Assembly (NCBI GenBank): GCA_964493715.1
Contig: CAZBPC010000002.1
Coordinates: 79,470 to 143,469 of the forward strand
Source: an uncultured archaeon
Lineage (GTDB): Archaea > Asgardarchaeota > Lokiarchaeia > Sigyniarchaeales > SOKP01
DNA length: 64,000 bases
Reading direction: 5' to 3'
A model generated the notes under the pieces. The model was not told the origin of the DNA. It was given only the letters and a program-made list of their open reading frames with translations, and ran no database searches. How positions within the stretch are numbered: position 1 is the stretch's first letter; the number at the start of each line of letters is the position of its first letter. The position numbers and the translations under genes were made by a program. Shown here piece by piece: positions 1 to 64,000 of this stretch.

Positions 1-776
1 GGTTTACTCTTTTTTGATAAGCTCATAACCCCATTTTCAATTTCATATAAAATCCAAGATCCTGTCTTAACTGCAAGACGAGGAATTTCTATAGAATCTT
101 CAGAGGGTATTCCCCATCCTGGGGGACAAGATGCTAACACATGGATATATTTACATCCTTCAATAGATTTCGCTTTCTTAAATTTCTCGAAAAGATCTAA
201 AGGTTCACTGACAGAACAAGTAGCAACATAGGGAATTTCATGTGCTGCCATTATTTGCGGAAGATTTTTTTTGTATTGTTCCTTTCCCAAAGTGGTAGTT
301 GTTGTAATTGCACCATGGGGTGTACTTGATGAACGCTGAATTCCCGTGTTCATATATGCTTCATTATCATAACAACAATATATGATATTTGAATTTCTCT
401 CAGCAGCACCACTTAATCCTTGAATTCCTATATCAGTTGTTCCTCCATCACCTGCAAAAACTAAAGTTGTCATTTTTTCCCACACTTTACCAGGAAACCT
501 ATAAGCTTTTGCTTTAAAGGCTGCAGAAACACCCGTTGCTGCAGCAGCGCCTGCTGCAAATGCCATATTAATAAATGGGAAGTTTGGAGCTGCTTTAGGC
601 CATAATCCTACAACTACATTTAAACAACTTGCAGGTGTGACTAAAGATGTATTTGGTCCAAGAGCTTTCATTGCCCATCTTAAAGCAATTTCAAGTCCAC
701 AACCAGCACAAGTAGAGTTCCCTGGTAGAAAAAATTCCTCTTTATAGTTCTCTAAAGCTTCTTTTATTGAAACCAT
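1..776 (-). CDS. porB: 2-oxoacid:ferredoxin oxidoreductase beta subunit (runs off the window edge)
   Basis: Manual translation from ATG at 776 gives MVSIKEALENYKEEFFLPGNSTCAGCGLEIALR..., with TPP motif FAGDGGTTDIG and YDNEAYMNTGIQRS. Follows the alpha subunit. Confidence 0.9.
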   Translation of the reverse strand, partial: MVSIKEALENYKEEFFLPGNSTCAGCGLEIALRWAMKALGPNTSLVTPASCLNVVVGLWPKAAPNFPFINMAFAAGAAAATGVSAAFKAKAYRFPGKVWEKMTTLVFAGDGGTTDIGIQGLSGAAERNSNIIYCCYDNEAYMNTGIQRSSSTPHGAITTTTTLGKEQYKKNLPQIMAAHEIPYVATCSVSEPLDLFEKFKKAKSIEGCKYIHVLASCPPGWGIPSEDSIEIPRLAVKTGSWILYEIENGVMSLSKKSK

Positions 777-778
777 TT

Positions 779-2035
779 TTATTCTACCTCCAATAAGCCA
801 TCCCAGAAAGTTCCATCAATCATCTCCCTTGGGAGTTCCCCAGTTTCATTCAACTTTATCAACATTTTAAGCTGGTTCTTTTGCTGTTCTAAGCTTACTT
901 CTCTTCCTCCCAAACCCATAATGATTGGCAAAACTTGTGTAGAGACACCTGAATTATATAATGCCGATTTCACTTCACTACTTAAAGGTCCACCAGTAGG
1001 AGAACCAAATGCTGTAGCTCTATCCGCTACCCCAAGAACTTTGACTTTCCTCGCAATATTTATAACATCTTCTACAGGAAAAGGTCTAAAATAACGTAAT
1101 TTAACACAACCCACTTTATATCCTTCTTCTCTTAAATCATCAACTGCTTGTTCCATTTGCATGGCTAATTCTCCATAATTTATTATTGCTACATCAGCAT
1201 CATTCATTCTATACTCTTGAATCAATCCATTCCCGTACTGTCTTCCAAAAGTGGTTCCAAATTCGTCCGTAACTTCTTTTATTTTTTCTTTAGCTAATAG
1301 CATTGTATGGTGAATTTTCAATCTAAACTCATTATAAAAACCAGAAGGCATTATTAAATTTCCATGCATCATTGGTCTTTCTGGATCAAGAAATATATGT
1401 GGCCAACCTCTTTCATCTGGAAGTGGTGGTAAAAATTTATCGACTGCGTCTTGATCTTCTATGGTTACTGGTTTAGATGTGTGAGATAGCGTAAATCCAC
1501 CATATGCGACGAATTTTGGTAATAAAATATCGTAATCTTCACTGATCTTATAAGACATTAAAATATCATCATAAATTTCTTGATGATTTGCTGCAAATGA
1601 AATCATCCATCCAGTATCTCTGCAACTCATTATATCTGTAAAATCTGCCCAAATATTCCAAGGTGGTGCTGGTCCTCGTGAAGCTATTGTTGTTACAATG
1701 GGTAAACGAGCACCTGCGGCCCAATGAACCATCTCATACATATAAAATAATCCTTGTCCCGAAGTAGCTGTGAAAGTGCGAGTTCCTGCAGTACTTGCAC
1801 CAATAATTGAAGCCATCACTGAGTGTTCTGATTCTACTTTAATATATTCTGTTCCAGGCATCTCACCATTATCCACAAACTCGGATAGTTTTTCTACCAC
1901 AGTAGTTTGTGGAGTAATTGGATAAGCACTTATCACTTGAACACGCGCGGACTTTGCAGCGTATGCTGCTGCCACGTTCCCCTTTATTATTTTGGTTTCT
2001 CTTTCTTGCACAAAATCTTCTTGTGTTTCCACCAT
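779..2035 (-). CDS. porA: 2-oxoacid:ferredoxin oxidoreductase alpha subunit
   Basis: GNVAAA, YPITPQT, ESEHS and TATSGQG motifs. ATG at 2035 preferred over GTG at 2047. Confidence 0.92.
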   Translation of the reverse strand: MVETQEDFVQERETKIIKGNVAAAYAAKSARVQVISAYPITPQTTVVEKLSEFVDNGEMPGTEYIKVESEHSVMASIIGASTAGTRTFTATSGQGLFYMYEMVHWAAGARLPIVTTIASRGPAPPWNIWADFTDIMSCRDTGWMISFAANHQEIYDDILMSYKISEDYDILLPKFVAYGGFTLSHTSKPVTIEDQDAVDKFLPPLPDERGWPHIFLDPERPMMHGNLIMPSGFYNEFRLKIHHTMLLAKEKIKEVTDEFGTTFGRQYGNGLIQEYRMNDADVAIINYGELAMQMEQAVDDLREEGYKVGCVKLRYFRPFPVEDVINIARKVKVLGVADRATAFGSPTGGPLSSEVKSALYNSGVSTQVLPIIMGLGGREVSLEQQKNQLKMLIKLNETGELPREMIDGTFWDGLLEVE

Positions 2036-2036
2036 A

Positions 2037-2375
2037 TTAATCTTCACTCTCCCTTACCATTTCTATACTTTTAGTTGGGCATTCTTTAGCACATATTCCA
2101 CATCCCTTACAATATACATAATCGACTTCAAATTCTCCTTCTTCATTTCTGATTATAGTAGCTTCGGGGCAATACATCCAGCAAATCCCACATTTTGTAC
2201 AAGTATCTCTATTAACGACTGGTTTAAACGTTCTCCAATCTCCTGTCGTACCTATACTGCCTTTAATAGGAAATGATATAGGAATTGGAGGTAATTCTTT
2301 CCAGTTATGATATTCTTGTACTTCTGGTCTTTTATCTTTATCTTCACATATATTTTTCCATTTCACTTTGATCAT
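2037..2375 (-). CDS. porD: 2-oxoacid:ferredoxin oxidoreductase delta subunit (2x[4Fe-4S])
   Basis: TGDWRTFKP, CTKCGICWMYCP and YCKGCGICAKECP. Confidence 0.92.
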   Translation of the reverse strand: MIKVKWKNICEDKDKRPEVQEYHNWKELPPIPISFPIKGSIGTTGDWRTFKPVVNRDTCTKCGICWMYCPEATIIRNEEGEFEVDYVYCKGCGICAKECPTKSIEMVRESED

Positions 2376-2950
2376 TCATACTCAACCTCCTTAACACTAT
2401 TGTATGCTTCAATAGCAACATCCATATTTTTCTTGCCTCGACTCTCTCCAAATTCTTTATATATAACTTTTTTCATTGTATCGATGTCATAATAACCCGT
2501 CATTTTACCAAATGCTCCTAACATGGGAATATTTAGTATGGGTCCACTGGAATGCATGAAATTTTGTTTAATACATATACCAGTAGCATCTACTATGAAA
2601 TATTTGACATTTTCAGGAAAATCACAGGTATCAATTGGATTTTTGCTGTTAATAAGTAAAGTAACTCCACTTTTTATAGTGGCCATAATAGCAGGAATAT
2701 CTAATAATGATGTATCAAAAATTATCATATAATCGGGAGTTTTCACGCTATCAAAGGTCTTTATTTGTTTATTCCTCGATAACTTAGAAAATGCTTGAAT
2801 GGGGGCCCCTCTCCGTTCTGCACCTATTATAGGGATTGCTATAGCGTCTTTAAATCCTTTTTCATAGGCAAGTTGTGCTAATAATTGGCTCGCGGTAATT
2901 GCTGTTTGCCCACCGCGACCATGGAAAGTTACCTCTACAATTTTTTCCAT
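2372..2950 (-). CDS. porG: 2-oxoacid:ferredoxin oxidoreductase gamma subunit
   Basis: FHGRGGQ, GAERRGAP and NIPMLGA. Likely start MEKIVE at 2950. Confidence 0.9.
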   Translation of the reverse strand: MEKIVEVTFHGRGGQTAITASQLLAQLAYEKGFKDAIAIPIIGAERRGAPIQAFSKLSRNKQIKTFDSVKTPDYMIIFDTSLLDIPAIMATIKSGVTLLINSKNPIDTCDFPENVKYFIVDATGICIKQNFMHSSGPILNIPMLGAFGKMTGYYDIDTMKKVIYKEFGESRGKKNMDVAIEAYNSVKEVEYE

Positions 2951-3169
2951 ATTCGTATCATTCCTCATATTAATCAACACATTTAGAAGAAAAATAATTA
3001 ACATTCCATTAAAAATTTCTGGAAAAGAATCATAAGTATACGTTTTAATAAGAATAAATCATTTGAAATATCTTAGTTGACAATAAATAGTAAATCTCTT
3101 CATATTTTAAAGAATTATACATGAGATACAATAGAAAAAATCAAGAAATAAACGTTAAAATGTGAGCCA

Positions 3170-3745
3170 ATGTCTGAAAAAGCCAAAGAAATGGAAGAAG
3201 AATTTTCATTCAAATGTCCTATTTGTAATAGTGGAACGATCGAAATAACTAAAACAGTTTATGATATGACTGACGGAGACAAGATGCTAATTGTTAAATT
3301 TGAATGCAATAAATGCACGTTTATAAAAAATGACGTGGTTCCATTAACAACTAGAATTGAACCCGGAATTATATCATTACAGGTGATGAATGAAAATGAT
3401 CTCAAATCTAAAGTTTATCGTTCACCAGTTGGCATATTAGAGATTCCTGAATTAGAAGTGTCAGTGGAACCGGGTCCACGTGCAGACTTTTATTATACAA
3501 ATATAGAAGGAATCTTGGAGCGATTTCAGAAAGCAGTGCAAATTTATCGAAATGATCTTGATGAAAATGAAGAAAAACAAGCAGAAATCGATGAAATATT
3601 AAATAATATTGATAAAGCTATGAAGGGTGATTTTAATTTCACCTTAAAGATAACTGATACGGGTGGAGGTAGCTATATAATTCCTCAAGATGAATCAAAA
3701 TATTCCTTTCAAAAAATAGATCTTCCTTTAACCATGGATGAGTAA
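3170..3745 (+). CDS. ZPR1 zinc-finger family protein
   Basis: CPIC..CNKC, IPELEVSVEPGP, TNIEGILER and DTGGGSYI. Confidence 0.88.
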   Translation: MSEKAKEMEEEFSFKCPICNSGTIEITKTVYDMTDGDKMLIVKFECNKCTFIKNDVVPLTTRIEPGIISLQVMNENDLKSKVYRSPVGILEIPELEVSVEPGPRADFYYTNIEGILERFQKAVQIYRNDLDENEEKQAEIDEILNNIDKAMKGDFNFTLKITDTGGGSYIIPQDESKYSFQKIDLPLTMDE

Positions 3746-3925
3746 AAAAGGAACATCATAATTTATTTGAATAGTTAATACTACTATGAGCTTTATTTTT
3801 CTTAAAAAATAAATTGAGATTTATAAAGATATAAAGATAAAAAATATTGAATAAATTTAATTTAAAATTAAGATGGTGAATTAACAGAGAAGATTTGAAG
3901 GAAATAAAAAAAATAGGAATAGATC

Positions 3926-5140
3926 ATTATAACAGATAAAAGTGAATTTAATTGTTCAGATCCTAATCGATCCAAAAGACAAGAAATTAATCCCGGGTTA
4001 TGTTATTTTGAATATCCTTTAAATAAATCTAGAAAGGATTTTCTTGACAAAGATGTTAATTTTTTAGAGATAATAGAATCAAAACATTATAATAGATGTT
4101 TAACTGACAATATTCAGACTTATCTAAAAAGTCTTGAGGGTGAAATCAGAATTTTATTCGAACCTTTCATAGAATTTAAGAATATGGGTGCACTTTTTGG
4201 GCTTCATAATAATTACATGCCAAATAATAGGATGTATAAAAATTGTAAAAAAATTATAGCTAAAAGTACTTTAGATGAAATGCGAGTTAATTTCAAAAAA
4301 AATATTGAAAATTACACAAAGAAATTTCCACATTTGGTAGAGTTATTATTATTGTTTCATTCTGAAATTTTGAAATTTATTAATGAATATGAGATAATTC
4401 TTCAACCAAAACCTACTCCAGATTATCAAATGTTCAATCACCATCCTAATCTTAAAAGAGATTATTTTGAAATAATTGATACATATGAAAAAGCGTACTG
4501 GCTTGGATTTCTATTTGCTGATGGATGGATAGCAATAGAACATAAAAAATCTGGAGATTATTATCGAATGGGGCTCCAATTATCATATAAAGACAAGGAT
4601 GTGCTTCAGAGGTTTTGTAAAAGTATTGGATTAAATCCTAAATATATAAAAAATCGTCTTGTTGGAAGTGATTTTAGCACAAAATTATATCATATAGGTG
4701 AAATTAGATGGGGAGATCAAAAAATAGCTCAAGATCTTGTAAAATTAGGGATAATATATGGATACAGTGAACAAAAAGGAAGGCGCGTTAAAACCCCTAG
4801 ACTTCCAATACTACAGAACCGAAAACTGATGTTGGCATTTTTATCAGGTTTCTATGATGGTGATGGCACTCTTGGATTTGATAAGAAGACAGGCAAAATT
4901 CGTCCAAGAATTGCCTCTTCTGAAATAGACTTTTTACATCAAATAAAGCAATATTTCGGAATAAAGTATCAAATTTCTACAACAGAAATGGTTAAATTTA
5001 ATATAAGAACAGAGAAAATGGTTAATATAATAGGTAGTAGACTAGATGTTGATAAAGAAATATTTAAAGAAATGTTAAGTATATTTAAGAATAGTCTTGA
5101 AAGAAAGAGAGTTCCAATAGATTTCTTTAATGAAAAATAG
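3926..5140 (+). CDS. Free-standing two-motif LAGLIDADG endonuclease-like protein with N-terminal extension
   Basis: Motifs AYWLGFLFADGW and AFLSGFYDGDGT. The frame is open for 87 codons upstream of ATG 4184, back to TAG at 3920-3922, so the start may be ATT 3926 or ATA 3929 (uncertain). Confidence 0.8.
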   Translation: MITDKSEFNCSDPNRSKRQEINPGLCYFEYPLNKSRKDFLDKDVNFLEIIESKHYNRCLTDNIQTYLKSLEGEIRILFEPFIEFKNMGALFGLHNNYMPNNRMYKNCKKIIAKSTLDEMRVNFKKNIENYTKKFPHLVELLLLFHSEILKFINEYEIILQPKPTPDYQMFNHHPNLKRDYFEIIDTYEKAYWLGFLFADGWIAIEHKKSGDYYRMGLQLSYKDKDVLQRFCKSIGLNPKYIKNRLVGSDFSTKLYHIGEIRWGDQKIAQDLVKLGIIYGYSEQKGRRVKTPRLPILQNRKLMLAFLSGFYDGDGTLGFDKKTGKIRPRIASSEIDFLHQIKQYFGIKYQISTTEMVKFNIRTEKMVNIIGSRLDVDKEIFKEMLSIFKNSLERKRVPIDFFNEK

Positions 5141-5224
5141 CAAGTTTTTTTTATAGATTGCTTTCTTATTAAAATTGTAAGTATTTAGGAGAAAAATTTG
5201 AATAGAATTAAAAAGGTAGATTTA

Positions 5225-6411
5225 ATGGCTAAAAATGTAAAGCGAATAGGAATTTTAACGGGTGGTGGAGTTTCATTTAAGATACATCTTTTTGAACCAC
5301 AGACTGTCCCGGATTAAATTCAGTGATTTATGGGATAATGCTGAAAGCTTACGATGCGGATGTAGAATGCGTAGGAATTCTAAAAGGATGGAAAGGTTTT
5401 GTTGAAAATTTAACGATTCCCTTAAACATTGCAGAACATGACGATCTTCATACCAAGGGAGGGACAATATTGTATACAAGTCGTACTAATCCATTTAAAG
5501 GAGTTGAGGCTAAAGAGGAAAAAGCAAAGCAATTAACTAATCAATTCAATGTGTTAGGTATAGATGCATTAATTGCTATCGGTGGAGATGATACTCTTGG
5601 AGTAGCAGATACCATGTATAAAATTGCTAATGCAAATGTAGTAGGGGTTCCAAAAACGATAGATAATGACTTGAAGGGTACTCATTACACTTTTGGGTTC
5701 TGGAGCGCTGTACAATTAGCTTCTAATGCGATGGATAATCTCACAACAACCGCACGTTCACACCAGCGTGTTTTTGTAGTTGAGATTATGGGAAGAGATG
5801 CTGGTTTTTTAACCATGTATAGTGGAATTTCAGCAGGAGCTGATATAATATTGGTTCCTGAAACCCCCTTTAGTTTAGAAAAAGATATTGTTGACGTACT
5901 CAAAAAAAGAGCTAATGCTGGGTATAAATATCACATCATTGCCACATCTGAAGGAGCTCATCCTCATATCGATTCATTAAATCGAGATTTCAAGACAATT
6001 TCAAAGGAAACAATTGATAAATTACCTAAAGATACATTTGGGAATCCTTTATTAGCAAAGTTAAACATTTCACAAATTATCGTTGATGAATTAAATTTAA
6101 GAGACGATCTAAAAGAAGTATTTCTCCAAAATGACGTCGAATTCGAATGCAGGAGCGTAGTTTTGGGACATACAATGCGAGCTGGAACACCTAATTCGTT
6201 CGATAGAATTTTGGGATTGAGATTTGGATTAGCAGCCATGAATATGGTTTTAGAGTCTAAATTTGGGAACATGGTTTCGCTTCAAGGTAATAAAATTAAA
6301 ACCATGCCGCTTTCGGAAGGGGTAAAAAAGAAATATATTACCTCAGATAGTGATAAAATGGAATTAAGAGATTTACTTGTAAAAGTGCGGTATCTATCGA
6401 AACAAAAATAG
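5225..6411 (+). CDS. pfp: 6-phosphofructokinase, probably PPi-dependent; split gene (exons 5225-5270 and 5303-6411, 384 aa when spliced)
   Basis: Spliced N-terminus MAKNVKRIGILTGGGDCPGLNSVI. GGTILYTSR, GGDDT, PKTIDNDL (Asp/Lys signature of PPi-type enzymes), MGRDAG and LGHTMRAG. Confidence 0.92.
5271..5302 (+). other. 32-nt BHB-type intron in pfk mRNA
   Basis: Central helix GTGG(5265-68)/CCAC(5297-5300), 3-nt bulges AGT and AGA, inner stems TTCA/TGAA and AAGA/TCTT. Removal restores GGA GAC TGT CCC. Confidence 0.85.
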
Positions 6412-6433
6412 AATTTTACGTCATTTTTTATAT

Positions 6434-6517
6434 TTATCCGAACTGCTTTTCTTCTTCCACATCGCTATCAAGAGTATTTTTCTCTAAATATCTGTCAAGC
6501 CCATTTTACGTTAGAAT
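6434..6517 (-). pseudogene. Relic of the 3' end of an acyl-CoA dehydrogenase allele
   Basis: Reads LDRYLEKNTLDSDVEEEKQFG*, compared with [21 protein letters not shown] at the end of ORF 7876..9120. Confidence 0.75.
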
Positions 6518-6620
6518 ACCACTTCCAGAAGGGGTAAAAAAGAAATATATTACCTCGGATAGTGATAAAATGGAATTAAAAGATTTGCTGGTAAAAGTTA
6601 GAGATTCATCTAAAAAATTA
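6516..6620 (+). repeat. Diverged duplicate of the pfk 3' end (copy of about 6304-6411)
   Basis: IPLPEGVKKKYITSDSDKMELKDLLVKVR versus MPLSEGVKKKYITSDSDKMELRDLLVKVR; long exact DNA match gaaggggtaaaaaagaaatatattacctc. Confidence 0.9.
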
Positions 6621-7838
6621 AAATATTAAATCCTTAGGCCTAACATCAGGAGCTTTAAGAAGAATTAACCCTGATATAACCGTTATACAAGCTGCTACTG
6701 CAAAAGGAGTCCATCCTATTATTTCTATTAGTGATCCTCCTCTCATTATTGTAATACTTGATAAATCTACAATATATCCCATAAATATCGGACCAAACAC
6801 AAAACCTATATCTCCAATCGTACGATACACGCCCATATAAATTTCAAGTTTATCCTGAGGCGCAATATCAGTCACATAAGCAGCTATTGGCCCTGAAAGC
6901 CCAATCAAAGCTCCATAAATAAACATAACAAAAGAAATGTAAATCAGATTTGAAGTAAAAGGAATCCAAAGGGTTACTGGTGCAGAAACGACAAGTGATA
7001 ATAAAAGAGGAGTTCGTCGCCCAATTTTGTCTGAAATCAAGCCAATAGGTAACATGGTAATTGTAGTTGCAATAGCCGCTATGGTTAATAATATACCAAT
7101 ATCAAATTCATTTAAACCAAGGTTATTACCCGAAAAAAGTGGTACAAGAGTGTTTCGCACTCCCGTCCGTATAAAGAATAACGAAAAAATTGAGGGAAGA
7201 ACTGGAATGAATGATGGATCTCTTAAACTGAACCTTACTTGATGATAGAGATCTTGAATCTTAATAGGTTCCTTTTCATTCGAATTATTCACTCTTGGCA
7301 ACGTAAGAGTGGGAACGATCCCTATAGCAGATATAATAGCATAAGCAAAAAATGGAGCGTTTATACCATATAAATCTGCAATAAAACCACCAAAACTTGG
7401 CCCAAAAATGGATCCCAATAATAAAAAACCAGAATAAATGCTCATTAAAAAACCTCGTCTTTCTGGGCTAGCAACTAATGCAATAAAAATGGTTGCAATT
7501 GTTACATAAATTGCAGAACCAAAACCTTCAATAAATCGAGCTAAAAGTAAAATCCAATAATATTGAGCTGATCCCGCCAAAATTGAGGATCCCGATATGA
7601 GTATTAATCCCAAAAGCATCAAATTCTTTTTATTATATCTTTGAGATAAGAAACCAGCTGGTAAATCAATGAACATGCGAGCAATTCCAAATGCAGACAC
7701 CACAAGTCCAATAAGCGTATAATTAACATTAAAAGATTCGGCATAAAAAGGTAAAATTGGAGCAATTATGCTTAATCCCAATAATACGAGAAAGGTGACA
7801 ACCGCAAGGTTTAATGTGATTATAAGGTCTCTTTTTAT
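6618..7838 (-). CDS. MFS transporter
   Basis: Many hydrophobic helices and motif GLISDKIGRR. Frame is open upstream of TTG 7781 through the first helix to ATA 7838, behind GGGGAG. Confidence 0.85.
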   Translation of the reverse strand: MKRDLIITLNLAVVTFLVLLGLSIIAPILPFYAESFNVNYTLIGLVVSAFGIARMFIDLPAGFLSQRYNKKNLMLLGLILISGSSILAGSAQYYWILLLARFIEGFGSAIYVTIATIFIALVASPERRGFLMSIYSGFLLLGSIFGPSFGGFIADLYGINAPFFAYAIISAIGIVPTLTLPRVNNSNEKEPIKIQDLYHQVRFSLRDPSFIPVLPSIFSLFFIRTGVRNTLVPLFSGNNLGLNEFDIGILLTIAAIATTITMLPIGLISDKIGRRTPLLLSLVVSAPVTLWIPFTSNLIYISFVMFIYGALIGLSGPIAAYVTDIAPQDKLEIYMGVYRTIGDIGFVFGPIFMGYIVDLSSITIMRGGSLIEIIGWTPFAVAACITVISGLILLKAPDVRPKDLIF

Positions 7839-7875
7839 ATCACATCTCCCCTTGTTATGATTTTAGCATAACTAA

Positions 7876-9120
7876 TTAACCAAAATGTTTTTCTTCTTGA
7901 TGATCTGAATCAATTGCGTCTTTCTCAACATCACGATCAACCCATTTTTCGCTTAGTAATTCTTTATAGTATTCATGTTGTATTATCATGTTCATGATCT
8001 CTGTGGTTCCCGTCCACAATTCACCTATCCTTGAATCGCGTAAAATTTTTTCGATGGGATAGACTGTGGTATAACCAATACCCCCCATGATCTGCATCGC
8101 ATTGTTTATGACTTTCCAACAAGATTTAGTTGAAAATTTTTTCGATTCTGAGACTAACCTTCTTTGTAAAGCAGGTGGTGCTCCTGCATCAATCGTTCTA
8201 GCAGTATTAAGAACAATTGCTCTTGCAGCGTCTAAAAGTGTAATACTATCTGCAACTTTAAAATTTATTGCTTGGAAGTTTTTTATTGTTTGTCCAAAAG
8301 CTTTTCTTTTAGTTGAATATTTGGTAGCAATATGAAGACAAGTTCTTGCTGATCCTAATGAACCCGCTGCCGTTGTGAGACGTTCAGGAACCATCATTTG
8401 ATAAAAAATTCTTCCTCCTTGTCCTTCTCCCATAATGATATTCTCTTTCGGTACTTGAACATTTGTAAATTTGAGTCTTCCAGCACCCCCACCTCTAGTT
8501 CCTAATAAACCATAAATGTACTCCGTTTCTACACCTTCGCTACGATCCACGATAAATAGACTAAGAGATGATCGAGAATCCGATTTCGGATCCAAGTTAG
8601 TTTTAGCATAAACTAAAAAAAAGTCAGCTCCCTCAGCTCCCACAACAAAACGTTTTTCCCCATTCAGGATATAATAATCCCCTTCTTTAACAGCGGTGCA
8701 AGTTGCTCCAAAAAAATCAGATCCTCCTCTTGGTTCTGTTAGAGCTTCTGCAGTATACTTTTTACCCTCACACATTGGCTTCAAGTAATTTAATTTTTGA
8801 CCTTCAGAGCCAAATAAATTCATGGCTTCTCCAGTAATAATAGGAAGAGAATATAAGCATGGTAATGAGCTCCCAAGTACGCCTACTTCTTCAAGAGCAA
8901 CAACTTCACATTCCCAATTTAAGCCTCGACCACCAAATTCCTTGGGAAACCTTAATCCTATAAGATTTTTTTTGCCAAGATTCTGCAGGAATTCAGTTGG
9001 ATAATTGATTTCTTCTTTATCCATTTTTTTAATTAAGGTGTGAGGAACATCGTCTCTTACAAATGAACGTACTTCTTCTTTTATTTTTTTAGCATCTTCA
9101 CTTATTATATAATCAAACAT
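7876..9120 (-). CDS. Acyl-CoA dehydrogenase
   Basis: [32 protein letters not shown] and GTTEI. Confidence 0.93.
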
Positions 9121-9342
9121 TCAAGATTCACTTGATTAATTGTATTGTTCTATGATAATATATTCAAGATTATAATTATTTTTTATTATTTATTATATGT
9201 ATCAAAATTAATTCATGAATTCATTCATACTTCACTTAAAGAATCTATTTTAAGTAGAAGTCGTTTTTATTCTAGGGTATAAATATCTGAATATATATAA
9301 CTATATAAAAAAGTCATAAGAAAAATTATAAGTTAACCAATT

Positions 9343-10589
9343 ATGTTTACAAAAATAAAAAAAAATTATAAGAAATACCCAAATCCATTTAAAGTTCTGA
9401 TTCTCGCCACATTCATCGATAGATTTGGAGGTTTTTTATTATTTCCCTTTTTTTCAGTGTCTCTTATAGAACATTTTAAAGTAACAATAATTGAGGTAGG
9501 ATTTTTATTTTCTATATTTGCTGGTGGAAGCATAATTGGTAGTACGATAGGAGGAGCATTAACTGATAAATATGGCCGTCGTTCGATGCTGTTATTAGGT
9601 TTAATTTCAAGTGGAATTGGTAGTATCTTAATGGGTATAGTTAACGATTTATATCTTTTTTTATACTAGCAGCAGTTTTAGGCACATTAGGAGACTTGGG
9701 AGGTCCAGCCCGGCAAGCAATGGTTGTGGATTTACTTCCAGAAGATAGACGAGCAGATGGATTTGGATTATTACGAGTGGCTGTAAATCTCGCAGCAGTA
9801 ATGGGACCAATTCTTGGTGGAATGTTGCTAAATAGTTCATATCTGTTCTTATTTATATTAGACGCAGTATGTCGCTTAATTACTGCCTTAATTGTATTCA
9901 TAGTCATTCCAGAAACAAAACCTGAAAAACCAGAAGGCAAACTGGAAGAATCTGTAATGAAAACTATAGCTGGATATGAGGAGGTCCTTAAAGATGGATT
10001 GTATATATCATTTCTTTCCATTTCTGCTTTGACGGTACTAGTTTACATGCAAATGAGCAGTACGTTATCGGTATTTTTGTGGGACGTGTACGAGTTTCCA
10101 TTAAGCTTGTTTGGTGTGTTGTTGAGTATGAATGCGCTGATGGTGGTATTCTTTCAGTTCTTGATAACTAGAATGACCGCAAAGTATGCACCCATGAAAA
10201 TGATGGCTTTCGGCACACTTCTTTATATGATTGGTTTTGGGATGTATGGTTTTGTCTCCTTACCATACTTGTTTTTCGTGGCTATGGCAATTCTAACAGT
10301 TGGAGAAATGATTGTAATACCCGTATCACAAGCTACAGTAGCTCATTTTGCTTCTGAAGATAAACGAGGGCGATATATGGCAGTGTTTGGTTTTCACTGG
10401 TCGATTCCAACCTTATTTGGAGTCTCAGCTGCTAGTTTTGTCTATATTTCGCTTGGTCCGAATTGGGTATGATATTTAGCTGGAATTTTATGCCTGATTG
10501 CTATCATCGGTTTTTTAATACTCAATGGTATCGCAAAAGATCGTTTTTCGAATCCGACAGAAATTTTGGTTGAAAAATTTAGTGAATAA
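9343..10589 (+). pseudogene. MFS transporter disrupted by a frameshift and a premature stop
   Basis: Frameshift in the T7 run at 9656-9662 and in-frame TGA at 10470-10472 (PNWV*YLAG). Hydrophobic frame continues to TAA at 10589. Confidence 0.75.
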
Positions 10590-10730
10590 CAAATATTCCA
10601 TTGATTTTTTTACTTTTTTTAGAGATTATTAAGGTAATATAGAGATCTATCTTAAAGTATTACGAAGGTATATATTAAAGTGCGTGAAAGTTTAGTTTCA
10701 CGAATTCATTAATGTAAAAAATCTTGAATT

Positions 10731-11027
10731 TTAAATCTCGAATATTTCTTTAGCTTTTTCTTCTATAATTTTGTTATTTACTAGATCCCATATTTCAGAG
10801 TAATAAAACTCATCATCATTTTTTACTATTAAAGGAATACTTTCTACACATGCACTCATATCGCAATATAGACTGTTAAAGGTCGGATTTTTCATCAAAG
10901 GATCATTAAAATCATTTGGATCTTGGTAATCAAGAATCTTATAATCAATGTTCTTATCTTTTAGCCATTCTTTCAAGATTTCACAGAAAACACAATGCTT
11001 CTTAATAACAATTTTAAATTTAGCCAT
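10731..11027 (-). CDS. Glutaredoxin-like protein
   Basis: CVFC near the N-terminus and a SIP cis-Pro-like motif. Confidence 0.7.
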   Translation of the reverse strand: MAKFKIVIKKHCVFCEILKEWLKDKNIDYKILDYQDPNDFNDPLMKNPTFNSLYCDMSACVESIPLIVKNDDEFYYSEIWDLVNNKIIEEKAKEIFEI

Positions 11028-11078
11028 AATAAAATATATTTTAGTAATAATTTAAATTTTTATTTAAAAAAACCAATG

Positions 11079-12230
11079 CTAATCTTCAATTTCAAAAATA
11101 ATCTTTAAGTATTCATATTTAGAATTGAGTAATTTTAATATTTTACGAGAAAAATCTCTCAAATTTTTTGCGTGAATGGGTTTTTCTTCTGCTTGTTCAT
11201 GGTAAAAATCATGCAGCATCTTTCTAGTTTCATCTGGACCATTATCTTCTAAAAATTTAACCCAATGGGTCGATATTCTACAATATATCTTCAAATTCTC
11301 ATCTGGATGTTTGGATTTATCAAAAATGGAATCATTATATTTATTCAATTCACTACTCACTTTTTCAAGATGACTAGCGATTGCTAAAGAACTGCGACAT
11401 AAACTGATTAAATTGGAGGTGGTTCTTGAATTTCTAGTATTTACTGCTTCTTCGAATGCACTCCAACTTTCTAACCATTCATCTTTATGTATTCCTTCTT
11501 TTCCATCATTGATCATTGCTACATTTATAATATCGCTTAAATCAACATCATGACCTCTTTTGATTTTTTTATCAAAAATCTGTTTTAGATGTGAGCCTTC
11601 GAGAAAAGCACCTGCTCCAAAATCAAGCAATTGATTAAGATTATTTGCAGCAAATAATAATTCATTTTTTTTTTCTTCTGAGTTAAGTTTTACCCAATTA
11701 ACTTTCTTTTCCCATTCTCCAGTTTTTTTATTTCTTATGAAATTACATTCCTTTAATTTCGAGTCTAAAAGACTAGTTTGGAACATCCAAAAATCAATAT
11801 CATCAGTAAATCTTTTCCTTCTCCAATCTCTAGTGGTATATTTCCCAAGATATAACTTTAAAGTACCCCTAATTACGTTTAATTTCCCATTTTTCAAAGC
11901 ATTACGCGCCTCTTTACAGTAATAGTGATTTGGATCATTTGAGCACAATTCTATTTTATTTAATACTTTTCTAGCTTCATTTGCAACAATATCACAAGGA
12001 ATACTCCCATCAGATGGATAAGCTCTAGACCCCCCTCTTATAAAATCTTCAAATAAATCATATTCATCATCAGGAATCGAGTACCAAGGATTATTAAAAA
12101 AAAATTTTGTAAAGACATAATGAGTGAATTGATTTTCATCTTTCCAAGTTTTTTCTACAATGGGAGAAACATCTCTAAGATTATCACCTTTTGCTCTAAC
12201 ATCAGCTTTTATATCCCAAATTCCATTCAT
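11079..12230 (-). CDS. Hypothetical protein with nucleotidyltransferase-like motifs
   Basis: IRGTLKLYL...RFTDDIDF and KKIKRGHDVDLSD. Confidence 0.5.
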   Translation of the reverse strand: MNGIWDIKADVRAKGDNLRDVSPIVEKTWKDENQFTHYVFTKFFFNNPWYSIPDDEYDLFEDFIRGGSRAYPSDGSIPCDIVANEARKVLNKIELCSNDPNHYYCKEARNALKNGKLNVIRGTLKLYLGKYTTRDWRRKRFTDDIDFWMFQTSLLDSKLKECNFIRNKKTGEWEKKVNWVKLNSEEKKNELLFAANNLNQLLDFGAGAFLEGSHLKQIFDKKIKRGHDVDLSDIINVAMINDGKEGIHKDEWLESWSAFEEAVNTRNSRTTSNLISLCRSSLAIASHLEKVSSELNKYNDSIFDKSKHPDENLKIYCRISTHWVKFLEDNGPDETRKMLHDFYHEQAEEKPIHAKNLRDFSRKILKLLNSKYEYLKIIFEIED

Positions 12231-12358
12231 TTGAAATTCTTTTTAGTTTAATATTACTAATAAAATTAAATGAACAAACCAAACTTAAATCTTTTTTCTA
12301 TAAAATAAAGAAGTAATCAAGCATATAGTATAAATAGAATATCTATTTCTTTCTCAAT

Positions 12359-13042
12359 ATGAAAGAACTCTTTTCAGTTTTTGTATATGCACCTTGGGAT
12401 AAGCTCAAAACAAAGAAGCTAACAGAAATTAGATTATTATCTCTCAAAAGCATATTTGAAAAATATCCCGTAATTGAACGGAAATTTTTTGATGATCTAT
12501 CAGAAAACATTAGCAAAAACATCCATTATTCTTGGTTCGAATGTATTAAAAGAATTGTAGGCCCTGACAAAGAAGATTATGAAATTCAAAGTTGGAATAT
12601 TATTTGGGCAATGGATACGGATAATAGAATCTACCAATTCTTATTCCAAAAACTAGAGGATTCTGATGAATCTCAAGCAATTATGGTTGGTTTGGCTCCT
12701 CCAGAGCTTGGGAAGTTATTTTCAGAATATAGAGATGATGCAATTCTTAGGATTTTATCCGTATTGAATAATCCAACAAAATTAAAATTCTTGATGGGAT
12801 TAGCTCCAAAAGGCATATCAATAGCTCAAGAACAACAACTTATACAGGCTAATAAAAATAATCTGGACAAGATCAACTTCGTAAACTCACTAAAAGAACT
12901 ACCAAACATCCAAGGGCAATGGTTTTTTCCTCGTAATCCAATGTGTCCATTTTGTAAAGGATTGCTGGTTGAGAAAATGGATTATGATATTAGTTGTCAA
13001 AAGCTAGTGTGTCCTCAATGCAACTATGAAAGAAAGAAATAG
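12359..13042 (+). CDS. Hypothetical protein with C-terminal zinc ribbon
   Basis: 227-aa ORF with CPFC..CPQC. Confidence 0.65.
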   Translation: MKELFSVFVYAPWDKLKTKKLTEIRLLSLKSIFEKYPVIERKFFDDLSENISKNIHYSWFECIKRIVGPDKEDYEIQSWNIIWAMDTDNRIYQFLFQKLEDSDESQAIMVGLAPPELGKLFSEYRDDAILRILSVLNNPTKLKFLMGLAPKGISIAQEQQLIQANKNNLDKINFVNSLKELPNIQGQWFFPRNPMCPFCKGLLVEKMDYDISCQKLVCPQCNYERKK

Positions 13043-13123
13043 GATATTAACAATAACAATTTTATTAAATATTAGAATATATAATTTATAACGAAAAATA
13101 TATTATTTTGGTAGATAATTAAC

Positions 13124-14653
13124 ATGCCATATATTGTAGCACTCGATTTAGGCACCACAGGTTGTCGCACTTTTATATTTGACTTATCTGGAAGTATATT
13201 AGCAAGTGATTATCAAGAATGGGAGAGTATTTATCCTGCTCCATCACATGTAGAGCAAGATGCAAATGTTTGGTGGGACTCAATTAAAAGAACAATTGAG
13301 AGAGCTATTAAGAAGAGTGGTATTGATAAAACTGAAATTGTCAGTTTATCCATAACAAATCAGAGAGAAACTATTGTTCCTGTAGATAAAATGGGAAATC
13401 CTTTACACAATGCGCTAGTTTGGCAAGATAGAAGAACAACGGAACAAGTTGAATATATCAAGAAAAAAATTGGCGTTGAAAAGATATATAAAACAACTGG
13501 TTTAACCATAGATCCATATTTTTCCGCTACTAAAATACTTTGGTTTAAAAATAATAAACCTGAAATCTATAACCAAACTCACAAATTTTTATTGGTCTCA
13601 GATTTCATAATACATAAACTCACGGGACAGTTTGTAACTGATCATTCAAATGCTTCACGAACCATGCTTTTCGATATAAACAATTTGAAATATTCTGAAG
13701 AAATTGCTTCTGAATTGGAAATTGACCTTGATAAAATGCCAGAATCAATGGAAAGTGGAGTTGATGTTGGAGAAATCGTGTCCAACGAGACTGATTTTGA
13801 TAAGAAGACGTTAGTTATCACTGGAGCTGGAGATCAACAATCAGCAGCATTAGGAGTGGGTGTGGTATCACCAGGGGAGATTAAATGCACAACTGGGACG
13901 GGTAGTTTTATCCTCGCCTTCCTAGAAGAACCTAAATTTGATCCTGAGAGAAGAGTCTTATGTAGTTGTCATGCTGTACCAGGAAAATGGGTTCAAGAGG
14001 CAAGCATTTTTACTTCAGGAGCTGTATTAAGATGGTTTAGAGACCAAATTGCTGTTGATGAATGTCAAAAAGCTGAAGAATTGGGTCAAGATCCTTATGA
14101 AATAATGACATCGGAAGCTGAAAAATCCCCCATAGGGTCTAATGGGCTGCTTTTTATACCTCATTTAGTAGGAGCAGGAGCACCTCATTGGAATCCTTAT
14201 GCAAAGGGAATTTTATTCGGTTTATCACTAGGTCATCAAAGAAAAGATCTTTATAGAGCAGTTTTAGAAGGAGTAGCTTATGAAGTAAAAAAAAATATTC
14301 TTGTTTTTAAATCTCTAGGAATAGATCCGAAAGAATTAAAAATTACTGGAGGAGGTTCTCGTTCTGATTTATGGAATCAAATATATGCTGATACCTTAGG
14401 AATATCTTGTGTAAGAAATGTTAATGAAGAAGCTACATCTTTGGGGGCAGCAATATTAGCCGCATATGGAGCAGGGTTATTTCCAAATATATCTAAAGCT
14501 GCAGAAAATATTTGTAAAGTTGATAAACGATGGTCTCCAAATGAAAATCACGCTGAGATTTATGATAAAATATTCCGTTTTTCAAACAGATTGTATTCAA
14601 TTCTGAGTGAAAATGAGGTTTATAAGAACTTTAATGATATATTTCAAATTTGA
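13124..14653 (+). CDS. FGGY-family carbohydrate kinase (xylulose or glycerol kinase-like)
   Basis: LDLGTTG, TNQRET, WQDRRT, GAGDQQ, TTGTG and TGGGSRS. Confidence 0.9.
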   Translation: MPYIVALDLGTTGCRTFIFDLSGSILASDYQEWESIYPAPSHVEQDANVWWDSIKRTIERAIKKSGIDKTEIVSLSITNQRETIVPVDKMGNPLHNALVWQDRRTTEQVEYIKKKIGVEKIYKTTGLTIDPYFSATKILWFKNNKPEIYNQTHKFLLVSDFIIHKLTGQFVTDHSNASRTMLFDINNLKYSEEIASELEIDLDKMPESMESGVDVGEIVSNETDFDKKTLVITGAGDQQSAALGVGVVSPGEIKCTTGTGSFILAFLEEPKFDPERRVLCSCHAVPGKWVQEASIFTSGAVLRWFRDQIAVDECQKAEELGQDPYEIMTSEAEKSPIGSNGLLFIPHLVGAGAPHWNPYAKGILFGLSLGHQRKDLYRAVLEGVAYEVKKNILVFKSLGIDPKELKITGGGSRSDLWNQIYADTLGISCVRNVNEEATSLGAAILAAYGAGLFPNISKAAENICKVDKRWSPNENHAEIYDKIFRFSNRLYSILSENEVYKNFNDIFQI

Positions 14654-14727
14654 AATCCAAATCATTATTTATTTCTTTTGTCTAATTACTTGATTCTGGG
14701 GTTAATGAACAATTTTATATAGTTAAA

Positions 14728-15354
14728 TTGTTATTCATTCTATACATAACAGATCAAGTGAAATTTATGGAAACTCTTAAAGAAATAGATTATAGTTCTA
14801 ACCAAAAAGCTGTAGGTGAATTATTTTATATCTTTATGGTGATAGCATGCATTGGAATTGTGATCGGGGTTGTATGGTCTATTTTAGATTTTGTTATGCC
14901 TTTAGGGAAATTTGACATATTCCTTGCATTAAATCTAGGATACCAGATTGCGATAATAGCTGGATTTTTAGCCGCATTATTTTTGCTTTTGATCTTTTTC
15001 TTTGGTTTATTCAAAAAAGGAGCAAAAGGAGTATTAAGATTTATTTTTAGAGAAAGAGAACTAGAAGAAAGGTATAAAAATCGTCTTGATGTTAAGATTG
15101 CAGCAGGAGGATTATTACTTAGCATCATGGCAGTAATAGTCGGCATAATAATTGCTATCATACAAGATGTCGTAGCAGGATCCGGTTCTTCACCTTTAGC
15201 AAGCTTATTTACTGAATTTTCTGCTGGTAATTGGGTATTATTTGGAGGTATAGCATTCTTAGCGTTAGTAGGATTGTCATTATTTTTGATATTTTTCTGG
15301 AAAAATGGAAATTATGCCATCATGAAAATCGTGGGAATTCTCGAAAAAGAATAA
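14728..15354 (+). CDS. Four-helix membrane protein with an internal two-fold repeat
   Basis: Two similar helical hairpins ending FKKG and WKNG. Real start probably at the internal METLKE. Confidence 0.65.
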   Translation: MLFILYITDQVKFMETLKEIDYSSNQKAVGELFYIFMVIACIGIVIGVVWSILDFVMPLGKFDIFLALNLGYQIAIIAGFLAALFLLLIFFFGLFKKGAKGVLRFIFRERELEERYKNRLDVKIAAGGLLLSIMAVIVGIIIAIIQDVVAGSGSSPLASLFTEFSAGNWVLFGGIAFLALVGLSLFLIFFWKNGNYAIMKIVGILEKE

Positions 15355-15443
15355 TCTCTCTTTTCTTTCTATTTTATGGTTTGAAATTAGAAAATTAAAG
15401 CAGTTATTTCATTTTTATTTCATACTTATCCTTTTTTAACTCA

Positions 15444-16970
15444 ATGAGTGTTAAAGTGGGTACAGTTTTTAATTTCCTTCAATTACCAGATGTACATCAA
15501 TTTCCATTTGTTATTGACAAATTAAATAATGAAAATATGGTTAAAAAAGGACAATTTGTTTACACTATCTCAATTGAAGGATTTTTAATTGGAATGATTG
15601 AAAAAATCATTCTCTTAAACGAATATTTTTCAGATGCACTCACGATCAAGGCATATAATAGTAGTAGTAATCCTAATATCCTTAAAGGGTTATTCCCAAG
15701 CGATGAATTTGAATATGCCATTGCTATAGTGAAAAATTTAGGAATTATCGAATTTAAAGACGAAGACAAGACGGAGATTAAATTAATAAAAAGAATGACA
15801 TATCCCGCAAGTCCTGGAAAGAAAGTCTTCTTAGTCGAAGTAAATATCCTTAAAAAATTCATAGGACTTGATAATGAAAATGGTTTAAATATTGGGAATT
15901 TAAAAATTGCGAAGATTGAAGCAAAAATTAACATTAACAGGTTACTCAATAAACACTTTTCAATTCTTTCTATTTCGGGAGGAGGAAAAAGTTATTTAAC
16001 TTCAATTCTCTTAGAGGAATTACTCTCGCGTCCTAATTCAATAGGTACACCAGCAATAGTTCTCATAGACGTGCATGGAGAATATGCATACCTTAAATCA
16101 ATTCCAGAACTTCAAGATAAGATTAAATTATTCGATGCTTTGTATCTTCAAATTTCTGTCCCCCAGATGAATGCTTATAACTTTCGAAAATATCAAACGC
16201 AAATTTCCAGCGTCCAAGTTAGAGAACTCAATAATTTTATTAAAAAATTAAAGCAAGATAAATCTAATAATGGTAATTATTCCCTAAAAGATATCATTAC
16301 TCTTATTGATGATGAGAATGAAGGGAATAAAAGTACTCGTCAAGCTTTAGTCGGGTGGTTAGCAGAATTAGAAAGATTAAATGTATTTGGGATCCAAGAA
16401 AATCCCATAATAAAAAACTCCATTAAACCTGGAGAATTAACAATTTTTAATTTTCAAAATGAGATTTCAATCAGAAAAAAACAAATTTTGGTAGACTATC
16501 TATGCAATCGACTCTTTTATATGCGACGGATGGATGAATTACCTCCTTTTCTTCTCATAATTGAAGAAGCTCATCAATTTTGTCCTGAAGCAGCTCAATC
16601 TAAAGCGATTTCAAAATCAATAATTGAAACTATAGCACGAGAAGGTAGAAAATTTATGGCTTGTTTATGTCTAATTAGTCAAAGACCTAAAAAACTAAGT
16701 AGTACTGCACTTTCTCAAATGAATTCGAATATGATCTTAAACATTAAAAATCCTTATGATTTAAAGCACCTTATGGATAGTTCTGAAGCCATAACTAAGG
16801 AATATGCCGATATGATTTCAAGTTTGGGTGTAGGTGAAACTTTACTTATGGGTAATGCGATAAATTATCCGATCTTTATTGAAATTAGACCAAGAAAGTA
16901 CAAATCTAAAGTTGAAGACCTTACATTATCTCAAGTATGTTTAAAGTGGAATGACAAACAATTAACTTAG
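15444..16970 (+). CDS. HerA/FtsK-family ATPase
   Basis: HAS-barrel-like N-terminus, SISGGGKS, IDVHGEY, IEEAHQF, AREGRKF and ISQRP. Confidence 0.88.
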   Translation: MSVKVGTVFNFLQLPDVHQFPFVIDKLNNENMVKKGQFVYTISIEGFLIGMIEKIILLNEYFSDALTIKAYNSSSNPNILKGLFPSDEFEYAIAIVKNLGIIEFKDEDKTEIKLIKRMTYPASPGKKVFLVEVNILKKFIGLDNENGLNIGNLKIAKIEAKININRLLNKHFSILSISGGGKSYLTSILLEELLSRPNSIGTPAIVLIDVHGEYAYLKSIPELQDKIKLFDALYLQISVPQMNAYNFRKYQTQISSVQVRELNNFIKKLKQDKSNNGNYSLKDIITLIDDENEGNKSTRQALVGWLAELERLNVFGIQENPIIKNSIKPGELTIFNFQNEISIRKKQILVDYLCNRLFYMRRMDELPPFLLIIEEAHQFCPEAAQSKAISKSIIETIAREGRKFMACLCLISQRPKKLSSTALSQMNSNMILNIKNPYDLKHLMDSSEAITKEYADMISSLGVGETLLMGNAINYPIFIEIRPRKYKSKVEDLTLSQVCLKWNDKQLT

Positions 16971-17234
16971 TTTTTCCATCACTTCATCTCTTATCTCTTG
17001 ATTTGTCTTATTAAGAACTATCATATTCTTGTTCTTTGAGACTCTAAATAGATTAATAATATTTCTACTCTCAAGTTTCATAAATATTTCTTCTAGTAAC
17101 AGACTATTGACAAAAGGGAACTCCTTCTTTAATAATTCTTCCAAACGTTTGTCTAGGATTTCCCCTCTATTTTCTATCAAGATCTCAATAATAGAGTTAA
17201 CGATTGGCTTTTGATTCCAGCGATTTGATTCGAT
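16962..17234 (-). CDS. Small hypothetical protein (possible winged helix)
   Basis: ORF-track frame extends 18 codons upstream to ATC 17234, 6 nt after GGTGA. Lies downstream of cdc48. Confidence 0.55.
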   Translation of the reverse strand: MESNRWNQKPIVNSIIEILIENRGEILDKRLEELLKKEFPFVNSLLLEEIFMKLESRNIINLFRVSKNKNMIVLNKTNQEIRDEVMEKLS

Positions 17235-17311
17235 TTCATATCACCTTTTATTTTAAATAGAAATAGCTTGTATATAAATAAATATTGAATTTTAAATTAA
17301 GTTTGTGAATA

Positions 17312-19543
17312 TTACACAAACAATCTATCCTCTTTTGATTTCTCAATTATTCGACTTTTGAGTTTTTCTCCAAATTGAGTATACCACTTGATCATTTCTG
17401 CTGAGATACTAGGGTTGGTAATTTCTCTGGCCTCTTTAAAATGTTCTAATGTTACTTTTCGAGCACGCATATTTTCCCTTAATGCAATCATTGCAGCTTC
17501 TCGACACAAGGTTTCAATATCTGCTCCAGAAAATCCCTTAAGCCTTTCATTTAATTTTTTAATAGTAATGTCATTTGCGAGTGGCATTTTTTTTGTAAAT
17601 ATCTTTAAAATTGCTTCCCTCTCTGCTTCATCTGGAGGAGGAACCAATAAGATTCGATCGATCCTTCCAGGTCTAATTAAGGCAGGATCTAAAATGTCTG
17701 GACGATTTGTTGCGGCAATCACTAAAATGTCTTTTGTAATTTCTAGCCCATCCAATTCAGTCAAGAATTGAGATAATACTTTTTCTGTCACTCCCGAATC
17801 TGAAGTGTACCTACCCCTGCTTGGTGCGATGGAGTCAAATTCATCAAAGAAAATAATGCATGGTGCTGCTAATTTTGCCATTCGAAAGACTTCTCGAATT
17901 GCTTTTTCACTTTCTCCTACGAATTTTGATAAGAGTTCTGGACCTTTGACAGAAATGAAATTTGCTTTACTTTCATTAGCAACTGCTCTAGCAAGAAGCG
18001 TCTTTCCACATCCAGGAGGCCCGTAAAGTAATATTCCCTTTGGAGGGGTAATTCCCATTCTAGAAAATATATTAGGGTGTGATAAAGGCCAATCTACTGA
18101 TTCTATTAATTTTTGTTTTAAATCCTCTAATCCACCAATTTGATCCCACTTAACATTTGGTACCTCTACAAATACTTCTCGTATACCTGAAGGTAAAACT
18201 TCTTTCATTGCATTTTCAAAATCTTCCTTGGTAACACTAATTTGTTCCAATAATTCGGGATCAATACTATCAGATTCTAAATTTATTTGAGGTAAATATC
18301 GTCTCAATGATGACATGGCCGCTTCTCTGCAAACAGCTGAAATATCTGCTCCAACAAAACCATGGGTGATGTTAGCAAATTCTTTCAGTTGAATTTTCTT
18401 CTCTAAAGGCATGTTTCTAGTATGTATCATGAAAATTTCCAACCTCCCTTTTTCATTAGGTACTTTTATTTCAATCTCGCGATCAAATCTTCCCGGTCGC
18501 CTTAGAGCAGAATCTAAGCTATTCGGTCTATTTGTTGCTCCAATTACGATGACCTTTCCTCTACCATGAAGACCATCCATTAATGCAAGTAACTGAGCTA
18601 CAACTCTACGCTCAACTTCTCCCGTAACAGTTTCTCTTTTAGGAGCTATTGCATCAATTTCATCAATAAATATAATCGAAGGGCTTTTTTCTTCAGCTTC
18701 TTCAAAAAGTTTACGTAATTTTTTTTCGGATTCGCCATAAAATTTACTCATTATTTCAGGTCCGTTAATAGATATAAAATGAGCCTCACTTTCATTCGCA
18801 ACTGCTTTAGCTAATAGTGTTTTACCACAACCTGGGGGACCTCTTAATAAAACTCCTTTTGGAGGATCAATACCTAATCTTTTAAACAAAGAGGGATGTC
18901 TAAGAGGTAGTTCAACCATTTCTCTTACTCGTTCAATCTCTCTATCCAAACCACCTACATTTTCGTAAGTAAGGTATTCAGAGCCTTTCTCTTCATCATC
19001 TGTAACGACTTCACTGATATTTAATTGCGTTTCGGGTTTAATCAAACACACACCATTAGGTCTCATGCTTATAACCTTAAATGCAATTTCTCTACTAATT
19101 CCTATTGAAATATAGATAAAATCATCAATAGTTATAGGATAATTATTTAAGCGCCTTTTTACGAAATTTTCAAAACGGGGATTCGTTCTAATTTTTACAT
19201 TGGAGGGTGCTAATACAATATTTTGAGCAGGTAATGCCTTGACCTTCCGAATTTCGATGGTGTCATCTATGCTCGTACCTGTATTTTTTCGTAGTCTGGA
19301 ATCGATTCTAATTATCCCTAAACCACTATCTTGAGGATAACTAGGCCACGCAATTCCCGCACTTTCCTTTTTTCCAATCAATGAAATCACATCACCAGTT
19401 TTAATCAGTAATTTCTCCATCGTAAGTGGATCAATTCTAATGATATTCCTTCCAATATCTCTTTTTTTTGCTTTTTGGACTCTTAAAGTTAATTTTTGTC
19501 CTCCTTTTTCATCTTTCCCATTTTGATTATCTTTTGTTGACAT
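17312..19543 (-). CDS. cdc48: CDC48/VAT AAA+ ATPase
   Basis: N domain plus two AAA modules (GPPGCGKT twice; IDEID and FDEFD; RRPGRFDR). Confidence 0.96.
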
Positions 19544-19622
19544 CTTCGATCGATTCTTTTTTAAAAGTTTATTTTAATAATAATTAAATTTGTAAAAATT
19601 TTTCCATTTTATAATAAATATT

Positions 19623-20672
19623 TTATTTGAAAAAACTATCCAAAGATATTTGCTTTTTTGCTGAATCTAAATCCTTTAACTTTTTAAGAGCACTATCAAT
19701 TCTATTTTGAGAAAAATTATGCTTTTCTACAAGCAGTTCATCTACTTTATCATAATCTACTTTTCCCCATAAAATCTTTGGATAATTAGAATTAATGGTT
19801 GGATTCAAAAAGATATCTTTAACACGTTGAACTAATTCTATATCGAAATTTATTTTTTTTCCAGATACTTGGATATTATTCTTGAGAATGTTTTCTAATG
19901 AATTGTGCTTTTTTATCAAATCTAATGCTTTATGTTGCCCGATTCCTTTAATGCCTGGGAAAAAATCTGTACCAATAAGGATTCCCATATCTATGAGCTG
20001 TTCCCGAGTAATTCCCAAATTAATTAAAAATTTAGAAAGAGAAATATATTCAATATCTAAGGAAACTGTTGTATCTTTTACTTTTTTACTACGGTTTACA
20101 CTAAAGTTGCGTAGAAATCGTTCACATCCAAATAATAAAGTGTCATAATCTTGAGATGCACTAGCCCAAGCATCTCCTCTATTTACTAAATACGCAGCTT
20201 GTGCTTCCCCTTCTGAAGCTGCCTCTATAACGGGAATGCCCATGTATAACAGCAATGATTTACTTTCTTCAATCATATCATGATCCAATTTGGAGGTTAA
20301 TTGAGCAAATTTTCTAGCTTCTCTAAAATCTTCTTCTTCCTGAGCCTTTATCATTTTCTCTTGCGCTTCTACTTTAACTTTTCGCCTTTCGTTAATTGTT
20401 TCTAATTTCAATTCTGGTGGTTTTCCATCAAATACATAAATTGGTTTAATGTTATACTCTAAAAACTTAATATTCCGATAAAATAATCCCGATAAATGAG
20501 AAGTTACATTTCCTTCCAAATCCATCAGCAAAGTACCATCTCGTTGCCGAATAATTGCTAAAAATTGGTAAATAGTGTTAAATGCATCAATCGCTATCTT
20601 TTTATTTAACAGATTTTCGAAAGAGATAGTTTTCCGTACATCTTTTACTAATTCATTTATCTTGACTCCCAT
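19623..20672 (-). CDS. fen: Flap endonuclease 1
   Basis: MGV start, YQFLAIIR, TSHLSG, EGEAQAA, SQDYD, GTDF and C-terminal PIP box QISLDSFF. Confidence 0.96.
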   Translation of the reverse strand: MGVKINELVKDVRKTISFENLLNKKIAIDAFNTIYQFLAIIRQRDGTLLMDLEGNVTSHLSGLFYRNIKFLEYNIKPIYVFDGKPPELKLETINERRKVKVEAQEKMIKAQEEEDFREARKFAQLTSKLDHDMIEESKSLLLYMGIPVIEAASEGEAQAAYLVNRGDAWASASQDYDTLLFGCERFLRNFSVNRSKKVKDTTVSLDIEYISLSKFLINLGITREQLIDMGILIGTDFFPGIKGIGQHKALDLIKKHNSLENILKNNIQVSGKKINFDIELVQRVKDIFLNPTINSNYPKILWGKVDYDKVDELLVEKHNFSQNRIDSALKKLKDLDSAKKQISLDSFFK

Positions 20673-20734
20673 TTTGTCATCTTCTCAAGTATTTCAATAT
20701 ATGAGTAGGCATGTTTATTTATAATTTCCACCAT

Positions 20735-21292
20735 TTAATTTTGAATATCTATTTTAGGTCTCCTTTTAAGCCGAGAACCACAATCTTCACATAATTCGTT
20801 TAATTTTTCATTTTTATGAATTGTTTGGCAATGAGGACAATAAACTTCGAATATAATTTGGTGTTCAATTCCGTTTTTAAATAAAGATCTTACAGTAATA
20901 TTTAGCTCAAAACAAAGATTTTGGATTGAATAATCATTTGTGAAGATTTCTACATCAAAGGAATTCATTAATTCTAAAGCAAGTGCTATGATACTATAAT
21001 CTTGATCAGATAACGCTTTTAAGTCTCCTGTATTTTTTGCTATGCTTTTCGCGTGGCTAATATATTTTTCAGTAGGATTTTTAATAACTAATTTCCTACT
21101 CTCCACAGCAGCTTCTATTCTATTGATAATATTCCTATTACGAGATTCATATCTTATAACTTCAATCTCATTAATAATATCTGGGGTAGTATATATCTTG
21201 TTTGGAAACAAGTTAAAATCAACGCCCAAGAGAAATATGTTGGTATCAAAAATTAGAATTGAACTCTTCTTCTGATTCCGGGCTGTCATCAA
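20735..21292 (-). CDS. nob1: Nob1-family PIN endonuclease with Zn ribbon
   Basis: IFDTN, TGDLKALSDQD, TNDYSIQN and CPHC..CEDCG. Confidence 0.88.
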   Translation of the reverse strand: MMTARNQKKSSILIFDTNIFLLGVDFNLFPNKIYTTPDIINEIEVIRYESRNRNIINRIEAAVESRKLVIKNPTEKYISHAKSIAKNTGDLKALSDQDYSIIALALELMNSFDVEIFTNDYSIQNLCFELNITVRSLFKNGIEHQIIFEVYCPHCQTIHKNEKLNELCEDCGSRLKRRPKIDIQN

Positions 21293-22178
21293 GAGGAACT
21301 CTTACTGTACCTATAATTTTTTTTCTTAATCGGTTTATATAGTTAGTACTTAGATCTTTCGATAAACGTATAAATTTGGAATTAGAATTGGATTTGCGAA
21401 TCTTGATTATTGTATTAGGTTGTATTTTTTTAAATGTTCTCTGCCCATCAATAATTATTTTTGCGTTTAACCTTGGTCTTAGCAATTGAATTTCGATTTC
21501 ACTGCTAATAGGAAGGATGATGGGTTTAAGACCAGATCTGGCATAACTATTAATGGGTGTTAATTCCATTATATCTACTGAAGGATCAACAATTGCCCCG
21601 CCCGCGCTTAAATTATATGCTGTTGAACCCACAGAGGTTGAAATTATAATACCATCCAAATAACTTCTGTTTAAGTAAGTTCCATTGATTTTTACAGAGA
21701 CTAAGAGTACTTTTGAACTTTTAGATGAAACAATTAAGATTTCATTTAGAGCATTATTAAGTTTTATCTCATCAGATTCTCTAACGATATATGCGGCTAT
21801 TTTAGAGCAGGTCTCGATTATAAATTCACCATTCAATATTTTGATTAAATCATTGAACACCGTTCTTTCATTAGTTTCATCTAAAAAGCCGATAGAACCG
21901 ATATTTATACCTAAGATTGGAGGAGGATTCCGTTGAGACAATCCACTAGCTACTCTCAACACTGTACCATCACCTCCAGCAGAAATAATAAATTTTGTAT
22001 TCTCTGCCGTCATCTCTTTTAGATCCATTCCATTATGAGGTAATATTTTAGGTGCTATTCTAGTTTCTAAATGTACTATTTCGCCTTTTTTTATCAAGAA
22101 TTCAAAAATATCCTTAGTTAATTTAATTGCTCTTTCCGAATCCATCCTACACGCTAAACTTATAGCTTTTTTCTCCAT
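21246..22178 (-). CDS. nadK: NAD kinase
   Basis: GGDGT, GSIGFL, ALNE and GSTAYNLSAGG. Confidence 0.93.
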   Translation of the reverse strand: MEKKAISLACRMDSERAIKLTKDIFEFLIKKGEIVHLETRIAPKILPHNGMDLKEMTAENTKFIISAGGDGTVLRVASGLSQRNPPPILGINIGSIGFLDETNERTVFNDLIKILNGEFIIETCSKIAAYIVRESDEIKLNNALNEILIVSSKSSKVLLVSVKINGTYLNRSYLDGIIISTSVGSTAYNLSAGGAIVDPSVDIMELTPINSYARSGLKPIILPISSEIEIQLLRPRLNAKIIIDGQRTFKKIQPNTIIKIRKSNSNSKFIRLSKDLSTNYINRLRKKIIGTVRVPLDDSPESEEEFNSNF

Positions 22179-22265
22179 TTAACTCAAGATTTAATCGGAT
22201 TATGAAACTCAAATAACAAAATTTGAATATGAATTAATAAAAATAAAGTATTGTCTTAAATATCC

Positions 22266-22694
22266 TTAATTTATTATAACTCTATTAATTAATGACTTCC
22301 CTGCAAGTTGCCAATACTCTACTTGAGCAGTAGACAGCTTTTTTGGATTTGCTTGTAATTCCTTTAATTTTGCGATTGAATCCTCATCTTTGGGCCAAGC
22401 AACATCCACCGATTCATAAGTTTGGAGATTCATTATATTGATTAATTTCTCTTCAATAAAATTAATCTGAGCATTATCTTTTATGATTTCTGGTACTTCA
22501 CACATGTGTCCACTTGGAATCGTAATTGATCTTTTACCATTGTCAAATACTCCCACACAAACAACTCTGACTTTTGCGTGTCCGTGTTTACCTGATTTGC
22601 TTCTTTCTGTGGCCTTGATTATGCAAGGTTCATCATCTACCATTATATATTGACCTGTCTTTAATTTCTGAATCTCAATTCGCTTTATTGACAT
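22266..22694 (-). CDS. eif5a: Translation factor aIF5A
   Basis: Hypusine motif SKSGKHGHAK. Confidence 0.96.
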   Translation of the reverse strand: MSIKRIEIQKLKTGQYIMVDDEPCIIKATERSKSGKHGHAKVRVVCVGVFDNGKRSITIPSGHMCEVPEIIKDNAQINFIEEKLINIMNLQTYESVDVAWPKDEDSIAKLKELQANPKKLSTAQVEYWQLAGKSLINRVIIN

Positions 22695-22918
22695 TTTTGT
22701 TATACCACCTATTCTCCAAATATTTTAAAAAATTGTATTTATTTTTTCTGATATTCAATAATATGTTTATTCTAAAATAAGTTTTTTATATGTTTTTAAA
22801 ATTGTTTATATTTTTAAAGTTTTAAGATGTGTCAATTATCTGAAACATTAAATAAGAATTTAATATTATCACAGATTTAAATATATTAAGTATAAAAAAC
22901 GCGAGTTATGATTCTATA

Positions 22919-24292
22919 ATGGTTCTAGAGCAACTTGGTAGATCCTTGGATAATATTTTACGGAAAATAAGGAGATTACCTCAAATAGATAAAGAAGCAA
23001 TTAATGCACTTATGCAAGAAATACAGCGTAGCTTGTTTCAGGCTGATGTAAAGGCAGAATTAGTCCTTGAAACGACTGAAAACATAAAAAAAGAAGCAAT
23101 GAATACCACACTTAAACGCGCTCAAAGAAAAGATTATATAATCAAACTTATTCACGATCAACTTATTAAAATTCTCGGAGGAAAACCCGCACCAATAAGA
23201 ATAAAGTCGGGGAAACACAATGTGATTTTACTTGTAGGTATTCAAGGTTCAGGTAAAACCACGACTATTGGGAAGTTAGCTCGCTTTTATAAAAGCAAAG
23301 GTTATAAAGTTGCATCAGTCACCACAGACACGTGGAGACCAGGTGCATATGAGCAGCTAGTTCAATTGTCTGATCAGGTTGGAATCAAGTGTTATGGAAA
23401 CCCGACTGAGAAAAATGCTATTAAGATAGCAGTGAAAGAAACTAAAAAAGCAATAAATGATGGACACGATATAATTCTTGTTGATACAGCTGGGCGTCAT
23501 AAGGAAGAAAAAGAATTAATGAAAGAAATGACTCAAATTGAAAGTGCTTTAAAACCCAATGAAGTTATTCTGGTTATTGATGGAACATTGGGGCAGCAAG
23601 CTTATAATCAAGCAGAAGCATTTTCGAAATCTACTAATATTGGAAGTATTATCGTTACCAAATTGGATGGAAGTGCCAAAGGTGGAGGCGCTCTATCTGC
23701 ATGTGCCGCTACGGGTCAATCAATAAGGTTTATAGGAGTTGGAGAAAAAATTGATGAATTGGAAGAATTTCAACCAACTGCATTTGTCGGAACATTATTA
23801 GGAAAACCCGACTTAGAAGGGTTGGTTAAAGCAGTGCAAGACGCAGAAGTAGATATAGATTCCGATATGCAAAAACGGATGATGAGGGGAAAGTTCACAT
23901 TGGAAGATCTCTATTATCAATTAAAAAGCATTAAGAAAGTAGGAAAAATGAAGCAAATTTTAGCAATGATGGGGGGCGGTAATATCCCAGATGTATTAAA
24001 AGAAGATGCCGAGAAAAATCTGGAACGATGGGAGGTTGTACTCAATTCGATGACATCAGAAGAAAAAGAGGACCCAAAATTAATTAAAAAAACTAGAAAA
24101 CGACGGATCGCGATTGGAAGCGGTACAGATTACTCAACTATAAATAAAATGCTTGATCAATACAACCAAATGAAGAAATTTATGAAGCGATTCCTACAAA
24201 TGCAAAAAAAAGGTAAAGGTAAAGGAATGCCAGGCTTAGGAAACATTGATCCTTCCTTTTTAAATAAACTAGGAAAGGATTTTAAATTTTAA
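22919..24292 (+). CDS. srp54: Signal recognition particle protein SRP54
   Basis: GIQGSGKTTT, DTAGRH, TKLDGSAKGGG and a Met-rich M domain. Confidence 0.96.
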   Translation: MVLEQLGRSLDNILRKIRRLPQIDKEAINALMQEIQRSLFQADVKAELVLETTENIKKEAMNTTLKRAQRKDYIIKLIHDQLIKILGGKPAPIRIKSGKHNVILLVGIQGSGKTTTIGKLARFYKSKGYKVASVTTDTWRPGAYEQLVQLSDQVGIKCYGNPTEKNAIKIAVKETKKAINDGHDIILVDTAGRHKEEKELMKEMTQIESALKPNEVILVIDGTLGQQAYNQAEAFSKSTNIGSIIVTKLDGSAKGGGALSACAATGQSIRFIGVGEKIDELEEFQPTAFVGTLLGKPDLEGLVKAVQDAEVDIDSDMQKRMMRGKFTLEDLYYQLKSIKKVGKMKQILAMMGGGNIPDVLKEDAEKNLERWEVVLNSMTSEEKEDPKLIKKTRKRRIAIGSGTDYSTINKMLDQYNQMKKFMKRFLQMQKKGKGKGMPGLGNIDPSFLNKLGKDFKF

Positions 24293-24307
24293 AATGAAAA
24301 TAAGTAA

Positions 24308-24931
24308 ATGATAAATTTGCTATTATTCTTAATTTTAAATAATAGTTATACTAAATATAATAAGAAAGATATTGATATAGGCAATACCCCTCTTGATGTA
24401 TATAAATTATGCTCTGGAATCCGAGAATTTTTTTGTTTATCCTACGCAATAAGGAAGAGTAACATATTATATTTATACTTTCATTCAGATCTCAAAATTA
24501 TTAAATTAGATGGATCTAAACTAAGATTTTTAGGATCAGATGAACGATCTCAAGCATTATTATTATTAAAAGCATTAGAGAAATCGAGCACCTTAATTAA
24601 TGAAAAATGGGAGAGATCGACTCCGGGTATTTATATGATGAAATTATTAAAACCGCTAAATATTGATTGGCTTATTAAGAACTTGAGTTTTGAACGGATT
24701 TTCTTAATCAATCAATCAAAAAATTTTTGTCTCCAAAATGAATTTAATAATAATAATTTCACATCCCAAGATCTTTTTATTATTGTAAACGATTTAGGTG
24801 ATGAATTTGTAAGAGAATTGTTTGATAATATGGATTCCTCAACTAATATAATACAAATAAGCTTTTCAGGAATAAAATCTTTAGAAAACAAAATATTATA
24901 TATTAATTATCTACTAGATCAACTAAAATAA
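24308..24931 (+). CDS. TrmY-like (tRNA pseudouridine-54 N1-methyltransferase) divergent protein
   Basis: FCLSYAIRK, GSKLRFLGSDERS and STPGIY resemble TrmY; adjacent to srp54. Confidence 0.6.
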   Translation: MINLLLFLILNNSYTKYNKKDIDIGNTPLDVYKLCSGIREFFCLSYAIRKSNILYLYFHSDLKIIKLDGSKLRFLGSDERSQALLLLKALEKSSTLINEKWERSTPGIYMMKLLKPLNIDWLIKNLSFERIFLINQSKNFCLQNEFNNNNFTSQDLFIIVNDLGDEFVRELFDNMDSSTNIIQISFSGIKSLENKILYINYLLDQLK

Positions 24932-24951
24932 TAAGTAAAATAGCGTTTCTA

Positions 24952-26361
24952 ATGATTTTAAAGAATGCGAAAATATTTATTGAAAATAAATTAATAGACG
25001 GAGCGCTATTTATCCAATCAGGCAAAATTCAATCAATAATTAAATTCCCCAATGAAGAAAAAATTGAAAAGATTAGATCGAATAATAGAAAAATAGTTGA
25101 GATTGATTGTGAAAAGAGAATTATTTTACCCGGTATAATCGATATTCATGCTCATTTACGTGATATGGGGCAAGAAGAAAAAGAAACTTTTCAAACTGGG
25201 ACTAAAGCAGCGTTATTTTCGGGAATAACAACCGTATTGAATATGCCAAACACTAAACCTCCTGCTATATCAGAAGACCAAGTTAAAAAATGGATGGAGC
25301 GAGCGCGAGATAATATCTATACTAATGTAGGATTCATTTCAGGCGTTCCTAAAAACATTAGTGAGGAGGAAATAAAAAAAATATTAGATTTAGGAGTATT
25401 TGGATTTAAAATCTATCCTTTATCACCAATAAGTGATATTGATTGGAACGATCCAGATAATTTATTAAATATCCTTAGAATTTCAGCTAAATATAGTATT
25501 CCAATTTTCATCCATGCAGATTATCCTTTACTCGAAGAAGAAAAAGATAAAATAAAGCAAAAAATAAAAAATAACAATGTCAAATTTCTAAAAATTCATA
25601 ATGATCTTTATCCTGAGGAAAATGAGGCTAAATTTATAAAATACGTTCTAACTAATTATGATAAAGTCATTAATGATAATAAATCACAAATTAGGAATCT
25701 TCCAGTAATACATTTTTGTCATGTTAGCTGTAAACAGAGTTATGAATTATTATCTAACTTATCTAAAGATTACGATATTTCTTTTGAAGTGACACCTCAC
25801 CATTTATTACTTTCTCAAGAAATTTTATTAGAAAACGAGAGTTTTGGTAAAGTACTTCCTCCACTGAGGAAAAAAAGTGAAGCAGAATTCCTTTTCAGTA
25901 AATTAAAAAAAGGAGAGATTAAATTTATTGGAACTGATCATGCTCCCCATACAATGAATGAGAAATCTCAGCATTTTTTTGAAGCGCCATCAGGTTTTCC
26001 CGGTTTTGAAACATATGCTCTCAAAATACTTGAAAAAGTTTTTGAAAATATTTTACCTCTTGAGTATTTCGTAAAAGCAGCATCTGAAAATCCCGCTAAG
26101 AGGTTTAACATTATTAGGAAGGGATTTATCAAAAAAGGTTATGATGCTGATTTACTAATTATCGAAAAAATTACTCCTACTCATTTAAACTCCAAACTAT
26201 TTATATCTAAAGCTAAGTTTACTCCATTCGAAAACTTAAACAGTTCAGACAGAAGCTCTAATGTTTTAATATGGAAAATCTTTTTAGAAGGTTCTGAAAT
26301 TTCGTTGAATGAAACTTTTCCAAAAGGTAAAATGATATATAGAAGTACAATAAAAATATAA
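24952..26361 (+). CDS. pyrC: Dihydroorotase-family amidohydrolase
   Basis: PGIIDIHAHLR, MPNTKP, EVTPHHL, PPLR and TDHAPH. Confidence 0.85.
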   Translation: MILKNAKIFIENKLIDGALFIQSGKIQSIIKFPNEEKIEKIRSNNRKIVEIDCEKRIILPGIIDIHAHLRDMGQEEKETFQTGTKAALFSGITTVLNMPNTKPPAISEDQVKKWMERARDNIYTNVGFISGVPKNISEEEIKKILDLGVFGFKIYPLSPISDIDWNDPDNLLNILRISAKYSIPIFIHADYPLLEEEKDKIKQKIKNNNVKFLKIHNDLYPEENEAKFIKYVLTNYDKVINDNKSQIRNLPVIHFCHVSCKQSYELLSNLSKDYDISFEVTPHHLLLSQEILLENESFGKVLPPLRKKSEAEFLFSKLKKGEIKFIGTDHAPHTMNEKSQHFFEAPSGFPGFETYALKILEKVFENILPLEYFVKAASENPAKRFNIIRKGFIKKGYDADLLIIEKITPTHLNSKLFISKAKFTPFENLNSSDRSSNVLIWKIFLEGSEISLNETFPKGKMIYRSTIKI

Positions 26362-26411
26362 GATTTGAAATTCTAAATTAATTAAAAAAACAATAACTAT
26401 CTTGAATTAAA

Positions 26412-27044
26412 ATGTTTAAAGACAAAGAATTTGGATTAGACGATGGAAAAACCCTTATTAAATTTGCTCGAGAAAATATTGAGCATTATTTGAAAACATC
26501 ACAAAGAATGGAAGTACCATCAAACATCAAAAATAAATATTATGATAAATATGGTGTTTTTGTAACCTTAAATGAATACAATGCTGAGGGAAACCCCTTA
26601 AGAGGGTGTATAGGTTATATCGAGCCCGTATACCCACTATATGAAGTCATTCATAGGGTATCGATTAGTTCCGCAGTAGAGGATTATCGATTTAATTCAG
26701 TTACTTTTAAAGATATGGATAATATAATCATCGAAATTTCTATTTTAACACCTCCAAAATTAATTGAAGTTATGGACCCAAAAGAATATTTTGATAAAAT
26801 AGTAATTGGAAGGGATGGGCTAATAGCTGAAAAAGGAATGAAGCGTGGTCTACTTCTACCTCAAGTTCCTATAGATCATGGGAGGAATTGGGATGTAGAG
26901 ACATTCCTTAAACATACTTGTAATAAAACTGGGCTTTCTGAGAATGCTTGGAAAGATAAGCAAACAAAAATTTTTTCATTTCAAGCAATACTTTTTGAAG
27001 AGCTTAAACCAAGAGGAGAAGTTGTGAGAAAATATTTAATTTAA
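26412..27044 (+). CDS. AMMECR1-domain protein
   Basis: GVFVTL, LRGCIG, EISILT and GLLLPQV. Confidence 0.92.
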   Translation: MFKDKEFGLDDGKTLIKFARENIEHYLKTSQRMEVPSNIKNKYYDKYGVFVTLNEYNAEGNPLRGCIGYIEPVYPLYEVIHRVSISSAVEDYRFNSVTFKDMDNIIIEISILTPPKLIEVMDPKEYFDKIVIGRDGLIAEKGMKRGLLLPQVPIDHGRNWDVETFLKHTCNKTGLSENAWKDKQTKIFSFQAILFEELKPRGEVVRKYLI

Positions 27045-28772
27045 TCACCCCATACCATTAGCCTCTCGCATGATTTCGAACATTTCTTTTTCATCTTTTT
27101 CTGCTTCTTCTGGGAGAGCATAAATCGTACCTAATAAAGAGGCTCGATATTGAATTTTTGCTGCAAATTCCACTAGTTGTAACACTGTATATGCATGTTT
27201 TATGTCCGTTCCAATACATATATTACCATGATTAGGTAAAAATACAGCATAATTATTTCCTAATGCTACTAAAGCCTTTTGAGAGAGTTCTTCAGTCCCT
27301 GCCATTCCATACTGTGCTACTTCGCAACCTCCAATGAATGGTATAATTTCATCAACAATAGGACCTAATGGCATCCGCGCGATTGAAAGTATAGTAGAAT
27401 ATGGCGCATGAGAATGTATAACAGCATTCACATCTCTTCTTGATTGTAATATCTTCACGTGAAGATGCTTTTCTGAAGTAGGATTTCGAATTCCCGCAAT
27501 TACATTAAGATTTTTATCAATTAATACCATATCATCTACTGTCATATCTTCATAGGGAACTGTACTTGGAGTTAAAAGAAATCCATCTTCTCCGTTTGGT
27601 AATTTAATTCGCATTGATATATTACCCGCTGTACCTACAATAAAACCTTTCTCGACCATAGTTTTACAAACGTTAAGGATTTCATTACTTTCTGTTTTAT
27701 AACCGGATAAGGTTAATGGGATCTCTTTTCCTTTCTCTGGGAGGTTGTATCTATCAGCAGAATATCCCGGTAGCACTTCTGGATTTAGAATGTTAGAAGG
27801 GATTTCATTATTCATTAATTTTTCTATATCCTTAACAATCATCATACTATGGTTCTGATTTGTCTCAAAGGTGTTACCTCCTATATGGGGAGTTACAATT
27901 ACGTTTTCTAATTGGAGGAATTCATTATATTGATCTACAGGTTCTACATTGAATACATCTATAGCAGCACCCGCAATTTTTTTTGCTTTAAGAGCTTGAT
28001 AAAGAGCATCCTCATCCGTTATAGATGCACGTCCAAGATTTATAAAAAATGCACTTGATTTCATTAAATCTATTTGTTCTTGCCCTACAAGTCCATCAGT
28101 TTCATCCGTGGGGGAACAATGAATTGAAATAATATCAGATTTTGCCATTAAAGTATTTAAATCAACCAGTTCTCCATTGATATATCTCAACCTTGATTCT
28201 TGAACATAGGGATCATAGATTAAAAATTCAACTTCAAAACATTTCAAGCGTTTTGCTACTTCAAATCCAACGTTTCCTAATCCAATAATGCCAATAATTT
28301 TACCCTTTAACTCATTTCCTTTAAATTGGTTGTAATAATCAACATAATCAGTAAAGTCATCAACTTTAAATTGATTAGAATGTAGTATCTGTGATATTTT
28401 ATGCACTCTTCGCATTAAAGCAAGCATAAGAGTAATAGTCATCTCAGCAACAGCATTTTTATTCCTACCAGGTGTAAAAAGTACAGGAATCCCCTTTTCT
28501 GTAGCAGTAAATAGGTCTATATTATTTGGATCATCACGAGTAGAGCCAATAATTTTAAGATCAACATTTTCTATAACATCCTTCTTAACATTATCACCCT
28601 CACATATTAAGATTTCTGCATTATTCTCCTTTAACTTACTTACTAATTCTTTAGCATCGAAATACATGTTCCTTGTATCACGCCAGCTTTCATAAAAAAC
28701 CTCATCTTGTAATAAATCTTTCAGTTTTTGTATTGATTCTGGAGTCATTTGAGCTGTAATAAATGCCTTCAT
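27045..28772 (-). CDS. D-2-hydroxyacid dehydrogenase fused to a class II aldolase
   Basis: N-terminal GIIGLGNVG, INLGRA, DVFNVEP and TPHIGG; C-terminal GNISMR, PTSEKHLH, HSHAPY and NHG. Confidence 0.88.
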   Translation of the reverse strand: MKAFITAQMTPESIQKLKDLLQDEVFYESWRDTRNMYFDAKELVSKLKENNAEILICEGDNVKKDVIENVDLKIIGSTRDDPNNIDLFTATEKGIPVLFTPGRNKNAVAEMTITLMLALMRRVHKISQILHSNQFKVDDFTDYVDYYNQFKGNELKGKIIGIIGLGNVGFEVAKRLKCFEVEFLIYDPYVQESRLRYINGELVDLNTLMAKSDIISIHCSPTDETDGLVGQEQIDLMKSSAFFINLGRASITDEDALYQALKAKKIAGAAIDVFNVEPVDQYNEFLQLENVIVTPHIGGNTFETNQNHSMMIVKDIEKLMNNEIPSNILNPEVLPGYSADRYNLPEKGKEIPLTLSGYKTESNEILNVCKTMVEKGFIVGTAGNISMRIKLPNGEDGFLLTPSTVPYEDMTVDDMVLIDKNLNVIAGIRNPTSEKHLHVKILQSRRDVNAVIHSHAPYSTILSIARMPLGPIVDEIIPFIGGCEVAQYGMAGTEELSQKALVALGNNYAVFLPNHGNICIGTDIKHAYTVLQLVEFAAKIQYRASLLGTIYALPEEAEKDEKEMFEIMREANGMG

Positions 28773-28797
28773 TTACATTACCATTAACATATTCTAT

Positions 28798-29613
28798 TTA
28801 GAACATTAACTTACGTAATTTTAAAAGATTTTTCATCTTCCCTTTAACTTCAAGTCCTCCACTACTATAGGCTTTGATAGGATTAATTTGTTTTGCCATT
28901 ATTTTAATGTATAGGCCTGAATCTAAAATTACTTGCACAGCAGCATCCTCTTCAAAACCTTCCTCTAAAATAATTCCTTGATCTTTATTGATCTTAAACA
29001 AGTATGATCTTTCAAGGTCTGGAAATGTCATCATTAGCGTATTTTGCCAATCACTAAACACTTTGGATACATTTGGGTTATTATATCGATCTACGATCTT
29101 TTGTAATGCTTCTTCGAGTGAAATATCAAGAACTGTATTTTGTGGGTTTTCCACTTTTTTAACTACTGGAACTGTTTCTTTAGAAACAATTTGTGGAGTT
29201 GATATTTGTTGTTTTGGACTTGGAAAACTACTCTTCATGGATTCAGTTTCAATCACAGGTATGCTAGGTCTAATAACTCGTAAACCTCCACCAATACCAG
29301 ATAATTGATCTTTATTTTTCTCCAAACTTAAATCCCTCCCCTCAAGAAAAAGATCGATAATGTTTTTAATTTTAATCATTATTAATAAGGATTCAAAAGC
29401 TCCTAAAGATATCAAAATAAATCCAAATATAATCATTAGCATCACAAGATTTTGAAATAATTCATTTGTAATAATCACAGTATATTGCTCAAAACTAATA
29501 AAAAACCCAATCAAAATTAGAAATATCCCAACTAAGAATAATGATAATAGAGCGGTTATTAAATAAGCATTTAGCGCTTGAATGATACCTTTTTGTTTAT
29601 TTGAAGAAATCAT
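28798..29613 (-). CDS. Two-helix membrane protein with C-terminal SCP2 (sterol carrier) domain
   Basis: Two TM helices, P/S/T-rich linker, and INPIKAYSSGGLEVKGKMKNLLKL typical of SCP2. Confidence 0.75.
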   Translation of the reverse strand: MISSNKQKGIIQALNAYLITALLSLFLVGIFLILIGFFISFEQYTVIITNELFQNLVMLMIIFGFILISLGAFESLLIMIKIKNIIDLFLEGRDLSLEKNKDQLSGIGGGLRVIRPSIPVIETESMKSSFPSPKQQISTPQIVSKETVPVVKKVENPQNTVLDISLEEALQKIVDRYNNPNVSKVFSDWQNTLMMTFPDLERSYLFKINKDQGIILEEGFEEDAAVQVILDSGLYIKIMAKQINPIKAYSSGGLEVKGKMKNLLKLRKLMF

Positions 29614-29687
29614 CGATTTGTATATAGTTGTTTATTATTTAATTTATTTATGAACATAAACATTTAAGCTAATAAATTTGTATTTAA

Positions 29688-31268
29688 TCATCCCAAACGG
29701 TATTTGTAATATTGTTGATAAATATTTAACCAACTATTATATCTACTAACTAATTTCTGTATCATCAATTTTCGTGGTTCAAATTTATTTATGAGTTTTA
29801 GTTCATAATTTCGAGATTTGAGATCATCCAATGATCTTATTCTATTTGCAGCAACATCACACAACACAAGCATTCCTTGGATAGAGCATTCATAATTAGT
29901 AGATGAGATAATAGGAGATTGGAGAAGGTCTGAAAATCGTTGTAAAAGGGTCAAATTTCGAGTAATCCCTCCCATAAATGCATAAAACGGATTCTGAATT
30001 TTTGCTAGTTTAATGAGATATTCAATATTTCGCATTATGGCAAACTGTATATTATCGAAAACTGCAGCAATAAATGCATTCTTTTTATGAAAAACCTCTT
30101 CCACACCTCCAGGACTTTCAAAATGAAAAAATCCAGGTGGAAGGCCCATTTGAGTGCTTGCAAATGGTGAAGGACCAAGTAAAGAATATACTGACGATTC
30201 TCTTATTTGGTCTGAAGTTGCTTGTAATTCGAATTGGTCATAATGTTCAAATGCTTCATCTAATTTTTGAAATTTTTGTTTTGAGGTCGAACTCTCTTCT
30301 CCATAAAATAAATTTGCCGCCCATTTCAATAACTGTCCTGTTATTCCAGTACTAGCCTCTAAATAATAATGATCGAATAAGTCCTTACAAGCAAATATTC
30401 CACTCCATGTTTTTTCCTCGGGATCAAAATAAGGGTTTTTTGTTACTGCTTGCACTGGTGAAGTAGTGCCTAAAACAGCCCCAATTGAGCCTATTTCCAT
30501 GCATTGGCAACCTAACAATGCTGCTTGAGTATCTGAAATTCCTGCAACCAATTGAACTTCAGAATTAAGGTCAAGTTCTTTTTGATACTGCTCAGAGACC
30601 GTACCAATTATTTCACCTGGTAAAACTGGCCATGGAAAAAAATATTCTGGTAAATCAAGAAGATCCTCCCAAGCAGGATGCCATAATTTTGTTTCTATAT
30701 CAAAGAATCCAGATTCTCCTGCGCTGGTTATATTGGCATGAATCTCGCCCCCAAATTTTACCAAAATCCAACTATCCATAGGAAGGTATTGTGAAATCTT
30801 ATGGTACCTCTCCTCTTCTTTTTTCTCTTCTTTAAAATATTTATATCGAGCTGGTAAAAATAATAAAGAGGGAAAATGTCCAGAACTCTCATAAAATGAT
30901 TTTCCCGTTCTTTCTAAGAATTCTTTGTCAATTTCTTCGGCATAATCGATTCCCCTAAGTTCAAAACTTGCTCCAATATAAACAGCATTATTGTTTTCAT
31001 CAGTAAATACGCAACTTGGACGCATTGAGGTGGCAGTAATATATTTTAAGTCTTTTGGATTAATTTTTGCAGCATTTATAGTAACTTTTGTAAGCTCAAT
31101 CAAATTATTCCAATAATTCTTGTAATTCCATTCACGGTGGAAGCCATCCTTACTTTGAACAATTTTGCTTCTCCAAGATTTTAAAGCGATAATGTTCCCT
31201 GAATCATCTGCTATTGCACACTTCAATAGAGTACTGCCAGAATCATAAACCATCCGATATTCTGTCAT
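29688..31268 (-). CDS. FGGY-family carbohydrate kinase (LsrK-like, divergent)
   Basis: YDSGST, ATSMR, GISDTQAA, VLGTT and MGG. Confidence 0.8.
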   Translation of the reverse strand: MTEYRMVYDSGSTLLKCAIADDSGNIIALKSWRSKIVQSKDGFHREWNYKNYWNNLIELTKVTINAAKINPKDLKYITATSMRPSCVFTDENNNAVYIGASFELRGIDYAEEIDKEFLERTGKSFYESSGHFPSLLFLPARYKYFKEEKKEEERYHKISQYLPMDSWILVKFGGEIHANITSAGESGFFDIETKLWHPAWEDLLDLPEYFFPWPVLPGEIIGTVSEQYQKELDLNSEVQLVAGISDTQAALLGCQCMEIGSIGAVLGTTSPVQAVTKNPYFDPEEKTWSGIFACKDLFDHYYLEASTGITGQLLKWAANLFYGEESSTSKQKFQKLDEAFEHYDQFELQATSDQIRESSVYSLLGPSPFASTQMGLPPGFFHFESPGGVEEVFHKKNAFIAAVFDNIQFAIMRNIEYLIKLAKIQNPFYAFMGGITRNLTLLQRFSDLLQSPIISSTNYECSIQGMLVLCDVAANRIRSLDDLKSRNYELKLINKFEPRKLMIQKLVSRYNSWLNIYQQYYKYRLG

Positions 31269-31359
31269 CGTTTTACCACTATTAAAAAATTAAAATATTT
31301 TATTCTATATTAAGAATATTTCCTATATCTAATTCTAACAAATAAACATAGATTAATAT

Positions 31360-31713
31360 TTACTGATAAAGTACACAAACCATTATTGTAAAACCCCAGG
31401 GTGAATTTTCCTTTTCATAAATCAAGCTTTTGACTTCTTCATGCGGGGCTATTCCGGTATTATCTGAAAATAATTTCCAAGCAAGTTTTCCTATTATTTC
31501 TTCTTCCTGCAAGATTTCAAGAAAATTCTGCTTAATTCCCCCCCAATATATCCGCTTTACGTCCATAATTTCCTTTAATTCAGATAATTCCATTAATCCT
31601 GCAAAAATGAGATTTTCTGTAACATTAGAGAAATGTGTAATAAAATTAGCTGAAACATCTTGAGGGGATCCCTCATTTCGATCATATAAAAATACTAATC
31701 CAATCGCTTTCAT
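31360..31713 (-). CDS. Hypothetical protein
   Basis: 117-aa ATG ORF with plausible composition. Confidence 0.6.
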   Translation of the reverse strand: MKAIGLVFLYDRNEGSPQDVSANFITHFSNVTENLIFAGLMELSELKEIMDVKRIYWGGIKQNFLEILQEEEIIGKLAWKLFSDNTGIAPHEEVKSLIYEKENSPWGFTIMVCVLYQ

Positions 31714-31940
31714 GATGTTATAGAAATGAATTATGTTAATTATATTCAGTAATTTAGAGTAATTATAACTTGAGGTTATTATTTAAAACTTCTTATCCAA
31801 AAAGTAAACCATAAAGTAAAAATCAGAAAATATTTGTTTATACAATTATATTTTATTATCAAAGCAAATAAGGTATTATTAATATTTATGAAATGAATTA
31901 ATAACCTTACTTACCTGAAATTAATAATTAAGTTGATTAC

Positions 31941-32396
31941 ATGTCAGAAATAATGGATAAATTTATTGGAAAACTTTATGATAAAGCTGAAATTGAAAAT
32001 TGGAATTTACCAGAAAAGACTAAGGAACAAATTGGTCTAAAAGAAAATAAGTACTTTTTTTTAACCTCTTCACGAGAGGAAAAACACGGAATGAGGCATG
32101 TACATTTCTCCATATATCCAACAAAGTATGAAAAGGTTTATTTTATTTTTGTTAAATTGCCAGAAATTAAGCCTCAAATATTGAGCAATGTATTAAATTA
32201 TTTAAAAAAGTCTAATTTTGATATATTCAACTCAACGGGTTTTTGCTCTCAGGAAAATACCTGCTTTTTCGGTATATACTTCTCCTTTTATGAAGATCTT
32301 AATAAAGGCAAAATAATTGGAGATGTGGGTGAATTTAAAAACATCCAAGAAGTTAAATTATTTAAATATACTTGTATAGGATGTAATGAAGAATAA
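31941..32396 (+). CDS. Hypothetical protein (possible C-terminal ACT-like fold)
   Basis: 151-aa ORF. Confidence 0.55.
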   Translation: MSEIMDKFIGKLYDKAEIENWNLPEKTKEQIGLKENKYFFLTSSREEKHGMRHVHFSIYPTKYEKVYFIFVKLPEIKPQILSNVLNYLKKSNFDIFNSTGFCSQENTCFFGIYFSFYEDLNKGKIIGDVGEFKNIQEVKLFKYTCIGCNEE

Positions 32397-32822
32397 TTAC
32401 CAAAACGCTTTTTGGAATTTTTGAATCGTTTCTTCCAAACTGTCCTCGATTTCTTTTTCAAAATCATGGAAAATTGCTACATCTCCTTCCCACGTTTCCA
32501 AGATTTCTATTGGATATAAATCGAAAAAATGGTCAACTATTGATTGCAATTCTTCAATTACTTTTTTCATTTTGATTTTATTAGAAGAACTTGCCACGAA
32601 TAGTATGTCATATTTCCTTATTAGAGTATATCTTTTGTCTTGTAATTCAAAATTAGAAAGCCCCTCATTTGTTAATTCTTCTGCGAAGGAATTTAAAGCA
32701 CTCATAAGTCCCCCAAATAGCTGATCATCAAATTTTTCATTAAAAATACGATGATATAGCACGATACCTCCTTCCGAAATTATATAGAGATCTTGCAAGA
32801 CCTTAACCAAGATATTCACCAA
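32397..32822 (-). CDS. Longin/roadblock-like small domain protein
   Basis: LYIISEGGIVLYHR and LFGGLMSALNSFAEE pattern. Likely start is the TTG 5 nt after GGTGA. Confidence 0.6.
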   Translation of the reverse strand: MVNILVKVLQDLYIISEGGIVLYHRIFNEKFDDQLFGGLMSALNSFAEELTNEGLSNFELQDKRYTLIRKYDILFVASSSNKIKMKKVIEELQSIVDHFFDLYPIEILETWEGDVAIFHDFEKEIEDSLEETIQKFQKAFW

Positions 32823-32910
32823 AAAAATTGATGTATGAATATTATATTTTGAAAACGTCTTAAATTTATAGTTACAAAATTAAAATTAAAAAAAAATTTT
32901 TCGCTAGTAT

Positions 32911-33654
32911 TTATTCGCTTGTTTTTGGCCGAATATACCCAAAATATGACGCTATCATTCCTAACAACACGAAAATCCACGCTAAAAAATAAAACGGAGA
33001 AAATCCAGGTCCACCAAAAAGGATTAATAGTCTATCGATCAAAAAATTAAACGGTACTAGTATATAAAAGATGGACATCAAAGCTAATGATATAAATGCA
33101 TTTTTGAAAGTTTTCCCTTCAGCTAACTTGAAAGATTTATATGAACTTATAAAGAATGGAACATAAATCATTGCCATGAATAGGAATATCAACAAGAATG
33201 CGAATGCATCCAGCAGAGTATTTCCTCTTTCATATACTAGCAAACTGAATGTTAAAGTGATAATCCCGTAAATAATCACGATTATCTTATGAACTCGATT
33301 GTATCCCTTTTCGAAAACATTTACTTTCAAAACATAGGATATAAAAATAGCAATAGTTAGGAAGAAAAAACTAAATCGAAAATCAGTGATTCTCAAAACG
33401 AACCAAGACTGTATAGTTCCCGGATCAGCAAGAGTAGTATTGTAAATGTATTCTACTCCCGAATATAATACTAGAACTTTAGATAACCATGAAAAGATTA
33501 TAGCAATCATGTAAAACAAGAATATCAAGAATAAGTATAGAGTAAATTGGTGTTTTTTTTGGAAATATTTCATTAATATTAAACCAAGTATAAATGCAGC
33601 TATGATAATAATCGTTGTTTCAAATACCATGCCAATGAATATTAAATCGGGCAT
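32911..33654 (-). CDS. Multi-pass (about 7 TM) membrane protein
   Basis: About seven hydrophobic segments. Confidence 0.65.
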   Translation of the reverse strand: MPDLIFIGMVFETTIIIIAAFILGLILMKYFQKKHQFTLYLFLIFLFYMIAIIFSWLSKVLVLYSGVEYIYNTTLADPGTIQSWFVLRITDFRFSFFFLTIAIFISYVLKVNVFEKGYNRVHKIIVIIYGIITLTFSLLVYERGNTLLDAFAFLLIFLFMAMIYVPFFISSYKSFKLAEGKTFKNAFISLALMSIFYILVPFNFLIDRLLILFGGPGFSPFYFLAWIFVLLGMIASYFGYIRPKTSE

Positions 33655-33847
33655 ATTAAAATCATAAAATTTGCATTATTTATACTTTAAGTTTACCAAA
33701 TAAAATAATTCAAGTTGGATTAAAACTTTAGTATAAATATTATAATATTAATTTAAAACATTTTTTTGATTCCGAACCACATCAAAAATTTTATTGCTTT
33801 TTCAATATTTTAAGCTATTGTATCAATAAATCTATTATACCTCCAAT

Positions 33848-34771
33848 ATGATATCCACTATGACAACATACCATCAGGAATTGAAATTAGCAACCGAAAT
33901 TGTAAATACAGCTTCAAAAATAACTGAATGGTTTAGAAATGTTGGTTTCCAATCTTTTCAGAAAGAGGATGATTCTCCTGTAACTATCGCTGATTATGCG
34001 AGTCAAATATATATAATTAATAAGATCTCGGAACAATTTCCCGAAGATCAAATAATTGCTGAAGAAGATGATAATTCTTTTTTTGATAATGAAGTAAAAA
34101 GATCGATTAATTCTTGTTATAAATCTTTAAATATTGGAGAAAATATCAATATTGAAAAAGCAATAATCGCGAAAGATAACAAAAAAACCTCCCGTCAGTG
34201 GACAATAGATCCAATTGATGGTACAAAAGGGTTCCAGAAAGGATTATCATATGCAATAGGTATAGGGTTTATGATAAATTCCGATCCAAAAATATGTGCA
34301 ATCGCAGTTCCAAACTATAAGAAATATGGTAAAGCAATTTTTATCGCTGAAAAAGATAACGGTAGTAAAGTTGCTATTGAAGCTTTAAAGTTCAAAAAAA
34401 TTAAAGTAAGTAATCAATTTCAGCTTAAACAAGCTAAATTGTGCCATTCATTGCACTATGATGAACCTTGGGTTATGGATTTTGCATCACGGGCGGAAAT
34501 AACAAATTTCATTCAAATAGACAGTATGGTTAAATTTTGCATGGTTGCCGATGGAACTGCTGACTTGTATGTAAAACCAATGAATCCAAGTAGATCTTTT
34601 GTTTGGGATTTCCTTCCTGGAATCTTGTTAGTGCAAGAAGCTGGAGGAACTGTTACTGATTTGCGTGGAAACTCAATTGAATTTAATGATGATAAATGCA
34701 TACTAACAACACCCGGATTGATCGCATCTAATTCTATAATCCATAGTGATATTATAGCAAAATTAGCGTGA
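33848..34771 (+). CDS. Inositol monophosphatase family / 3'(2'),5'-bisphosphate nucleotidase
   Basis: SPVTIADY, IAEED, IDPIDGTKGF and WD..G...EAGG.VTD. Confidence 0.88.
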   Translation: MISTMTTYHQELKLATEIVNTASKITEWFRNVGFQSFQKEDDSPVTIADYASQIYIINKISEQFPEDQIIAEEDDNSFFDNEVKRSINSCYKSLNIGENINIEKAIIAKDNKKTSRQWTIDPIDGTKGFQKGLSYAIGIGFMINSDPKICAIAVPNYKKYGKAIFIAEKDNGSKVAIEALKFKKIKVSNQFQLKQAKLCHSLHYDEPWVMDFASRAEITNFIQIDSMVKFCMVADGTADLYVKPMNPSRSFVWDFLPGILLVQEAGGTVTDLRGNSIEFNDDKCILTTPGLIASNSIIHSDIIAKLA

Positions 34772-34795
34772 TCTGAAATTTTTAAGAAAAATGGT

Positions 34796-35884
34796 TTACC
34801 CTTTTAAATAACTAAGTAAATCTTTTTGAATAATGGTTGATCTCGAAATCAAATTCGATAATTTGATTCCAACTAATCTAATTTTACGTTTGTCATTGGA
34901 AAATTCTTTAAACAATTCGAGAATTATCTTGATTGTTTTTTCCTTGTTTTGTGTATGATTTGGAAGCGTCTTAGATCGAGTAAATGTTAAAAAACCTTCC
35001 AGTCGAATTTTTAAAGTAATTGTCTTATAGGAAATATTATCATTCTTGACTTTTTTATGGAGTTTTTCATTAATTTCATCAAATTTTGTTAATATCTCTT
35101 GAAAATCATTTGTATCTTTAAAAAATGTTCTCTCCTTGCTTATCGATTTTCTTTCCCTCATTGAATTCTTTACTTCTCTTTTATCCATTCCATTCGCAAT
35201 ATCCCAAACCCATTTTCCATTTTTTCCGAATTTTTCTATCATTCTGTGAAGGGGAGTATTAATTATGTCTCCGATAACTTTAATTCCTTGGTTATTATAA
35301 TATTCTTTGGATTTTTTTCCAATTCCAGGAATGCGAGTAATATCCAAGGGTGATAAGAATTCCTTGAATTTCTCTGGTTTTACAATAGTGATACCATTAG
35401 GCTTTTTAAAATCTGAAGCTATTTTTGCAATTGATTTAGTAGGAGCACATCCAATTGATAGGGTTATTCCCACCTCATCTAAAACTCTACTTTGAATTTC
35501 TTTTGCAACAATGAATGCATCCTCATAAGTTCTGCAGTTTTCAGAGATATCTATATATGCTTCATCAATACTAACTTGCTGAAAAATTGAACTGACTGAA
35601 TTTATGATTCCCATTACCTTTTCTGAAGCTTCTTGGTATTTTGTAAAATCAGGACGTAAATATATACCATAAGGGCATTTTTTATATGCAATTGAAATTG
35701 GCATTGCGGAGTGAAGACCATATTTTCTCGCTTCATAATTACACGTAGAAACCACTCCCCTTCCTTTTCCAGCTTTAGGATCTGCTCCAACTATAACGGG
35801 CTTATCTTTATAATCTGGATTATCTCTAACCTCAACAGCAGCGAAAAAAGCATCCAAATCGCAATGTAGGATTATTTGATTCAT
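34796..35884 (-). CDS. dinB: DNA polymerase IV (Y family)
   Basis: DLDAFFAAVE, YEARKYG, SIDEAY and AKIASDFKKPNG. Confidence 0.95.
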   Translation of the reverse strand: MNQIILHCDLDAFFAAVEVRDNPDYKDKPVIVGADPKAGKGRGVVSTCNYEARKYGLHSAMPISIAYKKCPYGIYLRPDFTKYQEASEKVMGIINSVSSIFQQVSIDEAYIDISENCRTYEDAFIVAKEIQSRVLDEVGITLSIGCAPTKSIAKIASDFKKPNGITIVKPEKFKEFLSPLDITRIPGIGKKSKEYYNNQGIKVIGDIINTPLHRMIEKFGKNGKWVWDIANGMDKREVKNSMRERKSISKERTFFKDTNDFQEILTKFDEINEKLHKKVKNDNISYKTITLKIRLEGFLTFTRSKTLPNHTQNKEKTIKIILELFKEFSNDKRKIRLVGIKLSNLISRSTIIQKDLLSYLKG

Positions 35885-35948
35885 ATTTTTAATTAGAGGA
35901 ATTAATAACCAATTTCACAAGCATAAAGTGTTTTTATTAATATAAAAA

Positions 35949-36716
35949 ATGCCTCATCAAGAATTTTTTAATTTGGAAAGTTTAGTATTTATTGGACATA
36001 AGCAAAATCTATTTATTTCAAATATTAAAATCAAATATATGAGTTTAATTGATGAAGATCAAATGCGTTTAGTGATAGTGAACGCATCAAAAAAGATATA
36101 TAGCAGAGGATTAGTTCAAGCAGGAGAGGGTAATTTAAGCCTTAGAATCCCTGGTAAAAATGAAATGTTTATCACTCCTACTTACAATACTTATGAAGAC
36201 TTACAAAAAGCAAATTTAGTGCAAATCAATTTTGATGGCATCCTTGTAAATTCCACGAGACAACCCTCTTCAGAATACAGATTACATGTTGATTTATATA
36301 AAGCGCGTCCCAAGGTGATGGCAATCATCCACACTCACTCACCCTATGCTACAATGCTTTCTGTTGCTAGAATGAAAATTCCAGTTTTAATTGAAGAGCA
36401 AGTCATATTTCTTGGTGGTCATATCGATGTTTCCGAGTTTGCTTCTGCCCATACTGAAGAATTTAGTAATAATGCAATAAAAGGACTAGGAACAAGAAAT
36501 GCAACTTTGATGGCTAATCATGGAGTTCTAGCTTGTGGTAAATCAATGAGTGACGCTATTAAAATGGCAGAATTAGTAGAAAAATTAGCTTGGATTTATT
36601 ATGGTGCAAAATTAATGGGTGGTCCCGTAAGTATTTCTGATAAATCTTGCCCTATGTTTATTGAAGTGTTTGAAGAAAAATTTGCCACACATGAAAAGTT
36701 AATTAGTGATTGTTAG
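35949..36716 (+). CDS. Class II aldolase (FucA-like)
   Basis: EGNLS, PSSEYRLH, HTHSPY and ANHG. Real start probably at MSLID. Confidence 0.88.
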   Translation: MPHQEFFNLESLVFIGHKQNLFISNIKIKYMSLIDEDQMRLVIVNASKKIYSRGLVQAGEGNLSLRIPGKNEMFITPTYNTYEDLQKANLVQINFDGILVNSTRQPSSEYRLHVDLYKARPKVMAIIHTHSPYATMLSVARMKIPVLIEEQVIFLGGHIDVSEFASAHTEEFSNNAIKGLGTRNATLMANHGVLACGKSMSDAIKMAELVEKLAWIYYGAKLMGGPVSISDKSCPMFIEVFEEKFATHEKLISDC

Positions 36717-36757
36717 GTTTGAATTAGCTTTTTTAATCTTTTTTAATTTATTTATAT

Positions 36758-37432
36758 ATGGAACCAGAAAAAATTAGGGAATTGAGAAATGCTGTTGTAG
36801 ATGCCGCTAAATCGATTTTTTCTAAAGGTTTGGTTGAAAATAATGAAGGTAATGTTAGCATCCGTGTTGGGAAAAATGAAGAATATTTAATTACTCCAAC
36901 CGCAAATCAATATGATACACTCACCGAAGATCAGATTGTTCATATGGCTTTTGATGGAACTCCTTTAAGTTCTGGAAAATTGCCATCAAGTGAAACCAAA
37001 CTACATACAGCAATTTTTAAATCAAGACCAAAAGTTCAATGCGTTATTCATACCCATTCAACCTTTGCCACAATGCTATCAGTTGTAAGAAAAGGTATCC
37101 CAATAATAATGGAGGAACAAATAATTTATTTAGGGGGGTCCATTGATGTGTCAAATTATGGAGAAGCTCATACTGATGATATTGGAGAAGTTGCCCTTAA
37201 AGCTTTAGGTTATAAGAATGGTGCGATATTAGCAAATCATGGAGTTATAGTATGTGGGAAATCGGCTTCTAATGCAATAAAAAACGCAGAATTAGTTGAA
37301 AAATTCGCAAAGATCTATTGGGGAAGCCTTCTTATTGGAGAGCCTCAACTCTTGATTGATGAGGATTTAGAAAGATTTCATAAAATGTTTCAACAATTAT
37401 TTGCTAATTGCCCAAGAAAATTATTAAAATAA
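36758..37432 (+). CDS. Class II aldolase (FucA-like), tandem paralog
   Basis: EGNVS, PSSETKLH, HTHS and ANHG. Confidence 0.9.
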   Translation: MEPEKIRELRNAVVDAAKSIFSKGLVENNEGNVSIRVGKNEEYLITPTANQYDTLTEDQIVHMAFDGTPLSSGKLPSSETKLHTAIFKSRPKVQCVIHTHSTFATMLSVVRKGIPIIMEEQIIYLGGSIDVSNYGEAHTDDIGEVALKALGYKNGAILANHGVIVCGKSASNAIKNAELVEKFAKIYWGSLLIGEPQLLIDEDLERFHKMFQQLFANCPRKLLK

Positions 37433-37448
37433 ACCTAAAGAAGAAATC

Positions 37449-38275
37449 ATGTTATTAGGGATTAGTACTTTAGCACATTTAATAGACAATGTCTCCAAAA
37501 AAACTGGTAGTCTTTTTGATAATTTTTTTAAAGCAACAGAAGGTTGTTTTAATTTTGCTGAAGAAAATGATATTCTTGTTGTAGAAATTGTTATAGAACC
37601 TCAGACTATCATTAGAGGTGAAAATAAACATAAATTCATTGATTTAGTTAACTCATACTCGCTTCAAAAACAAGTGCATGGACCTTATATCGATATCAAT
37701 TTATGTTCTCATAATAATACTATTTCTATGGCATCAGTTGAATCATATTTAGAAACGTATAATATCTGTAAAGAAATTAATATTAATCTGATGACCGTTC
37801 ATCCGGGACAAGCCAACCCCATGATGACTTCAATAGGATAATATAATAAAATACAGCTTGCAGAAGGTGTATCGAAAATATTAGACACAATTAATAATTC
37901 AGAGTTTACGATTTGCCTTGAGAATATGCCAAAAAGCACATTTATTATGCTTGATCAGAATGATATTGAAGTTGTTCTAAAGAAAATTAATCGATCTGAT
38001 TTAAAATTGACCTATGATACTAGTTATTTCTATACTAATGATGGTAATATTAAGTTTTATGGGATAAATATCATAAAATTATTAAACATGTCCACCTTGT
38101 TGAAAACTTTTCAAAATTTTCAGATACTCATCCAACCTTAGGGACTGGAAAAATTAATTTCCAAGAAATTTTCAATCAACTCAAAAAATTTCAATATGGG
38201 GGATCTTTAATTATTGAATTAGCATCATCGATTAATCTACAAACGAGTATTCAATATATTTATCAATTTTTAAAG
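37449..38275 (+). pseudogene. Xylose-isomerase-like TIM barrel (sugar phosphate isomerase/epimerase), disrupted
   Basis: VHGPYIDINL, TVHPG, CLENMP, TYDT, HVHL, and DTHPTLGTGKINF. In-frame TAA at 37839-41 and a frameshift near 38055. End coordinate approximate. Confidence 0.75.
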
Positions 38276-38350
38276 TTAGTTAGAAGGGAACATTATTTTC
38301 TTTATTTTCGTTTAAAATTTATAATAAAATCTACCTTAATAATTGTAATT

Positions 38351-38743
38351 ATGAAAATAATTTCTTTGCAAATTAGCGATGATTTATTAGTTAGATTTGA
38401 AAAAGTTAGATTCAGAAGTGGATTTAATTCAAAAAGTGAAGCCTTGAGGGATGCAATTGTAAAATTCATTGAGAATTATGAGAAATTTGAAAATCTGAAT
38501 GGATATAAGATAATGACAATAAATTTGGTTTATCCATTTAAAAATATCATATCAGATGAGATTTCAGAATTATATAACCAATTCAACGCGATTATAAAAG
38601 CAATTACTGATTGGAGAATTGTAGAAAAAAAAATAGAAGTTGTATTAACAGTGGGAGAATTTGGACTTATTAAGGATTTGTATCAATCTCTGGCCAAAAT
38701 AAAAGATGTATCTTGCTCAATTCATGAGATTGTTATCGATTAA
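38351..38743 (+). CDS. CopG/NikR-like ribbon-helix-helix regulator
   Basis: IISLQISDDLL...SKSEALRDAI plus an ACT-like C domain. Confidence 0.8.
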   Translation: MKIISLQISDDLLVRFEKVRFRSGFNSKSEALRDAIVKFIENYEKFENLNGYKIMTINLVYPFKNIISDEISELYNQFNAIIKAITDWRIVEKKIEVVLTVGEFGLIKDLYQSLAKIKDVSCSIHEIVID

Positions 38744-38752
38744 ATTGTTCAA

Positions 38753-39622
38753 TTAGTCAAATCGAAGTGAAATATCGACTTTTTCAGGAGGAAATTGGGT
38801 TAATTCACTGGAGCTTATAATATCTGGTTCAGCAATCACATAATCGACGAAATTTTCTAATGTAATACCTCCTGAAACTTCAATTATTACCATTCCACGA
38901 ACTTTATTCCTTTTCAATGTACTAATTGCATTCCCTACTTGATCAGGGGTCATATTATCGAGCATGATGATGTCTGCCCCTAATTTAGCTGCAATTAAAA
39001 CATCTTCAACCCTTTCAATTTCAATTTCAATTTTTTTTGTGAAACTAGCACTCTTTTTTATTTCTCTCATCATTTCCTCTATGTTTCCATTGTAATATTT
39101 TAAATGTGTATCTTTCAATAATATCATATCATCGAGTGAAAAACGATGTGTTTCCCCTCCACCGAGAAAAACTGCTTTCTTCTCAAAAATACGCAATCCT
39201 GGAAGCGTTTTACGTGTACATGCTATCTTTACAGCTTTTCCAGAATTTTTAATAATTTCTACATACTTACGAGTAGTAGTAGTTATGGCACTCATATGAG
39301 AGAGCAAATTTAGAGCTGTTCGTTCTCCAAATAGTATTGATTGTGTTTCTCCTTTTAGATGGGCAAGGATATCTCCTTTCTTCACTCGATCTCCATCTTC
39401 TTTAACAAGGTTCACGGATACATTTAAAATGTCATATATTAAATTCAATTCTTCTAATCCACTAATATAACCACTGCTTTTTGCTATAACTTTTGCAGAA
39501 CTAATTGCAATTTCGGGAATTATACTTGAACTCACGTCACTGAAATGACAATCTTCTTCAAGAAATTCTCTAATTTTTCTCTCTAAAATTAAGTTATTAA
39601 ACTTCACTTTGATGATCACCAA
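38753..39622 (-). CDS. nadC: Quinolinate phosphoribosyltransferase
   Basis: ERTALN, TRKTLPGLR, HRFSL, LKDTH, MLDNM and SGGI. Confidence 0.95.
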   Translation of the reverse strand: MVIIKVKFNNLILERKIREFLEEDCHFSDVSSSIIPEIAISSAKVIAKSSGYISGLEELNLIYDILNVSVNLVKEDGDRVKKGDILAHLKGETQSILFGERTALNLLSHMSAITTTTRKYVEIIKNSGKAVKIACTRKTLPGLRIFEKKAVFLGGGETHRFSLDDMILLKDTHLKYYNGNIEEMMREIKKSASFTKKIEIEIERVEDVLIAAKLGADIIMLDNMTPDQVGNAISTLKRNKVRGMVIIEVSGGITLENFVDYVIAEPDIISSSELTQFPPEKVDISLRFD

Positions 39623-39662
39623 CTGTAGTATAATTATTATAGAATCAAATCTAATTAAAATT

Positions 39663-40319
39663 ATGCTAATGATTCAAGGTAATGAAGTATCTTTAGAAGC
39701 GGAGATTTTTCAGTCAGGAAATGAATTTAACAATACTGTAGTCTTAATATGCCATCCTCATCCTCAATTTCTGTAGGGTTTCCTAAGAAAGGGAAAATAT
39801 GGAGGATCGATGCATAATAATGTTATATCTTATATTTTCAATCATTTAGTTAAAAATGATATCTCGTGTTTACGTTTCAATTTCAGAGGTGTAGAAAGAT
39901 CAACTGGAAAACATTCAGGAGGAAGTGGAGAGTTATCTGATGTTCATAGTTGTATTACATTTCTCCAAAAAAGAGAGATACAAAGGATAATAATATGTGG
40001 GTATTCTTATGGTGCCGCTATCGGATGCTCAGCTGTAAATTTTTCAGAATCAATCATAGGATTCTGCGCGATTTCTTTTCCGTGGGATTTTATGGGAAAA
40101 AATTACAAAAATCTCTCACAAACTGAAAAACCTAAACTATTTATTCAAGGGGATCAAGATTCTATTGCTAGTTTTGATAATTTCTTGTCTCATTATAATT
40201 TCTATAAGGAACCCAAAGAAAAAATTATTATCAAGGGAGCTGATCACTTCTATTGGGGATTAGAAGGAATTTTAGCAGATAAAGTGGTTAAATTTGTAAA
40301 AAAGTTCAATCCATCTTAA
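39663..40319 (+). CDS. Alpha/beta hydrolase; split gene (exons 39663-39766 and 39797-40319, 208 aa when spliced)
   Basis: Spliced sequence LICHPHPQYGGSMHNNV, then LRFNFRGV, nucleophile GYSYG, QGDQD and GADHF. Confidence 0.88.
39767..39796 (+). other. 30-nt BHB-type intron in hydrolase mRNA
   Basis: Central helix TCCT(39761-64)/GGGA(39791-94), bulges CAA and AAA, inner stems TTTCT/AGAAA and TAGG/CCTA. Contains an in-frame TAG. Confidence 0.85.
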
Positions 40320-40349
40320 CCAACAACATTTAATCATATGAAATCTGAC

Positions 40350-40748
40350 TTAAATAGTTGATAATTTCTCTAAATCTTGAAAACTGTTTTGTACAGCCCA
40401 ATCAAGCAGTTGTTCATAATATCTCTCAATATCATCCGATTCTGGTGGCTTAGAGAGAACAGCTAATAAAAATTGAGTTTTATCGTCTTTCATAATAATA
40501 TTTCTGCAAATAATAAAATCATTAACATACTTGATCTTCAAACTTGCTAATAGAGATAAACTTAATTCTTCAGATGCTTTATATGCGGCATCACTCAGTA
40601 AGGATCCCATAGCCGCTATTACTCTTTCATCAACCTCATCTACTTTTTGTGAAGCTAAAACAAGTCCTGTAGAAGTAGAAAAAAGAGACGCTCGAAAATT
40701 ACCATTATCATTGAGTTCTTTCAGAATCATCTCAAGTTTGCCAACCAT
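40350..40748 (-). CDS. Roadblock/LC7 domain protein
   Basis: SLFSTSTGLVLAS and IAAMGSLLSDAA. Confidence 0.78.
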   Translation of the reverse strand: MVGKLEMILKELNDNGNFRASLFSTSTGLVLASQKVDEVDERVIAAMGSLLSDAAYKASEELSLSLLASLKIKYVNDFIICRNIIMKDDKTQFLLAVLSKPPESDDIERYYEQLLDWAVQNSFQDLEKLSTI

Positions 40749-40878
40749 TTTAAATTTCCACTTTCGTTAAATTGATTTATAAATATGTAAATTATAAGCT
40801 CTTTACTATATTTAACATTAACTGATTTCTAATTTTATACGATTACAATCATATTTTGATTCTAAAAAAAAAATAGCA

Positions 40879-41403
40879 TTAACCTAATTTTAGATTTATG
40901 ATATAAGTAGATAAAATGTTATTTTCATCAATAGACATGGTTATCACGCTCGGTCTCGCAACGGGTTTATCAAATCCTCGTTTTTGAGCTGGAGCCTTAG
41001 GATTTGTAGGGCTACCTGGATTTATAAGTAATGTGTTAAATCTGGTCCCTTTGATTAATTGTTGATGAGAGTGACCTATGATCAATATATGAATTTCATT
41101 ACTTTTAAAGAAATTCTCCAAATCTTTGGGTTCTTCGTGAATAACACCGATGTTATATTTTCCCGCGGGAAACTTAATGAATCTTTCAAGATCTTTTATG
41201 TTATCGTCATGACCTTTAACAGATATAGTTGGAGCAATCATATTTAAATCCTTTAGAAAATTCTTGCTACAAATATCTCCTGCATGAATAATTTGATCAA
41301 CATCTTTGAAAACTCTTTTTAACTCATATAACAATTCATTAGTCTTAGTTACATCATCATTTTCAGTAATGTGTGTATCTGAAATTATTCCATATTTAAC
41401 CAT
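40879..41403 (-). CDS. YfcE/Vps29-like metallophosphoesterase
   Basis: ISDTH, HAGD, GHSH and INPGS. Confidence 0.88.
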   Translation of the reverse strand: MVKYGIISDTHITENDDVTKTNELLYELKRVFKDVDQIIHAGDICSKNFLKDLNMIAPTISVKGHDDNIKDLERFIKFPAGKYNIGVIHEEPKDLENFFKSNEIHILIIGHSHQQLIKGTRFNTLLINPGSPTNPKAPAQKRGFDKPVARPSVITMSIDENNILSTYIINLKLG

Positions 41404-41415
41404 GCTATCGCACCA

Positions 41416-42471
41416 TTAATAAAAAACTACTCCTATAATAAAAATAAGAAATCCAAACAAAAAGTCGAGCATTATTCGTATTATTTTAGATTTAGTATTT
41501 TCTCTAATTTGAGCATCATTTTTGAAATATAGTTTTATATCTTTTGTACCTATTGAAAAGCTTTCTTTAATGAGAGGAAATTCTAATAATAATAAAACAA
41601 TACCAATAACCATTAATGGAAGATAAAGAAACAATGCTAGAATCATAAAGTCATTTCCTTGAAGATAATTCCAAATTGCATGTGCAGATATAATATTATT
41701 AATACCGTGTGCGAATATAGCGGGAAAAATCCATCGCCGCCTTAAAACAGTCATCGAAAGGATCATTCCTATAAAAAATGCTTCAATCATCCATATAAAA
41801 GGAAAAAATATTGGAGCTCTTGGACTTGCAGGGCTAAATAAATAAGCAAAATGACCCATACCAAAATAAAAGGAAGAAATTACGACTGCCGACATTTTAG
41901 AAACATAATCACTTCCCCTATTTGCTAAAAATCCCCTAGTTAGAGATTCCTCATAAAAAGCGACTGAAAATTGTATGATTATTACTGAACCTAAAAATAT
42001 GAGATATGGCTCAAAAAAATAGGAATTTGTGACGTTAAAGGTTAAGACCAAAGCAGAATATTCAAGCATTTGTGGCGCAAAAAAATAAGTTAAGAAATCA
42101 ATTGGAATAAAAACTAAAAATAAAATCAAAATCCCATATAATAATTGAAACTTAAAATTCGATCTTTTTATAACAAATAAACCGAGAAAATTTCGAGATG
42201 GGCTCGTATCTCTCTCTAATATAAGTTCTCCTCGCTTCCCATATAAGGCAAAATTAGAAACATACAGGAATAAAGTAATAGCTACAATCACTATCATAGC
42301 TCTTACTAGAAAATATGAGATGCCATAAATTGCTCCATAATTTTGAAGAAATGATAATGGAAGTAATATAATTGAGGTAATGAGGATGCCCAGAAAAATG
42401 AGGACAGTCTCAAGTAAAAAATAGAATCTTTGTATAACCATTTTTTTCGTTGAACTTCGTTTTCTTGTCAT
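41416..42471 (-). CDS. CPBP (CAAX/Abi) intramembrane metalloprotease
   Basis: EESLTRG, FGMGH and AHGINN. Confidence 0.85.
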   Translation of the reverse strand: MTRKRSSTKKMVIQRFYFLLETVLIFLGILITSIILLPLSFLQNYGAIYGISYFLVRAMIVIVAITLFLYVSNFALYGKRGELILERDTSPSRNFLGLFVIKRSNFKFQLLYGILILFLVFIPIDFLTYFFAPQMLEYSALVLTFNVTNSYFFEPYLIFLGSVIIIQFSVAFYEESLTRGFLANRGSDYVSKMSAVVISSFYFGMGHFAYLFSPASPRAPIFFPFIWMIEAFFIGMILSMTVLRRRWIFPAIFAHGINNIISAHAIWNYLQGNDFMILALFLYLPLMVIGIVLLLLEFPLIKESFSIGTKDIKLYFKNDAQIRENTKSKIIRIMLDFLFGFLIFIIGVVFY

Positions 42472-42580
42472 AGAGGAATTACCTTAATAGATTAATTTAG
42501 AAATTATAATATAATTAATAGTATAAATATTATCGTTTCATTGTTAAGTTTATCATCAGTATTTAATCATCTAGTTGTAG

Positions 42581-43768
42581 TTAATTATATTCAAAAGAAC
42601 CAAATTCTGATTTAATTTCAACGACATTTTTTTTAGCACTTGGGGATTCTTCACAGAAACCAATAATTTTTGATTCAATTGCAAACTTTCTACAGATCTC
42701 CATAATTTTTTTTGCATTGGACTCACTACAGTAGATTTCTAAACGATTCCCCATATTAAAAACTTGATACATATCTCTCCACGGCGTTTCAGAGGAGTTC
42801 TGAATAATTTCGAAAATTTTGGGTGCTTTAAATAGGTTATTCTTTATATATTTTATCCCCTTACCAAAATTTAGAACCTTAGTTTGCCCTCCTCCTGTAT
42901 TTTGAATAATGCCATGAATTTCTTTTCTAAAATTATGTAAAATTTCAATTAATACTGGAGCATAAGTTCTAGTTGGAGATAGAAGAGATTTACCTATATC
43001 TAATTCTAATCCTGGAAGCTTATCTGTTAATAAATGTATACCAAAAAAGAGTAATTCCTCATTAGTCTCTCTATCAAAACACTCGGGATATGTTTCGTGG
43101 TATTTATGAGCCAGTACACCATGGCGAGCAAGTGTTAACCCATTACTCCCTATACCACTGTTATATTCATCCTCATATACTGCCTTTCCATCACTAGCTA
43201 ATCCTAATATTACGTCACCGGGTTGAATATTTGATGCATCTATCACATCTTTTCGCTCCATTGTTGTAAACATTGACGCGTCAACTAATAAAGTCTTTAC
43301 AATATCCCCCACATCAGCAGTTTCGCCTCCACACATAATCACTTTTAAGCCGAGTTCCGTCAATTTACTACTATAGGACTGATATTCATTAATAATTTCA
43401 TTAACAATTTGTCCTGAAATGTAATGACTATTTCTCCCGATATTGTTTGATAAGAAATAATCCCCCGTTGCTCCTACGCATAGCATATCATCAATATTCA
43501 TGACCATCGCGTCTCTAACAATACCTCTAAATACAGAGATGTCATTTGTTTCTCTATAATACATGTATGCTAAACTGCTTTTGGTTCCTGCCCCATCGGA
43601 ATGAAATATTGAACAATATTTAGTTCTCATTCTTACATCTTCCACGATCTTACAAAAAGCTCCAGGAAATAATCCTTTATTGATATTTTCTATTGCATTG
43701 TGAACAACTTCTTTTTTAGATGAAACACCTAATTGGGAGTAAATATTTTTCTCATCTGGCATTTTCAT
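42581..43768 (-). CDS. purM: AIR synthase (phosphoribosylformylglycinamidine cyclo-ligase)
   Basis: DGAGTKS, MNIDD, GGETAD, GSNG and VFNMG; directly downstream of purB. Confidence 0.88.
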   Translation of the reverse strand: MKMPDEKNIYSQLGVSSKKEVVHNAIENINKGLFPGAFCKIVEDVRMRTKYCSIFHSDGAGTKSSLAYMYYRETNDISVFRGIVRDAMVMNIDDMLCVGATGDYFLSNNIGRNSHYISGQIVNEIINEYQSYSSKLTELGLKVIMCGGETADVGDIVKTLLVDASMFTTMERKDVIDASNIQPGDVILGLASDGKAVYEDEYNSGIGSNGLTLARHGVLAHKYHETYPECFDRETNEELLFFGIHLLTDKLPGLELDIGKSLLSPTRTYAPVLIEILHNFRKEIHGIIQNTGGGQTKVLNFGKGIKYIKNNLFKAPKIFEIIQNSSETPWRDMYQVFNMGNRLEIYCSESNAKKIMEICRKFAIESKIIGFCEESPSAKKNVVEIKSEFGSFEYN

Positions 43769-45123
43769 ATTGTATATTTATTTCTCAATATTTCTATTAA
43801 ATGATCAATTTGAGCTTCTGCTAACCCAGTATATTGATGAGGATCCAATAAATCTTTCAATTCTTTTTCAGAGAATTTTTGCTTTATTTTAGAATTATTA
43901 CTTAAAATTTCTTCTATGAACTTATTTTCATTTATAGCATGCATTACAGCTTGTCTTAGTATTTCGTGTCCTTCTTGTCTTCCAATTCCTCGATTAACAA
44001 GTTCTAACATAATTTTTTCACTTAAACAAGCCCCTTTAGTAAGATTTAAATTTTTTTCTACGTTAATTTCGTTAAATTCAACTCCTTGAAGAATTGAAAT
44101 CATCTGTTGAATAATATAGTCTAAAAGTATGAAATTTTCAGCAAAAATTATTCGTTCATTGGCTGAATTCGTAAGATCCCTTTCATCCTCTAAAATAATG
44201 TTATCTAAAGCAGGAATAACGTTAGATTTTAACACTCTCGCCAAACTACAAATTCTTTCCGATTTATGAGGATTTCTTTTGTGAGGCATTGTTGAACTAC
44301 CTACTTGACTTTTCTTGAACGGTTCAAACATTTCAGCAATTTCATTTCTTTGAAGGATACGAAATTCTCTGGCTATTTTTGCTATAGATTGACCAATTAA
44401 TGATGTTAATATAATTACTTCAGCATGACGGTCTCTTTGTATTATTTGATTTGCGATTAGAACAGCATTTAAATCAAGAAGTTGCATTAATTTTGTTTGT
44501 AATTTAATGCCTTTTTCTCCAAAGCTTGCCATTGTTCCCACTGCTCCAGACATTTTTCCAAAAGATATTCTTTCTAAAATTTGCTCTAATCGATCAAGAT
44601 GCCTACTTATTTCATAAGCCCAAACTCCAAATCGCATCCCATAAGTGGTAGGAATAGCATGTTGTCCATGAGTTCTTCCAATACATACCAAATTTTTTTT
44701 TTCTTCAGCTATCTTTACAATTACCATTAATAATTTGGTTAATGATTTCTTAATGTAGGTTAAAGCCTCTCGAAGTTGTAAAGCTGTAGCTGTATCCTCA
44801 ATATCATAGCTAGTTGCCCCTAAATGGATGTATTTACCTGCATTTCCTTCACATTGCTCTGTTAAAGCTTTAACCATCGCCATTAAATCATGATGAATTT
44901 CATCATCAATTTCTTTGACTCTTTCAAGTTTAACGTATTTCAAGTTAGCCTTTTTATTAATCTCTTCTGCTATTTTTAAAGGAATGATATTCAATTGGGC
45001 ATTAACGGTCGCTAAAACAGCTTCAATTTTTAGCCAATTTTTTAATTTAGTCTCCTCCGTAAAAATTGAAGCAATATCGGTTCGGTATCGATTTTCAATT
45101 GGATTTACAAATTGATGATTCAT
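43765..45123 (-). CDS. purB: Adenylosuccinate lyase
   Basis: HLGATSYD, GRTHGQHA and GSSTMPHKRNP. Confidence 0.95.
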   Translation of the reverse strand: MNHQFVNPIENRYRTDIASIFTEETKLKNWLKIEAVLATVNAQLNIIPLKIAEEINKKANLKYVKLERVKEIDDEIHHDLMAMVKALTEQCEGNAGKYIHLGATSYDIEDTATALQLREALTYIKKSLTKLLMVIVKIAEEKKNLVCIGRTHGQHAIPTTYGMRFGVWAYEISRHLDRLEQILERISFGKMSGAVGTMASFGEKGIKLQTKLMQLLDLNAVLIANQIIQRDRHAEVIILTSLIGQSIAKIAREFRILQRNEIAEMFEPFKKSQVGSSTMPHKRNPHKSERICSLARVLKSNVIPALDNIILEDERDLTNSANERIIFAENFILLDYIIQQMISILQGVEFNEINVEKNLNLTKGACLSEKIMLELVNRGIGRQEGHEILRQAVMHAINENKFIEEILSNNSKIKQKFSEKELKDLLDPHQYTGLAEAQIDHLIEILRNKYTI

Positions 45124-45254
45124 AATTTCAATTTAACATTAAATAATTTCGATAATTAAAGTAATCTCCAATCTTTTAATACTTTTTGGCTGGTAAGATA
45201 ATAAACTTGATTTGATTCAATAAATCAGGATAAATTTACAAAATTAAAAGAATT

Positions 45255-45947
45255 TTAGAGTGAATTACTGCTAGTTAATAATACCATTATGTAATCAGCT
45301 ACTGATTCAATAGAATCTGATATCGCTTCTAATATATCAAACACGTTCCCGACTGTAAAGATCGTGAAGAAGTTAACTTTATATTCCGTATCTTGAAGAC
45401 TCTTCCGCAATCTAATATTGAGAAGATCAACAGCGTGTTCTTTTTGGTTAATCTGGGTAGTATATTCTTTAACATGTTCTCTATCTTTAAGAAGGTCTAT
45501 CAATATTTTATCTAAGAATACTGAGCATTCAACGGTAATATCCATTATTTCTAAGATAATATCTATTGTTTCGTCACTGCTTTGTTCCCAAAAAATAAAT
45601 GGAATAGTGACTATCCTACGAGCAACTCCTGTGCAACAATTTGCAACATCATCCATTCTTTTAACTAAATGGGAAAGATTTTGCCTTACACTGGGATTTA
45701 ATTCTCCGCGAGAGACATCTTTTTGTATCTTTCTTCTAAGAACGTCTGCTTCTTTTTCGAGATTATCAACATTTTGCAGAATTTTGTGAGATTTTTCCTC
45801 TTCCTTTTCTCTCAATAACAATTTTAAACCATTATTCAATTCCTTGACACACTCTTGAACTATCTGAGCGTGTTTTATCGACTTTTCTAATGCATTCAGT
45901 GTTGTTTCTCGTTTCAAAAATTCTATTAACGAACCCATTTTTTTCAC
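45255..45947 (-). CDS. DUF47/PhoU-like phosphate transport regulator
   Basis: LEKEADVLRR, MDDVAN, KEHAVD and ISDSIESVAD; next to PiT. Confidence 0.85.
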   Translation of the reverse strand: MKKMGSLIEFLKRETTLNALEKSIKHAQIVQECVKELNNGLKLLLREKEEEKSHKILQNVDNLEKEADVLRRKIQKDVSRGELNPSVRQNLSHLVKRMDDVANCCTGVARRIVTIPFIFWEQSSDETIDIILEIMDITVECSVFLDKILIDLLKDREHVKEYTTQINQKEHAVDLLNIRLRKSLQDTEYKVNFFTIFTVGNVFDILEAISDSIESVADYIMVLLTSSNSL

Positions 45948-46006
45948 TTCCCTTCTATCTTAATTTTATAATCATATCTTTTATAACTTATGATTTGAAA
46001 ATTTTC

Positions 46007-47050
46007 CTAAATAAAACCTATTGATATTGATCCAAAATATAATAATCCTGCCATGATCGCTGCAATAGGAAATGTAAGAACCCAATAGATTGCCATTCTG
46101 CCAAGCCCCTTGGTATCGACTTCTTTCTTTTGAGCGAGAGTTAAGCCTATAATGCAAAATACAATCACATGACTATGAGATATTGGTAAACTTAGTAATG
46201 TTGCAATCATAAGTATAATTGCGGAACTTGTTTGAATGACCAATCCTTCACTTGGACGGGAATCAGTCATTTGAGAAGCTAAATTTTTTATTACATAGCG
46301 AGCAGCAATATAAATTCCTAAGAATGCAAAAATTCCGCATGATATAGCATATAAAAAATATTGATCGACCCCAATCGAACCATTATCTAGCAAACCATAT
46401 AGAATTCCCAATGCTTCACCAGAATTTGCCCCCACCCATATTTCTGCGAATATCACCGCAACGAGAAGAATCCACTTGAAATATTGTTCTGACGTTTCAA
46501 TTTGATTAAGGCCCTTTAATCGTTTAAGATATACTTTTGTAATAATTTTAAAAATTAAATAAGTAATTATTAGTCCAGATATCGGAGATATGAACCAGCT
46601 AAGTATTACATTACCTAATTTCTCCCAATTAAAGGCTGTTTGAGGATCCACCCCTCCTTGAAAGATCGAATAAGTAATAACTACTCCAAAGACGCTACCT
46701 ATTAAAGCGTGCGTGCTACTAAGAGGCATTCCAGCAAAGCTACCGATAACCAACCATAAAATGCTACTAATTAATACGGTTAAAAGCATGCTAGTAGTAT
46801 AAACAAGCCCTTCTCCTAAAATATCAGATCCCACTGTTTTTGCTACAAATCCCCCGCTAGTTGAGATCATTCCTCCTCCAATTGCCATCCCCCCAATAAT
46901 TAGAGCTAATCTAAATTTTATTACTCCAGTACCAACTAAGGCAGATAATGTTTCATCATTCGCACCTATAGAAAATGCCAATGCAATAGCAAGAACGATT
47001 AAAACAATAATGATAATCTGATCTATCCCATCTGCCAATTTTATCCCCAA
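46007..47050 (-). CDS. pit: PiT-family inorganic phosphate transporter
   Basis: IGANDE, PLSSTH, GANS and PISHSH. Confidence 0.9.
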   Translation of the reverse strand: MGIKLADGIDQIIIIVLIVLAIALAFSIGANDETLSALVGTGVIKFRLALIIGGMAIGGGMISTSGGFVAKTVGSDILGEGLVYTTSMLLTVLISSILWLVIGSFAGMPLSSTHALIGSVFGVVITYSIFQGGVDPQTAFNWEKLGNVILSWFISPISGLIITYLIFKIITKVYLKRLKGLNQIETSEQYFKWILLVAVIFAEIWVGANSGEALGILYGLLDNGSIGVDQYFLYAISCGIFAFLGIYIAARYVIKNLASQMTDSRPSEGLVIQTSSAIILMIATLLSLPISHSHVIVFCIIGLTLAQKKEVDTKGLGRMAIYWVLTFPIAAIMAGLLYFGSISIGFI

Positions 47051-47058
47051 GAAGACAA

Positions 47059-47733
47059 TTATTTGAATATTAAATATTTAACAGCAAGAAATTGGATGTA
47101 TTCTGAAAAATTTTTAATGTGATCCGCTAACATCATAATATCTCCAACCATATCTTTGAGATACAGAAAAGTTCTTGATAGATAATCCATATCATAATGA
47201 TATAACCTTTGAATTAGTTGAAATTCAAGCTTGCGCATTTTTCTTCTTTCTTCTTTTATTTCCTCACATATGTCATGAGCTTTTTTCAAATCAGTTCCTA
47301 TTAAATTTACAGAAGTTGCTAGATCATTTGAAATGAATTTTAATGATTCGAGAATACGAGATACTCGTAACTTAAATTCATCGTCAGGAAAGATTATACG
47401 ATATACAAGCATCCTGTTAGCCATATATTCCGCGATAGTTTTTATATCATTGATTTTATTGAATAACTTGAGGCGATCTGCTTTTGAAAACATTAATTTT
47501 GATGTGAATATCTTGGATTCAAACACTTTCTTAACTTGAACTTCTGTTGTGGTTTCGATTACAAAAGTCATATTCTTTTTAAAATGTTCATAATTTTCTT
47601 CAATTAGATACTCAATACCTTCAATTAATATGAAATTCTGTTTATTAATAATATCCATGAATAAGTGAGTTAACTCATCAATGCTCTTTTTCTTCAATTC
47701 ATTTTCTTCATATTCTTGTACCATAAAAATCAC
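47059..47733 (-). CDS. Divergent DUF47/PhoU-like protein
   Basis: Helical bundle pattern, LADHIKNFSE, and operon context. Confidence 0.6.
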   Translation of the reverse strand: MIFMVQEYEENELKKKSIDELTHLFMDIINKQNFILIEGIEYLIEENYEHFKKNMTFVIETTTEVQVKKVFESKIFTSKLMFSKADRLKLFNKINDIKTIAEYMANRMLVYRIIFPDDEFKLRVSRILESLKFISNDLATSVNLIGTDLKKAHDICEEIKEERRKMRKLEFQLIQRLYHYDMDYLSRTFLYLKDMVGDIMMLADHIKNFSEYIQFLAVKYLIFK

Positions 47734-47892
47734 CTACATTAAACTATAAAAAATAATTGTAAGTAAATTAATGCCGTTTTTTATTATTAATACAAAAATA
47801 TGCTAAATATTTTTGGATTTCTAGGTTTAAATTCAAAATCAATAAAACTATCTTAACTTATAATTCAGGATTGAGAAAAAAAAATAAAAAAG

Positions 47893-48576
47893 TTAACCTC
47901 GTTTAGCTGCTGTTAGCATAATAATATAGTCAGCGACATCTTCAGCATTATCTGTTATCGTTTCGAGAGCATCAATACAATCATGAATTTCTATAGCTGT
48001 AAAAGCATTTTCTATTGGATTATTTGATACTAATAATCTGTTTATTGCAAAATGTAATTCATCACATTGATGTTCTAATCTATTTACCTCCTCTCCCAAT
48101 CTATGAATTTCAACATCTTCTGAGGAGATCAATTTATTTACCATAAGATTTAGCTTTTTAATAGCAGTTACAGAAATTCTAACAATTTCAAGCATTTTTT
48201 GATGAACATCATTTTCCAATTTTTGAAATGCAGTTTGATCTAAATATATTAAAATTCTAGCTGAAGCATTTGTTGCATTAGCAATATCATCAATTCTGTT
48301 GGCTAACTGAGTTAAGTTTTGGTGTACTCTTGTTGGCAATTCCGCTTTTGAAAGCATATTAAGTATATTTCTTCTAATACCATCCGCTTGGTGTTCTAAT
48401 TCCGTGACTCGAAAAAGAACCTTCAGAGCAAGATCTATGTTTTTTTCCTCAATCAAATAAGATAATGCTTTTTCAAACTCGACAACACATTCTAAAACCT
48501 TTTGCATGTGTACGAAAATTTTATTTATGGCACTTTCCTCGTTTCGAGATTTAAACCATTCAAATAAAGAACTCAT
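47893..48576 (-). CDS. DUF47/PhoU-like phosphate transport regulator
   Basis: LEHQADGIRR, LEHQCD and ITDNAEDVAD. Confidence 0.87.
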   Translation of the reverse strand: MSSLFEWFKSRNEESAINKIFVHMQKVLECVVEFEKALSYLIEEKNIDLALKVLFRVTELEHQADGIRRNILNMLSKAELPTRVHQNLTQLANRIDDIANATNASARILIYLDQTAFQKLENDVHQKMLEIVRISVTAIKKLNLMVNKLISSEDVEIHRLGEEVNRLEHQCDELHFAINRLLVSNNPIENAFTAIEIHDCIDALETITDNAEDVADYIIMLTAAKRG

Positions 48577-48617
48577 TATTTTCCTCCATTTTTTCTTTTA
48601 TTAAATTTATTTAAATT

Positions 48618-49838
48618 TTATTCTAATTTTAGGATATTAGCTATTTCTTCTTTTCCTGGGTTCTTAACTATAATTCCTAATTCCTTAGGGAAATATACAG
48701 TCACATCCAGATCTTCATTAAAGGTCTCATGAATTTCACTACTAGCAGGAATAGTTACGATTATGATTTTCTCAAAATTAGTAAATTTTACTAATACTTC
48801 GAATCTATAAAATACTCCCATAAATTTACGACGAATTATTTTCCCAAATAATGCATTATTTTTCTGATTAAGCCGATTACCCAATCTTATCTTCATATGA
48901 TTTGCTCGAACCAATAATAATACATTTTCCTGATCAGTTTCTTCACAAAATGATTTATGTACGTATGCGGCAAATTTATTCTCCAGTCCGATATCAATTA
49001 ATTTTGGCACCGAATCTTCTTGTATTTTCTGAAAAAATTTATCTCCTCTCTTAGATTTTCTATAAATATCCCAGGGTAGCTCTATATTTTTTAAACAATT
49101 ACCCTCAAAATAATTGATTTCACTCATAAAATTAGCAACAAAGAGGTTTTTGGGACGGTAATAAATTTCATCTGGCGTTCCAACTTGAACGATTTGACCA
49201 TTATTAATAATAGCTATTCTATCCGCAACCATCATTGCTTCTTCTTCCTCATTAGTAACATGGATAACAGTGAGTCCTAATTGCTCAGATTTAGCCATTA
49301 ATAATAATTCTCTCCTTAAATTCATTCTAAGCCCTGCATCTAACGCTTTCAATGGCTCATCCAGAATTAATAGCTTGCTTTGTTCTAGATTCATTAATGC
49401 ACGACATAGAGCCACACGCTGTTTCATACCTCCACTCATTTCTTCTGGGAATGCATTGTTTCTTCCAGTTAGAAGAGTCATCATTAAAACTTGATCTACA
49501 ATCATTTTCGTTTGATCAATATCTCTAGCATTTACTCTGCCACTATAAGAAATATTGTCATAGATATTCATATGAGGAAATAATGCATAATTTTCAAACA
49601 TAAATCCTAAATTTCTTTCTTCTGGAGATAACGTTGATGCATTTTTTTCATCAAAATAAATATTGCCAGAATCTGGTTTTATAAGCCCTGCAATAACCTT
49701 TAATAATGTCGTTTTTCCTGCACCCGTGGGTCCAAGAAGAATAAAATATTCTTTATCTTTAATTTCTAGATTAATATTATCAAGTGCATTGAAATTTCTA
49801 AAAGATTTAGACACATTTTCTAATTTAATACTTACCAC
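48618..49838 (-). CDS. ABC transporter ATP-binding protein (MalK/PotA-like)
   Basis: GPTGAGKT, MSGGMKQR and ILDEP. Confidence 0.9.
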   Translation of the reverse strand: MVSIKLENVSKSFRNFNALDNINLEIKDKEYFILLGPTGAGKTTLLKVIAGLIKPDSGNIYFDEKNASTLSPEERNLGFMFENYALFPHMNIYDNISYSGRVNARDIDQTKMIVDQVLMMTLLTGRNNAFPEEMSGGMKQRVALCRALMNLEQSKLLILDEPLKALDAGLRMNLRRELLLMAKSEQLGLTVIHVTNEEEEAMMVADRIAIINNGQIVQVGTPDEIYYRPKNLFVANFMSEINYFEGNCLKNIELPWDIYRKSKRGDKFFQKIQEDSVPKLIDIGLENKFAAYVHKSFCEETDQENVLLLVRANHMKIRLGNRLNQKNNALFGKIIRRKFMGVFYRFEVLVKFTNFEKIIIVTIPASSEIHETFNEDLDVTVYFPKELGIIVKNPGKEEIANILKLE

Positions 49839-49856
49839 TTCGATTACTCTCCGTTT

Positions 49857-51002
49857 TTAAGATAAAGATAATTCATTGAATAGATTTTCTGGAGCTTTAA
49901 AAACATGTATATCACTCTGATGAACTCCTATAATCAGTTCATCGCCTTTTTGGTAATTCTCTTCATAATTTCCCGGTTTTATAGATATAAATTGATCTCT
50001 ATTATCTAAGCTTAAATAAAAGCGCTTAGTTGCACCTACAAATCTAGAAGAATCTAAATATGCTTTAAAAAATTGCATTTTTGACCAATCATAATGACTA
50101 CCTTCAAAATCATAATTTTTAGGGAATAAATAAACATCTTCATATCTAAAAGCGACTAAAATATTATCATCTAAATTAAACTTATTTTGTTTATTTTCAC
50201 ATAACATTTTTGGACCTCCTAAACGAATCCAAACTTGCATATAATTCTCTTCTAATAACTTTAAAACAAATCCTTGAAGGAAATTTGTCTCACCTAAAAA
50301 ATTTGCTACAAAGATGCTATTTGGGGCTTCATATAATTCATAAGGAGATCCCATTTGAAGGATTTTACCAGCTCGCATAACAATTATTTTATCCGCGATT
50401 GCCATAGCTTCTTCTTGATTGTGTGTGACATGAATAGCCGTTAATCCTAAATCTTTGATAAGATTTCTCAATTCATGACGAAAAACCTTAGAAACTTTTG
50501 GATCCAAGGATCCCAATGGTTCATCCATAATCAGTATTTTTGCTCCCGTTGCAATTGCTCGCGCTATTCCTAATTTTTGTAAGCCTGGGTTTCCAAAAAT
50601 TGAAGGAAATTCATCCGCATAATTCAATAATCCAACAGTTTCCAATGCTTTTTGAGCTTTCTTTATAATATAACTTTCTTCATAACCTCGCATTTCTAAT
50701 CCAAAAGTTACATTCTCCCAAACTGTAAGATGGTGAAAAATTTCAAAATTCTGGAAGATAAAACCCATATCCCGATCTTCGGGAGAAATTCCATCGACAT
50801 CCTTATCATCTATTAAGATTTTTCCTTTTACTGGTTTTTCTAACCCTGCTATCATTCTTAAGGTAGTAGTTTTTCCACATCCACTAGGTCCAAGTAAAAA
50901 CACATAATCTCCATTTTCAATTGTAAAGGAGATATTATCTACAGCTAAAACTTTTCCCTCATCAAATGTCATTGTAATATTAATTAATTTAATTGTTGGC
51001 AA
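49857..51002 (-). CDS. ABC transporter ATP-binding protein with degenerate signature
   Basis: GPSGCGKT, IMDEP and VTHNQ. Signature reads FGNPG. Confidence 0.9.
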   Translation of the reverse strand: MPTIKLINITMTFDEGKVLAVDNISFTIENGDYVFLLGPSGCGKTTTLRMIAGLEKPVKGKILIDDKDVDGISPEDRDMGFIFQNFEIFHHLTVWENVTFGLEMRGYEESYIIKKAQKALETVGLLNYADEFPSIFGNPGLQKLGIARAIATGAKILIMDEPLGSLDPKVSKVFRHELRNLIKDLGLTAIHVTHNQEEAMAIADKIIVMRAGKILQMGSPYELYEAPNSIFVANFLGETNFLQGFVLKLLEENYMQVWIRLGGPKMLCENKQNKFNLDDNILVAFRYEDVYLFPKNYDFEGSHYDWSKMQFFKAYLDSSRFVGATKRFYLSLDNRDQFISIKPGNYEENYQKGDELIIGVHQSDIHVFKAPENLFNELSLS

Positions 51003-52668
51003 GTATTTTTCTCCTCCTCGTAGTTACTGCTCTCAATGCGAAAATCAAGACTGCACTAAAAATTATTACTACTGTACTAGCAAAAATTGCACTTGCAATA
51101 TTATTAGCTTCAACCCAATCTACAATTAATACCGGAATAGTTCTAATATTTCCCATTACAACGATAGTGGCACCTGTTTCTCCCAATGATCGCGTGAATA
51201 CCATTATGCATCCGGCAATAATTCCTTGTTTAATATTTGGAACGGTAATTTTCCTAAAAACTGTCATATTAGACGCTCCTAACGTTCTAGCGGCTTCTTC
51301 TATCCCAGCATCAGAATTTTTTAAAACACCAATGACTGGTCTCACCATATAGGGGAATGTGAATGTCACGTGAACAAATAATATCATAAAAAACCCAGGT
51401 TGGAATAAACCAATCCCTGCAGGTCCCCAAAATAAGAAAATAGCAAACCCTAAAGCTGCTGAAGGAATTGCTATAGGTAGATCCAGTATCGTATCTAGAA
51501 TCGTAATAATCCTTCCCCAATTACGTTTAGTTATAATAAACGCAAAAGGAATTCCAAAAACCAAATTAATTATAACTGCTAGAGCTCCTATTTCTATTGA
51601 ACTCATCAGACTTGTGTAAAGATAAACCCATTTATAATCTTGTCCTAAGAATAATTCTTTAAATAAGTTTCCTTCAGTTATTTGGCTAATAATGTAAAAT
51701 GAAGGTATAAGTATTACAAAAATTAGAATGCTAATAGTTAAAATGTCTCTCAAATTTCTCAAAGTTTTATGACTTAAACTTCTCTCTAATTTTGGCCATA
51801 CTTTTCTTACCGTAAAACTTCCTCTTCTTGAGAAAAACTTAATGGAAAATAACAAGCTTATAGAAATAGCAATCAAGATTCCAGCTAGTAATGAAGCACT
51901 AGGAAGCTCTAATTGTCTTCGAAACCCAACAATTAAAATGGGTGCCGTTTCAACTAAACCTGAAAGAATAAGTGTAGCTCCCGTTTCACCAAGACTTCTC
52001 GTAAAAGCGAGAATAGCACCTGCTATTAAACCTTCTCTCATCATTGGTAGTGTAATTGTTCTGAACACTGTGAATCCTGATGCCCCAAGAGTTCTAGCAG
52101 CATCCTCATAAATTACAGCAGCTTGTTCTAAGACAATTTTCATGTTTCTTACGATATATGGAAAAGTGAATACGATATGACCAAGAATTATTAGAACCAT
52201 GCCAGGACTTACCCCAAATATCCCCCAAAATAATAAAACTGAAAAACCTAAAGCACTCGTTGGTACAGCCATGGGTAAATCAACTAGCGCATCAAGAAAT
52301 TTCTTTCCTTTAAAATCATATCTGGTCAAAATTATCGCAGTAGGAAAAGCGATGATAATGTCGACGATTACTGCAATAGTAGCTATCGAGAAAGATGCTC
52401 CTAAAGATTTTAAAATATTCATCCATTGGAGATCTCCAATTAATTCATCATTAAAGACGTCCTTATATATGGAAGGAATGTTTAAAAAAATTGTAGAGAA
52501 TATGTTAATTATTGGTCCTATTATAACTAAAATAAAGAAAATAATTGTTATTGTATCTAGACTCTTTCGATAAATTGGTTTGGAAAAGAAGCGATCAAAT
52601 TTTAAACTGAATGGGACACGGAGATTATTCAACTCTTGGTCTTCCAACACTTTTTTTAACTCACTCAA
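50989..52668 (-). CDS. ABC transporter permease (two fused TMDs; FbpB/ModB-like)
   Basis: Two EAA loops (EDAARTLGA and EEAARTLGA) and two RSLGETGAT motifs. Confidence 0.9.
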   Translation of the reverse strand: MSELKKVLEDQELNNLRVPFSLKFDRFFSKPIYRKSLDTITIIFFILVIIGPIINIFSTIFLNIPSIYKDVFNDELIGDLQWMNILKSLGASFSIATIAVIVDIIIAFPTAIILTRYDFKGKKFLDALVDLPMAVPTSALGFSVLLFWGIFGVSPGMVLIILGHIVFTFPYIVRNMKIVLEQAAVIYEDAARTLGASGFTVFRTITLPMMREGLIAGAILAFTRSLGETGATLILSGLVETAPILIVGFRRQLELPSASLLAGILIAISISLLFSIKFFSRRGSFTVRKVWPKLERSLSHKTLRNLRDILTISILIFVILIPSFYIISQITEGNLFKELFLGQDYKWVYLYTSLMSSIEIGALAVIINLVFGIPFAFIITKRNWGRIITILDTILDLPIAIPSAALGFAIFLFWGPAGIGLFQPGFFMILFVHVTFTFPYMVRPVIGVLKNSDAGIEEAARTLGASNMTVFRKITVPNIKQGIIAGCIMVFTRSLGETGATIVVMGNIRTIPVLIVDWVEANNIASAIFASTVVIIFSAVLIFALRAVTTRRRKILANN

Positions 52669-52691
52669 AATATCACCATTATTGTAGCCTA

Positions 52692-53813
52692 TTAAGAGGT
52701 GGCTTTACATAGCAACCATAAATCGGGTATTTTCAATAGTACAGTTCCATCATTTGGAGCTACTAGCTCAGGAACAGTGATGTTAAAAGCTATACCGTTA
52801 TTTTCATAATTAAAAACGTTAGGATCTAATGGTATAGATGTATCAATTGGACGAAAACCATATTCCATGGCTGATTCAATCGTACTCGTTTGATTTAAAT
52901 AATCTAAAAAAGCATCTGCAACCATTCTTTGATCTGGAGTAACCCAGTCACCATTTAATATACAAAAGGGATGATCACTATACAAAGTACCTTCTTCAGG
53001 ATAAATCGCAATAATTTTGCCTCCCTCTGCTGTACTTGAAATATCTCTTATTAAATTTTCATAAAGAAAAACTACATTTAATTCAGAAGGTCCTTGAGTT
53101 TTCATATAACTTGCTAAAAAGCCAGTAGATTTTCCATATATGATCGCACTTGACTCGAAATCTTTTAACCATTGCTGATTACTTATATTTGTAAGATCAT
53201 TCATTGTAAGATTTTCTGAGGAAGTACCCGAAGCAGCAGAAATAGCCATGATAACACTCATAAATCCTGAGTTTGATAATCTTGGATCTGTGTGTGCCAT
53301 TTTCACATCAATATTTGGGTTCAAATTTAAATTGCGCAAATCTGAAAGGCTCTTGATATTATAAGTTAGATTGAATGATTCCCAAGTGGCGATTACTATA
53401 GGTGAATAAATTATCCTAACTACTCCATCTGAATCTACGATAGACGCATCTCCCGTCAATTCATTCCACTTAGTATTTAAGAAAGGTATCCAAATTGAAC
53501 TTGCTGGGCTCCAAATCGTTGGGAAAATCTCACCATTTAAAATACTAATTATTGAATCAGAAGATCCATAAGGATACATATCAACTTTTATCTTAATATC
53601 CGGATTATTAATTTCCCATTCATTTATAAAATTACTATAAGCAGCCGTCATCCAGCTTGCTTTCTCTGAACTATAAACAATGCTAATATGAATTGCATCT
53701 TCTCCACTTTGTAAAACTAGAGTAGTGGATAATGCACCAATAAAAAAACCTAAAATAAAAATTAAAATATATATCCCTTTCTTTTTTTTTTTAACTTTAC
53801 GGTTAAATGACAT
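52692..53813 (-). CDS. ABC substrate-binding protein
   Basis: N-terminal anchor, YSSEK, WSPASS, TDPRLSNSG, IYPEEGT and GFRP. Confidence 0.85.
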   Translation of the reverse strand: MSFNRKVKKKKKGIYILIFILGFFIGALSTTLVLQSGEDAIHISIVYSSEKASWMTAAYSNFINEWEINNPDIKIKVDMYPYGSSDSIISILNGEIFPTIWSPASSIWIPFLNTKWNELTGDASIVDSDGVVRIIYSPIVIATWESFNLTYNIKSLSDLRNLNLNPNIDVKMAHTDPRLSNSGFMSVIMAISAASGTSSENLTMNDLTNISNQQWLKDFESSAIIYGKSTGFLASYMKTQGPSELNVVFLYENLIRDISSTAEGGKIIAIYPEEGTLYSDHPFCILNGDWVTPDQRMVADAFLDYLNQTSTIESAMEYGFRPIDTSIPLDPNVFNYENNGIAFNITVPELVAPNDGTVLLKIPDLWLLCKATS

Positions 53814-53837
53814 AATATATTACCGATTCTAACTAGG

Positions 53838-53951
53838 TTATATAAAAGATCTAATATAATTATCAATTAAAGCGAAAATAACACCAATAAGCATTCCAAA
53901 TGTTAAAATCAAAAAATATATAATCACTCGTTTCATTGGAATATCCAACAT
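53838..53951 (-). CDS. 37-aa single-helix membrane protein
   Basis: MLDIPMKRVIIYFLILTFGMLIGVIFALIDNYIRSFI*, directly upstream of the binding-protein gene. Confidence 0.45.
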   Translation of the reverse strand: MLDIPMKRVIIYFLILTFGMLIGVIFALIDNYIRSFI

Positions 53952-54140
53952 TCACTCTTTCTAATTAAAAAAAAATATTTAATACATCCGTTTGGATAAA
54001 ATCTACAAATATCTATAATATTTACCAATATTAATCATATAGTTATATATATTCTATATATGCTTCGTTAATAATTTAAAAATCAATAATTTAAGAAACT
54101 GACCTTGATTATTAATTTTAGGATATAGTATAATTAAATT

Positions 54141-54392
54141 ATGGTGAAGTTTTTTTTCTTCCGTTGTTATCATTGCGGTGAATGGTATTATAGCAATAAA
54201 ATCATTAAATCCAAGAAATGTTGGAAATGTAACAGAACTTTTCAATTCAAAAATGCAATTAATGTATCACGCAGTTGTTCCATTAACGAAGCAATCTCGA
54301 TAATAAAACAATTAAAAGGAAAGGGAGAGATGGAATCACTTTCAACATTTGTCTTACGTGCTGAAAACATTACTAAGGGCAAAAATGAGTAA
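54141..54392 (+). CDS. Small Zn-ribbon protein (DUF1922-like)
   Basis: FRCYHCG..KKCWKCN. Confidence 0.65.
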   Translation: MVKFFFFRCYHCGEWYYSNKIIKSKKCWKCNRTFQFKNAINVSRSCSINEAISIIKQLKGKGEMESLSTFVLRAENITKGKNE

Positions 54393-54480
54393 AAAACAAA
54401 AAAGCTTTATTTCTTCACTCCTTTTTAAAGTATACTTATTGTTCTTATTTCCAGTAAATTACTTAATTTAAAGCGAGATA

Positions 54481-55938
54481 ATGAAAATGGCAGAAAATGA
54501 AGAATTACTTGTCTTCACTGACGATTTAATAAATCAATTATACGATAAAGCTCAAAATGAAGTTGATTACTGGGATATTCGGGCAGGTGTGAGTAAAGGA
54601 AATACAATAGAATTTTCAGATGAGAAGAGTAAGGAGATAACTTCATATTTATTAACTGGATGTAGCATTAGAACATTCATCGATGGAGGTTGGGGCTTTC
54701 GTGTTTTAAAAAGTGTCTCAAAAAAAAATTTGCTGAATGAATTTGTCAAGACCATAAAATTAGCAAAATTTTCTTCTTCTTTATGTAAATTCCAGTTTCA
54801 TATAAAAGAAAGAAATGCTTTAACTCAAAATTTTAAGGTTAACAGCAAAAGAAAGTTAGAAGATGTAGATTTAACGGAAAAAATAGAATTGGTAAAAAAC
54901 AATGAAAATATTGCTTTCAACTATTCTAAATTGATAAAAAGTACGAGAACTATTTATTTAGATAGTCATGTTGATTTAATATTTCTAGATGCTTTTGGTT
55001 CTAAAATTAAACAAGAATTAGAGATTCTTCGCTTATTTTCTTCAGTTTATGCCCAAAATAAAGGAATTATTCAAAATGGGACAAATTCAATAGGTGGTGT
55101 GGGTGGATTTGAAGTCATGAACACTGAAAAAGCCCAATATTTAAGTAAAAAATCCTCTGAACAAGCAATTAATCTACTTAATGCTAAATCACCCATAGGA
55201 GGTAGTTTTAGAGTCATATTAGATTCTAAATTGACAGGGACATTTATTCATGAAGCACTGGGTCATGCTTGTGAAGCTGATTTAGTATTAAATAAGGAAA
55301 GCATACTTACTGGAAAAGTTGGGAAAAAAATTAGCATAGAAGATGTTTCCGTTGTTGATGATCCACGTTTTGGACAAGGCGAAAAATTTAATCTACCTTA
55401 TGAATTATTTGGATGTTATTTCATTGATGAAGAAGGTACTCCAGCACAAAAAACCGTTATTATTAGAGATGGAATTCTCCGAAGTTTTATTCATTCTTTA
55501 GAAACAGCTTCTAGAATGAATGTTGAACCTAATGGACATGGAAGGGCAAGTTCAAACAGTTCAAAACCCCAAGTTAGAATGGGTTTTACATACTTAGAAC
55601 CAAAAGATTGGAATCTTGACGAAATGATTGAAGATACAAAAAAAGGAATATTATGTGAAGATTTCCAGTATGGTTATACAGATCCCACTACAGGAAACTT
55701 TCAGTTTAAATGTAGAATCTCAACAAGAATAGAAAATGGAGAAAAAAAAGAAAATTTGAGAGATGTGTCTTTCGGAGGAATGACCTTAGATGTGCTAAAT
55801 AAAATTTCTGCGATAGGTAATGAGAATACTTTTAATTATTCAGATGGGATTTGTGGGAAAGGTGGTCAAGGCATAAGAGTTTGTGATGGGGGACCATATA
55901 TAAGAATCGATAATTTAACAGTAGGAGGATTGAATTAA
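54481..55938 (+). CDS. tldD: TldD-family metalloprotease
   Basis: HEALGHACEAD and CGKGGQ. Confidence 0.92.
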   Translation: MKMAENEELLVFTDDLINQLYDKAQNEVDYWDIRAGVSKGNTIEFSDEKSKEITSYLLTGCSIRTFIDGGWGFRVLKSVSKKNLLNEFVKTIKLAKFSSSLCKFQFHIKERNALTQNFKVNSKRKLEDVDLTEKIELVKNNENIAFNYSKLIKSTRTIYLDSHVDLIFLDAFGSKIKQELEILRLFSSVYAQNKGIIQNGTNSIGGVGGFEVMNTEKAQYLSKKSSEQAINLLNAKSPIGGSFRVILDSKLTGTFIHEALGHACEADLVLNKESILTGKVGKKISIEDVSVVDDPRFGQGEKFNLPYELFGCYFIDEEGTPAQKTVIIRDGILRSFIHSLETASRMNVEPNGHGRASSNSSKPQVRMGFTYLEPKDWNLDEMIEDTKKGILCEDFQYGYTDPTTGNFQFKCRISTRIENGEKKENLRDVSFGGMTLDVLNKISAIGNENTFNYSDGICGKGGQGIRVCDGGPYIRIDNLTVGGLN

Positions 55939-57315
55939 ATGGAAAATGATGTAGATATATTTCAATTAGCAAATCATGGACTTAATACCCTAAATAAATA
56001 TGGATCTACATTAAAATGTGCAGAACTTTTCTTCGGTCTAAATGAATATCTCACTATCGAAATAGAAGAAAATTCAATAAAAAATAGTGAAATTGGTAGT
56101 GATGAGGGTGTCTCAATAAGAGCAATAGGACGAAATGGTTCTCTTGGTTTCTCTTTTACAAATCGATTGAATGATCAATCTATAGATCATATGATTGAAA
56201 ATTCTATCAAAATGATGCATTCAGGAACAGAAGATTTGGACTTTATTGATCTCCCCCAACCTTTCGACTCGTATCCAAGCGTGAAGGATATGTATGATCG
56301 AAACGTTCAATCATTAACAATAGAAGATTCTATCGATTATGTAACAGAATTAATAAGAATATGTGATGAAGATGATTTAGCTATTTCTCAATCGGCAAAT
56401 TTTACAGCAAGTACATCTAAAAGTAATATTTTTAACACTAATGGGTTGGAAGTGGAAGGAGAAGAAACTATTTGTTCAATTTCTTCTCATGTAATTGTAA
56501 AAGACAAAACTAGAAAAGATACAACTTTCGGGTTTGAATATCAAAGTGAGAGATTTTTGAGTGAAATTCATCCCTCAAGTATCATTAAATCTGCGTTAAC
56601 AAAAGCAAAACAGAATTTAAATCGAAAAAAAATTAAAAGTATGCGTTGTCCAGTAGTCTTAACTCCAAATGGAACGATAAGCTTGATCTTAAAACCTATT
56701 GCTGCTGCTGTCAATGCTGAAGCATTCCAACATAAAAGAACATTCTTTGTAGATAAAAGAAATGAACAAATAGGTTCTGATCAGATTACTATAAGAGATG
56801 ATGCGTTGATAAATGGAGCAGTTGGATCCGCGATTTTTGACGCTGAAGGTGTTCCTTGTCAAAATACAATGATTATTGAAAATGGACTTTTCTTAAACAA
56901 CGGATTATTACATAATAGCTATACCGCCGGGAAAGAAGGAGTCAAAAGCACGGGAAATGCCTCAAGGAATTCATATTCCTCAACTCCCTCAATAGGAATT
57001 TCAAATTTCATCGTATCGCCTGGAAAAATAGCAAAAAATGAACTCATTGAAGATATAAAACTTGGAATATTACTTGATTACACAGGAGATAGCCCTAATA
57101 TATCAACTGGAGATTTTTCAGGTCTCATTCTACAAGGAAATATTATTGAGAATGGTGAAATAGGACATGCTCTAAATGAAACAATGATAGGCATAAATTT
57201 ATTGGAGTTATTCAAGAAAGTTGATTGCATTTCTTCTGAATATAAAATTTATGGGTCCTATCAAGCTCCATTCTTAAAAATTAACGATATTCAAATTATT
57301 GGGAGCAGTACTTAG
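55939..57315 (+). CDS. pmbA: TldE/PmbA family protein
   Basis: FDAEGVP, STGNASR and TGDFS; follows tldD. Confidence 0.9.
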   Translation: MENDVDIFQLANHGLNTLNKYGSTLKCAELFFGLNEYLTIEIEENSIKNSEIGSDEGVSIRAIGRNGSLGFSFTNRLNDQSIDHMIENSIKMMHSGTEDLDFIDLPQPFDSYPSVKDMYDRNVQSLTIEDSIDYVTELIRICDEDDLAISQSANFTASTSKSNIFNTNGLEVEGEETICSISSHVIVKDKTRKDTTFGFEYQSERFLSEIHPSSIIKSALTKAKQNLNRKKIKSMRCPVVLTPNGTISLILKPIAAAVNAEAFQHKRTFFVDKRNEQIGSDQITIRDDALINGAVGSAIFDAEGVPCQNTMIIENGLFLNNGLLHNSYTAGKEGVKSTGNASRNSYSSTPSIGISNFIVSPGKIAKNELIEDIKLGILLDYTGDSPNISTGDFSGLILQGNIIENGEIGHALNETMIGINLLELFKKVDCISSEYKIYGSYQAPFLKINDIQIIGSST

Positions 57316-57836
57316 GTTGTTACGTTTAAATTTTGCCAGAGAATCTCCCAAAACACTTCATTTAAGTCTAATTTAATTTCCCAGAACTCCATTATAATAC
57401 TATAATTTACTCCTGGTACCAAAAATGATACATTCAACTTTTCCGATGTCCATCTAGTTCCATGATTGATTTTCACATTTGTGATATTCAGATATGAAGT
57501 GGCATTTACAGAACCTAAAGAACTCTTAATAGTTTCATTATCCCCTTTCAAAATTTCTAAGCGAAGAGTAAATTCTCGATTTAACTGGTTTTCCACAAAT
57601 ACATAAAAAGAAGCATTTTCTCCTACTGAAAGTTCAGATGGAAAATCATCAAGTTTCATATCTGAATTTAATACTCCAAAGGAAATAAAACCGGGTGCAG
57701 GTTTTAACACGTAATACAAAATAAACCCTGATATTACCACTATTCCTATGATTAATAAAACTTTCAATAAATTATCAAACTCTAATCGGTTTGATATATT
57801 CTCTTTTCTATTTGTTTGTTTAATGGTGTTAATCAT
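57312..57836 (-). CDS. Membrane-anchored protein (DUF1616-like)
   Basis: Single TM followed by a beta-rich domain with several NxS/T sequons. Confidence 0.6.
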   Translation of the reverse strand: MINTIKQTNRKENISNRLEFDNLLKVLLIIGIVVISGFILYYVLKPAPGFISFGVLNSDMKLDDFPSELSVGENASFYVFVENQLNREFTLRLEILKGDNETIKSSLGSVNATSYLNITNVKINHGTRWTSEKLNVSFLVPGVNYSIIMEFWEIKLDLNEVFWEILWQNLNVTT

Positions 57837-58890
57837 TATCCTTGAACCATAAAATTGTTTTTTCTAATGCTTCTTTTAATGAAGTTTTGGGTTCCCATTT
57901 TAAAATTTTTCTTGCTTTACTAATATCAGGACTTCGACGTACAGGATCATCAACAGGTAAGGATTTAAAGATAATTTTCGATTTTGAATTGGTTAAATCT
58001 TTAATTAAATTGGCTAATTCAAGTATTGTATATTCTTTTTCATTACCTAAATTAATAACTTCCCCAATTGCTTCTTTATTATATACAAATTTTAGAATTC
58101 CTTCAATTTCATCAACTACATATGTGAAAGATCTCGTTTGAGAGCCTTTACCAAAAACTGTGATATCGTCGTCATTTAGAGCTTGATGGATAAAATTAGG
58201 GACTACTCTTCCAAATTCTGGACCATGACGTATACGTGGACCTGAAGTATTAAAAATCCTTACAATTTTTGTTCTAATTCTATGCTGTAATTCATAAGCT
58301 TTAACGAAAGCTTCTCCAGCTCGTTTTGATTCATCATAACAACTTCTGGGTCCTACTGGGTTTACGTTCCCGAAATAGCTCTCAGGAGTAGGAATTGCTT
58401 CATCAGGTGGATTTCCATATGTTTCTGATGTGCTTGTATAAAAAAATAATGCATTATGTGCTTTAGCAATTCCTAACGCGTTCATTGTGCCTAAAGTGTT
58501 GCTTTTTAAAATTGAAATAGGATGTTCCTTAAATTCAAATGGTGAAGCTCTGCTTGCCATGTGCATAACTATGTCAATTTTTTTAATATCTCCTATACAA
58601 ACACTATTGGGGTAATTACTGAAACCAAAATATATAGGTTTAGAGATATCGTGATTAATAAATCGGAAGTTTTCTTTATCCATGAGATGCAGGATATTGC
58701 TAAAAGAACCTGAACTCAAATTATCTATACATATACAAAAAGCTCCTTGCTTGATTAAGACATCACAAACCCAAGATCCTAAAAAACCGGCACCACCACT
58801 TACTAAAATTATCTTATCTCTAAATGAGATGCTTTCCTTTTCAAGACGACTAATAATTTCATTTATATCATCTGTTATCCGATAAGCCAT
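57829..58890 (-). CDS. UDP-glucuronate decarboxylase-like NAD-dependent epimerase
   Basis: GGAGFLG, ASRASP, STSETYG, YDESKR and DDPVRR. Confidence 0.88.
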   Translation of the reverse strand: MAYRITDDINEIISRLEKESISFRDKIILVSGGAGFLGSWVCDVLIKQGAFCICIDNLSSGSFSNILHLMDKENFRFINHDISKPIYFGFSNYPNSVCIGDIKKIDIVMHMASRASPFEFKEHPISILKSNTLGTMNALGIAKAHNALFFYTSTSETYGNPPDEAIPTPESYFGNVNPVGPRSCYDESKRAGEAFVKAYELQHRIRTKIVRIFNTSGPRIRHGPEFGRVVPNFIHQALNDDDITVFGKGSQTRSFTYVVDEIEGILKFVYNKEAIGEVINLGNEKEYTILELANLIKDLTNSKSKIIFKSLPVDDPVRRSPDISKARKILKWEPKTSLKEALEKTILWFKDND

Positions 58891-59015
58891 ATTTTATCAA
58901 CGCAATAAATATCTGATTTTTATTTTAATAAAATTATTGTGTTATTTATAAATTTTTTAATCAAAAGTACCCTCTTTAATTAGAAATAGCATTAGTTTTT
59001 GACGTAAAATCCTAT

Positions 59016-59606
59016 TTAAAGTGTTTTTTGTCCACAATATTGACAATATTTTAATTCGATAGGATAAAATCCTCCACAATTAACACACTTTTTCAATGAA
59101 CTTTTTAAAATTTCGCGACCAAGAGTCTCAAATGCTGATTCAACGTTTTCACCAGTTTTTGATGATACTCCAATAATTTCCCCTTGGAAATTATGCTTTT
59201 CAAAGAATTTTTTAGCATCTTCTCTTTTAATCTCTCTCTGATCTTCTAAATCAATCTTCGCTTCAATAAGTATCTTAGTTTTTGGACTATTGGGAATTGA
59301 GGAGATTACTTTTATCCAATCATATAGGTCTTCTAAAGATTCTCTATTTGTAAGGTCATACAAAACTAAAGCACCTGATGCACCTGATACATATGAAGGA
59401 ATTAATTCTCTAAACTTCTTTTCCCCCGCAAAATCCCAAATGTTCAGTAGGATCTCCGTATCATCTACAACGACTTTCTTAGTTTCGAAATCTACGCCTA
59501 TTGTCGATAAAGTTGATTTATCAAACTTTCCAGTTGCGTATCGCCTAATGAGAGACGTTTTACCAACATCCTTAGCACCTGCTACTATTACTTTAAATTT
59601 TATAAT
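59016..59606 (-). CDS. Rab-like small GTPase with C-terminal Zn ribbon
   Basis: Frame open upstream of the ORF-track start: FKVIVAGAKDVGKTS, STIGVDF, IWDFAGE, EAKID, SSK, then CVNC..CQYC. Probable ATT start at 59606. Confidence 0.88.
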   Translation of the reverse strand: MIKFKVIVAGAKDVGKTSLIRRYATGKFDKSTLSTIGVDFETKKVVVDDTEILLNIWDFAGEKKFRELIPSYVSGASGALVLYDLTNRESLEDLYDWIKVISSIPNSPKTKILIEAKIDLEDQREIKREDAKKFFEKHNFQGEIIGVSSKTGENVESAFETLGREILKSSLKKCVNCGGFYPIELKYCQYCGQKTL

Positions 59607-59737
59607 TTTAACTTCACCAGTTATTAACTTATTTGTGATTAAGAATTCAATTCAGTTATAATATTATATAAATTGCAATTGTTAAATATTTTTATCAATA
59701 TTATAAATTTAAAAAGTATCCGAAAATGTTCTATTTC

Positions 59738-62062
59738 CTAATACTCTTTATCATATTCATATCTACTAATTCTAAAAATTTCATCAGCAATTTTCTTTCC
59801 AATCTTATCAGTTTTCATTAATTCATCTATTTCGGCACTAAAGATCTTTTGAAGTGATTTAAATTCCATTAAAAGATTTTTGGCTCTTAAAGCATTTATA
59901 CCCGGAATTCCAGCCACAATGAATTCTAATAATTCAGAATCCTCCAAAGGTTTTTTTTCAAACCTAATTTTAAAATCACCTTTGGTTGTTGCTTGTGCCT
60001 TTTTCGCCAAATGATAAATAATCAAGGCGGTTTCATTAGAATCGGCTGTTCGATAAATGTATATTCCTAAGTTTAGAATTATTGATGAGATAGCTCCGTA
60101 TAAAGCGTTTTCATTGATGCTACTTGTAAAAAGGTCCCCTTCAAGAATTAAGATGGGTTGTTCAAATGACTTCTTTAGTTCAAATAATTCTTTAAAAAGT
60201 CTCCCATCTTTAATTGAATCGGTAAAATCTTGAGCTGCTTTCCTTTCAATTCCCGAAATTTCTGAGATAATATAATCTGCGACGGGTAATTGCTCTAATT
60301 TAATCTCAACGTCCATAAGAGAAAGTTTTCTTACAACAGGGGATTTGGTTTCCCTATTATCACATATAATAATTACTTTATCATTATTTTCTTGAAATTT
60401 ATCTTTTAAATCGATAATCTCGTTTTCAATTGAATCAGATCTTGCAGGTGTGTTTAGATATTGAGTTAAACTTGCTTGTTCTTTAGGAAGAGAATCTGAA
60501 TCCTTAAGCTTTTTTAAATTTCTATTCATGCTCTCTTCCTTGTGTTTTTCTGCCCAATAATATCCTTCATCTCTGGTTCCTTCAGCAATTAAGATAAATA
60601 CTTTCCCTTCTTTTTTCCTCCCAGTCCGACCTCTTCGTTGAATTGATCTAACTGCACTAGGAATAACATCATAAAATACTACCATATCACATTCTGCTAT
60701 ATCCAAACCTTCCTCTGCTACGCTTGTCCCTATTAAAGTATTATAAGTGCCCTCTTTAAAATCTTGCAATAAATTTATCTGTTCTTTTTGCGTTAGACCC
60801 TTATCTGTACTATTTGAGCGTTGCCCTACAAACTTGTGTGCTCTTATCTCAGGATAGCTTTTAAGATAGCGTACTATATTTTTTACTGAATCTCGATAAT
60901 GACAAAATACTAATATCCTCGATTCTGGGTTTTCTAATAATTGATCATGTAATAATTCTTTTAAATATTTTAATTTTGGATGCACCAATCCTTTTTCTTG
61001 AGCAATATCCACTAATTCTATAACTTTTTTAAAATCATAATCAGAAAATAATTCGATTAAAGATTTATTAGCAATTCCTGATTTTATTTTTGCTATATTC
61101 TTATCCATATAATCTTTAAGAGCATTAACTCCTTGAGTTTCAATCAATTCATCTATATGTGATAATCGAATGGCATTAGCATTATATTTTTTGGCTAAAA
61201 ACATCTCATATTTTATATCATCATTTCTTGCTGAAGAAATTCTCTTGTTTATGACTTTGTCTAATTTTAAGAGATCTTTACGAGTAACCTTGTTTACATC
61301 AGAAGAGTTCAACAAATCCGATTTTTTAAGAAATGTGTAAACTTTTTTCAACTTTTCAATGACTAGTTTCTTTATTTCTAAATACTCCACCGGCAAAGAA
61401 ATTTTAATCCATTCATTATCTACATTATGTATATATGGTTTTACATCTCTGTCAGAATCAGTTCGAATCTCAACGTGGTCAATAAATAAATTTGATTTAA
61501 TTTCATTTATCTTTGATTCAGTTGAACCTGGACTCGCAGTTAGTCCTAAAATCTGGGGTGTTTTCGATAATTCCATATATTTCTGAGCAATAAAACTATA
61601 AGCGTAATCACCAATTGCTCGATGGCACTCATCAAAAATAATCAACGCAACATCTTGAATTGAATATAAGTTAGAAATTAAGTCATTTTGTAGAACCTGT
61701 GGAGTCATAAAAGCAACTTTAATGTCGTTCCATAACATCTTTCTTTTATCGGGAGGAATAGATCCAGTGATGGATTGTAACATTTCAGGATCAATATTTG
61801 TCAACTCCAAGAAAGAATTTAAATGTTGGTCCACTAATGGTTTAGTTGGCGCTAAGAAGACTATCTTGGAATTTTGGATCTCAGAAAGTCGATGCATGGC
61901 CAACATAAGAGCTACTATTGTCTTTCCTAATCCCGTCGGAATTACAACAAGGCAATTTTTATTTAAGCAATTAATAAATATATCTTCTTGATATGCTCGT
62001 CTAAGAACCATATTCCCTTTTAAAAGTGGATGAGATAGAAATTTCTCAGATAAAGTAATCAC
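59738..62062 (-). CDS. hef: Hef / FANCM-like helicase with ERCC4 nuclease
   Basis: PTGLGKT, DECH, TASPG, QRRGRTGR, ERK nuclease motif and HhH. Confidence 0.95.
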   Translation of the reverse strand: MITLSEKFLSHPLLKGNMVLRRAYQEDIFINCLNKNCLVVIPTGLGKTIVALMLAMHRLSEIQNSKIVFLAPTKPLVDQHLNSFLELTNIDPEMLQSITGSIPPDKRKMLWNDIKVAFMTPQVLQNDLISNLYSIQDVALIIFDECHRAIGDYAYSFIAQKYMELSKTPQILGLTASPGSTESKINEIKSNLFIDHVEIRTDSDRDVKPYIHNVDNEWIKISLPVEYLEIKKLVIEKLKKVYTFLKKSDLLNSSDVNKVTRKDLLKLDKVINKRISSARNDDIKYEMFLAKKYNANAIRLSHIDELIETQGVNALKDYMDKNIAKIKSGIANKSLIELFSDYDFKKVIELVDIAQEKGLVHPKLKYLKELLHDQLLENPESRILVFCHYRDSVKNIVRYLKSYPEIRAHKFVGQRSNSTDKGLTQKEQINLLQDFKEGTYNTLIGTSVAEEGLDIAECDMVVFYDVIPSAVRSIQRRGRTGRKKEGKVFILIAEGTRDEGYYWAEKHKEESMNRNLKKLKDSDSLPKEQASLTQYLNTPARSDSIENEIIDLKDKFQENNDKVIIICDNRETKSPVVRKLSLMDVEIKLEQLPVADYIISEISGIERKAAQDFTDSIKDGRLFKELFELKKSFEQPILILEGDLFTSSINENALYGAISSIILNLGIYIYRTADSNETALIIYHLAKKAQATTKGDFKIRFEKKPLEDSELLEFIVAGIPGINALRAKNLLMEFKSLQKIFSAEIDELMKTDKIGKKIADEIFRISRYEYDKEY

Positions 62063-62076
62063 CAGTAATGATTATA

Positions 62077-62465
62077 CCAAGTAGTTTGTAGATAAAATTA
62101 TTTTGTCGATCTAATATAAATAGTGAGTCTTTAGAATCTCTTAAATTCGATTAATACCTTTTTAATAAATTATATTCCATTCATGCTAGAGAATAAGATT
62201 AGGAATACTAATGTAAATAAAAATAGCATTATGTTTAGTTTTATATTGGATTTCATATTGTATATAACCCGAAAATTTTTGTTATTATTGTAAAGAGTAT
62301 CGAATATCTTTTAAAACTTTTTTCCAAAAAACATCATTGAAAATTTTAATTTGATCAAAATTGACACCAATATTGATGATTCCAAGCAGGTTGTAGATAG
62401 TTTTATTTTGTCGATCTAATATAGATAATGAGTCAAGAGAATCTCTTAAATTCGATTAATAACTT
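62077..62465. repeat. 84-nt imperfect direct repeat (62077-62160 and 62382-62465)
   Basis: Shared ttattttgtcgatctaatata and agaatctcttaaattcgattaata; about 11 mismatches by eye. Confidence 0.9.
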
Positions 62466-62483
62466 CTTGATAACTTAGATGAG

Positions 62484-63668
62484 TTAGTAGGATGATAGAA
62501 ACTTTTTTAATGATTTCTGTTCTTCTAACCTTTTTAAAAAAGGATTATAGACATATTTTGGAATATTCTCTAATGTTACTCCTACTTTTTTAAGAATAGG
62601 ATTCGAATTTATTTGTTTGATGATTTCATTCTGAAAAAAGATATTATTTCTATGAAAACCATAAATTGCTTTTATTCTAATTAGAATGACTGATTTATCA
62701 GTGGATATTATATCCTTCAGACGATCGTTTCTTTTTTGAGTATAAAAATCCTCAATCATTTTATGATAAGCATTTGGAAAAAGATCATGCTGCTCACCAT
62801 CATATTCGGCAGCTACTTTAAATCTTATGTTCTCGATTACTACATTTTCATTATACAAATCATATTTTAAACGACCTCCTTGACCACTTCCTAAACCAAA
62901 AATATGTTTGAATGTTATTGGTCTAAAATTCACACCAAAAATTTTATTCAAATAAAGTTGTAATATTTTTTGACAGAAATATTCATTGCATTCTGGACAC
63001 CATCTGCTCTGGTTTATTAAATATCTTACTTTAACGATCCATATATGATCAATATCTTTAGATGGATGACCAATTTTAATATATCTCTCTGAAGGTATAT
63101 CTTCCATCAATTCCCACTCATCTCTTGATGTGATTATATAACCATTTTGATCACTGATAAATTCTTTTATCAAATCATAAGTGTATTTCTTTTTAAGTCT
63201 GCATTTTGATCCCCAAATCCTCTCATAAATGAGAATTGATTGTTCTTTGCCAAATCTATCATTTAGATATGATTTAACCCAATTTATAATAGTTGGTTTT
63301 GAAGCTGCTATTTCTTTCTGTATTGAATTTATTCCCATAATTGAATCTGAATGTGTTAATTGTTCATCAATAAATAGGAAATCCATCAATGTTAAGAATT
63401 TTGACTGTCTATCATTAGTCTTCTGTAATTCTTTATGCCAGATGTCAGAATATATTTTTTTGGCGGTTTCAGGGTTTTTTTCCTTTATCAAATTTACCAA
63501 AATATACTTTCGTAAAGTTTTTCTATTCAAATTATACTGTTTTCCTAAAAATTCTAGCTTAGGTATTTGATTTATATTAGAAGGATAGTAATTCTCTATA
63601 AGAGTTCTAATATTTTTCCACATTTCATCAATTCTTTTTTCGAAATTATCTTTTGGTTTATATTCCAT
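62484..63668 (-). CDS. Putative endonuclease with HTH-like repeats, Zn motif and Vsr/PD-(D/E)XK-like C-terminus
   Basis: WCPEC, LKYDLY, AAEYDGEQH and NDRLKD..LIRI. Confidence 0.6.
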   Translation of the reverse strand: MEYKPKDNFEKRIDEMWKNIRTLIENYYPSNINQIPKLEFLGKQYNLNRKTLRKYILVNLIKEKNPETAKKIYSDIWHKELQKTNDRQSKFLTLMDFLFIDEQLTHSDSIMGINSIQKEIAASKPTIINWVKSYLNDRFGKEQSILIYERIWGSKCRLKKKYTYDLIKEFISDQNGYIITSRDEWELMEDIPSERYIKIGHPSKDIDHIWIVKVRYLINQSRWCPECNEYFCQKILQLYLNKIFGVNFRPITFKHIFGLGSGQGGRLKYDLYNENVVIENIRFKVAAEYDGEQHDLFPNAYHKMIEDFYTQKRNDRLKDIISTDKSVILIRIKAIYGFHRNNIFFQNEIIKQINSNPILKKVGVTLENIPKYVYNPFLKRLEEQKSLKKFLSSY

Positions 63669-63737
63669 ATAATATGCAGAGAAACTGCCTATATAATATG
63701 ATGGTGAGTAGAAATTTAATAATATTAAAGAGAAAAA

Positions 63738-63839
63738 TGCGCAAGGAGGGAATTTTTCCTAATTGAAGTATTTTCAAGAAGTTTGAACCCTCGACCTACA
63801 CGGTGTGAGCGTGTCGTTATACCACTAGACCACTCGCGC
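63738..63839 (-). tRNA. tRNA-Val(CAC) with a 30-nt intron in the T-loop (63753-63782)
   Basis: Acceptor GCGCGAG/CTTGCGC-A, anticodon arm ACACG-CTCACAC-CGTGT, and T arm GAGGG-TTCAA[intron]TT-CCCTC. CCA not encoded. Confidence 0.92.
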
Positions 63840-64000
63840 TTTTAAAAATCTCTTTTGTGAATTATACACAATATAAAATATAAAATTTGGTAATTTAAAT
63901 TAGTTCAGGATTTATCTCCCTAAATGATGATAATACAATGCTAAAAGACTGGTATAACGACTTTTTTATATATCAAATAAAAACGTTAAACGCTCACACC

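Follow-up and report, generated by a model that had tools for sequence, protein, structure and literature searches.

Background

In eukaryotes, HAC1/XBP1 splicing takes a short intron out of a coding mRNA independently of the spliceosome and changes its reading frame, with ligation by the RtcB family in animals; the nuclease is Ire1, which reads paired stem-loops, and one regulated gene is concerned. In archaea, the cbf5 pre-mRNA of Crenarchaeota carries an intron that was reportedly described by Watanabe in 2002. This intron is of the BHB type and lies in the protein-coding region (Yokobori 2009, PMC2738675, as far as the accessible part of that paper goes). In Thermoproteales and Asgard archaea, tRNA genes carry non-canonical introns that, according to the accessible parts of two sources, have been gained repeatedly and are enriched at splice-competent motifs (PMC11291895; bioRxiv 10.64898/2026.10.13.758758), and in the latter source, to the same extent, the intron-rich lineages are Jordiarchaeia and Atabeyarchaeia, not Lokiarchaeia. 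Our literature search for BHB introns in archaeal mRNAs returned only cbf5 and the 5' UTR of HVO_1309, with cbf5 alone as a coding-region case. Here we describe 29-33-nt inserts that interrupt protein genes in an Asgard archaeon of the Lokiarchaeia type. They are very probably archaeal, protein-spliced BHB mini-introns; those in the coding genes of this lineage are probably unreported.

Three inserts in the window

A preliminary description of the window (the whole 64,000-nucleotide stretch of DNA analysed) had placed three inserts of 30-32 nt in it, and all three were found where it had put them (Table 1). It had also taken the host for a probable Asgard archaeon, in agreement with the closest public relatives, which are Promethearchaeota / Promethearchaeia MAGs including Loki_b31 and Loki_b32, and had proposed cutting each bulge after its second base, which does regain the host sequence at all three sites.

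Table 1. Predicted exons and introns of the three interrupted genes, by position in the window
Feature	Positions	Strand	Description
PFK exon 1	5225..5270	+	46 nt, MAKNVKRIGILTGGG + first base of Asp codon; ATG at 5225
PFK BHB-type intron	5271..5302	+	32 nt, phase 1
PFK exon 2	5303..6411	+	to stop codon; Pfam PF00365 E 1.4e-82
Hydrolase exon 1	39663..39766	+	104 nt, ends ...HPHP + CA of Gln codon
Hydrolase BHB-type intron	39767..39796	+	30 nt, phase 2
Hydrolase exon 2	39797..40319	+	to stop codon; Pfam Abhydrolase_11 E 8e-10, from profile position 12
tRNA-Val(CAC) 5' exon	63783..63839	-	acceptor stem to T-loop position 58; ARAGORN after insert removal
tRNA-Val(CAC) non-canonical intron	63753..63782	-	30 nt, in T-loop, relaxed BHB
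tRNA-Val(CAC) 3' exon	63738..63752	-	T-loop end, T-stem, acceptor 3' strand

Removal of the insert from the phosphofructokinase (PFK) gene gives GGT GGT GGA G|AC TGT CCC GGA TTA AAT, which reads GGGDCPGLN, and orthologues that have no insert match exon 1 at their N-termini. The exon 2 product covers positions 11-276 of the Pfam profile (length 277); unspliced, the gene is frameshifted and appears in the ORF list as a 39-aa stub and a 362-aa ORF. The central helix is GTGG (5265-5268) with CCAC (5297-5300), paired at 4/4 positions, the 5' bulge is AG|T (its first two bases, AG, being 5269-5270), the 3' bulge is AG|a, and the inner stem is TTCA/TGAA (4 bp). The alpha/beta hydrolase gene likewise reads ...CAT CCT CA|A TAT GGA GGA TCG ATG (HPHPQYGGSM) without its insert, restoring HPHPQYGGSMHNN, and contains an in-frame TAG when unspliced. 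Here the central helix is TCCT (39761-39764) with GGGA (39791-39794), again 4/4 pairs including one G-U, the first two bases of the bulge are CA (the exon end), and the intron has an inner stem TTTCT/AGAAA of 5 bp and an apical stem.

In the unmodified window no tRNA was called by ARAGORN or Rfam, and after removal of the third insert ARAGORN calls a 72-nt tRNA-Val(CAC), the 3' exon coordinates being taken from the ARAGORN span 12-83 of the joined string. This insert has 3/4 central pairs and an inner stem of 2 bp. ARAGORN detected only 27 tRNAs although the genome is rated 100% complete, a low number that would fit with many introns being hidden.

Inserts across the genome and its relatives

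The catalogue of inserts was built without reference to the motif, by tblastn of 2204 ORFs of a same-genus genome against this genome together with the reverse search; 1385 of the ORFs had a good match, and the relative's compared sequence came to 2.33 Mb. Among these 1385 comparable orthologues about 16 inserts of 29-33 nt were found in 14 genes of this genome, which bears out the earlier suggestion that there are many genome-wide, and by rough extrapolation from this one comparison the total may be about 40 or more. The search gave five HSP breaks of 29-35 nt; insertions of exactly 10 aa numbered 17 and deletions of that length two, and short first exons surfaced as well. The host genes include EF-2 (two inserts), RNase HII, a Ras-family GTPase, a histone, two thiolases, an aldolase (two inserts) and the sole RtcB ligase gene, while the same-genus relative has six to eight other inserts, including some in EF-1alpha and in a class I aminoacyl-tRNA synthetase that is probably MetRS, judging from its HIGH-type motif. 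A genome-wide scan for the motif combined with ORF fusion gave 2528 matches against 3179 under a decoy pairing rule, showing no excess, and so the BHB motif alone does not identify these introns.

The distribution of the inserts is patchy. In same-genus PFK orthologues the first intron is absent to the base in 16/21 and represented by a 31-nt homologue in 5/21, and a second intron, at IGGD|DT, occurs in 6/21 loci. At species level the first intron was present at 16/80 loci, and the 77 species-level PFK genes comprised 55 without introns, seven with the first only, six with the second only and nine with both. For the hydrolase, 29 same-genus loci share the ATG and reading frame; 22 of these have the intron and seven precisely lack it. 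In EF-2 there are three or four distinct insertion points within about six codons. Species of the genus do not all have the same introns: gain or loss has been frequent. The window does belong to a draft assembly in 160 contigs, and inserts of this kind could in principle be assembly or sequencing artefacts, but homologous inserts recur at the same sites in many records, across dozens of genomes and metagenome contigs that were assembled independently, which makes the chance of this close to negligible.

Splice register and structure

The register expected of an EndA substrate, in which bases -6 to -3 of exon 1 pair with bases -6 to -3 of the intron and the cut falls after the second bulge base, was compared with a null of 20,000 random coding positions. 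All four central pairs were present in this register in 15/22 motif-blind inserts versus 4.2% of the null, and the 4-bp helix together with an inner stem of at least 3 bp in 12/22 versus 0.3%; the homology-refined boundaries match the EndA register in 15/22 inserts, and the perfect central helix is missing at that boundary in the other 7/22. An outer helix of at least 2 bp directly closing the 3' bulge, as in a strict hBHBh' motif, was found in only 6/22. In the PFK and hydrolase introns the 3' bulge is closed directly by a single base pair, beyond which lie a small internal loop and further pairs, and because of this single closing pair the motif is the relaxed HBh' and not the strict hBHBh' form. 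The geometry first proposed for the three window inserts, a 4-bp helix flanked by two 3-nt bulges, therefore stands for PFK and the hydrolase, and above chance, but in the relaxed form and with the tRNA as a weaker example.

The same pairing is seen in alignments, although the structures were drawn from the same, mutually related sequences and the covariation tests are inflated accordingly: for PFK (15 sequences) 94.2% of cells were paired versus 30-48% with the partner slid, with 100% of central helix cells paired, and for the hydrolase (19 sequences) 88.8% versus 49-79%, with the central helix paired in all 19 distinct sequences (100% of cells) and five inner-stem pairs changed on both sides, the covariation score being reached in 0/500 shuffles in each case. 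One PFK carrier, L198, has a wholly different inner hairpin, yet has kept the exon helix.

These results bear on two other ways in which the inserts might be passed over. They could stay in the mRNA and be hopped over by the ribosome. Such programmed translational bypassing is exemplified by phage T4 gene 60 and the 27-55-nt 'byps' of a yeast mitochondrion, and short, hairpin-containing inserts in coding regions, with stop codons in 9/10 of those of in-frame length in this genome, would suit it. However, it needs matching take-off and landing codons, and a direct repeat of at least 3 nt at the boundary was found in 1/22 inserts versus 9% of the null; it does not predict an exon-intron helix in the EndA register, and a similar insert lies in a tRNA gene, whose product never serves as a template for translation, so that bypassing seems very unlikely. 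Removal from the RNA by another nuclease/ligase pair or a self-cleaving fold, rather than by EndA and RtcB, would be compatible with the many relaxed motifs and the weak outer helix, and this we regard as unlikely, though less so. A length of 29-33 nt is well below what a group I or group II ribozyme needs, cutting after the second bulge base is the geometry that defines an EndA substrate and stands about 50-fold over random positions, and relaxed motifs are within the known range of (alpha-beta)2 enzymes with an L1 loop, as reported in the accessible part of PMC5829648.

Splicing enzymes and proposed mechanism

The genome appears to encode a cognate splicing endonuclease of the broad-specificity type, a putative two-subunit EndA. 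Two genes each have tRNA_int_endo_N and tRNA_int_endo domains; the solved structures nearest to one subunit are crenarchaeal endonuclease chains (3p1z_B, E 1e-36), and the other subunit, nearest to 1a79, has diverged further and lacks the His that the first has at the corresponding position. At the positions that we take to be those of the catalytic triad, the gene on contig C5 is catalytic-like and its partner on C58 is the one without the His. Asgard archaea are described, in the accessible part of PMC5829648, as having an (alpha-beta)2 EndA with a broad-specificity L1 loop. RtcB is found at one locus (E 3e-145), where the Pfam profile is split exactly at 47|48 by a 29-nt BHB insert.

From the sequence comparisons we infer that the inserts are cut out and the exons joined at the RNA level. 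In the pre-mRNA, exon bases -6 to -3 would pair with intron bases -6 to -3 and a hairpin would form from the intron interior, leaving a 3-nt bulge on each strand; the (alpha-beta)2-type endonuclease (C5 and C58) would then cleave each bulge after its second base, and RtcB would ligate the exons and probably circularise the intron. The introns appear to be placed at highly conserved motifs rich in G+C, which allow a stable helix with the exon. As each host mRNA, left unspliced, carries a frameshift or a stop, making PFK, the hydrolase, EF-2, RNase HII, the Ras-family GTPase, the histone, the thiolases, the aldolase and RtcB itself would depend on EndA and RtcB, and ordinary as well as essential proteins would probably need their mRNA cut and rejoined. 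Archaeal translation can start on nascent mRNA, which counts against an intron reading, as unspliced messages would have to be kept from ribosomes.

Selection on host genes

It had been expected that the host genes would not be under relaxed selection, and for PFK the dN/dS was 0.055 in 22 intron-bearing genes (133 pairs) versus 0.053 in 55 intron-free genes (117 pairs), at a dS of about 1.8, which is close to saturation; this indicates that purifying selection is equally strong with and without the inserts. The frameshift or stop in every unspliced host gene is what would be seen if these were decaying pseudogenes carrying ordinary insertions, but that explanation, which is contradicted by the PFK ratio, is highly improbable. 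The genome is rated 100% complete and the hosts include single-copy essential genes, namely EF-2, RtcB (single-copy by our search) and the only PFK-family gene (a single match genome-wide), and in the relative EF-1alpha and the class I synthetase. Moreover, one and the same insert is retained in many species, where compensatory changes have accumulated.

On balance we think it somewhat more likely than not that a whole Lokiarchaeia-type family carries dynamic, spliceosome-independent coding introns, dozens per genome and species-specific, with hot spots at conserved G+C-rich motifs (P-loops, HIGH-type motifs and catalytic loops) and with core genes and the ligase dependent on EndA/RtcB. If so, core translation, glycolysis and chromatin genes would rely on EndA and RtcB for their expression, as would the splicing ligase gene, whose own intron would make a self-referential loop; the closest prokaryotic relatives of eukaryotes would already have interrupted coding genes and would have to keep splicing apart from translation, or at least tolerate the two together; and rapid, patchy gain and loss would suggest active spreading, for example by reverse splicing followed by recombination.

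Comparison with known systems

The parallel with HAC1/XBP1 is an analogy only and implies no homology of the introns; the candidate nuclease here is EndA, which would act on a BHB, and in dozens of housekeeping genes. The tRNA-Val T-loop intron of the window is of the same kind as the non-canonical tRNA introns of Thermoproteales and Asgard, which are short, BHB or relaxed-BHB, and found at many positions (PMC11291895; bioRxiv 10.64898/2026.10.13.758758). In their accessible parts, these two sources cover tRNA genes only, whereas here protein genes are interrupted too; that part of the bioRxiv text has 'mRNA' 0 times, 'messenger' once (for anticodon reading) and 'protein-coding' once (for neighbouring genes). 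Haloferax volcanii HVO_1309 resembles the present genes in being an mRNA substrate of an archaeal endonuclease, with cleavage confirmed in vitro, but it is a single case in a 5' UTR leader, as far as the accessible part of PMC7714728 describes, and the introns here lie in the coding frame. The cbf5 gene of this genome is uninterrupted over its TruB_N domain, both TruB_N matches lying in one 343-aa open frame with no stops. The crenarchaeal cbf5 intron is a coding-region BHB intron like those described here, cut by a hetero-oligomeric endonuclease, joined by a ligase, and gained and lost between lineages (PMC2738675, accessible part); unlike cbf5, which is one gene in one phylum, the present case comprises a single Asgard genome in which 14 unrelated genes carry about 16 introns between them, with others in its relatives.

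Inserts in the window and their geometry

All three short inserts proposed in the preliminary description as BHB-type (bulge-helix-bulge) introns were found where it had placed them, and cutting after the second bulge base, the rule it had taken from the archaeal tRNA splicing endonuclease EndA, restored the PFK and alpha/beta hydrolase reading frames and a tRNA-Val(CAC). With its insert retained the PFK frame is shifted after 15 codons (the downstream part alone matches the Pfam PFK profile from position 11 of 277, E 1.4e-82), and with the insert removed the protein reads MAKNVKRIGILTGGG-DCPGLN; this is the sole PFK-family match in G000, the genome of the window. The unspliced hydrolase has an in-frame TAG within the insert and reads ...CHPHPQ-YGGSMHNN after its removal. 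At the tRNA locus neither ARAGORN nor Rfam gave a tRNA with the insert retained, and ARAGORN called a 72-nt tRNA-Val(CAC) once it was removed, the insert position being in the T-loop.

The central helix in PFK pairs exon GTGG (5265-5268) with CCAC (5297-5300), the four intron bases preceding the last two, with a 3-nt bulge AG|T and an inner stem of 4 bp, and in the hydrolase it is TCCT/GGGA with one G-U and a 5-bp inner stem. The 4-bp helix and 3-nt bulge first described thus stood for these two genes, but the tRNA-Val helix has only 3 of 4 pairs, and in PFK and the hydrolase the 3' bulge is closed by one pair and a small loop with further pairs beyond, so that both window mRNA motifs are of the relaxed HBh' form and not the textbook hBHBh'.

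Upstream of PFK, and ending 84 nt before this intron-bearing gene, lies a free-standing ORF of 318 aa that encodes LAGLIDADG homing-endonuclease domains (Pfam LAGLIDADG_3, E 2.3e-8). This flank of PFK has a different appearance in 21 relatives; a link between the ORF and intron mobility is speculation. Just downstream of PFK lies a roughly 105-115-nt copy of its 3' end, whose identity to residues 333-367 is 80%, or 83% when DNA is compared.

Inserts across the genome

When the whole genome was scanned for the motif (4-bp helix and 4-bp inner stem, L 12-100, plus fusion of two open frames), 2528 matches were obtained against 3179 for a decoy rule at U and D of at least 150, hence no excess, and no peak appeared around 30 nt; within the window the real and decoy rules gave 37 and 49 matches, and only the two known sites appeared genuine. 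The BHB motif by itself is not diagnostic and, as the scan was lost in background, homology comparison was used instead. The reference was 2.33 Mb of G017, a genome of the same genus without either window mRNA intron, and open frames were compared with DNA by tblastn in both directions. Good matches in G000 were obtained for 1385 of 2204 G017 frames, with five breaks between adjacent alignments carrying 29, 31, 31, 32 and 35 extra bases, and 17 insertions of exactly 10 residues compared to 2 deletions of equal length; most of these insertions contain stop codons and are flanked by highly conserved residues. A targeted first-exon search recovered the short first exons of PFK and a histone. Reversed queries matched as often as real ones in the terminal-exon search (10 vs 10, 6 vs 8, 9 vs 19 and 1 vs 6, at scores of at least 28) and therefore high-scoring matches alone were retained. 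Boundaries were refined solely by the best protein match across the junction, two cases then being checked by hand.

In total, about 16 inserts of 29-33 nt were found in G000, spread over 14 genes whose names come from their intact G017 orthologues; a further one of 35 or 38 nt, on contig C67, is uncertain. This bears out the earlier expectation of many such introns genome-wide. Only introns absent from one reference, in conserved genes and in 39% of frames (1385 of 3583), are visible, so that the whole-genome number of about 40 obtained by simple scaling is a floor.

Locations of inserts and associated features (window coordinates unless a contig is given; G056, G068, G084 and G094 are further genomes of the phylum)
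Feature	Location	Strand	Description
PFK gene	start 5225; insert 5271-5302	+	insert host, G000
Alpha/beta hydrolase gene	start 39663; insert 39767-39796	+	insert host, G000
tRNA-Val(CAC)	insert 63753-63782	-	
LAGLIDADG ORF	4184-5140	+	
Copy of PFK 3' end	about 6513-6617 (G000:C2:85982-86086)		
RtcB insert	G000:C2:12136-12164	-	29-nt near-perfect BHB at GGVGYD|INCG
16S rRNA match	G000:C23:39074-40238	-	in four pieces
EF-2	G000		two inserts: AHID|HGKTT; before EEQARGITI
RNase HII	G000		insert at DEAGR|GP
Ras-family GTPase	G000		insert at WDVAGQ|
Archaeal histone	G000		insert after six codons
Two thiolases	G000		insert hosts
DeoC-family aldolase	G000		two inserts
Mg-chelatase-like AAA/VWA protein	G000		insert host
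Coiled-coil protein	G000		insert host
Two proteins without Pfam family	G000		insert hosts
EF-2 paralogue	G084:C9:41612-43783		internal stops
EF-2 paralogue	G094:C38:1264-3426		internal stops
EF-2 paralogue	G056:C1:645591-647726		internal stops
EF-2 paralogue	G068:C1:531494-533617		internal stops

The reverse comparison gave 6-8 inserts in G017, with hosts which, from their motifs only, we take to be EF-1alpha (GHIDHGK|ST), a class I aminoacyl-tRNA synthetase, probably MetRS (insert in PYVNAIPHLGN), and adenylosuccinate synthetase (GD|EGKGK). Of two 21-nt G017 inserts, H6 showed no BHB and H17 (CSGN|TARS) lay outside the scored set; several G017 sites scoring below 100 were dropped. Candidates on contigs C85, C11, C27, C111, C16, C8 and C4, together with C2 (query H19_71655) and C6 (a paralogue query), were discarded as upstream or non-coding indels, low complexity or low score.

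Conformity of the inserts to the EndA motif

Of 22 refined inserts from both genomes, 15 had a complete central helix of four pairs in precisely the EndA register (exon -6 to -3 with intron -6 to -3), compared to 4.2% of 20,000 random coding positions treated identically. This is the unbiased figure; a 4-bp helix is seen in 19 of 22 in our curated table, but four boundaries there (hydrolase -3, aldolase +3, the histone and one on C46) had been adjusted manually in knowledge of the motif. Adding an inner stem of at least 3 bp gave 12/22 against 0.3%, and permitting boundary shifts of up to 6 nt gave 14/22 against 6.1%. Were the inserts instead retained in the mRNA and bypassed by the ribosome during translation, matched boundary codons would be looked for, but these occur in only 1 of 22; the exon-intron helix in EndA register and the interruption of a tRNA gene also contradict bypassing.

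The introns resemble the genome in composition (30% G+C), while the exons flanking them have 47% and 42% G+C over 12 bases on each side, compared to 32% in random coding 12-mers. Similarity between introns does not go beyond 7-9-nt words, and the idea that they are copies of a mobile repeat was rejected, since each of the 15 G000 inserts listed matches its own locus only, except that on C6, which has two genome matches.

Presence, absence and selection in relatives

G000 (3.68 Mb in 160 contigs, 31% G+C, rated 100% complete) is an Asgard archaeon of Lokiarchaeia type from a species-rich genus, its public relatives being titled Promethearchaeota or Promethearchaeia MAGs with "Loki" bins among them, in agreement with the initial assignment as a probable Asgard. 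A 31-nt insert is present at exactly the PFK intron-1 point in 5 of 21 same-genus loci and the site is uninterrupted (GGnGGnGGnG|AyTGyCC) in the other 16, while a second, 30-nt PFK insert containing stop codons lies inside IGGD|DT in 6 of the 21. In a second collection of 80 species-level loci intron 1 was present in 16, absent from 61 and unclear in 3 (one masked, two insert-free by eye); 55 of the 77 usable genes have neither intron, 7 only intron 1, 6 only intron 2 and 9 both. The two introns require 12 and 13 changes on the weakly resolved PFK tree and therefore their distribution is very patchy. Both introns occur together in 9 genes compared to about 3 of 77 under independence (loci L187-L266), and the exon sequence GGnGGAG|AC is common to both sites. 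The hydrolase insert was present in 22 of 29 same-genus loci and absent to the base from 7. This recurrence across many independent assemblies contradicts the possibility that the inserts are assembly artefacts.

In the hydrolase alignment of 19 sequences (the window and 18 of the 22 carriers, with the others having the same segment sequence or escaping the search pattern) every central helix is paired and five inner-stem pairs have changes on both sides. Pairing was found in 88.8% of cells compared to 49-79% with partners slid by 1-3 columns, and for PFK intron 1 (the window and 14 of 16 carriers) in 94.2% compared to 30-48%, the covariation score being matched by 0 of 500 shuffles in each case, in tests where the structures were drawn from the same, mutually related sequences. 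In PFK an exon change of GGT to GGC is accompanied by a matching intron change of A to G, and carrier L198 keeps the exon helix with a wholly different inner hairpin. On these alignments, structure is kept while insert sequence changes.

Pairwise dN/dS was 0.055 for the 22 intron-bearing PFK genes (133 pairs) and 0.053 for the 55 intron-free ones (117 pairs), at a dS of about 1.8, close to saturation. Intron-bearing PFK genes are thus constrained as strongly as intron-free ones and are not pseudogenes; the relaxed selection that would have spoken against splicing was not seen here. A pseudogene explanation of the interrupted hosts is contradicted both by this test and by the single-copy essential genes among them.

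EF-2 and taxonomic reach

Among the matches listed from a search of 151 genomes of the phylum, internal stops in EF-2 orthologues occurred only in the family of the window (G000, G184, G179, G173 and G074, in four genera) and not in orthologues of other families. The EF-2 start is cut off in G000, as expected for a frameshifting insert, and likewise in G159, the latter a candidate only. Internal stops, one or two each, were also seen in EF-2 paralogue matches from two other Asgard families and may mark similar introns beyond the family of the window.

In 80 metagenome contigs (L271-L350) EF-2 inserts were found at 16 loci, around residues 34-40 and 65-70: 30-nt inserts after AH (3 loci), after AHID (2) and near DSD (10), and a 43-nt insert after DHG (1). 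With three or four distinct intron positions within about six codons, the P-loop region looks like a hot spot into which introns have inserted independently at several points. Contigs L302 and L304 have 95% DNA identity and differ by a 30-nt intron, suggesting that it was gained or lost recently; they were the only such near-identical pair, sought as a sign of cDNA, among the scanned metagenome contigs, and nothing RNA-like was found.

Splicing machinery and tRNA genes

Both splicing-endonuclease domains are present in two G000 genes. Solved crenarchaeal chains are the nearest match to one of them (E 1e-36), and the other is more divergent and has no counterpart to a histidine of the first. 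Going by what we take to be the catalytic-residue positions, these fit a predicted catalytic and structural pair. RtcB, the ligase, is single-copy and its Pfam profile is cleanly split at 47|48 by 29 nt, so its message would itself need splicing, by its own ligase product. Asgard (alpha-beta)2 endonucleases with a loop widening substrate range are among those described in PMC5829648. Removal of the inserts by a different enzyme is conceivable but unlikely, and nothing points to one.

The number of tRNAs that ARAGORN called in G000 rose from 16 to 27 when its intron option was set, and over the whole genome it gave none for Met, Asp, Glu, Phe, Tyr, Trp, His, Cys, Asn or Gln, which, in a genome rated complete, fits many further hidden tRNA introns. 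The 16S rRNA match has model gaps between 331 and 385 and between 485 and 497, and reaches near the end of the examined stretch (C23:40244), probably the contig end; inserts in the rRNA are possible.

Significance and comparison with known introns

Gene callers, completeness estimators and pathway reconstructions treat archaeal protein genes as uninterrupted. If dozens of housekeeping genes in an Asgard lineage depend on splicing by an endonuclease and a ligase, annotations wrongly truncate or split PFK, EF-2, RtcB and the like, and expression has an extra, possibly regulated layer, including a ligase splicing its own message. In the sister group of eukaryotes one could then test how introns originate and spread, why they come to lie in conserved motifs, and how splicing is compatible with coupled transcription-translation. 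G033, a genome of the same order in one contig of 3.7 Mb, has a completeness score of only 63%, and intron-split marker genes may lower it.

The inserts, their geometry, their number and the machinery all favour the original mRNA-splicing interpretation, while splicing of the host genes at the RNA level is something we infer from sequence. In the literature searched, namely main texts outside subscription journals, the only archaeal mRNA BHB introns were in cbf5 and one Haloferax 5'-UTR: crenarchaeal cbf5 has a coding-region intron (PMC2738675), and a 2020 paper gives it as the only coding example at that time alongside the Haloferax case (PMC7714728). Asgard intron papers, in their accessible parts, treat tRNA genes only (PMC11291895; bioRxiv 10.64898/2026.10.13.758758). 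BHB introns at genome scale in Asgard coding genes would extend a known intron class and are probably unreported; cbf5, intron-bearing in Crenarchaeota, is uninterrupted over its TruB_N domain in G000. If splicing does occur, the Asgard introns would offer a natural prokaryotic counterpart to HAC1/XBP1-type splicing.

What the first reader, a model, noticed from the sequence alone, without database searches (positions are those of the whole stretch)
5258..5310. 32-nt frameshifting BHB intron in the GGGDCPG motif of phosphofructokinase
Seen: ATG 5225 gives MAKNVKRIGILTGGG and then drifts to a stop. The continuation DCPGLNSVIYG is in another frame 32 nt later. GTGG/CCAC forms the central helix with bulges AG^T and AG^A, closed inside by TTCA/TGAA. 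The outer helix is weak (one G-C pair, or ACGG/CTGT). The predicted junction is GGA G|AC TGT. The rest of the gene has intact catalytic motifs and no other lesion, which argues against decay. Inference: a central glycolytic enzyme needs splicing to be made, which could be a regulatory point.
Basis: partly seen in the sequence, partly recalled or inferred. Interest (0 to 1): 0.92.

Follow-up and report, generated by a model that had tools for sequence, protein, structure and literature searches.

The report
Mini-intron splitting an Asgard phosphofructokinase gene
A 32-base insert that breaks the phosphofructokinase gene of a Loki-type Asgard archaeon has the shape of the introns that archaea cut out of their tRNAs, so the enzyme can probably be made only after its messenger RNA is spliced, which is known for very few archaeal genes.

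Summary
PFK (Pfam PF00365, E 1.4e-82) is split at GGG|DCPG by 32 nt (window 5271-5302). Removing them restores the frame and the motif.

The insert has bulge-helix-bulge (BHB) geometry: GTGG/CCAC central helix, 3-nt bulges AG|U and AG|A, inner hairpin TTCA/TGAA, and a weak outer helix. The cuts that this geometry predicts are exactly the ones the protein needs.

The window comes from a Promethearchaeota (Loki-type Asgard) genome that encodes two EndA paralogues. In relatives, 17 of 80 and 13 of 68 distinct PFK alleles carry a 31-32-nt insert at the same site, and others carry a 30-nt insert at GGD|D. The central helix pairs in 104 of 104 cells across 26 alleles, with compensatory changes. dN/dS is 0.03-0.07. 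Introns are about 80% identical while four-fold sites are saturated.

The genome's only RtcB gene carries a similar 29-nt insert.

The nearest PFK relatives (94% identical in exon 2) lack the intron. Homology to them resumes at the 3' splice site, downstream of a foreign segment that holds a LAGLIDADG endonuclease gene and exon 1.

No RNA data could be obtained, so splicing is inferred. A genome-wide scan found no excess of such introns. The proposed regulatory role has no support; a mobile intron is more likely.

The parts
5225..5270 (+). PFK exon 1: ATG to the first base of the Asp codon (MAKNVKRIGILTGGG + G)
   Evidence: All 6 intron-bearing same-genus alleles shown keep an in-frame start and the ..GILTGGG peptide.
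5271..5302 (+). 32-nt BHB-type intron; the cut sites can slide over 5269-5271 / 5301-5303
5303..6411 (+). PFK exon 2 (AC + CPGLNS... to the stop at 6409-6411)
   Evidence: PF00365, E 1.4e-82. dN/dS 0.026-0.067 against 9 relatives. 93.6-94.0% nt identity to the intron-less L138/L139.
5265..5268 (+). Central helix H, 5' strand (GTGG, exon 1)
   Evidence: Pairs with 5297-5300. Alignment columns 13-16/45-48 are paired in 104 of 104 cells of 26 alleles. Pair 14-47 is C-G in 24 alleles and U-A in 2.
5297..5300 (+). Central helix H, 3' strand (CCAC, intron)
5269..5271 (+). 5' bulge A G | U; the cut falls between its 2nd and 3rd base
   Evidence: Same geometry as tRNA-Gly(GCC) of this genome, which is cut after position 37.
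5301..5303 (+). 3' bulge A G | A; the cut falls between its 2nd and 3rd base
   Evidence: It is a clean 3-nt bulge only if the weak outer helix forms. The minimum-energy fold leaves 7 nt open here.
5272..5296 (+). Inner hairpin h': TTCA 5272-5275 with TGAA 5293-5296, plus the loop
   Evidence: In the six 32-nt-type alleles all 4 pairs form, and pair 23-41 is A-U in 4 and G-C in 2.
5260..5309 (+). Outer helix h (weak): 5260-5264 with 5304 and 5306-5309, U5305 bulged, two G-U pairs
   Evidence: Columns 8-12/52-57 are paired in 96.9% of cells, but this helix is not chosen in the own minimum-energy fold. Synonymous sites on both strands are fixed in intron-bearing alleles.
4184..5140 (+). Free-standing LAGLIDADG endonuclease ORF (318 aa), 84 nt upstream of the PFK start codon
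   Evidence: Pfam PF14528 E 2.3e-8 and PF00961 E 1.8e-5. Single copy in the genome. Homologues or remnants lie upstream of PFK only in intron-bearing alleles.
3790..5302 (+). Segment with no counterpart in the closest relatives: endonuclease gene, PFK leader, exon 1 and intron. It replaces 77 nt of L139. Both ends are approximate to a few bases.
   Evidence: blastn of own against L138/L139: homology over 3001-3780 and again from 5301. Alignment of the left edge. The last 31 nt of exon 1 are 68% identical, exon 2 is 94%.
6513..6617 (+). Remnant copy of the last ~35 codons of PFK, downstream of the stop codon
   Evidence: 80% aa identity, E 6e-10. (67 of 71 nt identical to 6316-6386). (82-84% to the PFK 3' end of L138/L139).

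Best explanation
The 32 nt at 5271-5302 are an archaeal bulge-helix-bulge intron inside the coding sequence of the only PfkA-type phosphofructokinase gene found in a Promethearchaeota (Loki-type Asgard) genome.

Proposed mechanism:
- In the pre-mRNA, exon bases GTGG pair with intron bases CCAC.
- This helix is flanked by two 3-nt bulges, an inner hairpin made of intron sequence and a weak outer exon-exon helix.
- The two-subunit splicing endonuclease EndA cuts between the 2nd and 3rd base of each bulge.
- RtcB joins the exons, giving GGA GAC TGT and a full-length enzyme with an intact GGGDCPG motif.

Shown here: the anatomy; that the predicted cuts fit the reading frame; conservation and covariation across alleles; purifying selection; and that the enzymes are encoded.

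Inferred: the cleavage and the ligation themselves.

The intron is a recent, laterally moving element rather than a conserved regulator. In this genome it arrived together with exon 1 and a LAGLIDADG gene.
For: 1. Frame and motif. Excising 32 nt restores GGGDCPG. Relatives carry 31 or 32 nt at the same site, and both lengths restore the frame.

2. Geometry. The cuts given by the BHB rule coincide with the junction the protein needs. Chance of such a motif per (site, length) is 1.85e-4, or about 5.5e-4 after allowing the three equivalent cut positions.

3. Same build as local tRNA introns. tRNA-Gly(GCC) has H 4/4, inner helix 9 bp, outer 7 bp, and is cut after position 37. tRNA-Thr, tRNA-Ala and tRNA-Leu introns of 29-39 nt have 4-bp central helices.

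4. Comparative support. In 26 distinct alleles the BHB register is paired in 98.6% of cells, against 31-52% when the partner is slid. H is paired in 100% of cells. Pair 14-47 is C-G in 24 alleles and U-A in 2. Within the six 32-nt-type alleles, pair 23-41 is A-U in 4 and G-C in 2.

5. Synonymous exon sites that build the motif are fixed in intron-bearing alleles. Position -8 is C in 16/17 against 3/63. Position -2 is A in 17/17 against 33/63. Position +2 is C in 16/17 against 11/63.

6. The gene is alive. dN/dS is 0.026-0.067, and only one PFK copy is found in the genome.

7. Introns are far better conserved than neutral sites: 0.83 identity against 0.40 at four-fold sites.

8. Machinery. There are two EndA paralogues (102 and 68 bits). 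Asgard EndA is described as the (alpha-beta)2 type with the L1 loop that accepts relaxed motifs (PMC5829648, passages).

9. A second case in the same genome. RtcB is split by 29 nt with H TTGG/CCAA, bulges AU|A and AG|A and a 9-bp inner helix. The insert is present in 2 of 29 evaluable loci.
Against: - No transcript evidence: no RNA run was listed.
- The own sequence does not fold better than shuffles (z -0.63).
- The outer helix needs a bulged U and G-U pairs, and the minimum-energy fold does not use it. The own 3' cut therefore lies in a loop of up to 7 nt, a relaxed motif.
- RNAalifold on 15 alleles preferred another register (columns 11-16 with 42-47). Own and L033 break that register.
- The double changes come from few lineages, so they represent few independent events.
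- The second PFK intron in relatives has a poor central helix (67.9% of cells paired, first pair never formed) and no compensatory change.
- The ligase that should join the exons is itself interrupted in this genome.
- A genome-wide scan found no excess of frame-restoring BHB motifs over shifted-cut controls.
Confidence: 0.8

Rival explanations
1. The insert is a small DNA-level mobile or recombination-borne element that only happens to look like a BHB. Either it is removed from the RNA by some other, unknown route, or the gene works in another way.
For: The distribution on the PFK tree is patchy (11 changes against a shuffled mean of 11.1). The insert sits at a recombination breakpoint next to a homing-endonuclease gene. 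Folding z-scores are weak. Intron 2 has a poor central helix.
Against: Mobility at the DNA level and splicing at the RNA level do not exclude each other; archaeal rRNA BHB introns do both (recalled). Without removal from the RNA the gene cannot encode GGGDCPG, yet it is under strong purifying selection. The BHB cuts fit the frame in both the 31-nt and the 32-nt forms.
Confidence: 0.08
2. Decaying or dispensable gene: the insert is a lesion and PFK is a pseudogene in this lineage.
For: The frame is broken. The own terminal branch on the PFK tree is rather long (0.20 against a median of 0.091).
Against: dN/dS is 0.026-0.067, no different from intron-less pairs. There is no other stop or frameshift in 368 codons. 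The same insert is kept in 26 distinct alleles that all have intact exons. Exon 1 keeps its start codon and peptide. No second PFK of this family is found in the genome.
Confidence: 0.04
3. Translational recoding: the ribosome hops over the insert or shifts frame within it, so no RNA processing is needed.
For: A GGA codon followed by a hairpin precedes the insert in all intron-bearing alleles (17 of 17). This superficially recalls the take-off site of phage T4 gene 60 (recalled).
Against: The Asp codon is split by the insert (G|AC). No Gly codon precedes the resumed frame, so there is no landing site. In the 31-nt form the codon before TGC is CAC, so hopping could not give Asp. Frameshifting would need opposite shifts in the 31-nt and 32-nt forms, and would put 10-11 unconserved residues inside the nucleotide-binding loop.
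Confidence: 0.03
4. Assembly or sequencing artefact.
For: The source is a metagenome-assembled genome of 160 contigs.
Against: Homologous inserts at the same site occur in dozens of independent assemblies from three collections.
Confidence: 0.01

Closest known systems
cbf5 pre-mRNA intron of Crenarchaeota (Sulfolobus, Aeropyrum)
   Same: [quoted passage not shown]
   Different: Different gene and phylum. Splicing of cbf5 is shown experimentally; here it is not. The cbf5 gene of this genome is uninterrupted. Here there are two insertion sites in one gene across relatives, and an adjacent homing-endonuclease gene.
HVO_1309 mRNA of Haloferax volcanii
   Same: An mRNA cut by the tRNA splicing endonuclease and found spliced in RNA-seq (PMC10485636, passages).
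   Different: It is a euryarchaeon with a homodimeric enzyme. I did not see whether that intron lies in a catalytic motif or is polymorphic.
tRNA introns of Asgard archaea
   Same: Same motif, same size range (17-39 nt in this genome) and same enzyme. Asgard tRNA genes are reported to be heavily interrupted, with repeated gains, and 44 of 60 genomes have two EndA paralogues (preprint 10.64898/2026.10.13.758758, start of abstract and passages).
   Different: Those introns lie in tRNA genes. In the passages I saw, the preprint uses protein-coding genes only as synteny markers. Similarity of the PFK intron to the local tRNA-Leu intron is not significant (20.65% of random segments score as high).
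Archaeal rRNA BHB introns that encode LAGLIDADG homing endonucleases (I-DmoI type; recalled, no call)
   Same: A BHB intron combined with a LAGLIDADG enzyme, and lateral spread by homing.
   Different: There the endonuclease gene lies inside a long intron. Here the intron is 32 nt and the gene stands free, 130 nt upstream.
Collaborative homing of phage group I introns with free-standing endonucleases (T4 mobE/I-TevIII; cyanophage F-CphI)
   Same: A free-standing endonuclease gene beside an endonuclease-less intron that interrupts a conserved coding site (PMC2790892 and PMC6083498, listing and start of abstracts).
   Different: Those are self-splicing group I introns in phages, with cleavage shown. 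Here the intron is protein-spliced, the host is cellular, and the target of the endonuclease is unknown.
HAC1/XBP1 unconventional mRNA splicing in eukaryotes
   Same: A short intron removed from an mRNA by an endonuclease, with the exons joined by RtcB (PMC8718801, start of abstract; the rest recalled).
   Different: The endonuclease is Ire1, not the tRNA splicing enzyme, and that splicing is a regulated stress switch.

Membership tests
Archaeal BHB intron (cut by EndA, joined by RtcB) | A 4-bp central helix with a 3-nt bulge on the 5' side, followed by an inner helix | tested here: met
   GTGG/CCAC, AG|U, TTCA/TGAA. H is paired in 104/104 cells of 26 alleles.
Archaeal BHB intron (cut by EndA, joined by RtcB) | A second 3-nt bulge on the opposite strand, closed by an outer exon-exon helix | tested here: inconclusive
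   AG|A is a 3-nt bulge only if 5260-5264 pairs with 5304/5306-5309, with one bulged U and two G-U pairs. That register is paired in 96.9% of cells, but the own minimum-energy fold does not use it. L033 folds with an outer helix, a 4-bp central helix, a 3-nt 5' bulge and a 9-bp inner helix; its 3' cut lies in a 3x3 internal loop rather than a clean bulge (z -3.2). This is a relaxed (HBh'-like) form.
Archaeal BHB intron (cut by EndA, joined by RtcB) | Cuts between the 2nd and 3rd bulge base give a functional product | tested here: met
   The junction GGA G|AC TGT restores GGGDCPG in both the 31-nt and 32-nt forms. The cut rule was checked on tRNA-Gly(GCC) of this genome.
Archaeal BHB intron (cut by EndA, joined by RtcB) | Pairing kept through compensatory changes | tested here: met
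   Pairs 14-47 (CG/UA), 20-44, 21-43 and 23-41 change on both sides. These are few independent events.
Archaeal BHB intron (cut by EndA, joined by RtcB) | The genome encodes the splicing endonuclease and the ligase | tested here: met
   Two PF01974 hits. One RtcB gene, itself interrupted by 29 nt.
Archaeal BHB intron (cut by EndA, joined by RtcB) | Spliced RNA, or the excised circular intron, observed | not testable with these tools
   No RNA run was listed; read laying was not used.
Free-standing LAGLIDADG homing endonuclease | LAGLIDADG domain(s) | tested here: met
   PF14528 E 2.3e-8 and PF00961 E 1.8e-5. Two LAGLIDADG-like motifs are visible in the translation.
Free-standing LAGLIDADG homing endonuclease | Cuts the allele that lacks it; presence/absence polymorphism at a fixed locus | tested here: inconclusive
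   The polymorphism at a fixed locus is met. The cleavage target cannot be tested here.
Programmed translational bypass (T4 gene 60 type) | Matched take-off and landing codons flanking the gap | tested here: not met
   No Gly codon precedes the resumed frame, and the Asp codon is split by the insert.
Self-splicing group I / group II intron | A ribozyme core of hundreds of nucleotides | tested here: not met
   The insert is 31-32 nt. The window has no Rfam hit at gathering score.

The most novel reading that the evidence does not exclude
Asgard archaea are gaining BHB mini-introns in protein-coding genes now, and the PFK intron spreads by collaborative homing. In this reading the free-standing LAGLIDADG endonuclease just upstream cuts intron-less PFK alleles at or near GGG|DCPG. 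Repair then copies endonuclease gene, exon 1 and intron into the cut allele, and the intron protects its carrier by splitting the target site.

This would be the first DNA-level mobility mechanism for a protein-spliced intron in a protein gene. It would also be a living example of intron gain in the closest prokaryotic relatives of eukaryotes.

In addition, the only RtcB gene needs RtcB to mature its own mRNA, which would make ligase supply self-sustaining.
Probability: 0.3. Interest if true: 0.9.

Novelty: new member of a known kind. Interest (0 to 1): 0.78.

Why it matters
A 2023 review names only two archaeal genes whose mRNAs are spliced by the tRNA endonuclease, and says more probably remain to be found (PMC10485636, passages). 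Seven searches of the paper library found nothing on BHB introns in Asgard protein genes.

What this finding adds:
- The first candidates in Asgard archaea, the lineage nearest to eukaryotes.
- Introns inside catalytic motifs of a central glycolytic enzyme and of the splicing ligase itself.
- Presence/absence polymorphism between near-identical genomes. That makes intron gain, its DNA-level mechanism and its cost directly testable.

It also matters for annotation. Gene callers will report such genes as truncated or as pseudogenes, so metabolic reconstructions of these MAGs may wrongly lack PFK or RtcB.

Tried and rejected

Genome-wide census in the own genome.
- 684,119 BHB-like candidates were found.
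- Excisions that join open frames (at least 12 codons each side, at least 200 in total, unspliced frame broken) numbered 38,256. With the 3' cut shifted by +1, -1, +2 and -2 they numbered 38,978, 38,249, 38,819 and 38,418.
- No threshold on exon length, helix length or G+C gave an excess. The best was 23 against 15-20.
- A paralogue test asked whether a protein from elsewhere in the genome aligns across the junction. It gave 529 against 528 and 538. In its strictest form it gave 9 against 13 and 8.
- PFK and RtcB are both recovered by the scan, but such introns are too few to show above the background of neighbouring-gene fusions.
- A motif-restricted list of 107 candidates was read by eye. 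The two that looked promising (C16:21340 and C13:16914) lie in frames that read through intact, so they are false.

Origin from a tRNA intron. Similarity to the tRNA-Leu(CAA) intron, which has the same GTGG/CCAC helix, is not significant.

Long co-conversion tracts. Intron-bearing alleles are more alike than others only in the first two 45-nt alignment windows, that is about 45 nt on either side of the intron site (0.79 against 0.72 and 0.68; 0.84 against 0.82 and 0.79). Further along the gene there is no difference.

PFK tree. The careful search did not finish in the time allowed, so a quick tree with many open forks was used. It cannot separate many gains from many losses.

Upstream inserts without a LAGLIDADG domain (L018, L030, L080, L085, L151, L161, L201, L204). 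None had a Pfam hit, apart from a sub-threshold SocA_Panacea match in L204.

A third intron. The extra 30 nt in L091-L100 is a real in-frame 10-residue insertion.

Supplementary files of papers were not consulted. Those of the Asgard tRNA-intron preprint might list inserts outside tRNA genes.
Full report
**What is in the window.** ATG 5225 opens MAKNVKRIGILTGGG. The frame then runs into VSFKIHLFEPQTVPD and a stop (ORF 5198..5317). From 5305, in another frame, CPGLNSVIYG... runs 368 residues to the stop at 6409-6411. This part matches Pfam PFK PF00365 at E 1.4e-82 over profile positions 11-276 of 277. Taking out 5271-5302 (32 nt) joins G5270 to A5303 C5304, giving GGA GAC TGT, that is GGGDCPG. 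Because AG precedes both cuts, three cut pairs are equivalent.

**The organism.** The window is G000:C2:79470-143469 of a 3.68-Mb, 160-contig genome with 31% G+C. Records carrying 72-88% identical PFK genes are mostly titled Promethearchaeota, so this is a Loki-type Asgard archaeon. The window has no tRNA gene and no Rfam match.

**Anatomy.**
- The central helix is GTGG 5265-5268 with CCAC 5297-5300.
- The 5' bulge is A G | U (5269-5271). The 3' bulge is A G | A (5301-5303).
- The inner helix is TTCA 5272-5275 with TGAA 5293-5296.

I recalled the BHB rule as a cut between the 2nd and 3rd bulge base, with the 5' strand of the central helix and two bulge bases supplied by the upstream exon. I checked it on this genome's own tRNAs. 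tRNA-Gly(GCC) has a 4/4 central helix, a 9-bp inner helix and a 7-bp outer helix, and is cut right after position 37. tRNA-Thr, tRNA-Ala and tRNA-Leu carry 29-39-nt introns with 4-bp central helices. The tRNA-Leu helix is also GTGG/CCAC.

Applied to PFK, the rule cuts after 5270 and after 5302, exactly where the protein needs it. In this genome, 1.09e-3 of the 625,299,100 (site, length) combinations have such a motif with at most 2 G-U pairs. Only 1.85e-4 have it with none, as PFK does.

The weak part is the outer helix. It needs U5305 bulged and two G-U pairs. The minimum-energy fold instead leaves 7 nt open at the 3' cut, and its energy is ordinary (z -0.63). The own motif is therefore a relaxed form. 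Asgard EndA is described as the two-subunit type with the loop that accepts relaxed motifs (PMC5829648, passages). This genome has two EndA paralogues.

**Relatives.**
- In whole genomes, 38 of 41 searched have the gene.
- Parsing 97 loci gave 80 distinct PFK alleles. Seventeen carry an insert at the same site (31 nt, or 32 nt in the own genome) and 63 do not. Fifteen of 78 carry a different 30-nt insert, with in-frame stops, at GGD|D.
- Of 80 metagenome loci, 78 could be parsed. Sixteen have the first insert and 17 the second.
- Both sites share the context GGYGGAG|AY.

For the first insert, 26 distinct alleles keep the BHB register in 98.6% of cells, against 31-52% when the partner is slid by 1-3 columns. 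The central helix is paired in all 104 cells. Pair 14-47 is C-G in 24 alleles and U-A in the own allele and L151. This is a synonymous GGC/GGU change in the exon matched by G/A in the intron. Among the six alleles of the 32-nt type, pair 23-41 of the inner helix is A-U in four and G-C in two.

Results against this reading:
- RNAalifold on 15 alleles preferred another register, which own and L033 break.
- The double changes come from few lineages.
- The second insert has perfect outer and inner helices (100% and 99% of cells paired), but its central helix pairs in only 67.9% of cells and its first pair never forms. It shows no compensatory change.

**The gene is in use.**
- dN/dS of the own exon 2 against nine relatives is 0.026-0.067, the same as between intron-less genes.
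- No second PFK of this family is found in the genome.
- Synonymous sites that build the motif are fixed in intron-bearing alleles and free in the others. Position -8 is C in 16/17 against 3/63, position -2 is A in 17/17 against 33/63, and position +2 is C in 16/17 against 11/63. At the second site, position -8 is C in 15/15 against 14/63 and position +2 is C in 15/15 against 10/63.
- Introns are 0.83 and 0.79 identical between alleles whose four-fold sites are only 0.40 and 0.42 identical.

So the inserts are either under selection or have spread recently. They are not decaying junk.

**Rivals.**
- Ribosomal hopping fails. The Asp codon is split by the insert, no Gly landing codon exists, and the 31-nt form has CAC before TGC.
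- Frameshifting would need opposite shifts in the two length forms.
- An artefact is excluded by dozens of independent assemblies.
- The insert is far too short for a ribozyme.

**A second case.** Looking for the ligase, I found that the only RtcB gene (G000:C2, minus strand, outside the window) is split into Pfam positions 1-47 and 48-426 by 29 nt. Excision gives GVGY|DINCG. That is the uninterrupted sequence in 27 of 29 evaluable relatives. Only the own genome and G001 carry the insert. It folds with TTGG/CCAA, bulges AU|A and AG|A and a 9-bp inner helix. The locus is otherwise colinear with an intron-less relative. The cbf5 gene, the classical intron host in Crenarchaeota, is uninterrupted here.

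**How common.** A scan for frame-restoring BHB motifs found no excess over controls with shifted cuts. A paralogue-based check found none either. Such introns are therefore rare in this genome, or too relaxed for my criteria.

**Mobility.**
- Intron states are scattered on a poorly resolved quick PFK tree: 11 changes against 11.1 for shuffled labels.
- The closest relatives of the own gene, L138 and L139, are 93.6% and 94.0% identical over the 1109 nt of exon 2. They have no intron.
- Homology to them covers window 3001-3780 and resumes at 5301, which is the 3' splice site. In between, about 1.5 kb replaces 77 nt of L139. The last 31 nt of exon 1 are only 68% identical.
- The foreign segment holds a 318-residue LAGLIDADG ORF (4184-5140), the leader, exon 1 and the intron.
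- Homologues or remnants of that ORF lie at the same place in L051 (82% nt), L069 (frameshifted), L018/L071 and L161/L162. All of these are intron-bearing. None is found in the 63 + 55 intron-less alleles.
- The spacer between the upstream ZPR1-like gene and the intron site is 110-170 nt in 62 of 63 intron-less alleles. It is 600 nt or more, or rearranged, in 6 of 17 intron-bearing alleles. In the metagenome set the upstream gene lay beyond reach in 4 of 9 evaluable intron-bearing alleles, against 1 of 51 evaluable intron-less ones. Those other expansions carry unrelated ORFs.

This pattern recalls collaborative homing of phage introns with free-standing endonucleases (PMC2790892 and PMC6083498, listing and abstracts). 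The endonuclease's target is unknown, and alleles are not independent, so I give this reading about 0.3.

**Comparison with what is known.** A 2023 review names cbf5 and HVO_1309 as the archaeal mRNAs spliced by the tRNA endonuclease (PMC10485636, passages). A 2026 preprint describes heavily interrupted Asgard tRNA genes, but in the passages I saw it does not treat protein genes. Searches for such introns in Asgard protein genes found nothing. This is a new member of a known kind, in a lineage and in genes where it was not expected.

**Verdict.** The BHB-intron reading is well supported but lacks RNA proof (confidence 0.8). The regulatory inference is unsupported. A recently acquired, mobile intron is the better description.

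Noticed in passing
G000:C2:12136-12164, minus strand (outside the window); loci L104, L106: The only RtcB gene of the genome is split by a 29-nt BHB-like insert inside the conserved GVGY|DINCG motif. The insert is present in the own genome and G001, and absent from 27 other evaluable relatives. The ligase would need splicing of its own mRNA.
   Followed up: partly
L011:1907-1936 (minus strand), L013:1784-1813, L018:1631-1660, L021:1784-1813 and others: A second, 30-nt insert with in-frame stops splits PFK at GGD|D in 15 of 78 distinct alleles, but not in the own gene. It has strong outer and inner helices and a poor central helix. Its insertion context GGYGGAG|AC is the same as at the first site.
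   Followed up: yes
window 4184-5140: A free-standing LAGLIDADG endonuclease ORF lies between the ZPR1-like gene and PFK. It is part of a ~1.5-kb segment that the closest relatives lack and that ends at the intron's 3' splice site.
   Followed up: partly
window 6513-6617: A remnant copy of the last ~35 codons of PFK lies 100 nt beyond the stop codon (67/71 nt identical to the real 3' end). It may be a scar of an earlier replacement of the gene. Relatives L139 and L140 carry about 1.1-1.3 kb between PFK and the downstream MFS-type gene that the own genome lacks.
   Followed up: partly
window 5261-5279 and G000:C35:24400-24418 (minus strand): The 19 nt across the 5' exon-intron junction recur exactly inside an unrelated, uninterrupted ORF, where they encode GGGVSF (blastn-short E 5e-4). 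Unexplained.
   Followed up: partly
L018:330-950, L085:779-1378, L030:865-1290, L080:548-1219, L151:262-1263, L201:323-1324, L204:3-905: The spot just upstream of PFK holds varied extra ORFs without Pfam families, almost only in intron-bearing alleles. It looks like a hot spot for insertions.
   Followed up: partly
whole genome G000: ARAGORN finds only 27 tRNA genes in a genome rated 100% complete, and 12 of them have introns, several at non-canonical positions. Many tRNA genes are probably too interrupted to be found.
   Followed up: no
L039 (DATKTW010000106.1) and several JBHL... records: A contig whose PFK is 86% identical to the own gene is titled Nanopelagicaceae bacterium. Others of similar identity are titled Hod-, Hermod-, Thor- or Odinarchaeota. 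The public labels of these bins look inconsistent.
   Followed up: no
L091-L100, about 200 nt into PFK exon 2: A 30-nt in-frame insertion adds a Lys/Glu-rich 10-residue loop in the more distant PFK clade. It is not an intron.
   Followed up: yes

What the first reader, a model, noticed from the sequence alone, without database searches (positions are those of the whole stretch)
39754..39807. 30-nt stop-containing BHB intron in the HPHPQYGG motif of an alpha/beta hydrolase
Seen: the frame from ATG 39663 reads ...LICHPHPQ FL*, then resumes YGGSMHN 30 nt later in the same frame. The fold has central helix TCCT/GGGA, bulges CA^A and AA^A, a near-perfect inner hairpin TTTCT-G-TAGG-gttt-CCTA-AGAAA, and outer pairing ATCCTC/GAGGAT. 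The junction CA|A TAT gives HPHPQYGGSM, matching the family motif HPHPxxGGxM. Its sequence is unrelated to the pfk intron, so this is an independent case of the same geometry.
Basis: partly seen in the sequence, partly recalled or inferred. Interest (0 to 1): 0.9.

Follow-up and report, generated by a model that had tools for sequence, protein, structure and literature searches.

The report
Short tRNA-type intron in hydrolase gene
A 30-base intron of the kind archaea normally cut out of tRNAs interrupts a hydrolase gene in an Asgard archaeon and 20 related species, which matters because such introns were known in the protein genes of archaea for only one gene.

Summary
A 30-nt stop-containing insert (window 39767-39796) splits the HPHPxxGGxM motif of a 208-aa alpha/beta hydrolase gene.

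The intron reading is well supported, although no RNA data could be obtained.
- The same site holds a 30-, 31- or 33-nt insert in 21 of 33 orthologous loci of the genus. All 18 in-frame inserts carry a stop, and the three 31-nt inserts shift the frame.
- The 12 loci without the insert, and all homologues read outside the genus, show exactly the predicted junction.
- The bulge-helix-bulge fold is kept, with compensatory changes.
- Both exons are under purifying selection, as strongly as in genes without the insert.
- Two insert-free genes nest with strong support inside insert-bearing clades, which implies precise losses.
- The genome encodes two EndA paralogues and RtcB.

The same genome holds similar 29-32-nt inserts in pfk (this window), rtcB itself, nadE and an EF-2-family gene, each patchily distributed in the genus.

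Eight literature searches found such introns in archaeal protein genes only for cbf5, and none in Asgard archaea. I class it as a new member of a known kind, with high interest.

The parts
39663..39766 (+). 5' exon of the alpha/beta hydrolase gene. It holds 34 codons plus the first 2 nt of the Gln codon and reads MLMIQGNEVSLEAEIFQSGNEFNNTVVLICHPHP(Q).
   Evidence: The exon is intact in all 21 insert-bearing orthologues. Its pN/pS is 0.51 in insert-bearing genes against 0.48 in insert-free genes. It aligns to residues 10-42 of PDB 3trd_A.
39767..39796 (+). 30-nt BHB intron. The borders can be shifted by 1 nt either way without changing the product.
   Evidence: It is absent from 12 of 33 loci in the genus and from the homologues read outside the genus. 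It corresponds to a 10-residue gap against PDB 3trd_A and 2i3d_A.
39774..39776 (+). In-frame TAG stop inside the intron. It would end translation of unspliced RNA after 37 residues.
   Evidence: All 18 in-frame inserts of relatives carry a stop (TAA, TGA or TAG, at varying places).
39753..39760 (+). 5' strand of the outer helix h, in the exon (His-Pro-His codons).
   Evidence: A39760 pairs with T39798, followed by two mismatches and then three pairs. Alternatively ATCCTC 39754-39759 pairs with GAGGAT 39802-39807. Two of its pairs covary across relatives at third codon positions (helix 1).
39761..39764 (+). 5' strand of the central 4-bp helix H (TCCT: third base of the second His codon plus the second Pro codon).
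   Evidence: Pairs with GGGA 39791-39794. It is invariant and paired in 20 of 20 distinct sequences. All 21 insert-bearing genes use CAT CCT here, whereas 6 of the 12 insert-free loci of the genus use CCC, CCG or CCA for this Pro.
39765..39767 (+). 5' bulge CAA; predicted cut CA^A.
   Evidence: The rule that the cut falls between the 2nd and 3rd bulge residue comes from a passage of PMC2738675.
39768..39790 (+). Inner helix h' and loop of the intron (TTTCT-G-TAGG gttt CCTA-AGAAA).
   Evidence: Predicted in every fold. Four of its 8 counted pairs change on both sides across relatives (helix 3).
39791..39794 (+). 3' strand of the central helix (GGGA), inside the intron.
   Evidence: Invariant in 21 of 21 sequences.
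39795..39797 (+). 3' bulge AAA; predicted cut AA^A.
   Evidence: Relatives have AAA or AAG here, and the junction codon then reads CAA or CAG, both Gln.
39798..39807 (+). 3' strand of the outer helix, in the exon (Tyr-Gly-Gly codons).
39797..40319 (+). 3' exon: last base of the Gln codon, then YGGSMHNN... to the stop. It holds the GYSYG, GDQD and ADHF stretches.
   Evidence: Pfam PF20408 scores 36.9 bits against a cut-off of 27. PDB 3trd_A matches at E = 1.3e-21. pN/pS is 0.32.
5271..5302 (+). Second BHB intron in the window: 32 nt in a phosphofructokinase gene, joining GILTGGG to DCPGLN and shifting the frame. Central helix GTGG/CCAC, bulges AG^T and AG^A.
   Evidence: By the open-frame column, the relatives are not interrupted at this place.

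Best explanation
The 30 nt at window 39767-39796 are an archaeal bulge-helix-bulge (BHB) intron inside the coding sequence of an alpha/beta hydrolase gene.

How it most likely works:
1. In the pre-mRNA, the His-Pro-His-Pro-Gln codons of exon 1, the intron hairpin and the Tyr-Gly-Gly codons of exon 2 fold into helix / 3-nt bulge / 4-bp helix / 3-nt bulge / helix.
2. The tRNA-splicing endonuclease EndA cuts between the 2nd and 3rd residue of each bulge (CA^A and AA^A). This genome has two EndA paralogues, probably forming a two-subunit enzyme.
3. RtcB ligates the exons.
4. The spliced mRNA encodes a 208-aa hydrolase with the intact motif HPHPQYGGSM.
5. Unspliced RNA would yield only a 37-residue peptide, because of the in-frame TAG.

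Shown: the insert, its fold, its conservation and covariation, the exact junction, selection on both exons, and the presence of the enzymes' genes.

Inferred: cleavage and ligation in the cell, and any regulatory role.
For: Distribution of the insert:
1. The same site is interrupted in 21 of 33 orthologous loci from 32 genomes of the genus. Lengths are 30 nt (3 loci), 31 nt (3) and 33 nt (15).
2. All 18 inserts of 30 or 33 nt carry an in-frame stop. The three 31-nt inserts shift the frame, yet each keeps an intact 5' exon reading frame ending in CHPHPQ. This excludes reading through the insert.
3. The 12 insert-free loci, and the homologues from other Asgard groups and from Desulfobacterales-like bacteria, read HPHPx(Y/F/H/M)GGxM without interruption. 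Read through with X at the stop, the gene aligns to PDB 3trd_A and 2i3d_A with a gap of exactly 10 residues at the insert.

Structure:
4. On the 21-sequence alignment, 93.6% of cells pair, against 36-75% when the partners are slid. Six of 18 pairs change on both sides. None of 500 shuffles reaches the observed covariation.
5. With the BHB core enforced, the fold is within about 1.3 kcal/mol of the free minimum in all 21 sequences. In 7 of 21 it is the minimum itself.

Selection and history:
6. pN/pS of the 5' exon is 0.51 in insert-bearing genes and 0.48 in insert-free genes. For the 3' exon it is 0.32 and 0.36.
7. On the gene tree, insert-free L030 is sister to L025/L028, and insert-free L029 is sister to L015/L017, both on starred branches. 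Each reads exactly as its sisters' predicted spliced product (QFGG and QYGG).

Machinery and parallels:
8. The genome has two EndA paralogues and RtcB. Its tRNA introns of 11-39 nt bracket the size of this insert.
9. Four more inserts of 29-32 nt in the same genome show the same geometry and exact junctions. One of them, in rtcB, was found from a split Pfam match before any fold was considered.
Against: - No RNA evidence. No spliced read, circular intron or cleavage product was seen.
- In this genome the outer helix is weak in the canonical register: one A-U pair, two mismatches, then three pairs. The free minimum-energy fold uses another register, made possible by the CATCCT repeat.
- The fold energy of the 54-nt stretch is not unusual (z = -1.14).
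- The central helix never varies, so it gives no covariation support.
- The relatives share ancestry, so the shuffle control overstates significance.
- pS is near saturation (0.5-0.66), so the pN/pS values are rough.
- My genome-wide scan for ORF-joining BHBs found no excess at the true cut offsets over shifted decoys: 18 against 8-20, 38 against 31-37, and 444 against 430-465. It also missed this very intron, because the coding score of the 5' exon (1.17) fell below my threshold of 3. The genome therefore holds only a handful of such introns, or my scan is insensitive.
Confidence: 0.88

Rival explanations
1. Split or truncated gene. Only the downstream ORF (169 aa, starting at the Met of GGSMHNN, 39810-40319) is made, as annotation pipelines call it. 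The upstream 37 codons and the insert would be leader or remnant.
For: An ATG lies right after the insert. Public protein collections hold many calls of 168-171 aa starting at MHNN or MYNN: 17 of the 120 listed hits are 168-171 aa by my count of the length column, and the three such hits I read (P0003, P0011, P0070) start this way.
Against: - That Met is part of the family motif and is also present in insert-free genes.
- The 5' exon is an intact reading frame in 21 of 21 loci, with pN/pS 0.51 against 0.48 in insert-free genes.
- The Tyr-Gly-Gly codons upstream of the Met change only synonymously across the insert-bearing genes, apart from Tyr to Phe in L025 and L028.
- A 169-aa product would lack the first strands and the HPHP stretch that align to solved structures.
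Confidence: 0.05
2. Decaying pseudogene. The insert is a disabling insertion and the gene is no longer used.
For: A stop interrupts a conserved motif.
Against: - The insert is kept at one site in 21 species, while synonymous sites have diverged by about 0.5-0.6.
- There are no further stops or frameshifts in either exon in 21 of 21 loci.
- Purifying selection equals that of insert-free genes.
- The GYSYG, GDQD and ADHF stretches are intact.
Confidence: 0.02
3. Translational recoding. The ribosome bypasses the 30-33 nt (as in phage T4 gene 60), or the stop is read through or reassigned (for example to pyrrolysine) and a 10-aa loop is made.
For: A stop follows the take-off region closely and a hairpin is present, both of which also occur at the T4 gene 60 gap (recalled, not from a call).
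Against: - 31-nt inserts cannot be read through in frame.
- The stops are TAA, TGA and TAG in different species, so no single reassignment fits.
- No tRNA with anticodon CTA appears in the ARAGORN list (output limited to 100 lines).
- The codon before the gap (CAA) has no matching landing codon before TAT.
- The conserved geometry is that of a BHB, with bulges exactly 4 bp apart.
Confidence: 0.03
4. Assembly or sequencing artefact, or a chance hairpin.
For: BHB-like folds are frequent by chance in this AT-rich genome.
Against: The insert is seen in 21 loci from 21 separately held genomes, and in further public protein calls that run through it in a shifted frame (P0004, P0082).
Confidence: 0.01

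Closest known systems
cbf5 pre-mRNA intron of Crenarchaeota (Aeropyrum, Sulfolobus, Desulfurococcales). Watanabe 2002 and Yoshinari 2006 were seen only as references; for Yokobori 2009 (PMC2738675) I saw the search listing and passages.
   Same: - A short intron inside a protein-coding gene, folded as a BHB-like motif built from exon and intron sequence.
- Cuts predicted between the 2nd and 3rd bulge residues.
- A host with a hetero-oligomeric EndA.
- Lineage-specific loss of the intron (passages).
   Different: - A different gene (a hydrolase, not a pseudouridine synthase).
- A different lineage (Asgard, with relatives labelled Promethearchaeota).
- The same genome carries at least four further interrupted protein genes.
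- No cDNA evidence here, whereas spliced cbf5 cDNAs were sequenced.
Archaeal tRNA introns with the hBHBh' motif (Marck and Grosjean 2003, seen only as cited)
   Same: The same geometry of two 3-nt bulges and a 4-bp helix. The same size range as this genome's own tRNA introns (11-39 nt). The same presumed enzymes.
   Different: The host RNA is an mRNA. The exon half of the motif is made of codons, so it is constrained by the protein sequence. An in-frame stop or a frameshift is always present.
HAC1/XBP1 unconventional mRNA splicing in eukaryotes (listings; details recalled)
   Same: A short intron in an mRNA (26 nt in XBP1) is removed by a protein endonuclease, and the exons are joined by a tRNA ligase (RtcB in animals). 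Removal changes what is translated.
   Different: The endonuclease there is Ire1, which acts on twin stem-loops rather than a BHB. That system is a regulated stress switch, and no regulation is shown here.
COG2945-like alpha/beta hydrolases (Pfam Abhydrolase_11; PDB 3trd_A, 2i3d_A, 2fuk_A)
   Same: The spliced product would be 208 aa, the length of 3trd_A. It aligns over both exons and carries the HPHPxxGGxM motif.
   Different: The solved relatives and all homologues read outside the genus are encoded by uninterrupted genes.

Membership tests
Archaeal BHB intron (cut by EndA, joined by RtcB) | [quoted passage not shown] | tested here: met
   TCCT/GGGA with bulges CAA and AAA. All four central pairs form in 20 of 20 distinct sequences. 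The fold is within about 1.3 kcal/mol of the minimum in 21 of 21 sequences.
Archaeal BHB intron (cut by EndA, joined by RtcB) | Flanking helices: exon-exon (h) and intron-intron (h') | tested here: met
   Inner helix: 93% of cells paired, and 4 pairs with changes on both sides. Outer helix: 90% paired, and 2 pairs with changes on both sides. In this genome the outer helix is weak in the canonical register.
Archaeal BHB intron (cut by EndA, joined by RtcB) | Cuts between the 2nd and 3rd bulge residues give a junction that restores the gene | tested here: met
   The junction CA|A TAT reads HPHPQYGG. This is what insert-free orthologues and solved homologues have at this place. The rule comes from a passage of PMC2738675.
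Archaeal BHB intron (cut by EndA, joined by RtcB) | The host encodes the splicing endonuclease and the ligase | tested here: met
   PF01974 matches twice (102 and 68 bits). PF01139 matches at 484 bits. The two EndA proteins match solved EndA chains.
Archaeal BHB intron (cut by EndA, joined by RtcB) | The intron is absent from mature RNA (spliced reads, circular intron) | not testable with these tools
   No RNA run was listed for this stretch, and read laying was not used.
cbf5-type pre-mRNA intron | Located in the cbf5 (pseudouridine synthase) gene of Crenarchaeota | tested here: not met
   The host gene is an alpha/beta hydrolase. Relatives in the named collection are labelled Promethearchaeota.
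Pfam Abhydrolase_11 (PF20408) alpha/beta hydrolase | Score above the curated cut-off, and a nucleophile elbow GxSxG | tested here: met
   36.9 to 38.4 bits against a cut-off of 27. GYSYG aligns with GFSFG of 3trd_A.
Translational bypass of the T4 gene 60 type | Matching take-off and landing codons flanking the gap | tested here: not met
   CAA before the gap; AAA TAT after it. Gap lengths of 30, 31 and 33 nt occur in relatives. The defining feature itself is recalled, not taken from a call.
Stop-codon reassignment or pyrrolysine | One stop codon consistently read as a residue, and an open frame across the insert | tested here: not met
   TAA, TGA and TAG all occur in the inserts, and three inserts shift the frame.

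The most novel reading that the evidence does not exclude
This genus of Asgard archaea carries a small, turning-over population of about 30-nt EndA/RtcB-type introns inside protein-coding genes. They include the RNA ligase gene rtcB itself and an EF-2-family translation factor gene.

The introns are gained, precisely lost and perhaps copied between genes within the span of species divergence in one genus. The EF-2 and nadE introns share the 10-mer GAATTACTTA.

Because every one of them blocks translation until it is removed, protein output of these genes would depend on the tRNA-splicing machinery. For rtcB this would form a self-dependent loop. It would be a prokaryotic counterpart of unconventional mRNA splicing in the closest relatives of eukaryotes.
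Probability: 0.55. Interest if true: 0.9.

Novelty: new member of a known kind. Interest (0 to 1): 0.8.

Why it matters
In the papers I could search, introns in archaeal protein genes are reported for a single gene, cbf5, in Crenarchaeota and their relatives. Here the same mechanism appears to serve a metabolic enzyme in Asgard archaea, the closest known relatives of eukaryotes, and several other genes in the same genome.

Why this matters:
- **Annotation.** Public collections hold these genes as truncated 168-171-aa proteins, so gene content and pseudogene counts in these genomes are biased.
- **Intron evolution.** There are 21 insert-bearing and 12 insert-free orthologous loci in one genus, and other sites present in only 2 or 3 of 29 loci. 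That makes a natural data set on gain and precise loss of introns in prokaryotic protein genes.
- **Biology.** An intron in rtcB and one in an EF-2 paralogue would tie translation and RNA ligation to splicing capacity. This could be tested once such an organism or its enzymes are in hand.

Tried and rejected
- **RNA evidence.** The look-up of sequencing runs listed no RNA holder for window 36000-44000.
- **Known RNA families.** Rfam gave no match at E up to 1 on window 39500-40000.
- **tRNA genes.** None in the window.
- **Genome-wide survey.** I scanned both strands of the genome for BHB-like folds. I then asked whether splicing at the canonical cut offsets joins two open, coding-like frames more often than at shifted decoy offsets.
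  - The first filter, without a coding score, gave 6,636 against 6,484-6,877.
  - Three later settings gave no excess: 18 against 8-20 for decoys that change the frame, 38 against 31-37, and 444 against 430-465.
  - Most hits were ordinary neighbouring genes, for example LeuC/LeuD-like and PorA/PorB-like pairs (named from recalled motifs).
  - One hit, at window 5314-5336, lies inside the true pfk exon 2 and is false.
  - The scan missed the intron under study.
  - It therefore gives no count of introns. Only cases whose junction restores a recognisable conserved motif were kept.
- **Spliced product in public proteins.** The closest hits to exon 2 were truncated calls or calls that run through the insert in a shifted frame (P0004, P0082). 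None showed a spliced product of an insert-bearing lineage.
- **A relative in another genus.** The short open frame in G050 turned out to be a contig end, and its motif is uninterrupted.
- **Other kinds of element.** I considered a group I or II intron, an intein, a spliceosomal intron and an insertion with target duplication, and rejected them from the sequence. The insert is 30 nt long, contains a stop, has no GT..AG borders and has no flanking repeat beyond 1-2 A.
- **Junction probe.** I did not search metagenome or metatranscriptome contigs with a probe for the spliced junction, because that would have meant typing a joined sequence.
- **Supplements.** Supplementary files of papers were not consulted. 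The supplements of the 2026 preprint on Asgard tRNA introns (10.64898/2026.10.13.758758) might bear on EndA types in these genomes.
Full report
**What is in the sequence.** From ATG 39663 the plus-strand frame reads MLMIQGNEVSLEAEIFQSGNEFNNTVVLICHPHPQFL*GFLRKGKYGGSMHNN... and continues to a stop at 40317-40319. The TAG is at 39774-39776. Removing 39767-39796 (30 nt) gives CA|A TAT GGA, which reads HPHPQYGGSM.

- TCCT 39761-39764 pairs with GGGA 39791-39794.
- CAA 39765-39767 and AAA 39795-39797 are left unpaired.
- The hairpin TTTCT-G-TAGG/CCTA-AGAAA fills 39768-39790.
- ATCCTC 39754-39759 can pair with GAGGAT 39802-39807.

Read 5' to 3', each strand runs helix, 4-nt central strand, 3-nt bulge, helix. 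This is the bulge-helix-bulge (BHB) layout described in passages seen.

**Host.** The window lies in a 3.68-Mb assembly of 160 contigs with 31% G+C. It has many intron-bearing tRNA genes and a tRNA-Sec. Close relatives in the named collection are labelled Promethearchaeota archaeon, that is, Asgard archaea.

**The fold alone proves little.** The 54-nt stretch folds no better than 24 of 200 shuffles (z = -1.14). The free minimum-energy fold uses another register for the central strand, helped by the CATCCT CATCCT repeat. A scan of both strands of the genome found 18,467 places with a 4-bp central helix (at least 2 GC pairs) and at least 4 inner pairs, at lengths of 16-70 nt. That is about 5e-5 per site and length. 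The value of the fold lies in its cut sites coinciding with the borders of an insert defined independently by homology. For three equivalent cut pairs, the chance of that is about 1e-4.

**Comparison within the genus.** I searched 60 related genomes with the downstream 169 residues. Orthologues turned up in 32 of 35 genomes of the same genus besides the window's own. I read 33 loci from 32 genomes: L001-L030 plus three more. One fragment, in G014, was not read.
- 21 loci carry an insert at exactly this site: 30 nt in 3, 31 nt in 3 and 33 nt in 15.
- All 18 inserts of 30 or 33 nt hold an in-frame stop. It is TAA, TGA or TAG, and not always at the same place.
- The three 31-nt inserts put the two halves of the gene in different frames.
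- In all 21 loci the upstream half is an intact frame of 35-40 codons from a Met to CHPHPQ, or CHPHPE in one.
- The other 12 loci read HPHP(Q/S/L/E)(F/Y)GG with nothing in between.

**Comparison outside the genus.** A locus from another genus of the order (G050) and 13 of 15 named records lack the insert. Twelve of those records read HPHPx(Y/F/H/M)GGxM without a break, and one (L040) has a shorter motif. They include other Promethearchaeota, a Hermodarchaeota and a Jordarchaeum record, and seven bacterial records. The two named records that carry the insert are close relatives.

**Solved structures.** Read through with X at the stop, the gene aligns over both halves to the solved alpha/beta hydrolases 3trd_A (E = 4e-24) and 2i3d_A. 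In both, a gap of exactly 10 residues falls at the insert. The spliced product would be 208 aa, the length of 3trd_A.

**Conservation of the structure.** I aligned the 21 insert-bearing sequences (A1) and counted a BHB model of 18 pairs.
- 93.6% of cells pair, against 36-75% when the 3' partners are slid by 1-3 columns.
- Six pairs change on both sides (21 cells).
- None of 500 shuffles reaches the observed covariation score or percentage paired.
- The compensatory changes sit in the inner helix (for example C-G, U-A and U-G at columns 22/41) and at two third-codon positions of the outer helix (Pro and His codons against Tyr and Gly codons).
- The central helix UCCU/GGGA and the 3' bulge AA(A/G) never lose pairing or length, but they also never vary, so they neither add nor subtract support.
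- All 21 insert-bearing genes use CAT CCT for the second His-Pro. Six of the 12 insert-free loci of the genus use CCC, CCG or CCA for that Pro.
- Where the 3' bulge is AAG, the junction codon becomes CAG, still Gln.
- With the four central pairs and the two bulges enforced, the best fold is within about 1.3 kcal/mol of the free minimum in all 21 sequences (means -18.2 and -18.9). In 7 of 21 the two are identical.

The sequences are related, so the shuffle control overstates significance.

**The gene is in use on both sides of the insert.** Summed over pairs, pN/pS of the 5' exon is 0.51 in the 21 insert-bearing genes and 0.48 in 9 insert-free ones. For the 3' exon it is 0.32 and 0.36. pS is 0.5-0.66, so these ratios are rough. 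For the closest pair (L001/L002), the 5' exon has pS 0.23 and pN 0.08. The 3' exon passes Pfam PF20408 (36.9 bits, cut-off 27) and keeps GYSYG, GDQD and ADHF where 3trd_A has GFSFG, GDQD and ASHF. The Tyr-Gly-Gly codons between the insert and the Met of GGxM vary only synonymously, apart from Tyr to Phe in two loci. These facts argue against a pseudogene, and against a gene that starts at the Met at 39810.

**History.** I built a maximum-likelihood tree of the 3' exon proteins, with 30 loci and 3 outgroup rows. Insert-free L030 is placed as sister to the 30-nt pair L025/L028. Insert-free L029 is sister to the 33-nt pair L015/L017. Both lie on branches with at least 95/80 support. L030 reads QFGG, exactly what splicing of L025 and L028 would give. 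L029 reads QYGG, as for L015 and L017. The simplest account is one gain early in the genus followed by several precise losses. The deep branches are unresolved (13 of 30 forks are open), so the number of events is uncertain.

**Machinery.** The genome matches the EndA catalytic domain twice (102 and 68 bits), in ORFs of 207 and 205 aa on different contigs. The first is closest to chains 3p1z_B, 3ajv_B and 2cv8_A, and the second to 1a79_A. Two distinct subunits fit the two-subunit enzyme that a 2018 paper assigns to Asgard archaea, and that it and a 2026 preprint link to relaxed substrate range (passages). RtcB is present (484 bits). The rule that EndA cuts between the 2nd and 3rd bulge residue is stated for the cbf5 intron in PMC2738675 (passage). 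Applied here, it gives CA^A and AA^A.

**Not an isolated case.** The RtcB search itself returned two adjacent matches, to profile positions 1-47 and 48-426, about 29 nt apart on the same strand.

| Gene | Place in G000 | Insert | Junction | BHB (central helix; bulges) | Distribution in the genus |
|---|---|---|---|---|---|
| rtcB | C2:12136-12164, minus strand | 29 nt, shifts the frame | GGVGY / DINCGV | TTGG/CCAA; AT^A, AG^A | 2 of 29 loci read |
| pfk | window 5271-5302 | 32 nt, shifts the frame | GILTGGG / DCPGLN | GTGG/CCAC; AG^T, AG^A | this genome only, by the open-frame column |
| nadE-like gene | C39:8748-8777 | 30 nt | TKYGD / GGVD | GGTG/CACT; AT^A, AA^G | 2 of 29 loci read |
| EF-2-family gene (one of two paralogues) | C76:5211-5240, minus strand | 30 nt | MTDSD / EEEQARGITI | TCAG/CTGA; AT^T, AA^G | 3 of 29 loci read |

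The names nadE and EF-2 rest on motifs I recall, not on a family search.

For rtcB, nadE and the EF-2-family gene, every insert-free orthologue I read has exactly the predicted junction. For pfk the relatives were judged only from the open-frame column. Nine relatives carry a different 30-36-nt, stop-bearing insert in pfk, at GGD/DT. I read seven of them, and its central helix is less regular.

A fold-first census of the genome failed. The canonical cut offsets joined open frames no more often than shifted decoys, and the scan missed the hydrolase intron itself. The number of such introns is therefore unknown, and probably small in any one genome.

**Rivals.**
- Read-through or stop reassignment fails on the 31-nt inserts and on the mix of TAA, TGA and TAG.
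- Ribosomal bypassing lacks matching take-off and landing codons, and does not explain bulges conserved exactly four pairs apart.
- A pseudogene or a 169-aa truncated gene is contradicted by the intact, constrained 5' exon in 21 species.
- An assembly artefact is excluded, because the insert recurs in 21 separately held genomes.

Against the intron reading stands mainly the lack of any RNA observation, plus the weak outer helix in this particular genome.

**What is known.** Eight full-text searches found archaeal pre-mRNA BHB introns described only for cbf5. None of the papers returned describes one in an Asgard protein gene. The nearest was a 2026 preprint on Asgard tRNA introns, in which 'mRNA' does not occur. 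Subscription journals are not covered by that library. Public protein collections hold the interrupted genes as 168-171-aa proteins, or as calls that run through the insert in a shifted frame. The intron has therefore gone unnoticed in annotation.

**Verdict.** [quoted passage not shown] It is a new member of a known but very rare kind, in a lineage where it bears on how interrupted genes arise.

Noticed in passing
G000 C2:12136-12164, minus strand (outside the window; locus L052): The RNA ligase gene rtcB is itself interrupted by a 29-nt frame-shifting insert between GGVGY and DINCGV. The insert has canonical BHB geometry (TTGG/CCAA, AT^A, AG^A). It is present in 2 of 29 genus loci read (G000, G001). 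The other 27 read GGVGYDINCGV.
   Followed up: partly
window 5271-5302 (+): A 32-nt frame-shifting BHB intron in a phosphofructokinase gene joins GILTGGG to DCPGLN (GTGG/CCAC, AG^T, AG^A). By the open-frame column, relatives are not interrupted here. A BHB-like hit of my scan at 5314-5336 lies inside exon 2 and is false.
   Followed up: partly
L131, L133, L141-L145 (pfk orthologues of G016, G009, G013, G005, G029, G021, G018): A different 30-nt insert with two or three stops sits at the GGD/DT motif of pfk in these relatives. G032 and G027 also show stops inside the match, but I did not read them. Its hairpin and 7x7 layout resemble a BHB, but the central helix is irregular. It occurs in two sequence types whose borders differ by 2 nt.
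   Followed up: partly
G000 C76:5211-5240, minus strand (L051, L053): A 30-nt stop-bearing BHB insert lies in one of two EF-2-family genes, between MTDSD and EEEQARGITI. It is present in 3 of 29 genus loci (G000, G015, G023), which are not each other's closest relatives in the hydrolase tree. The other 26 read DSD(E/D)EEQ.
   Followed up: partly
G000 C39:8748-8777 (+) (L050, L146) and L159 (G016): A 30-nt stop-bearing BHB insert lies in a nadE-like gene, between TKYGD and GGVD. It is present in 2 of 29 genus loci. In G016 the canonical cut would give DSGVD instead of DGGVD. The G000 intron shares the 10-mer GAATTACTTA with the EF-2 intron, which may hint at a common origin.
   Followed up: partly
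proteins P0003, P0011, P0070 (168-171 aa) and P0004, P0082: Public gene calls for insert-bearing orthologues start at the Met of GGxM, or run through the insert in a shifted frame. These hydrolases are therefore annotated as truncated proteins.
   Followed up: yes
window 4184-5140 (+): A 318-aa ORF lies just upstream of pfk and contains LAGFLDGDG-like stretches (WLGFLFADGW, FLSGFYDGDG). These resemble LAGLIDADG homing endonuclease motifs (recalled). I did not examine it.
   Followed up: no
G000 contigs: ARAGORN lists tRNA genes with introns of 11-39 nt at canonical and non-canonical positions, and a tRNA-Sec. Only about 30 tRNAs were listed, so several are probably missed or more heavily interrupted.
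   Followed up: no
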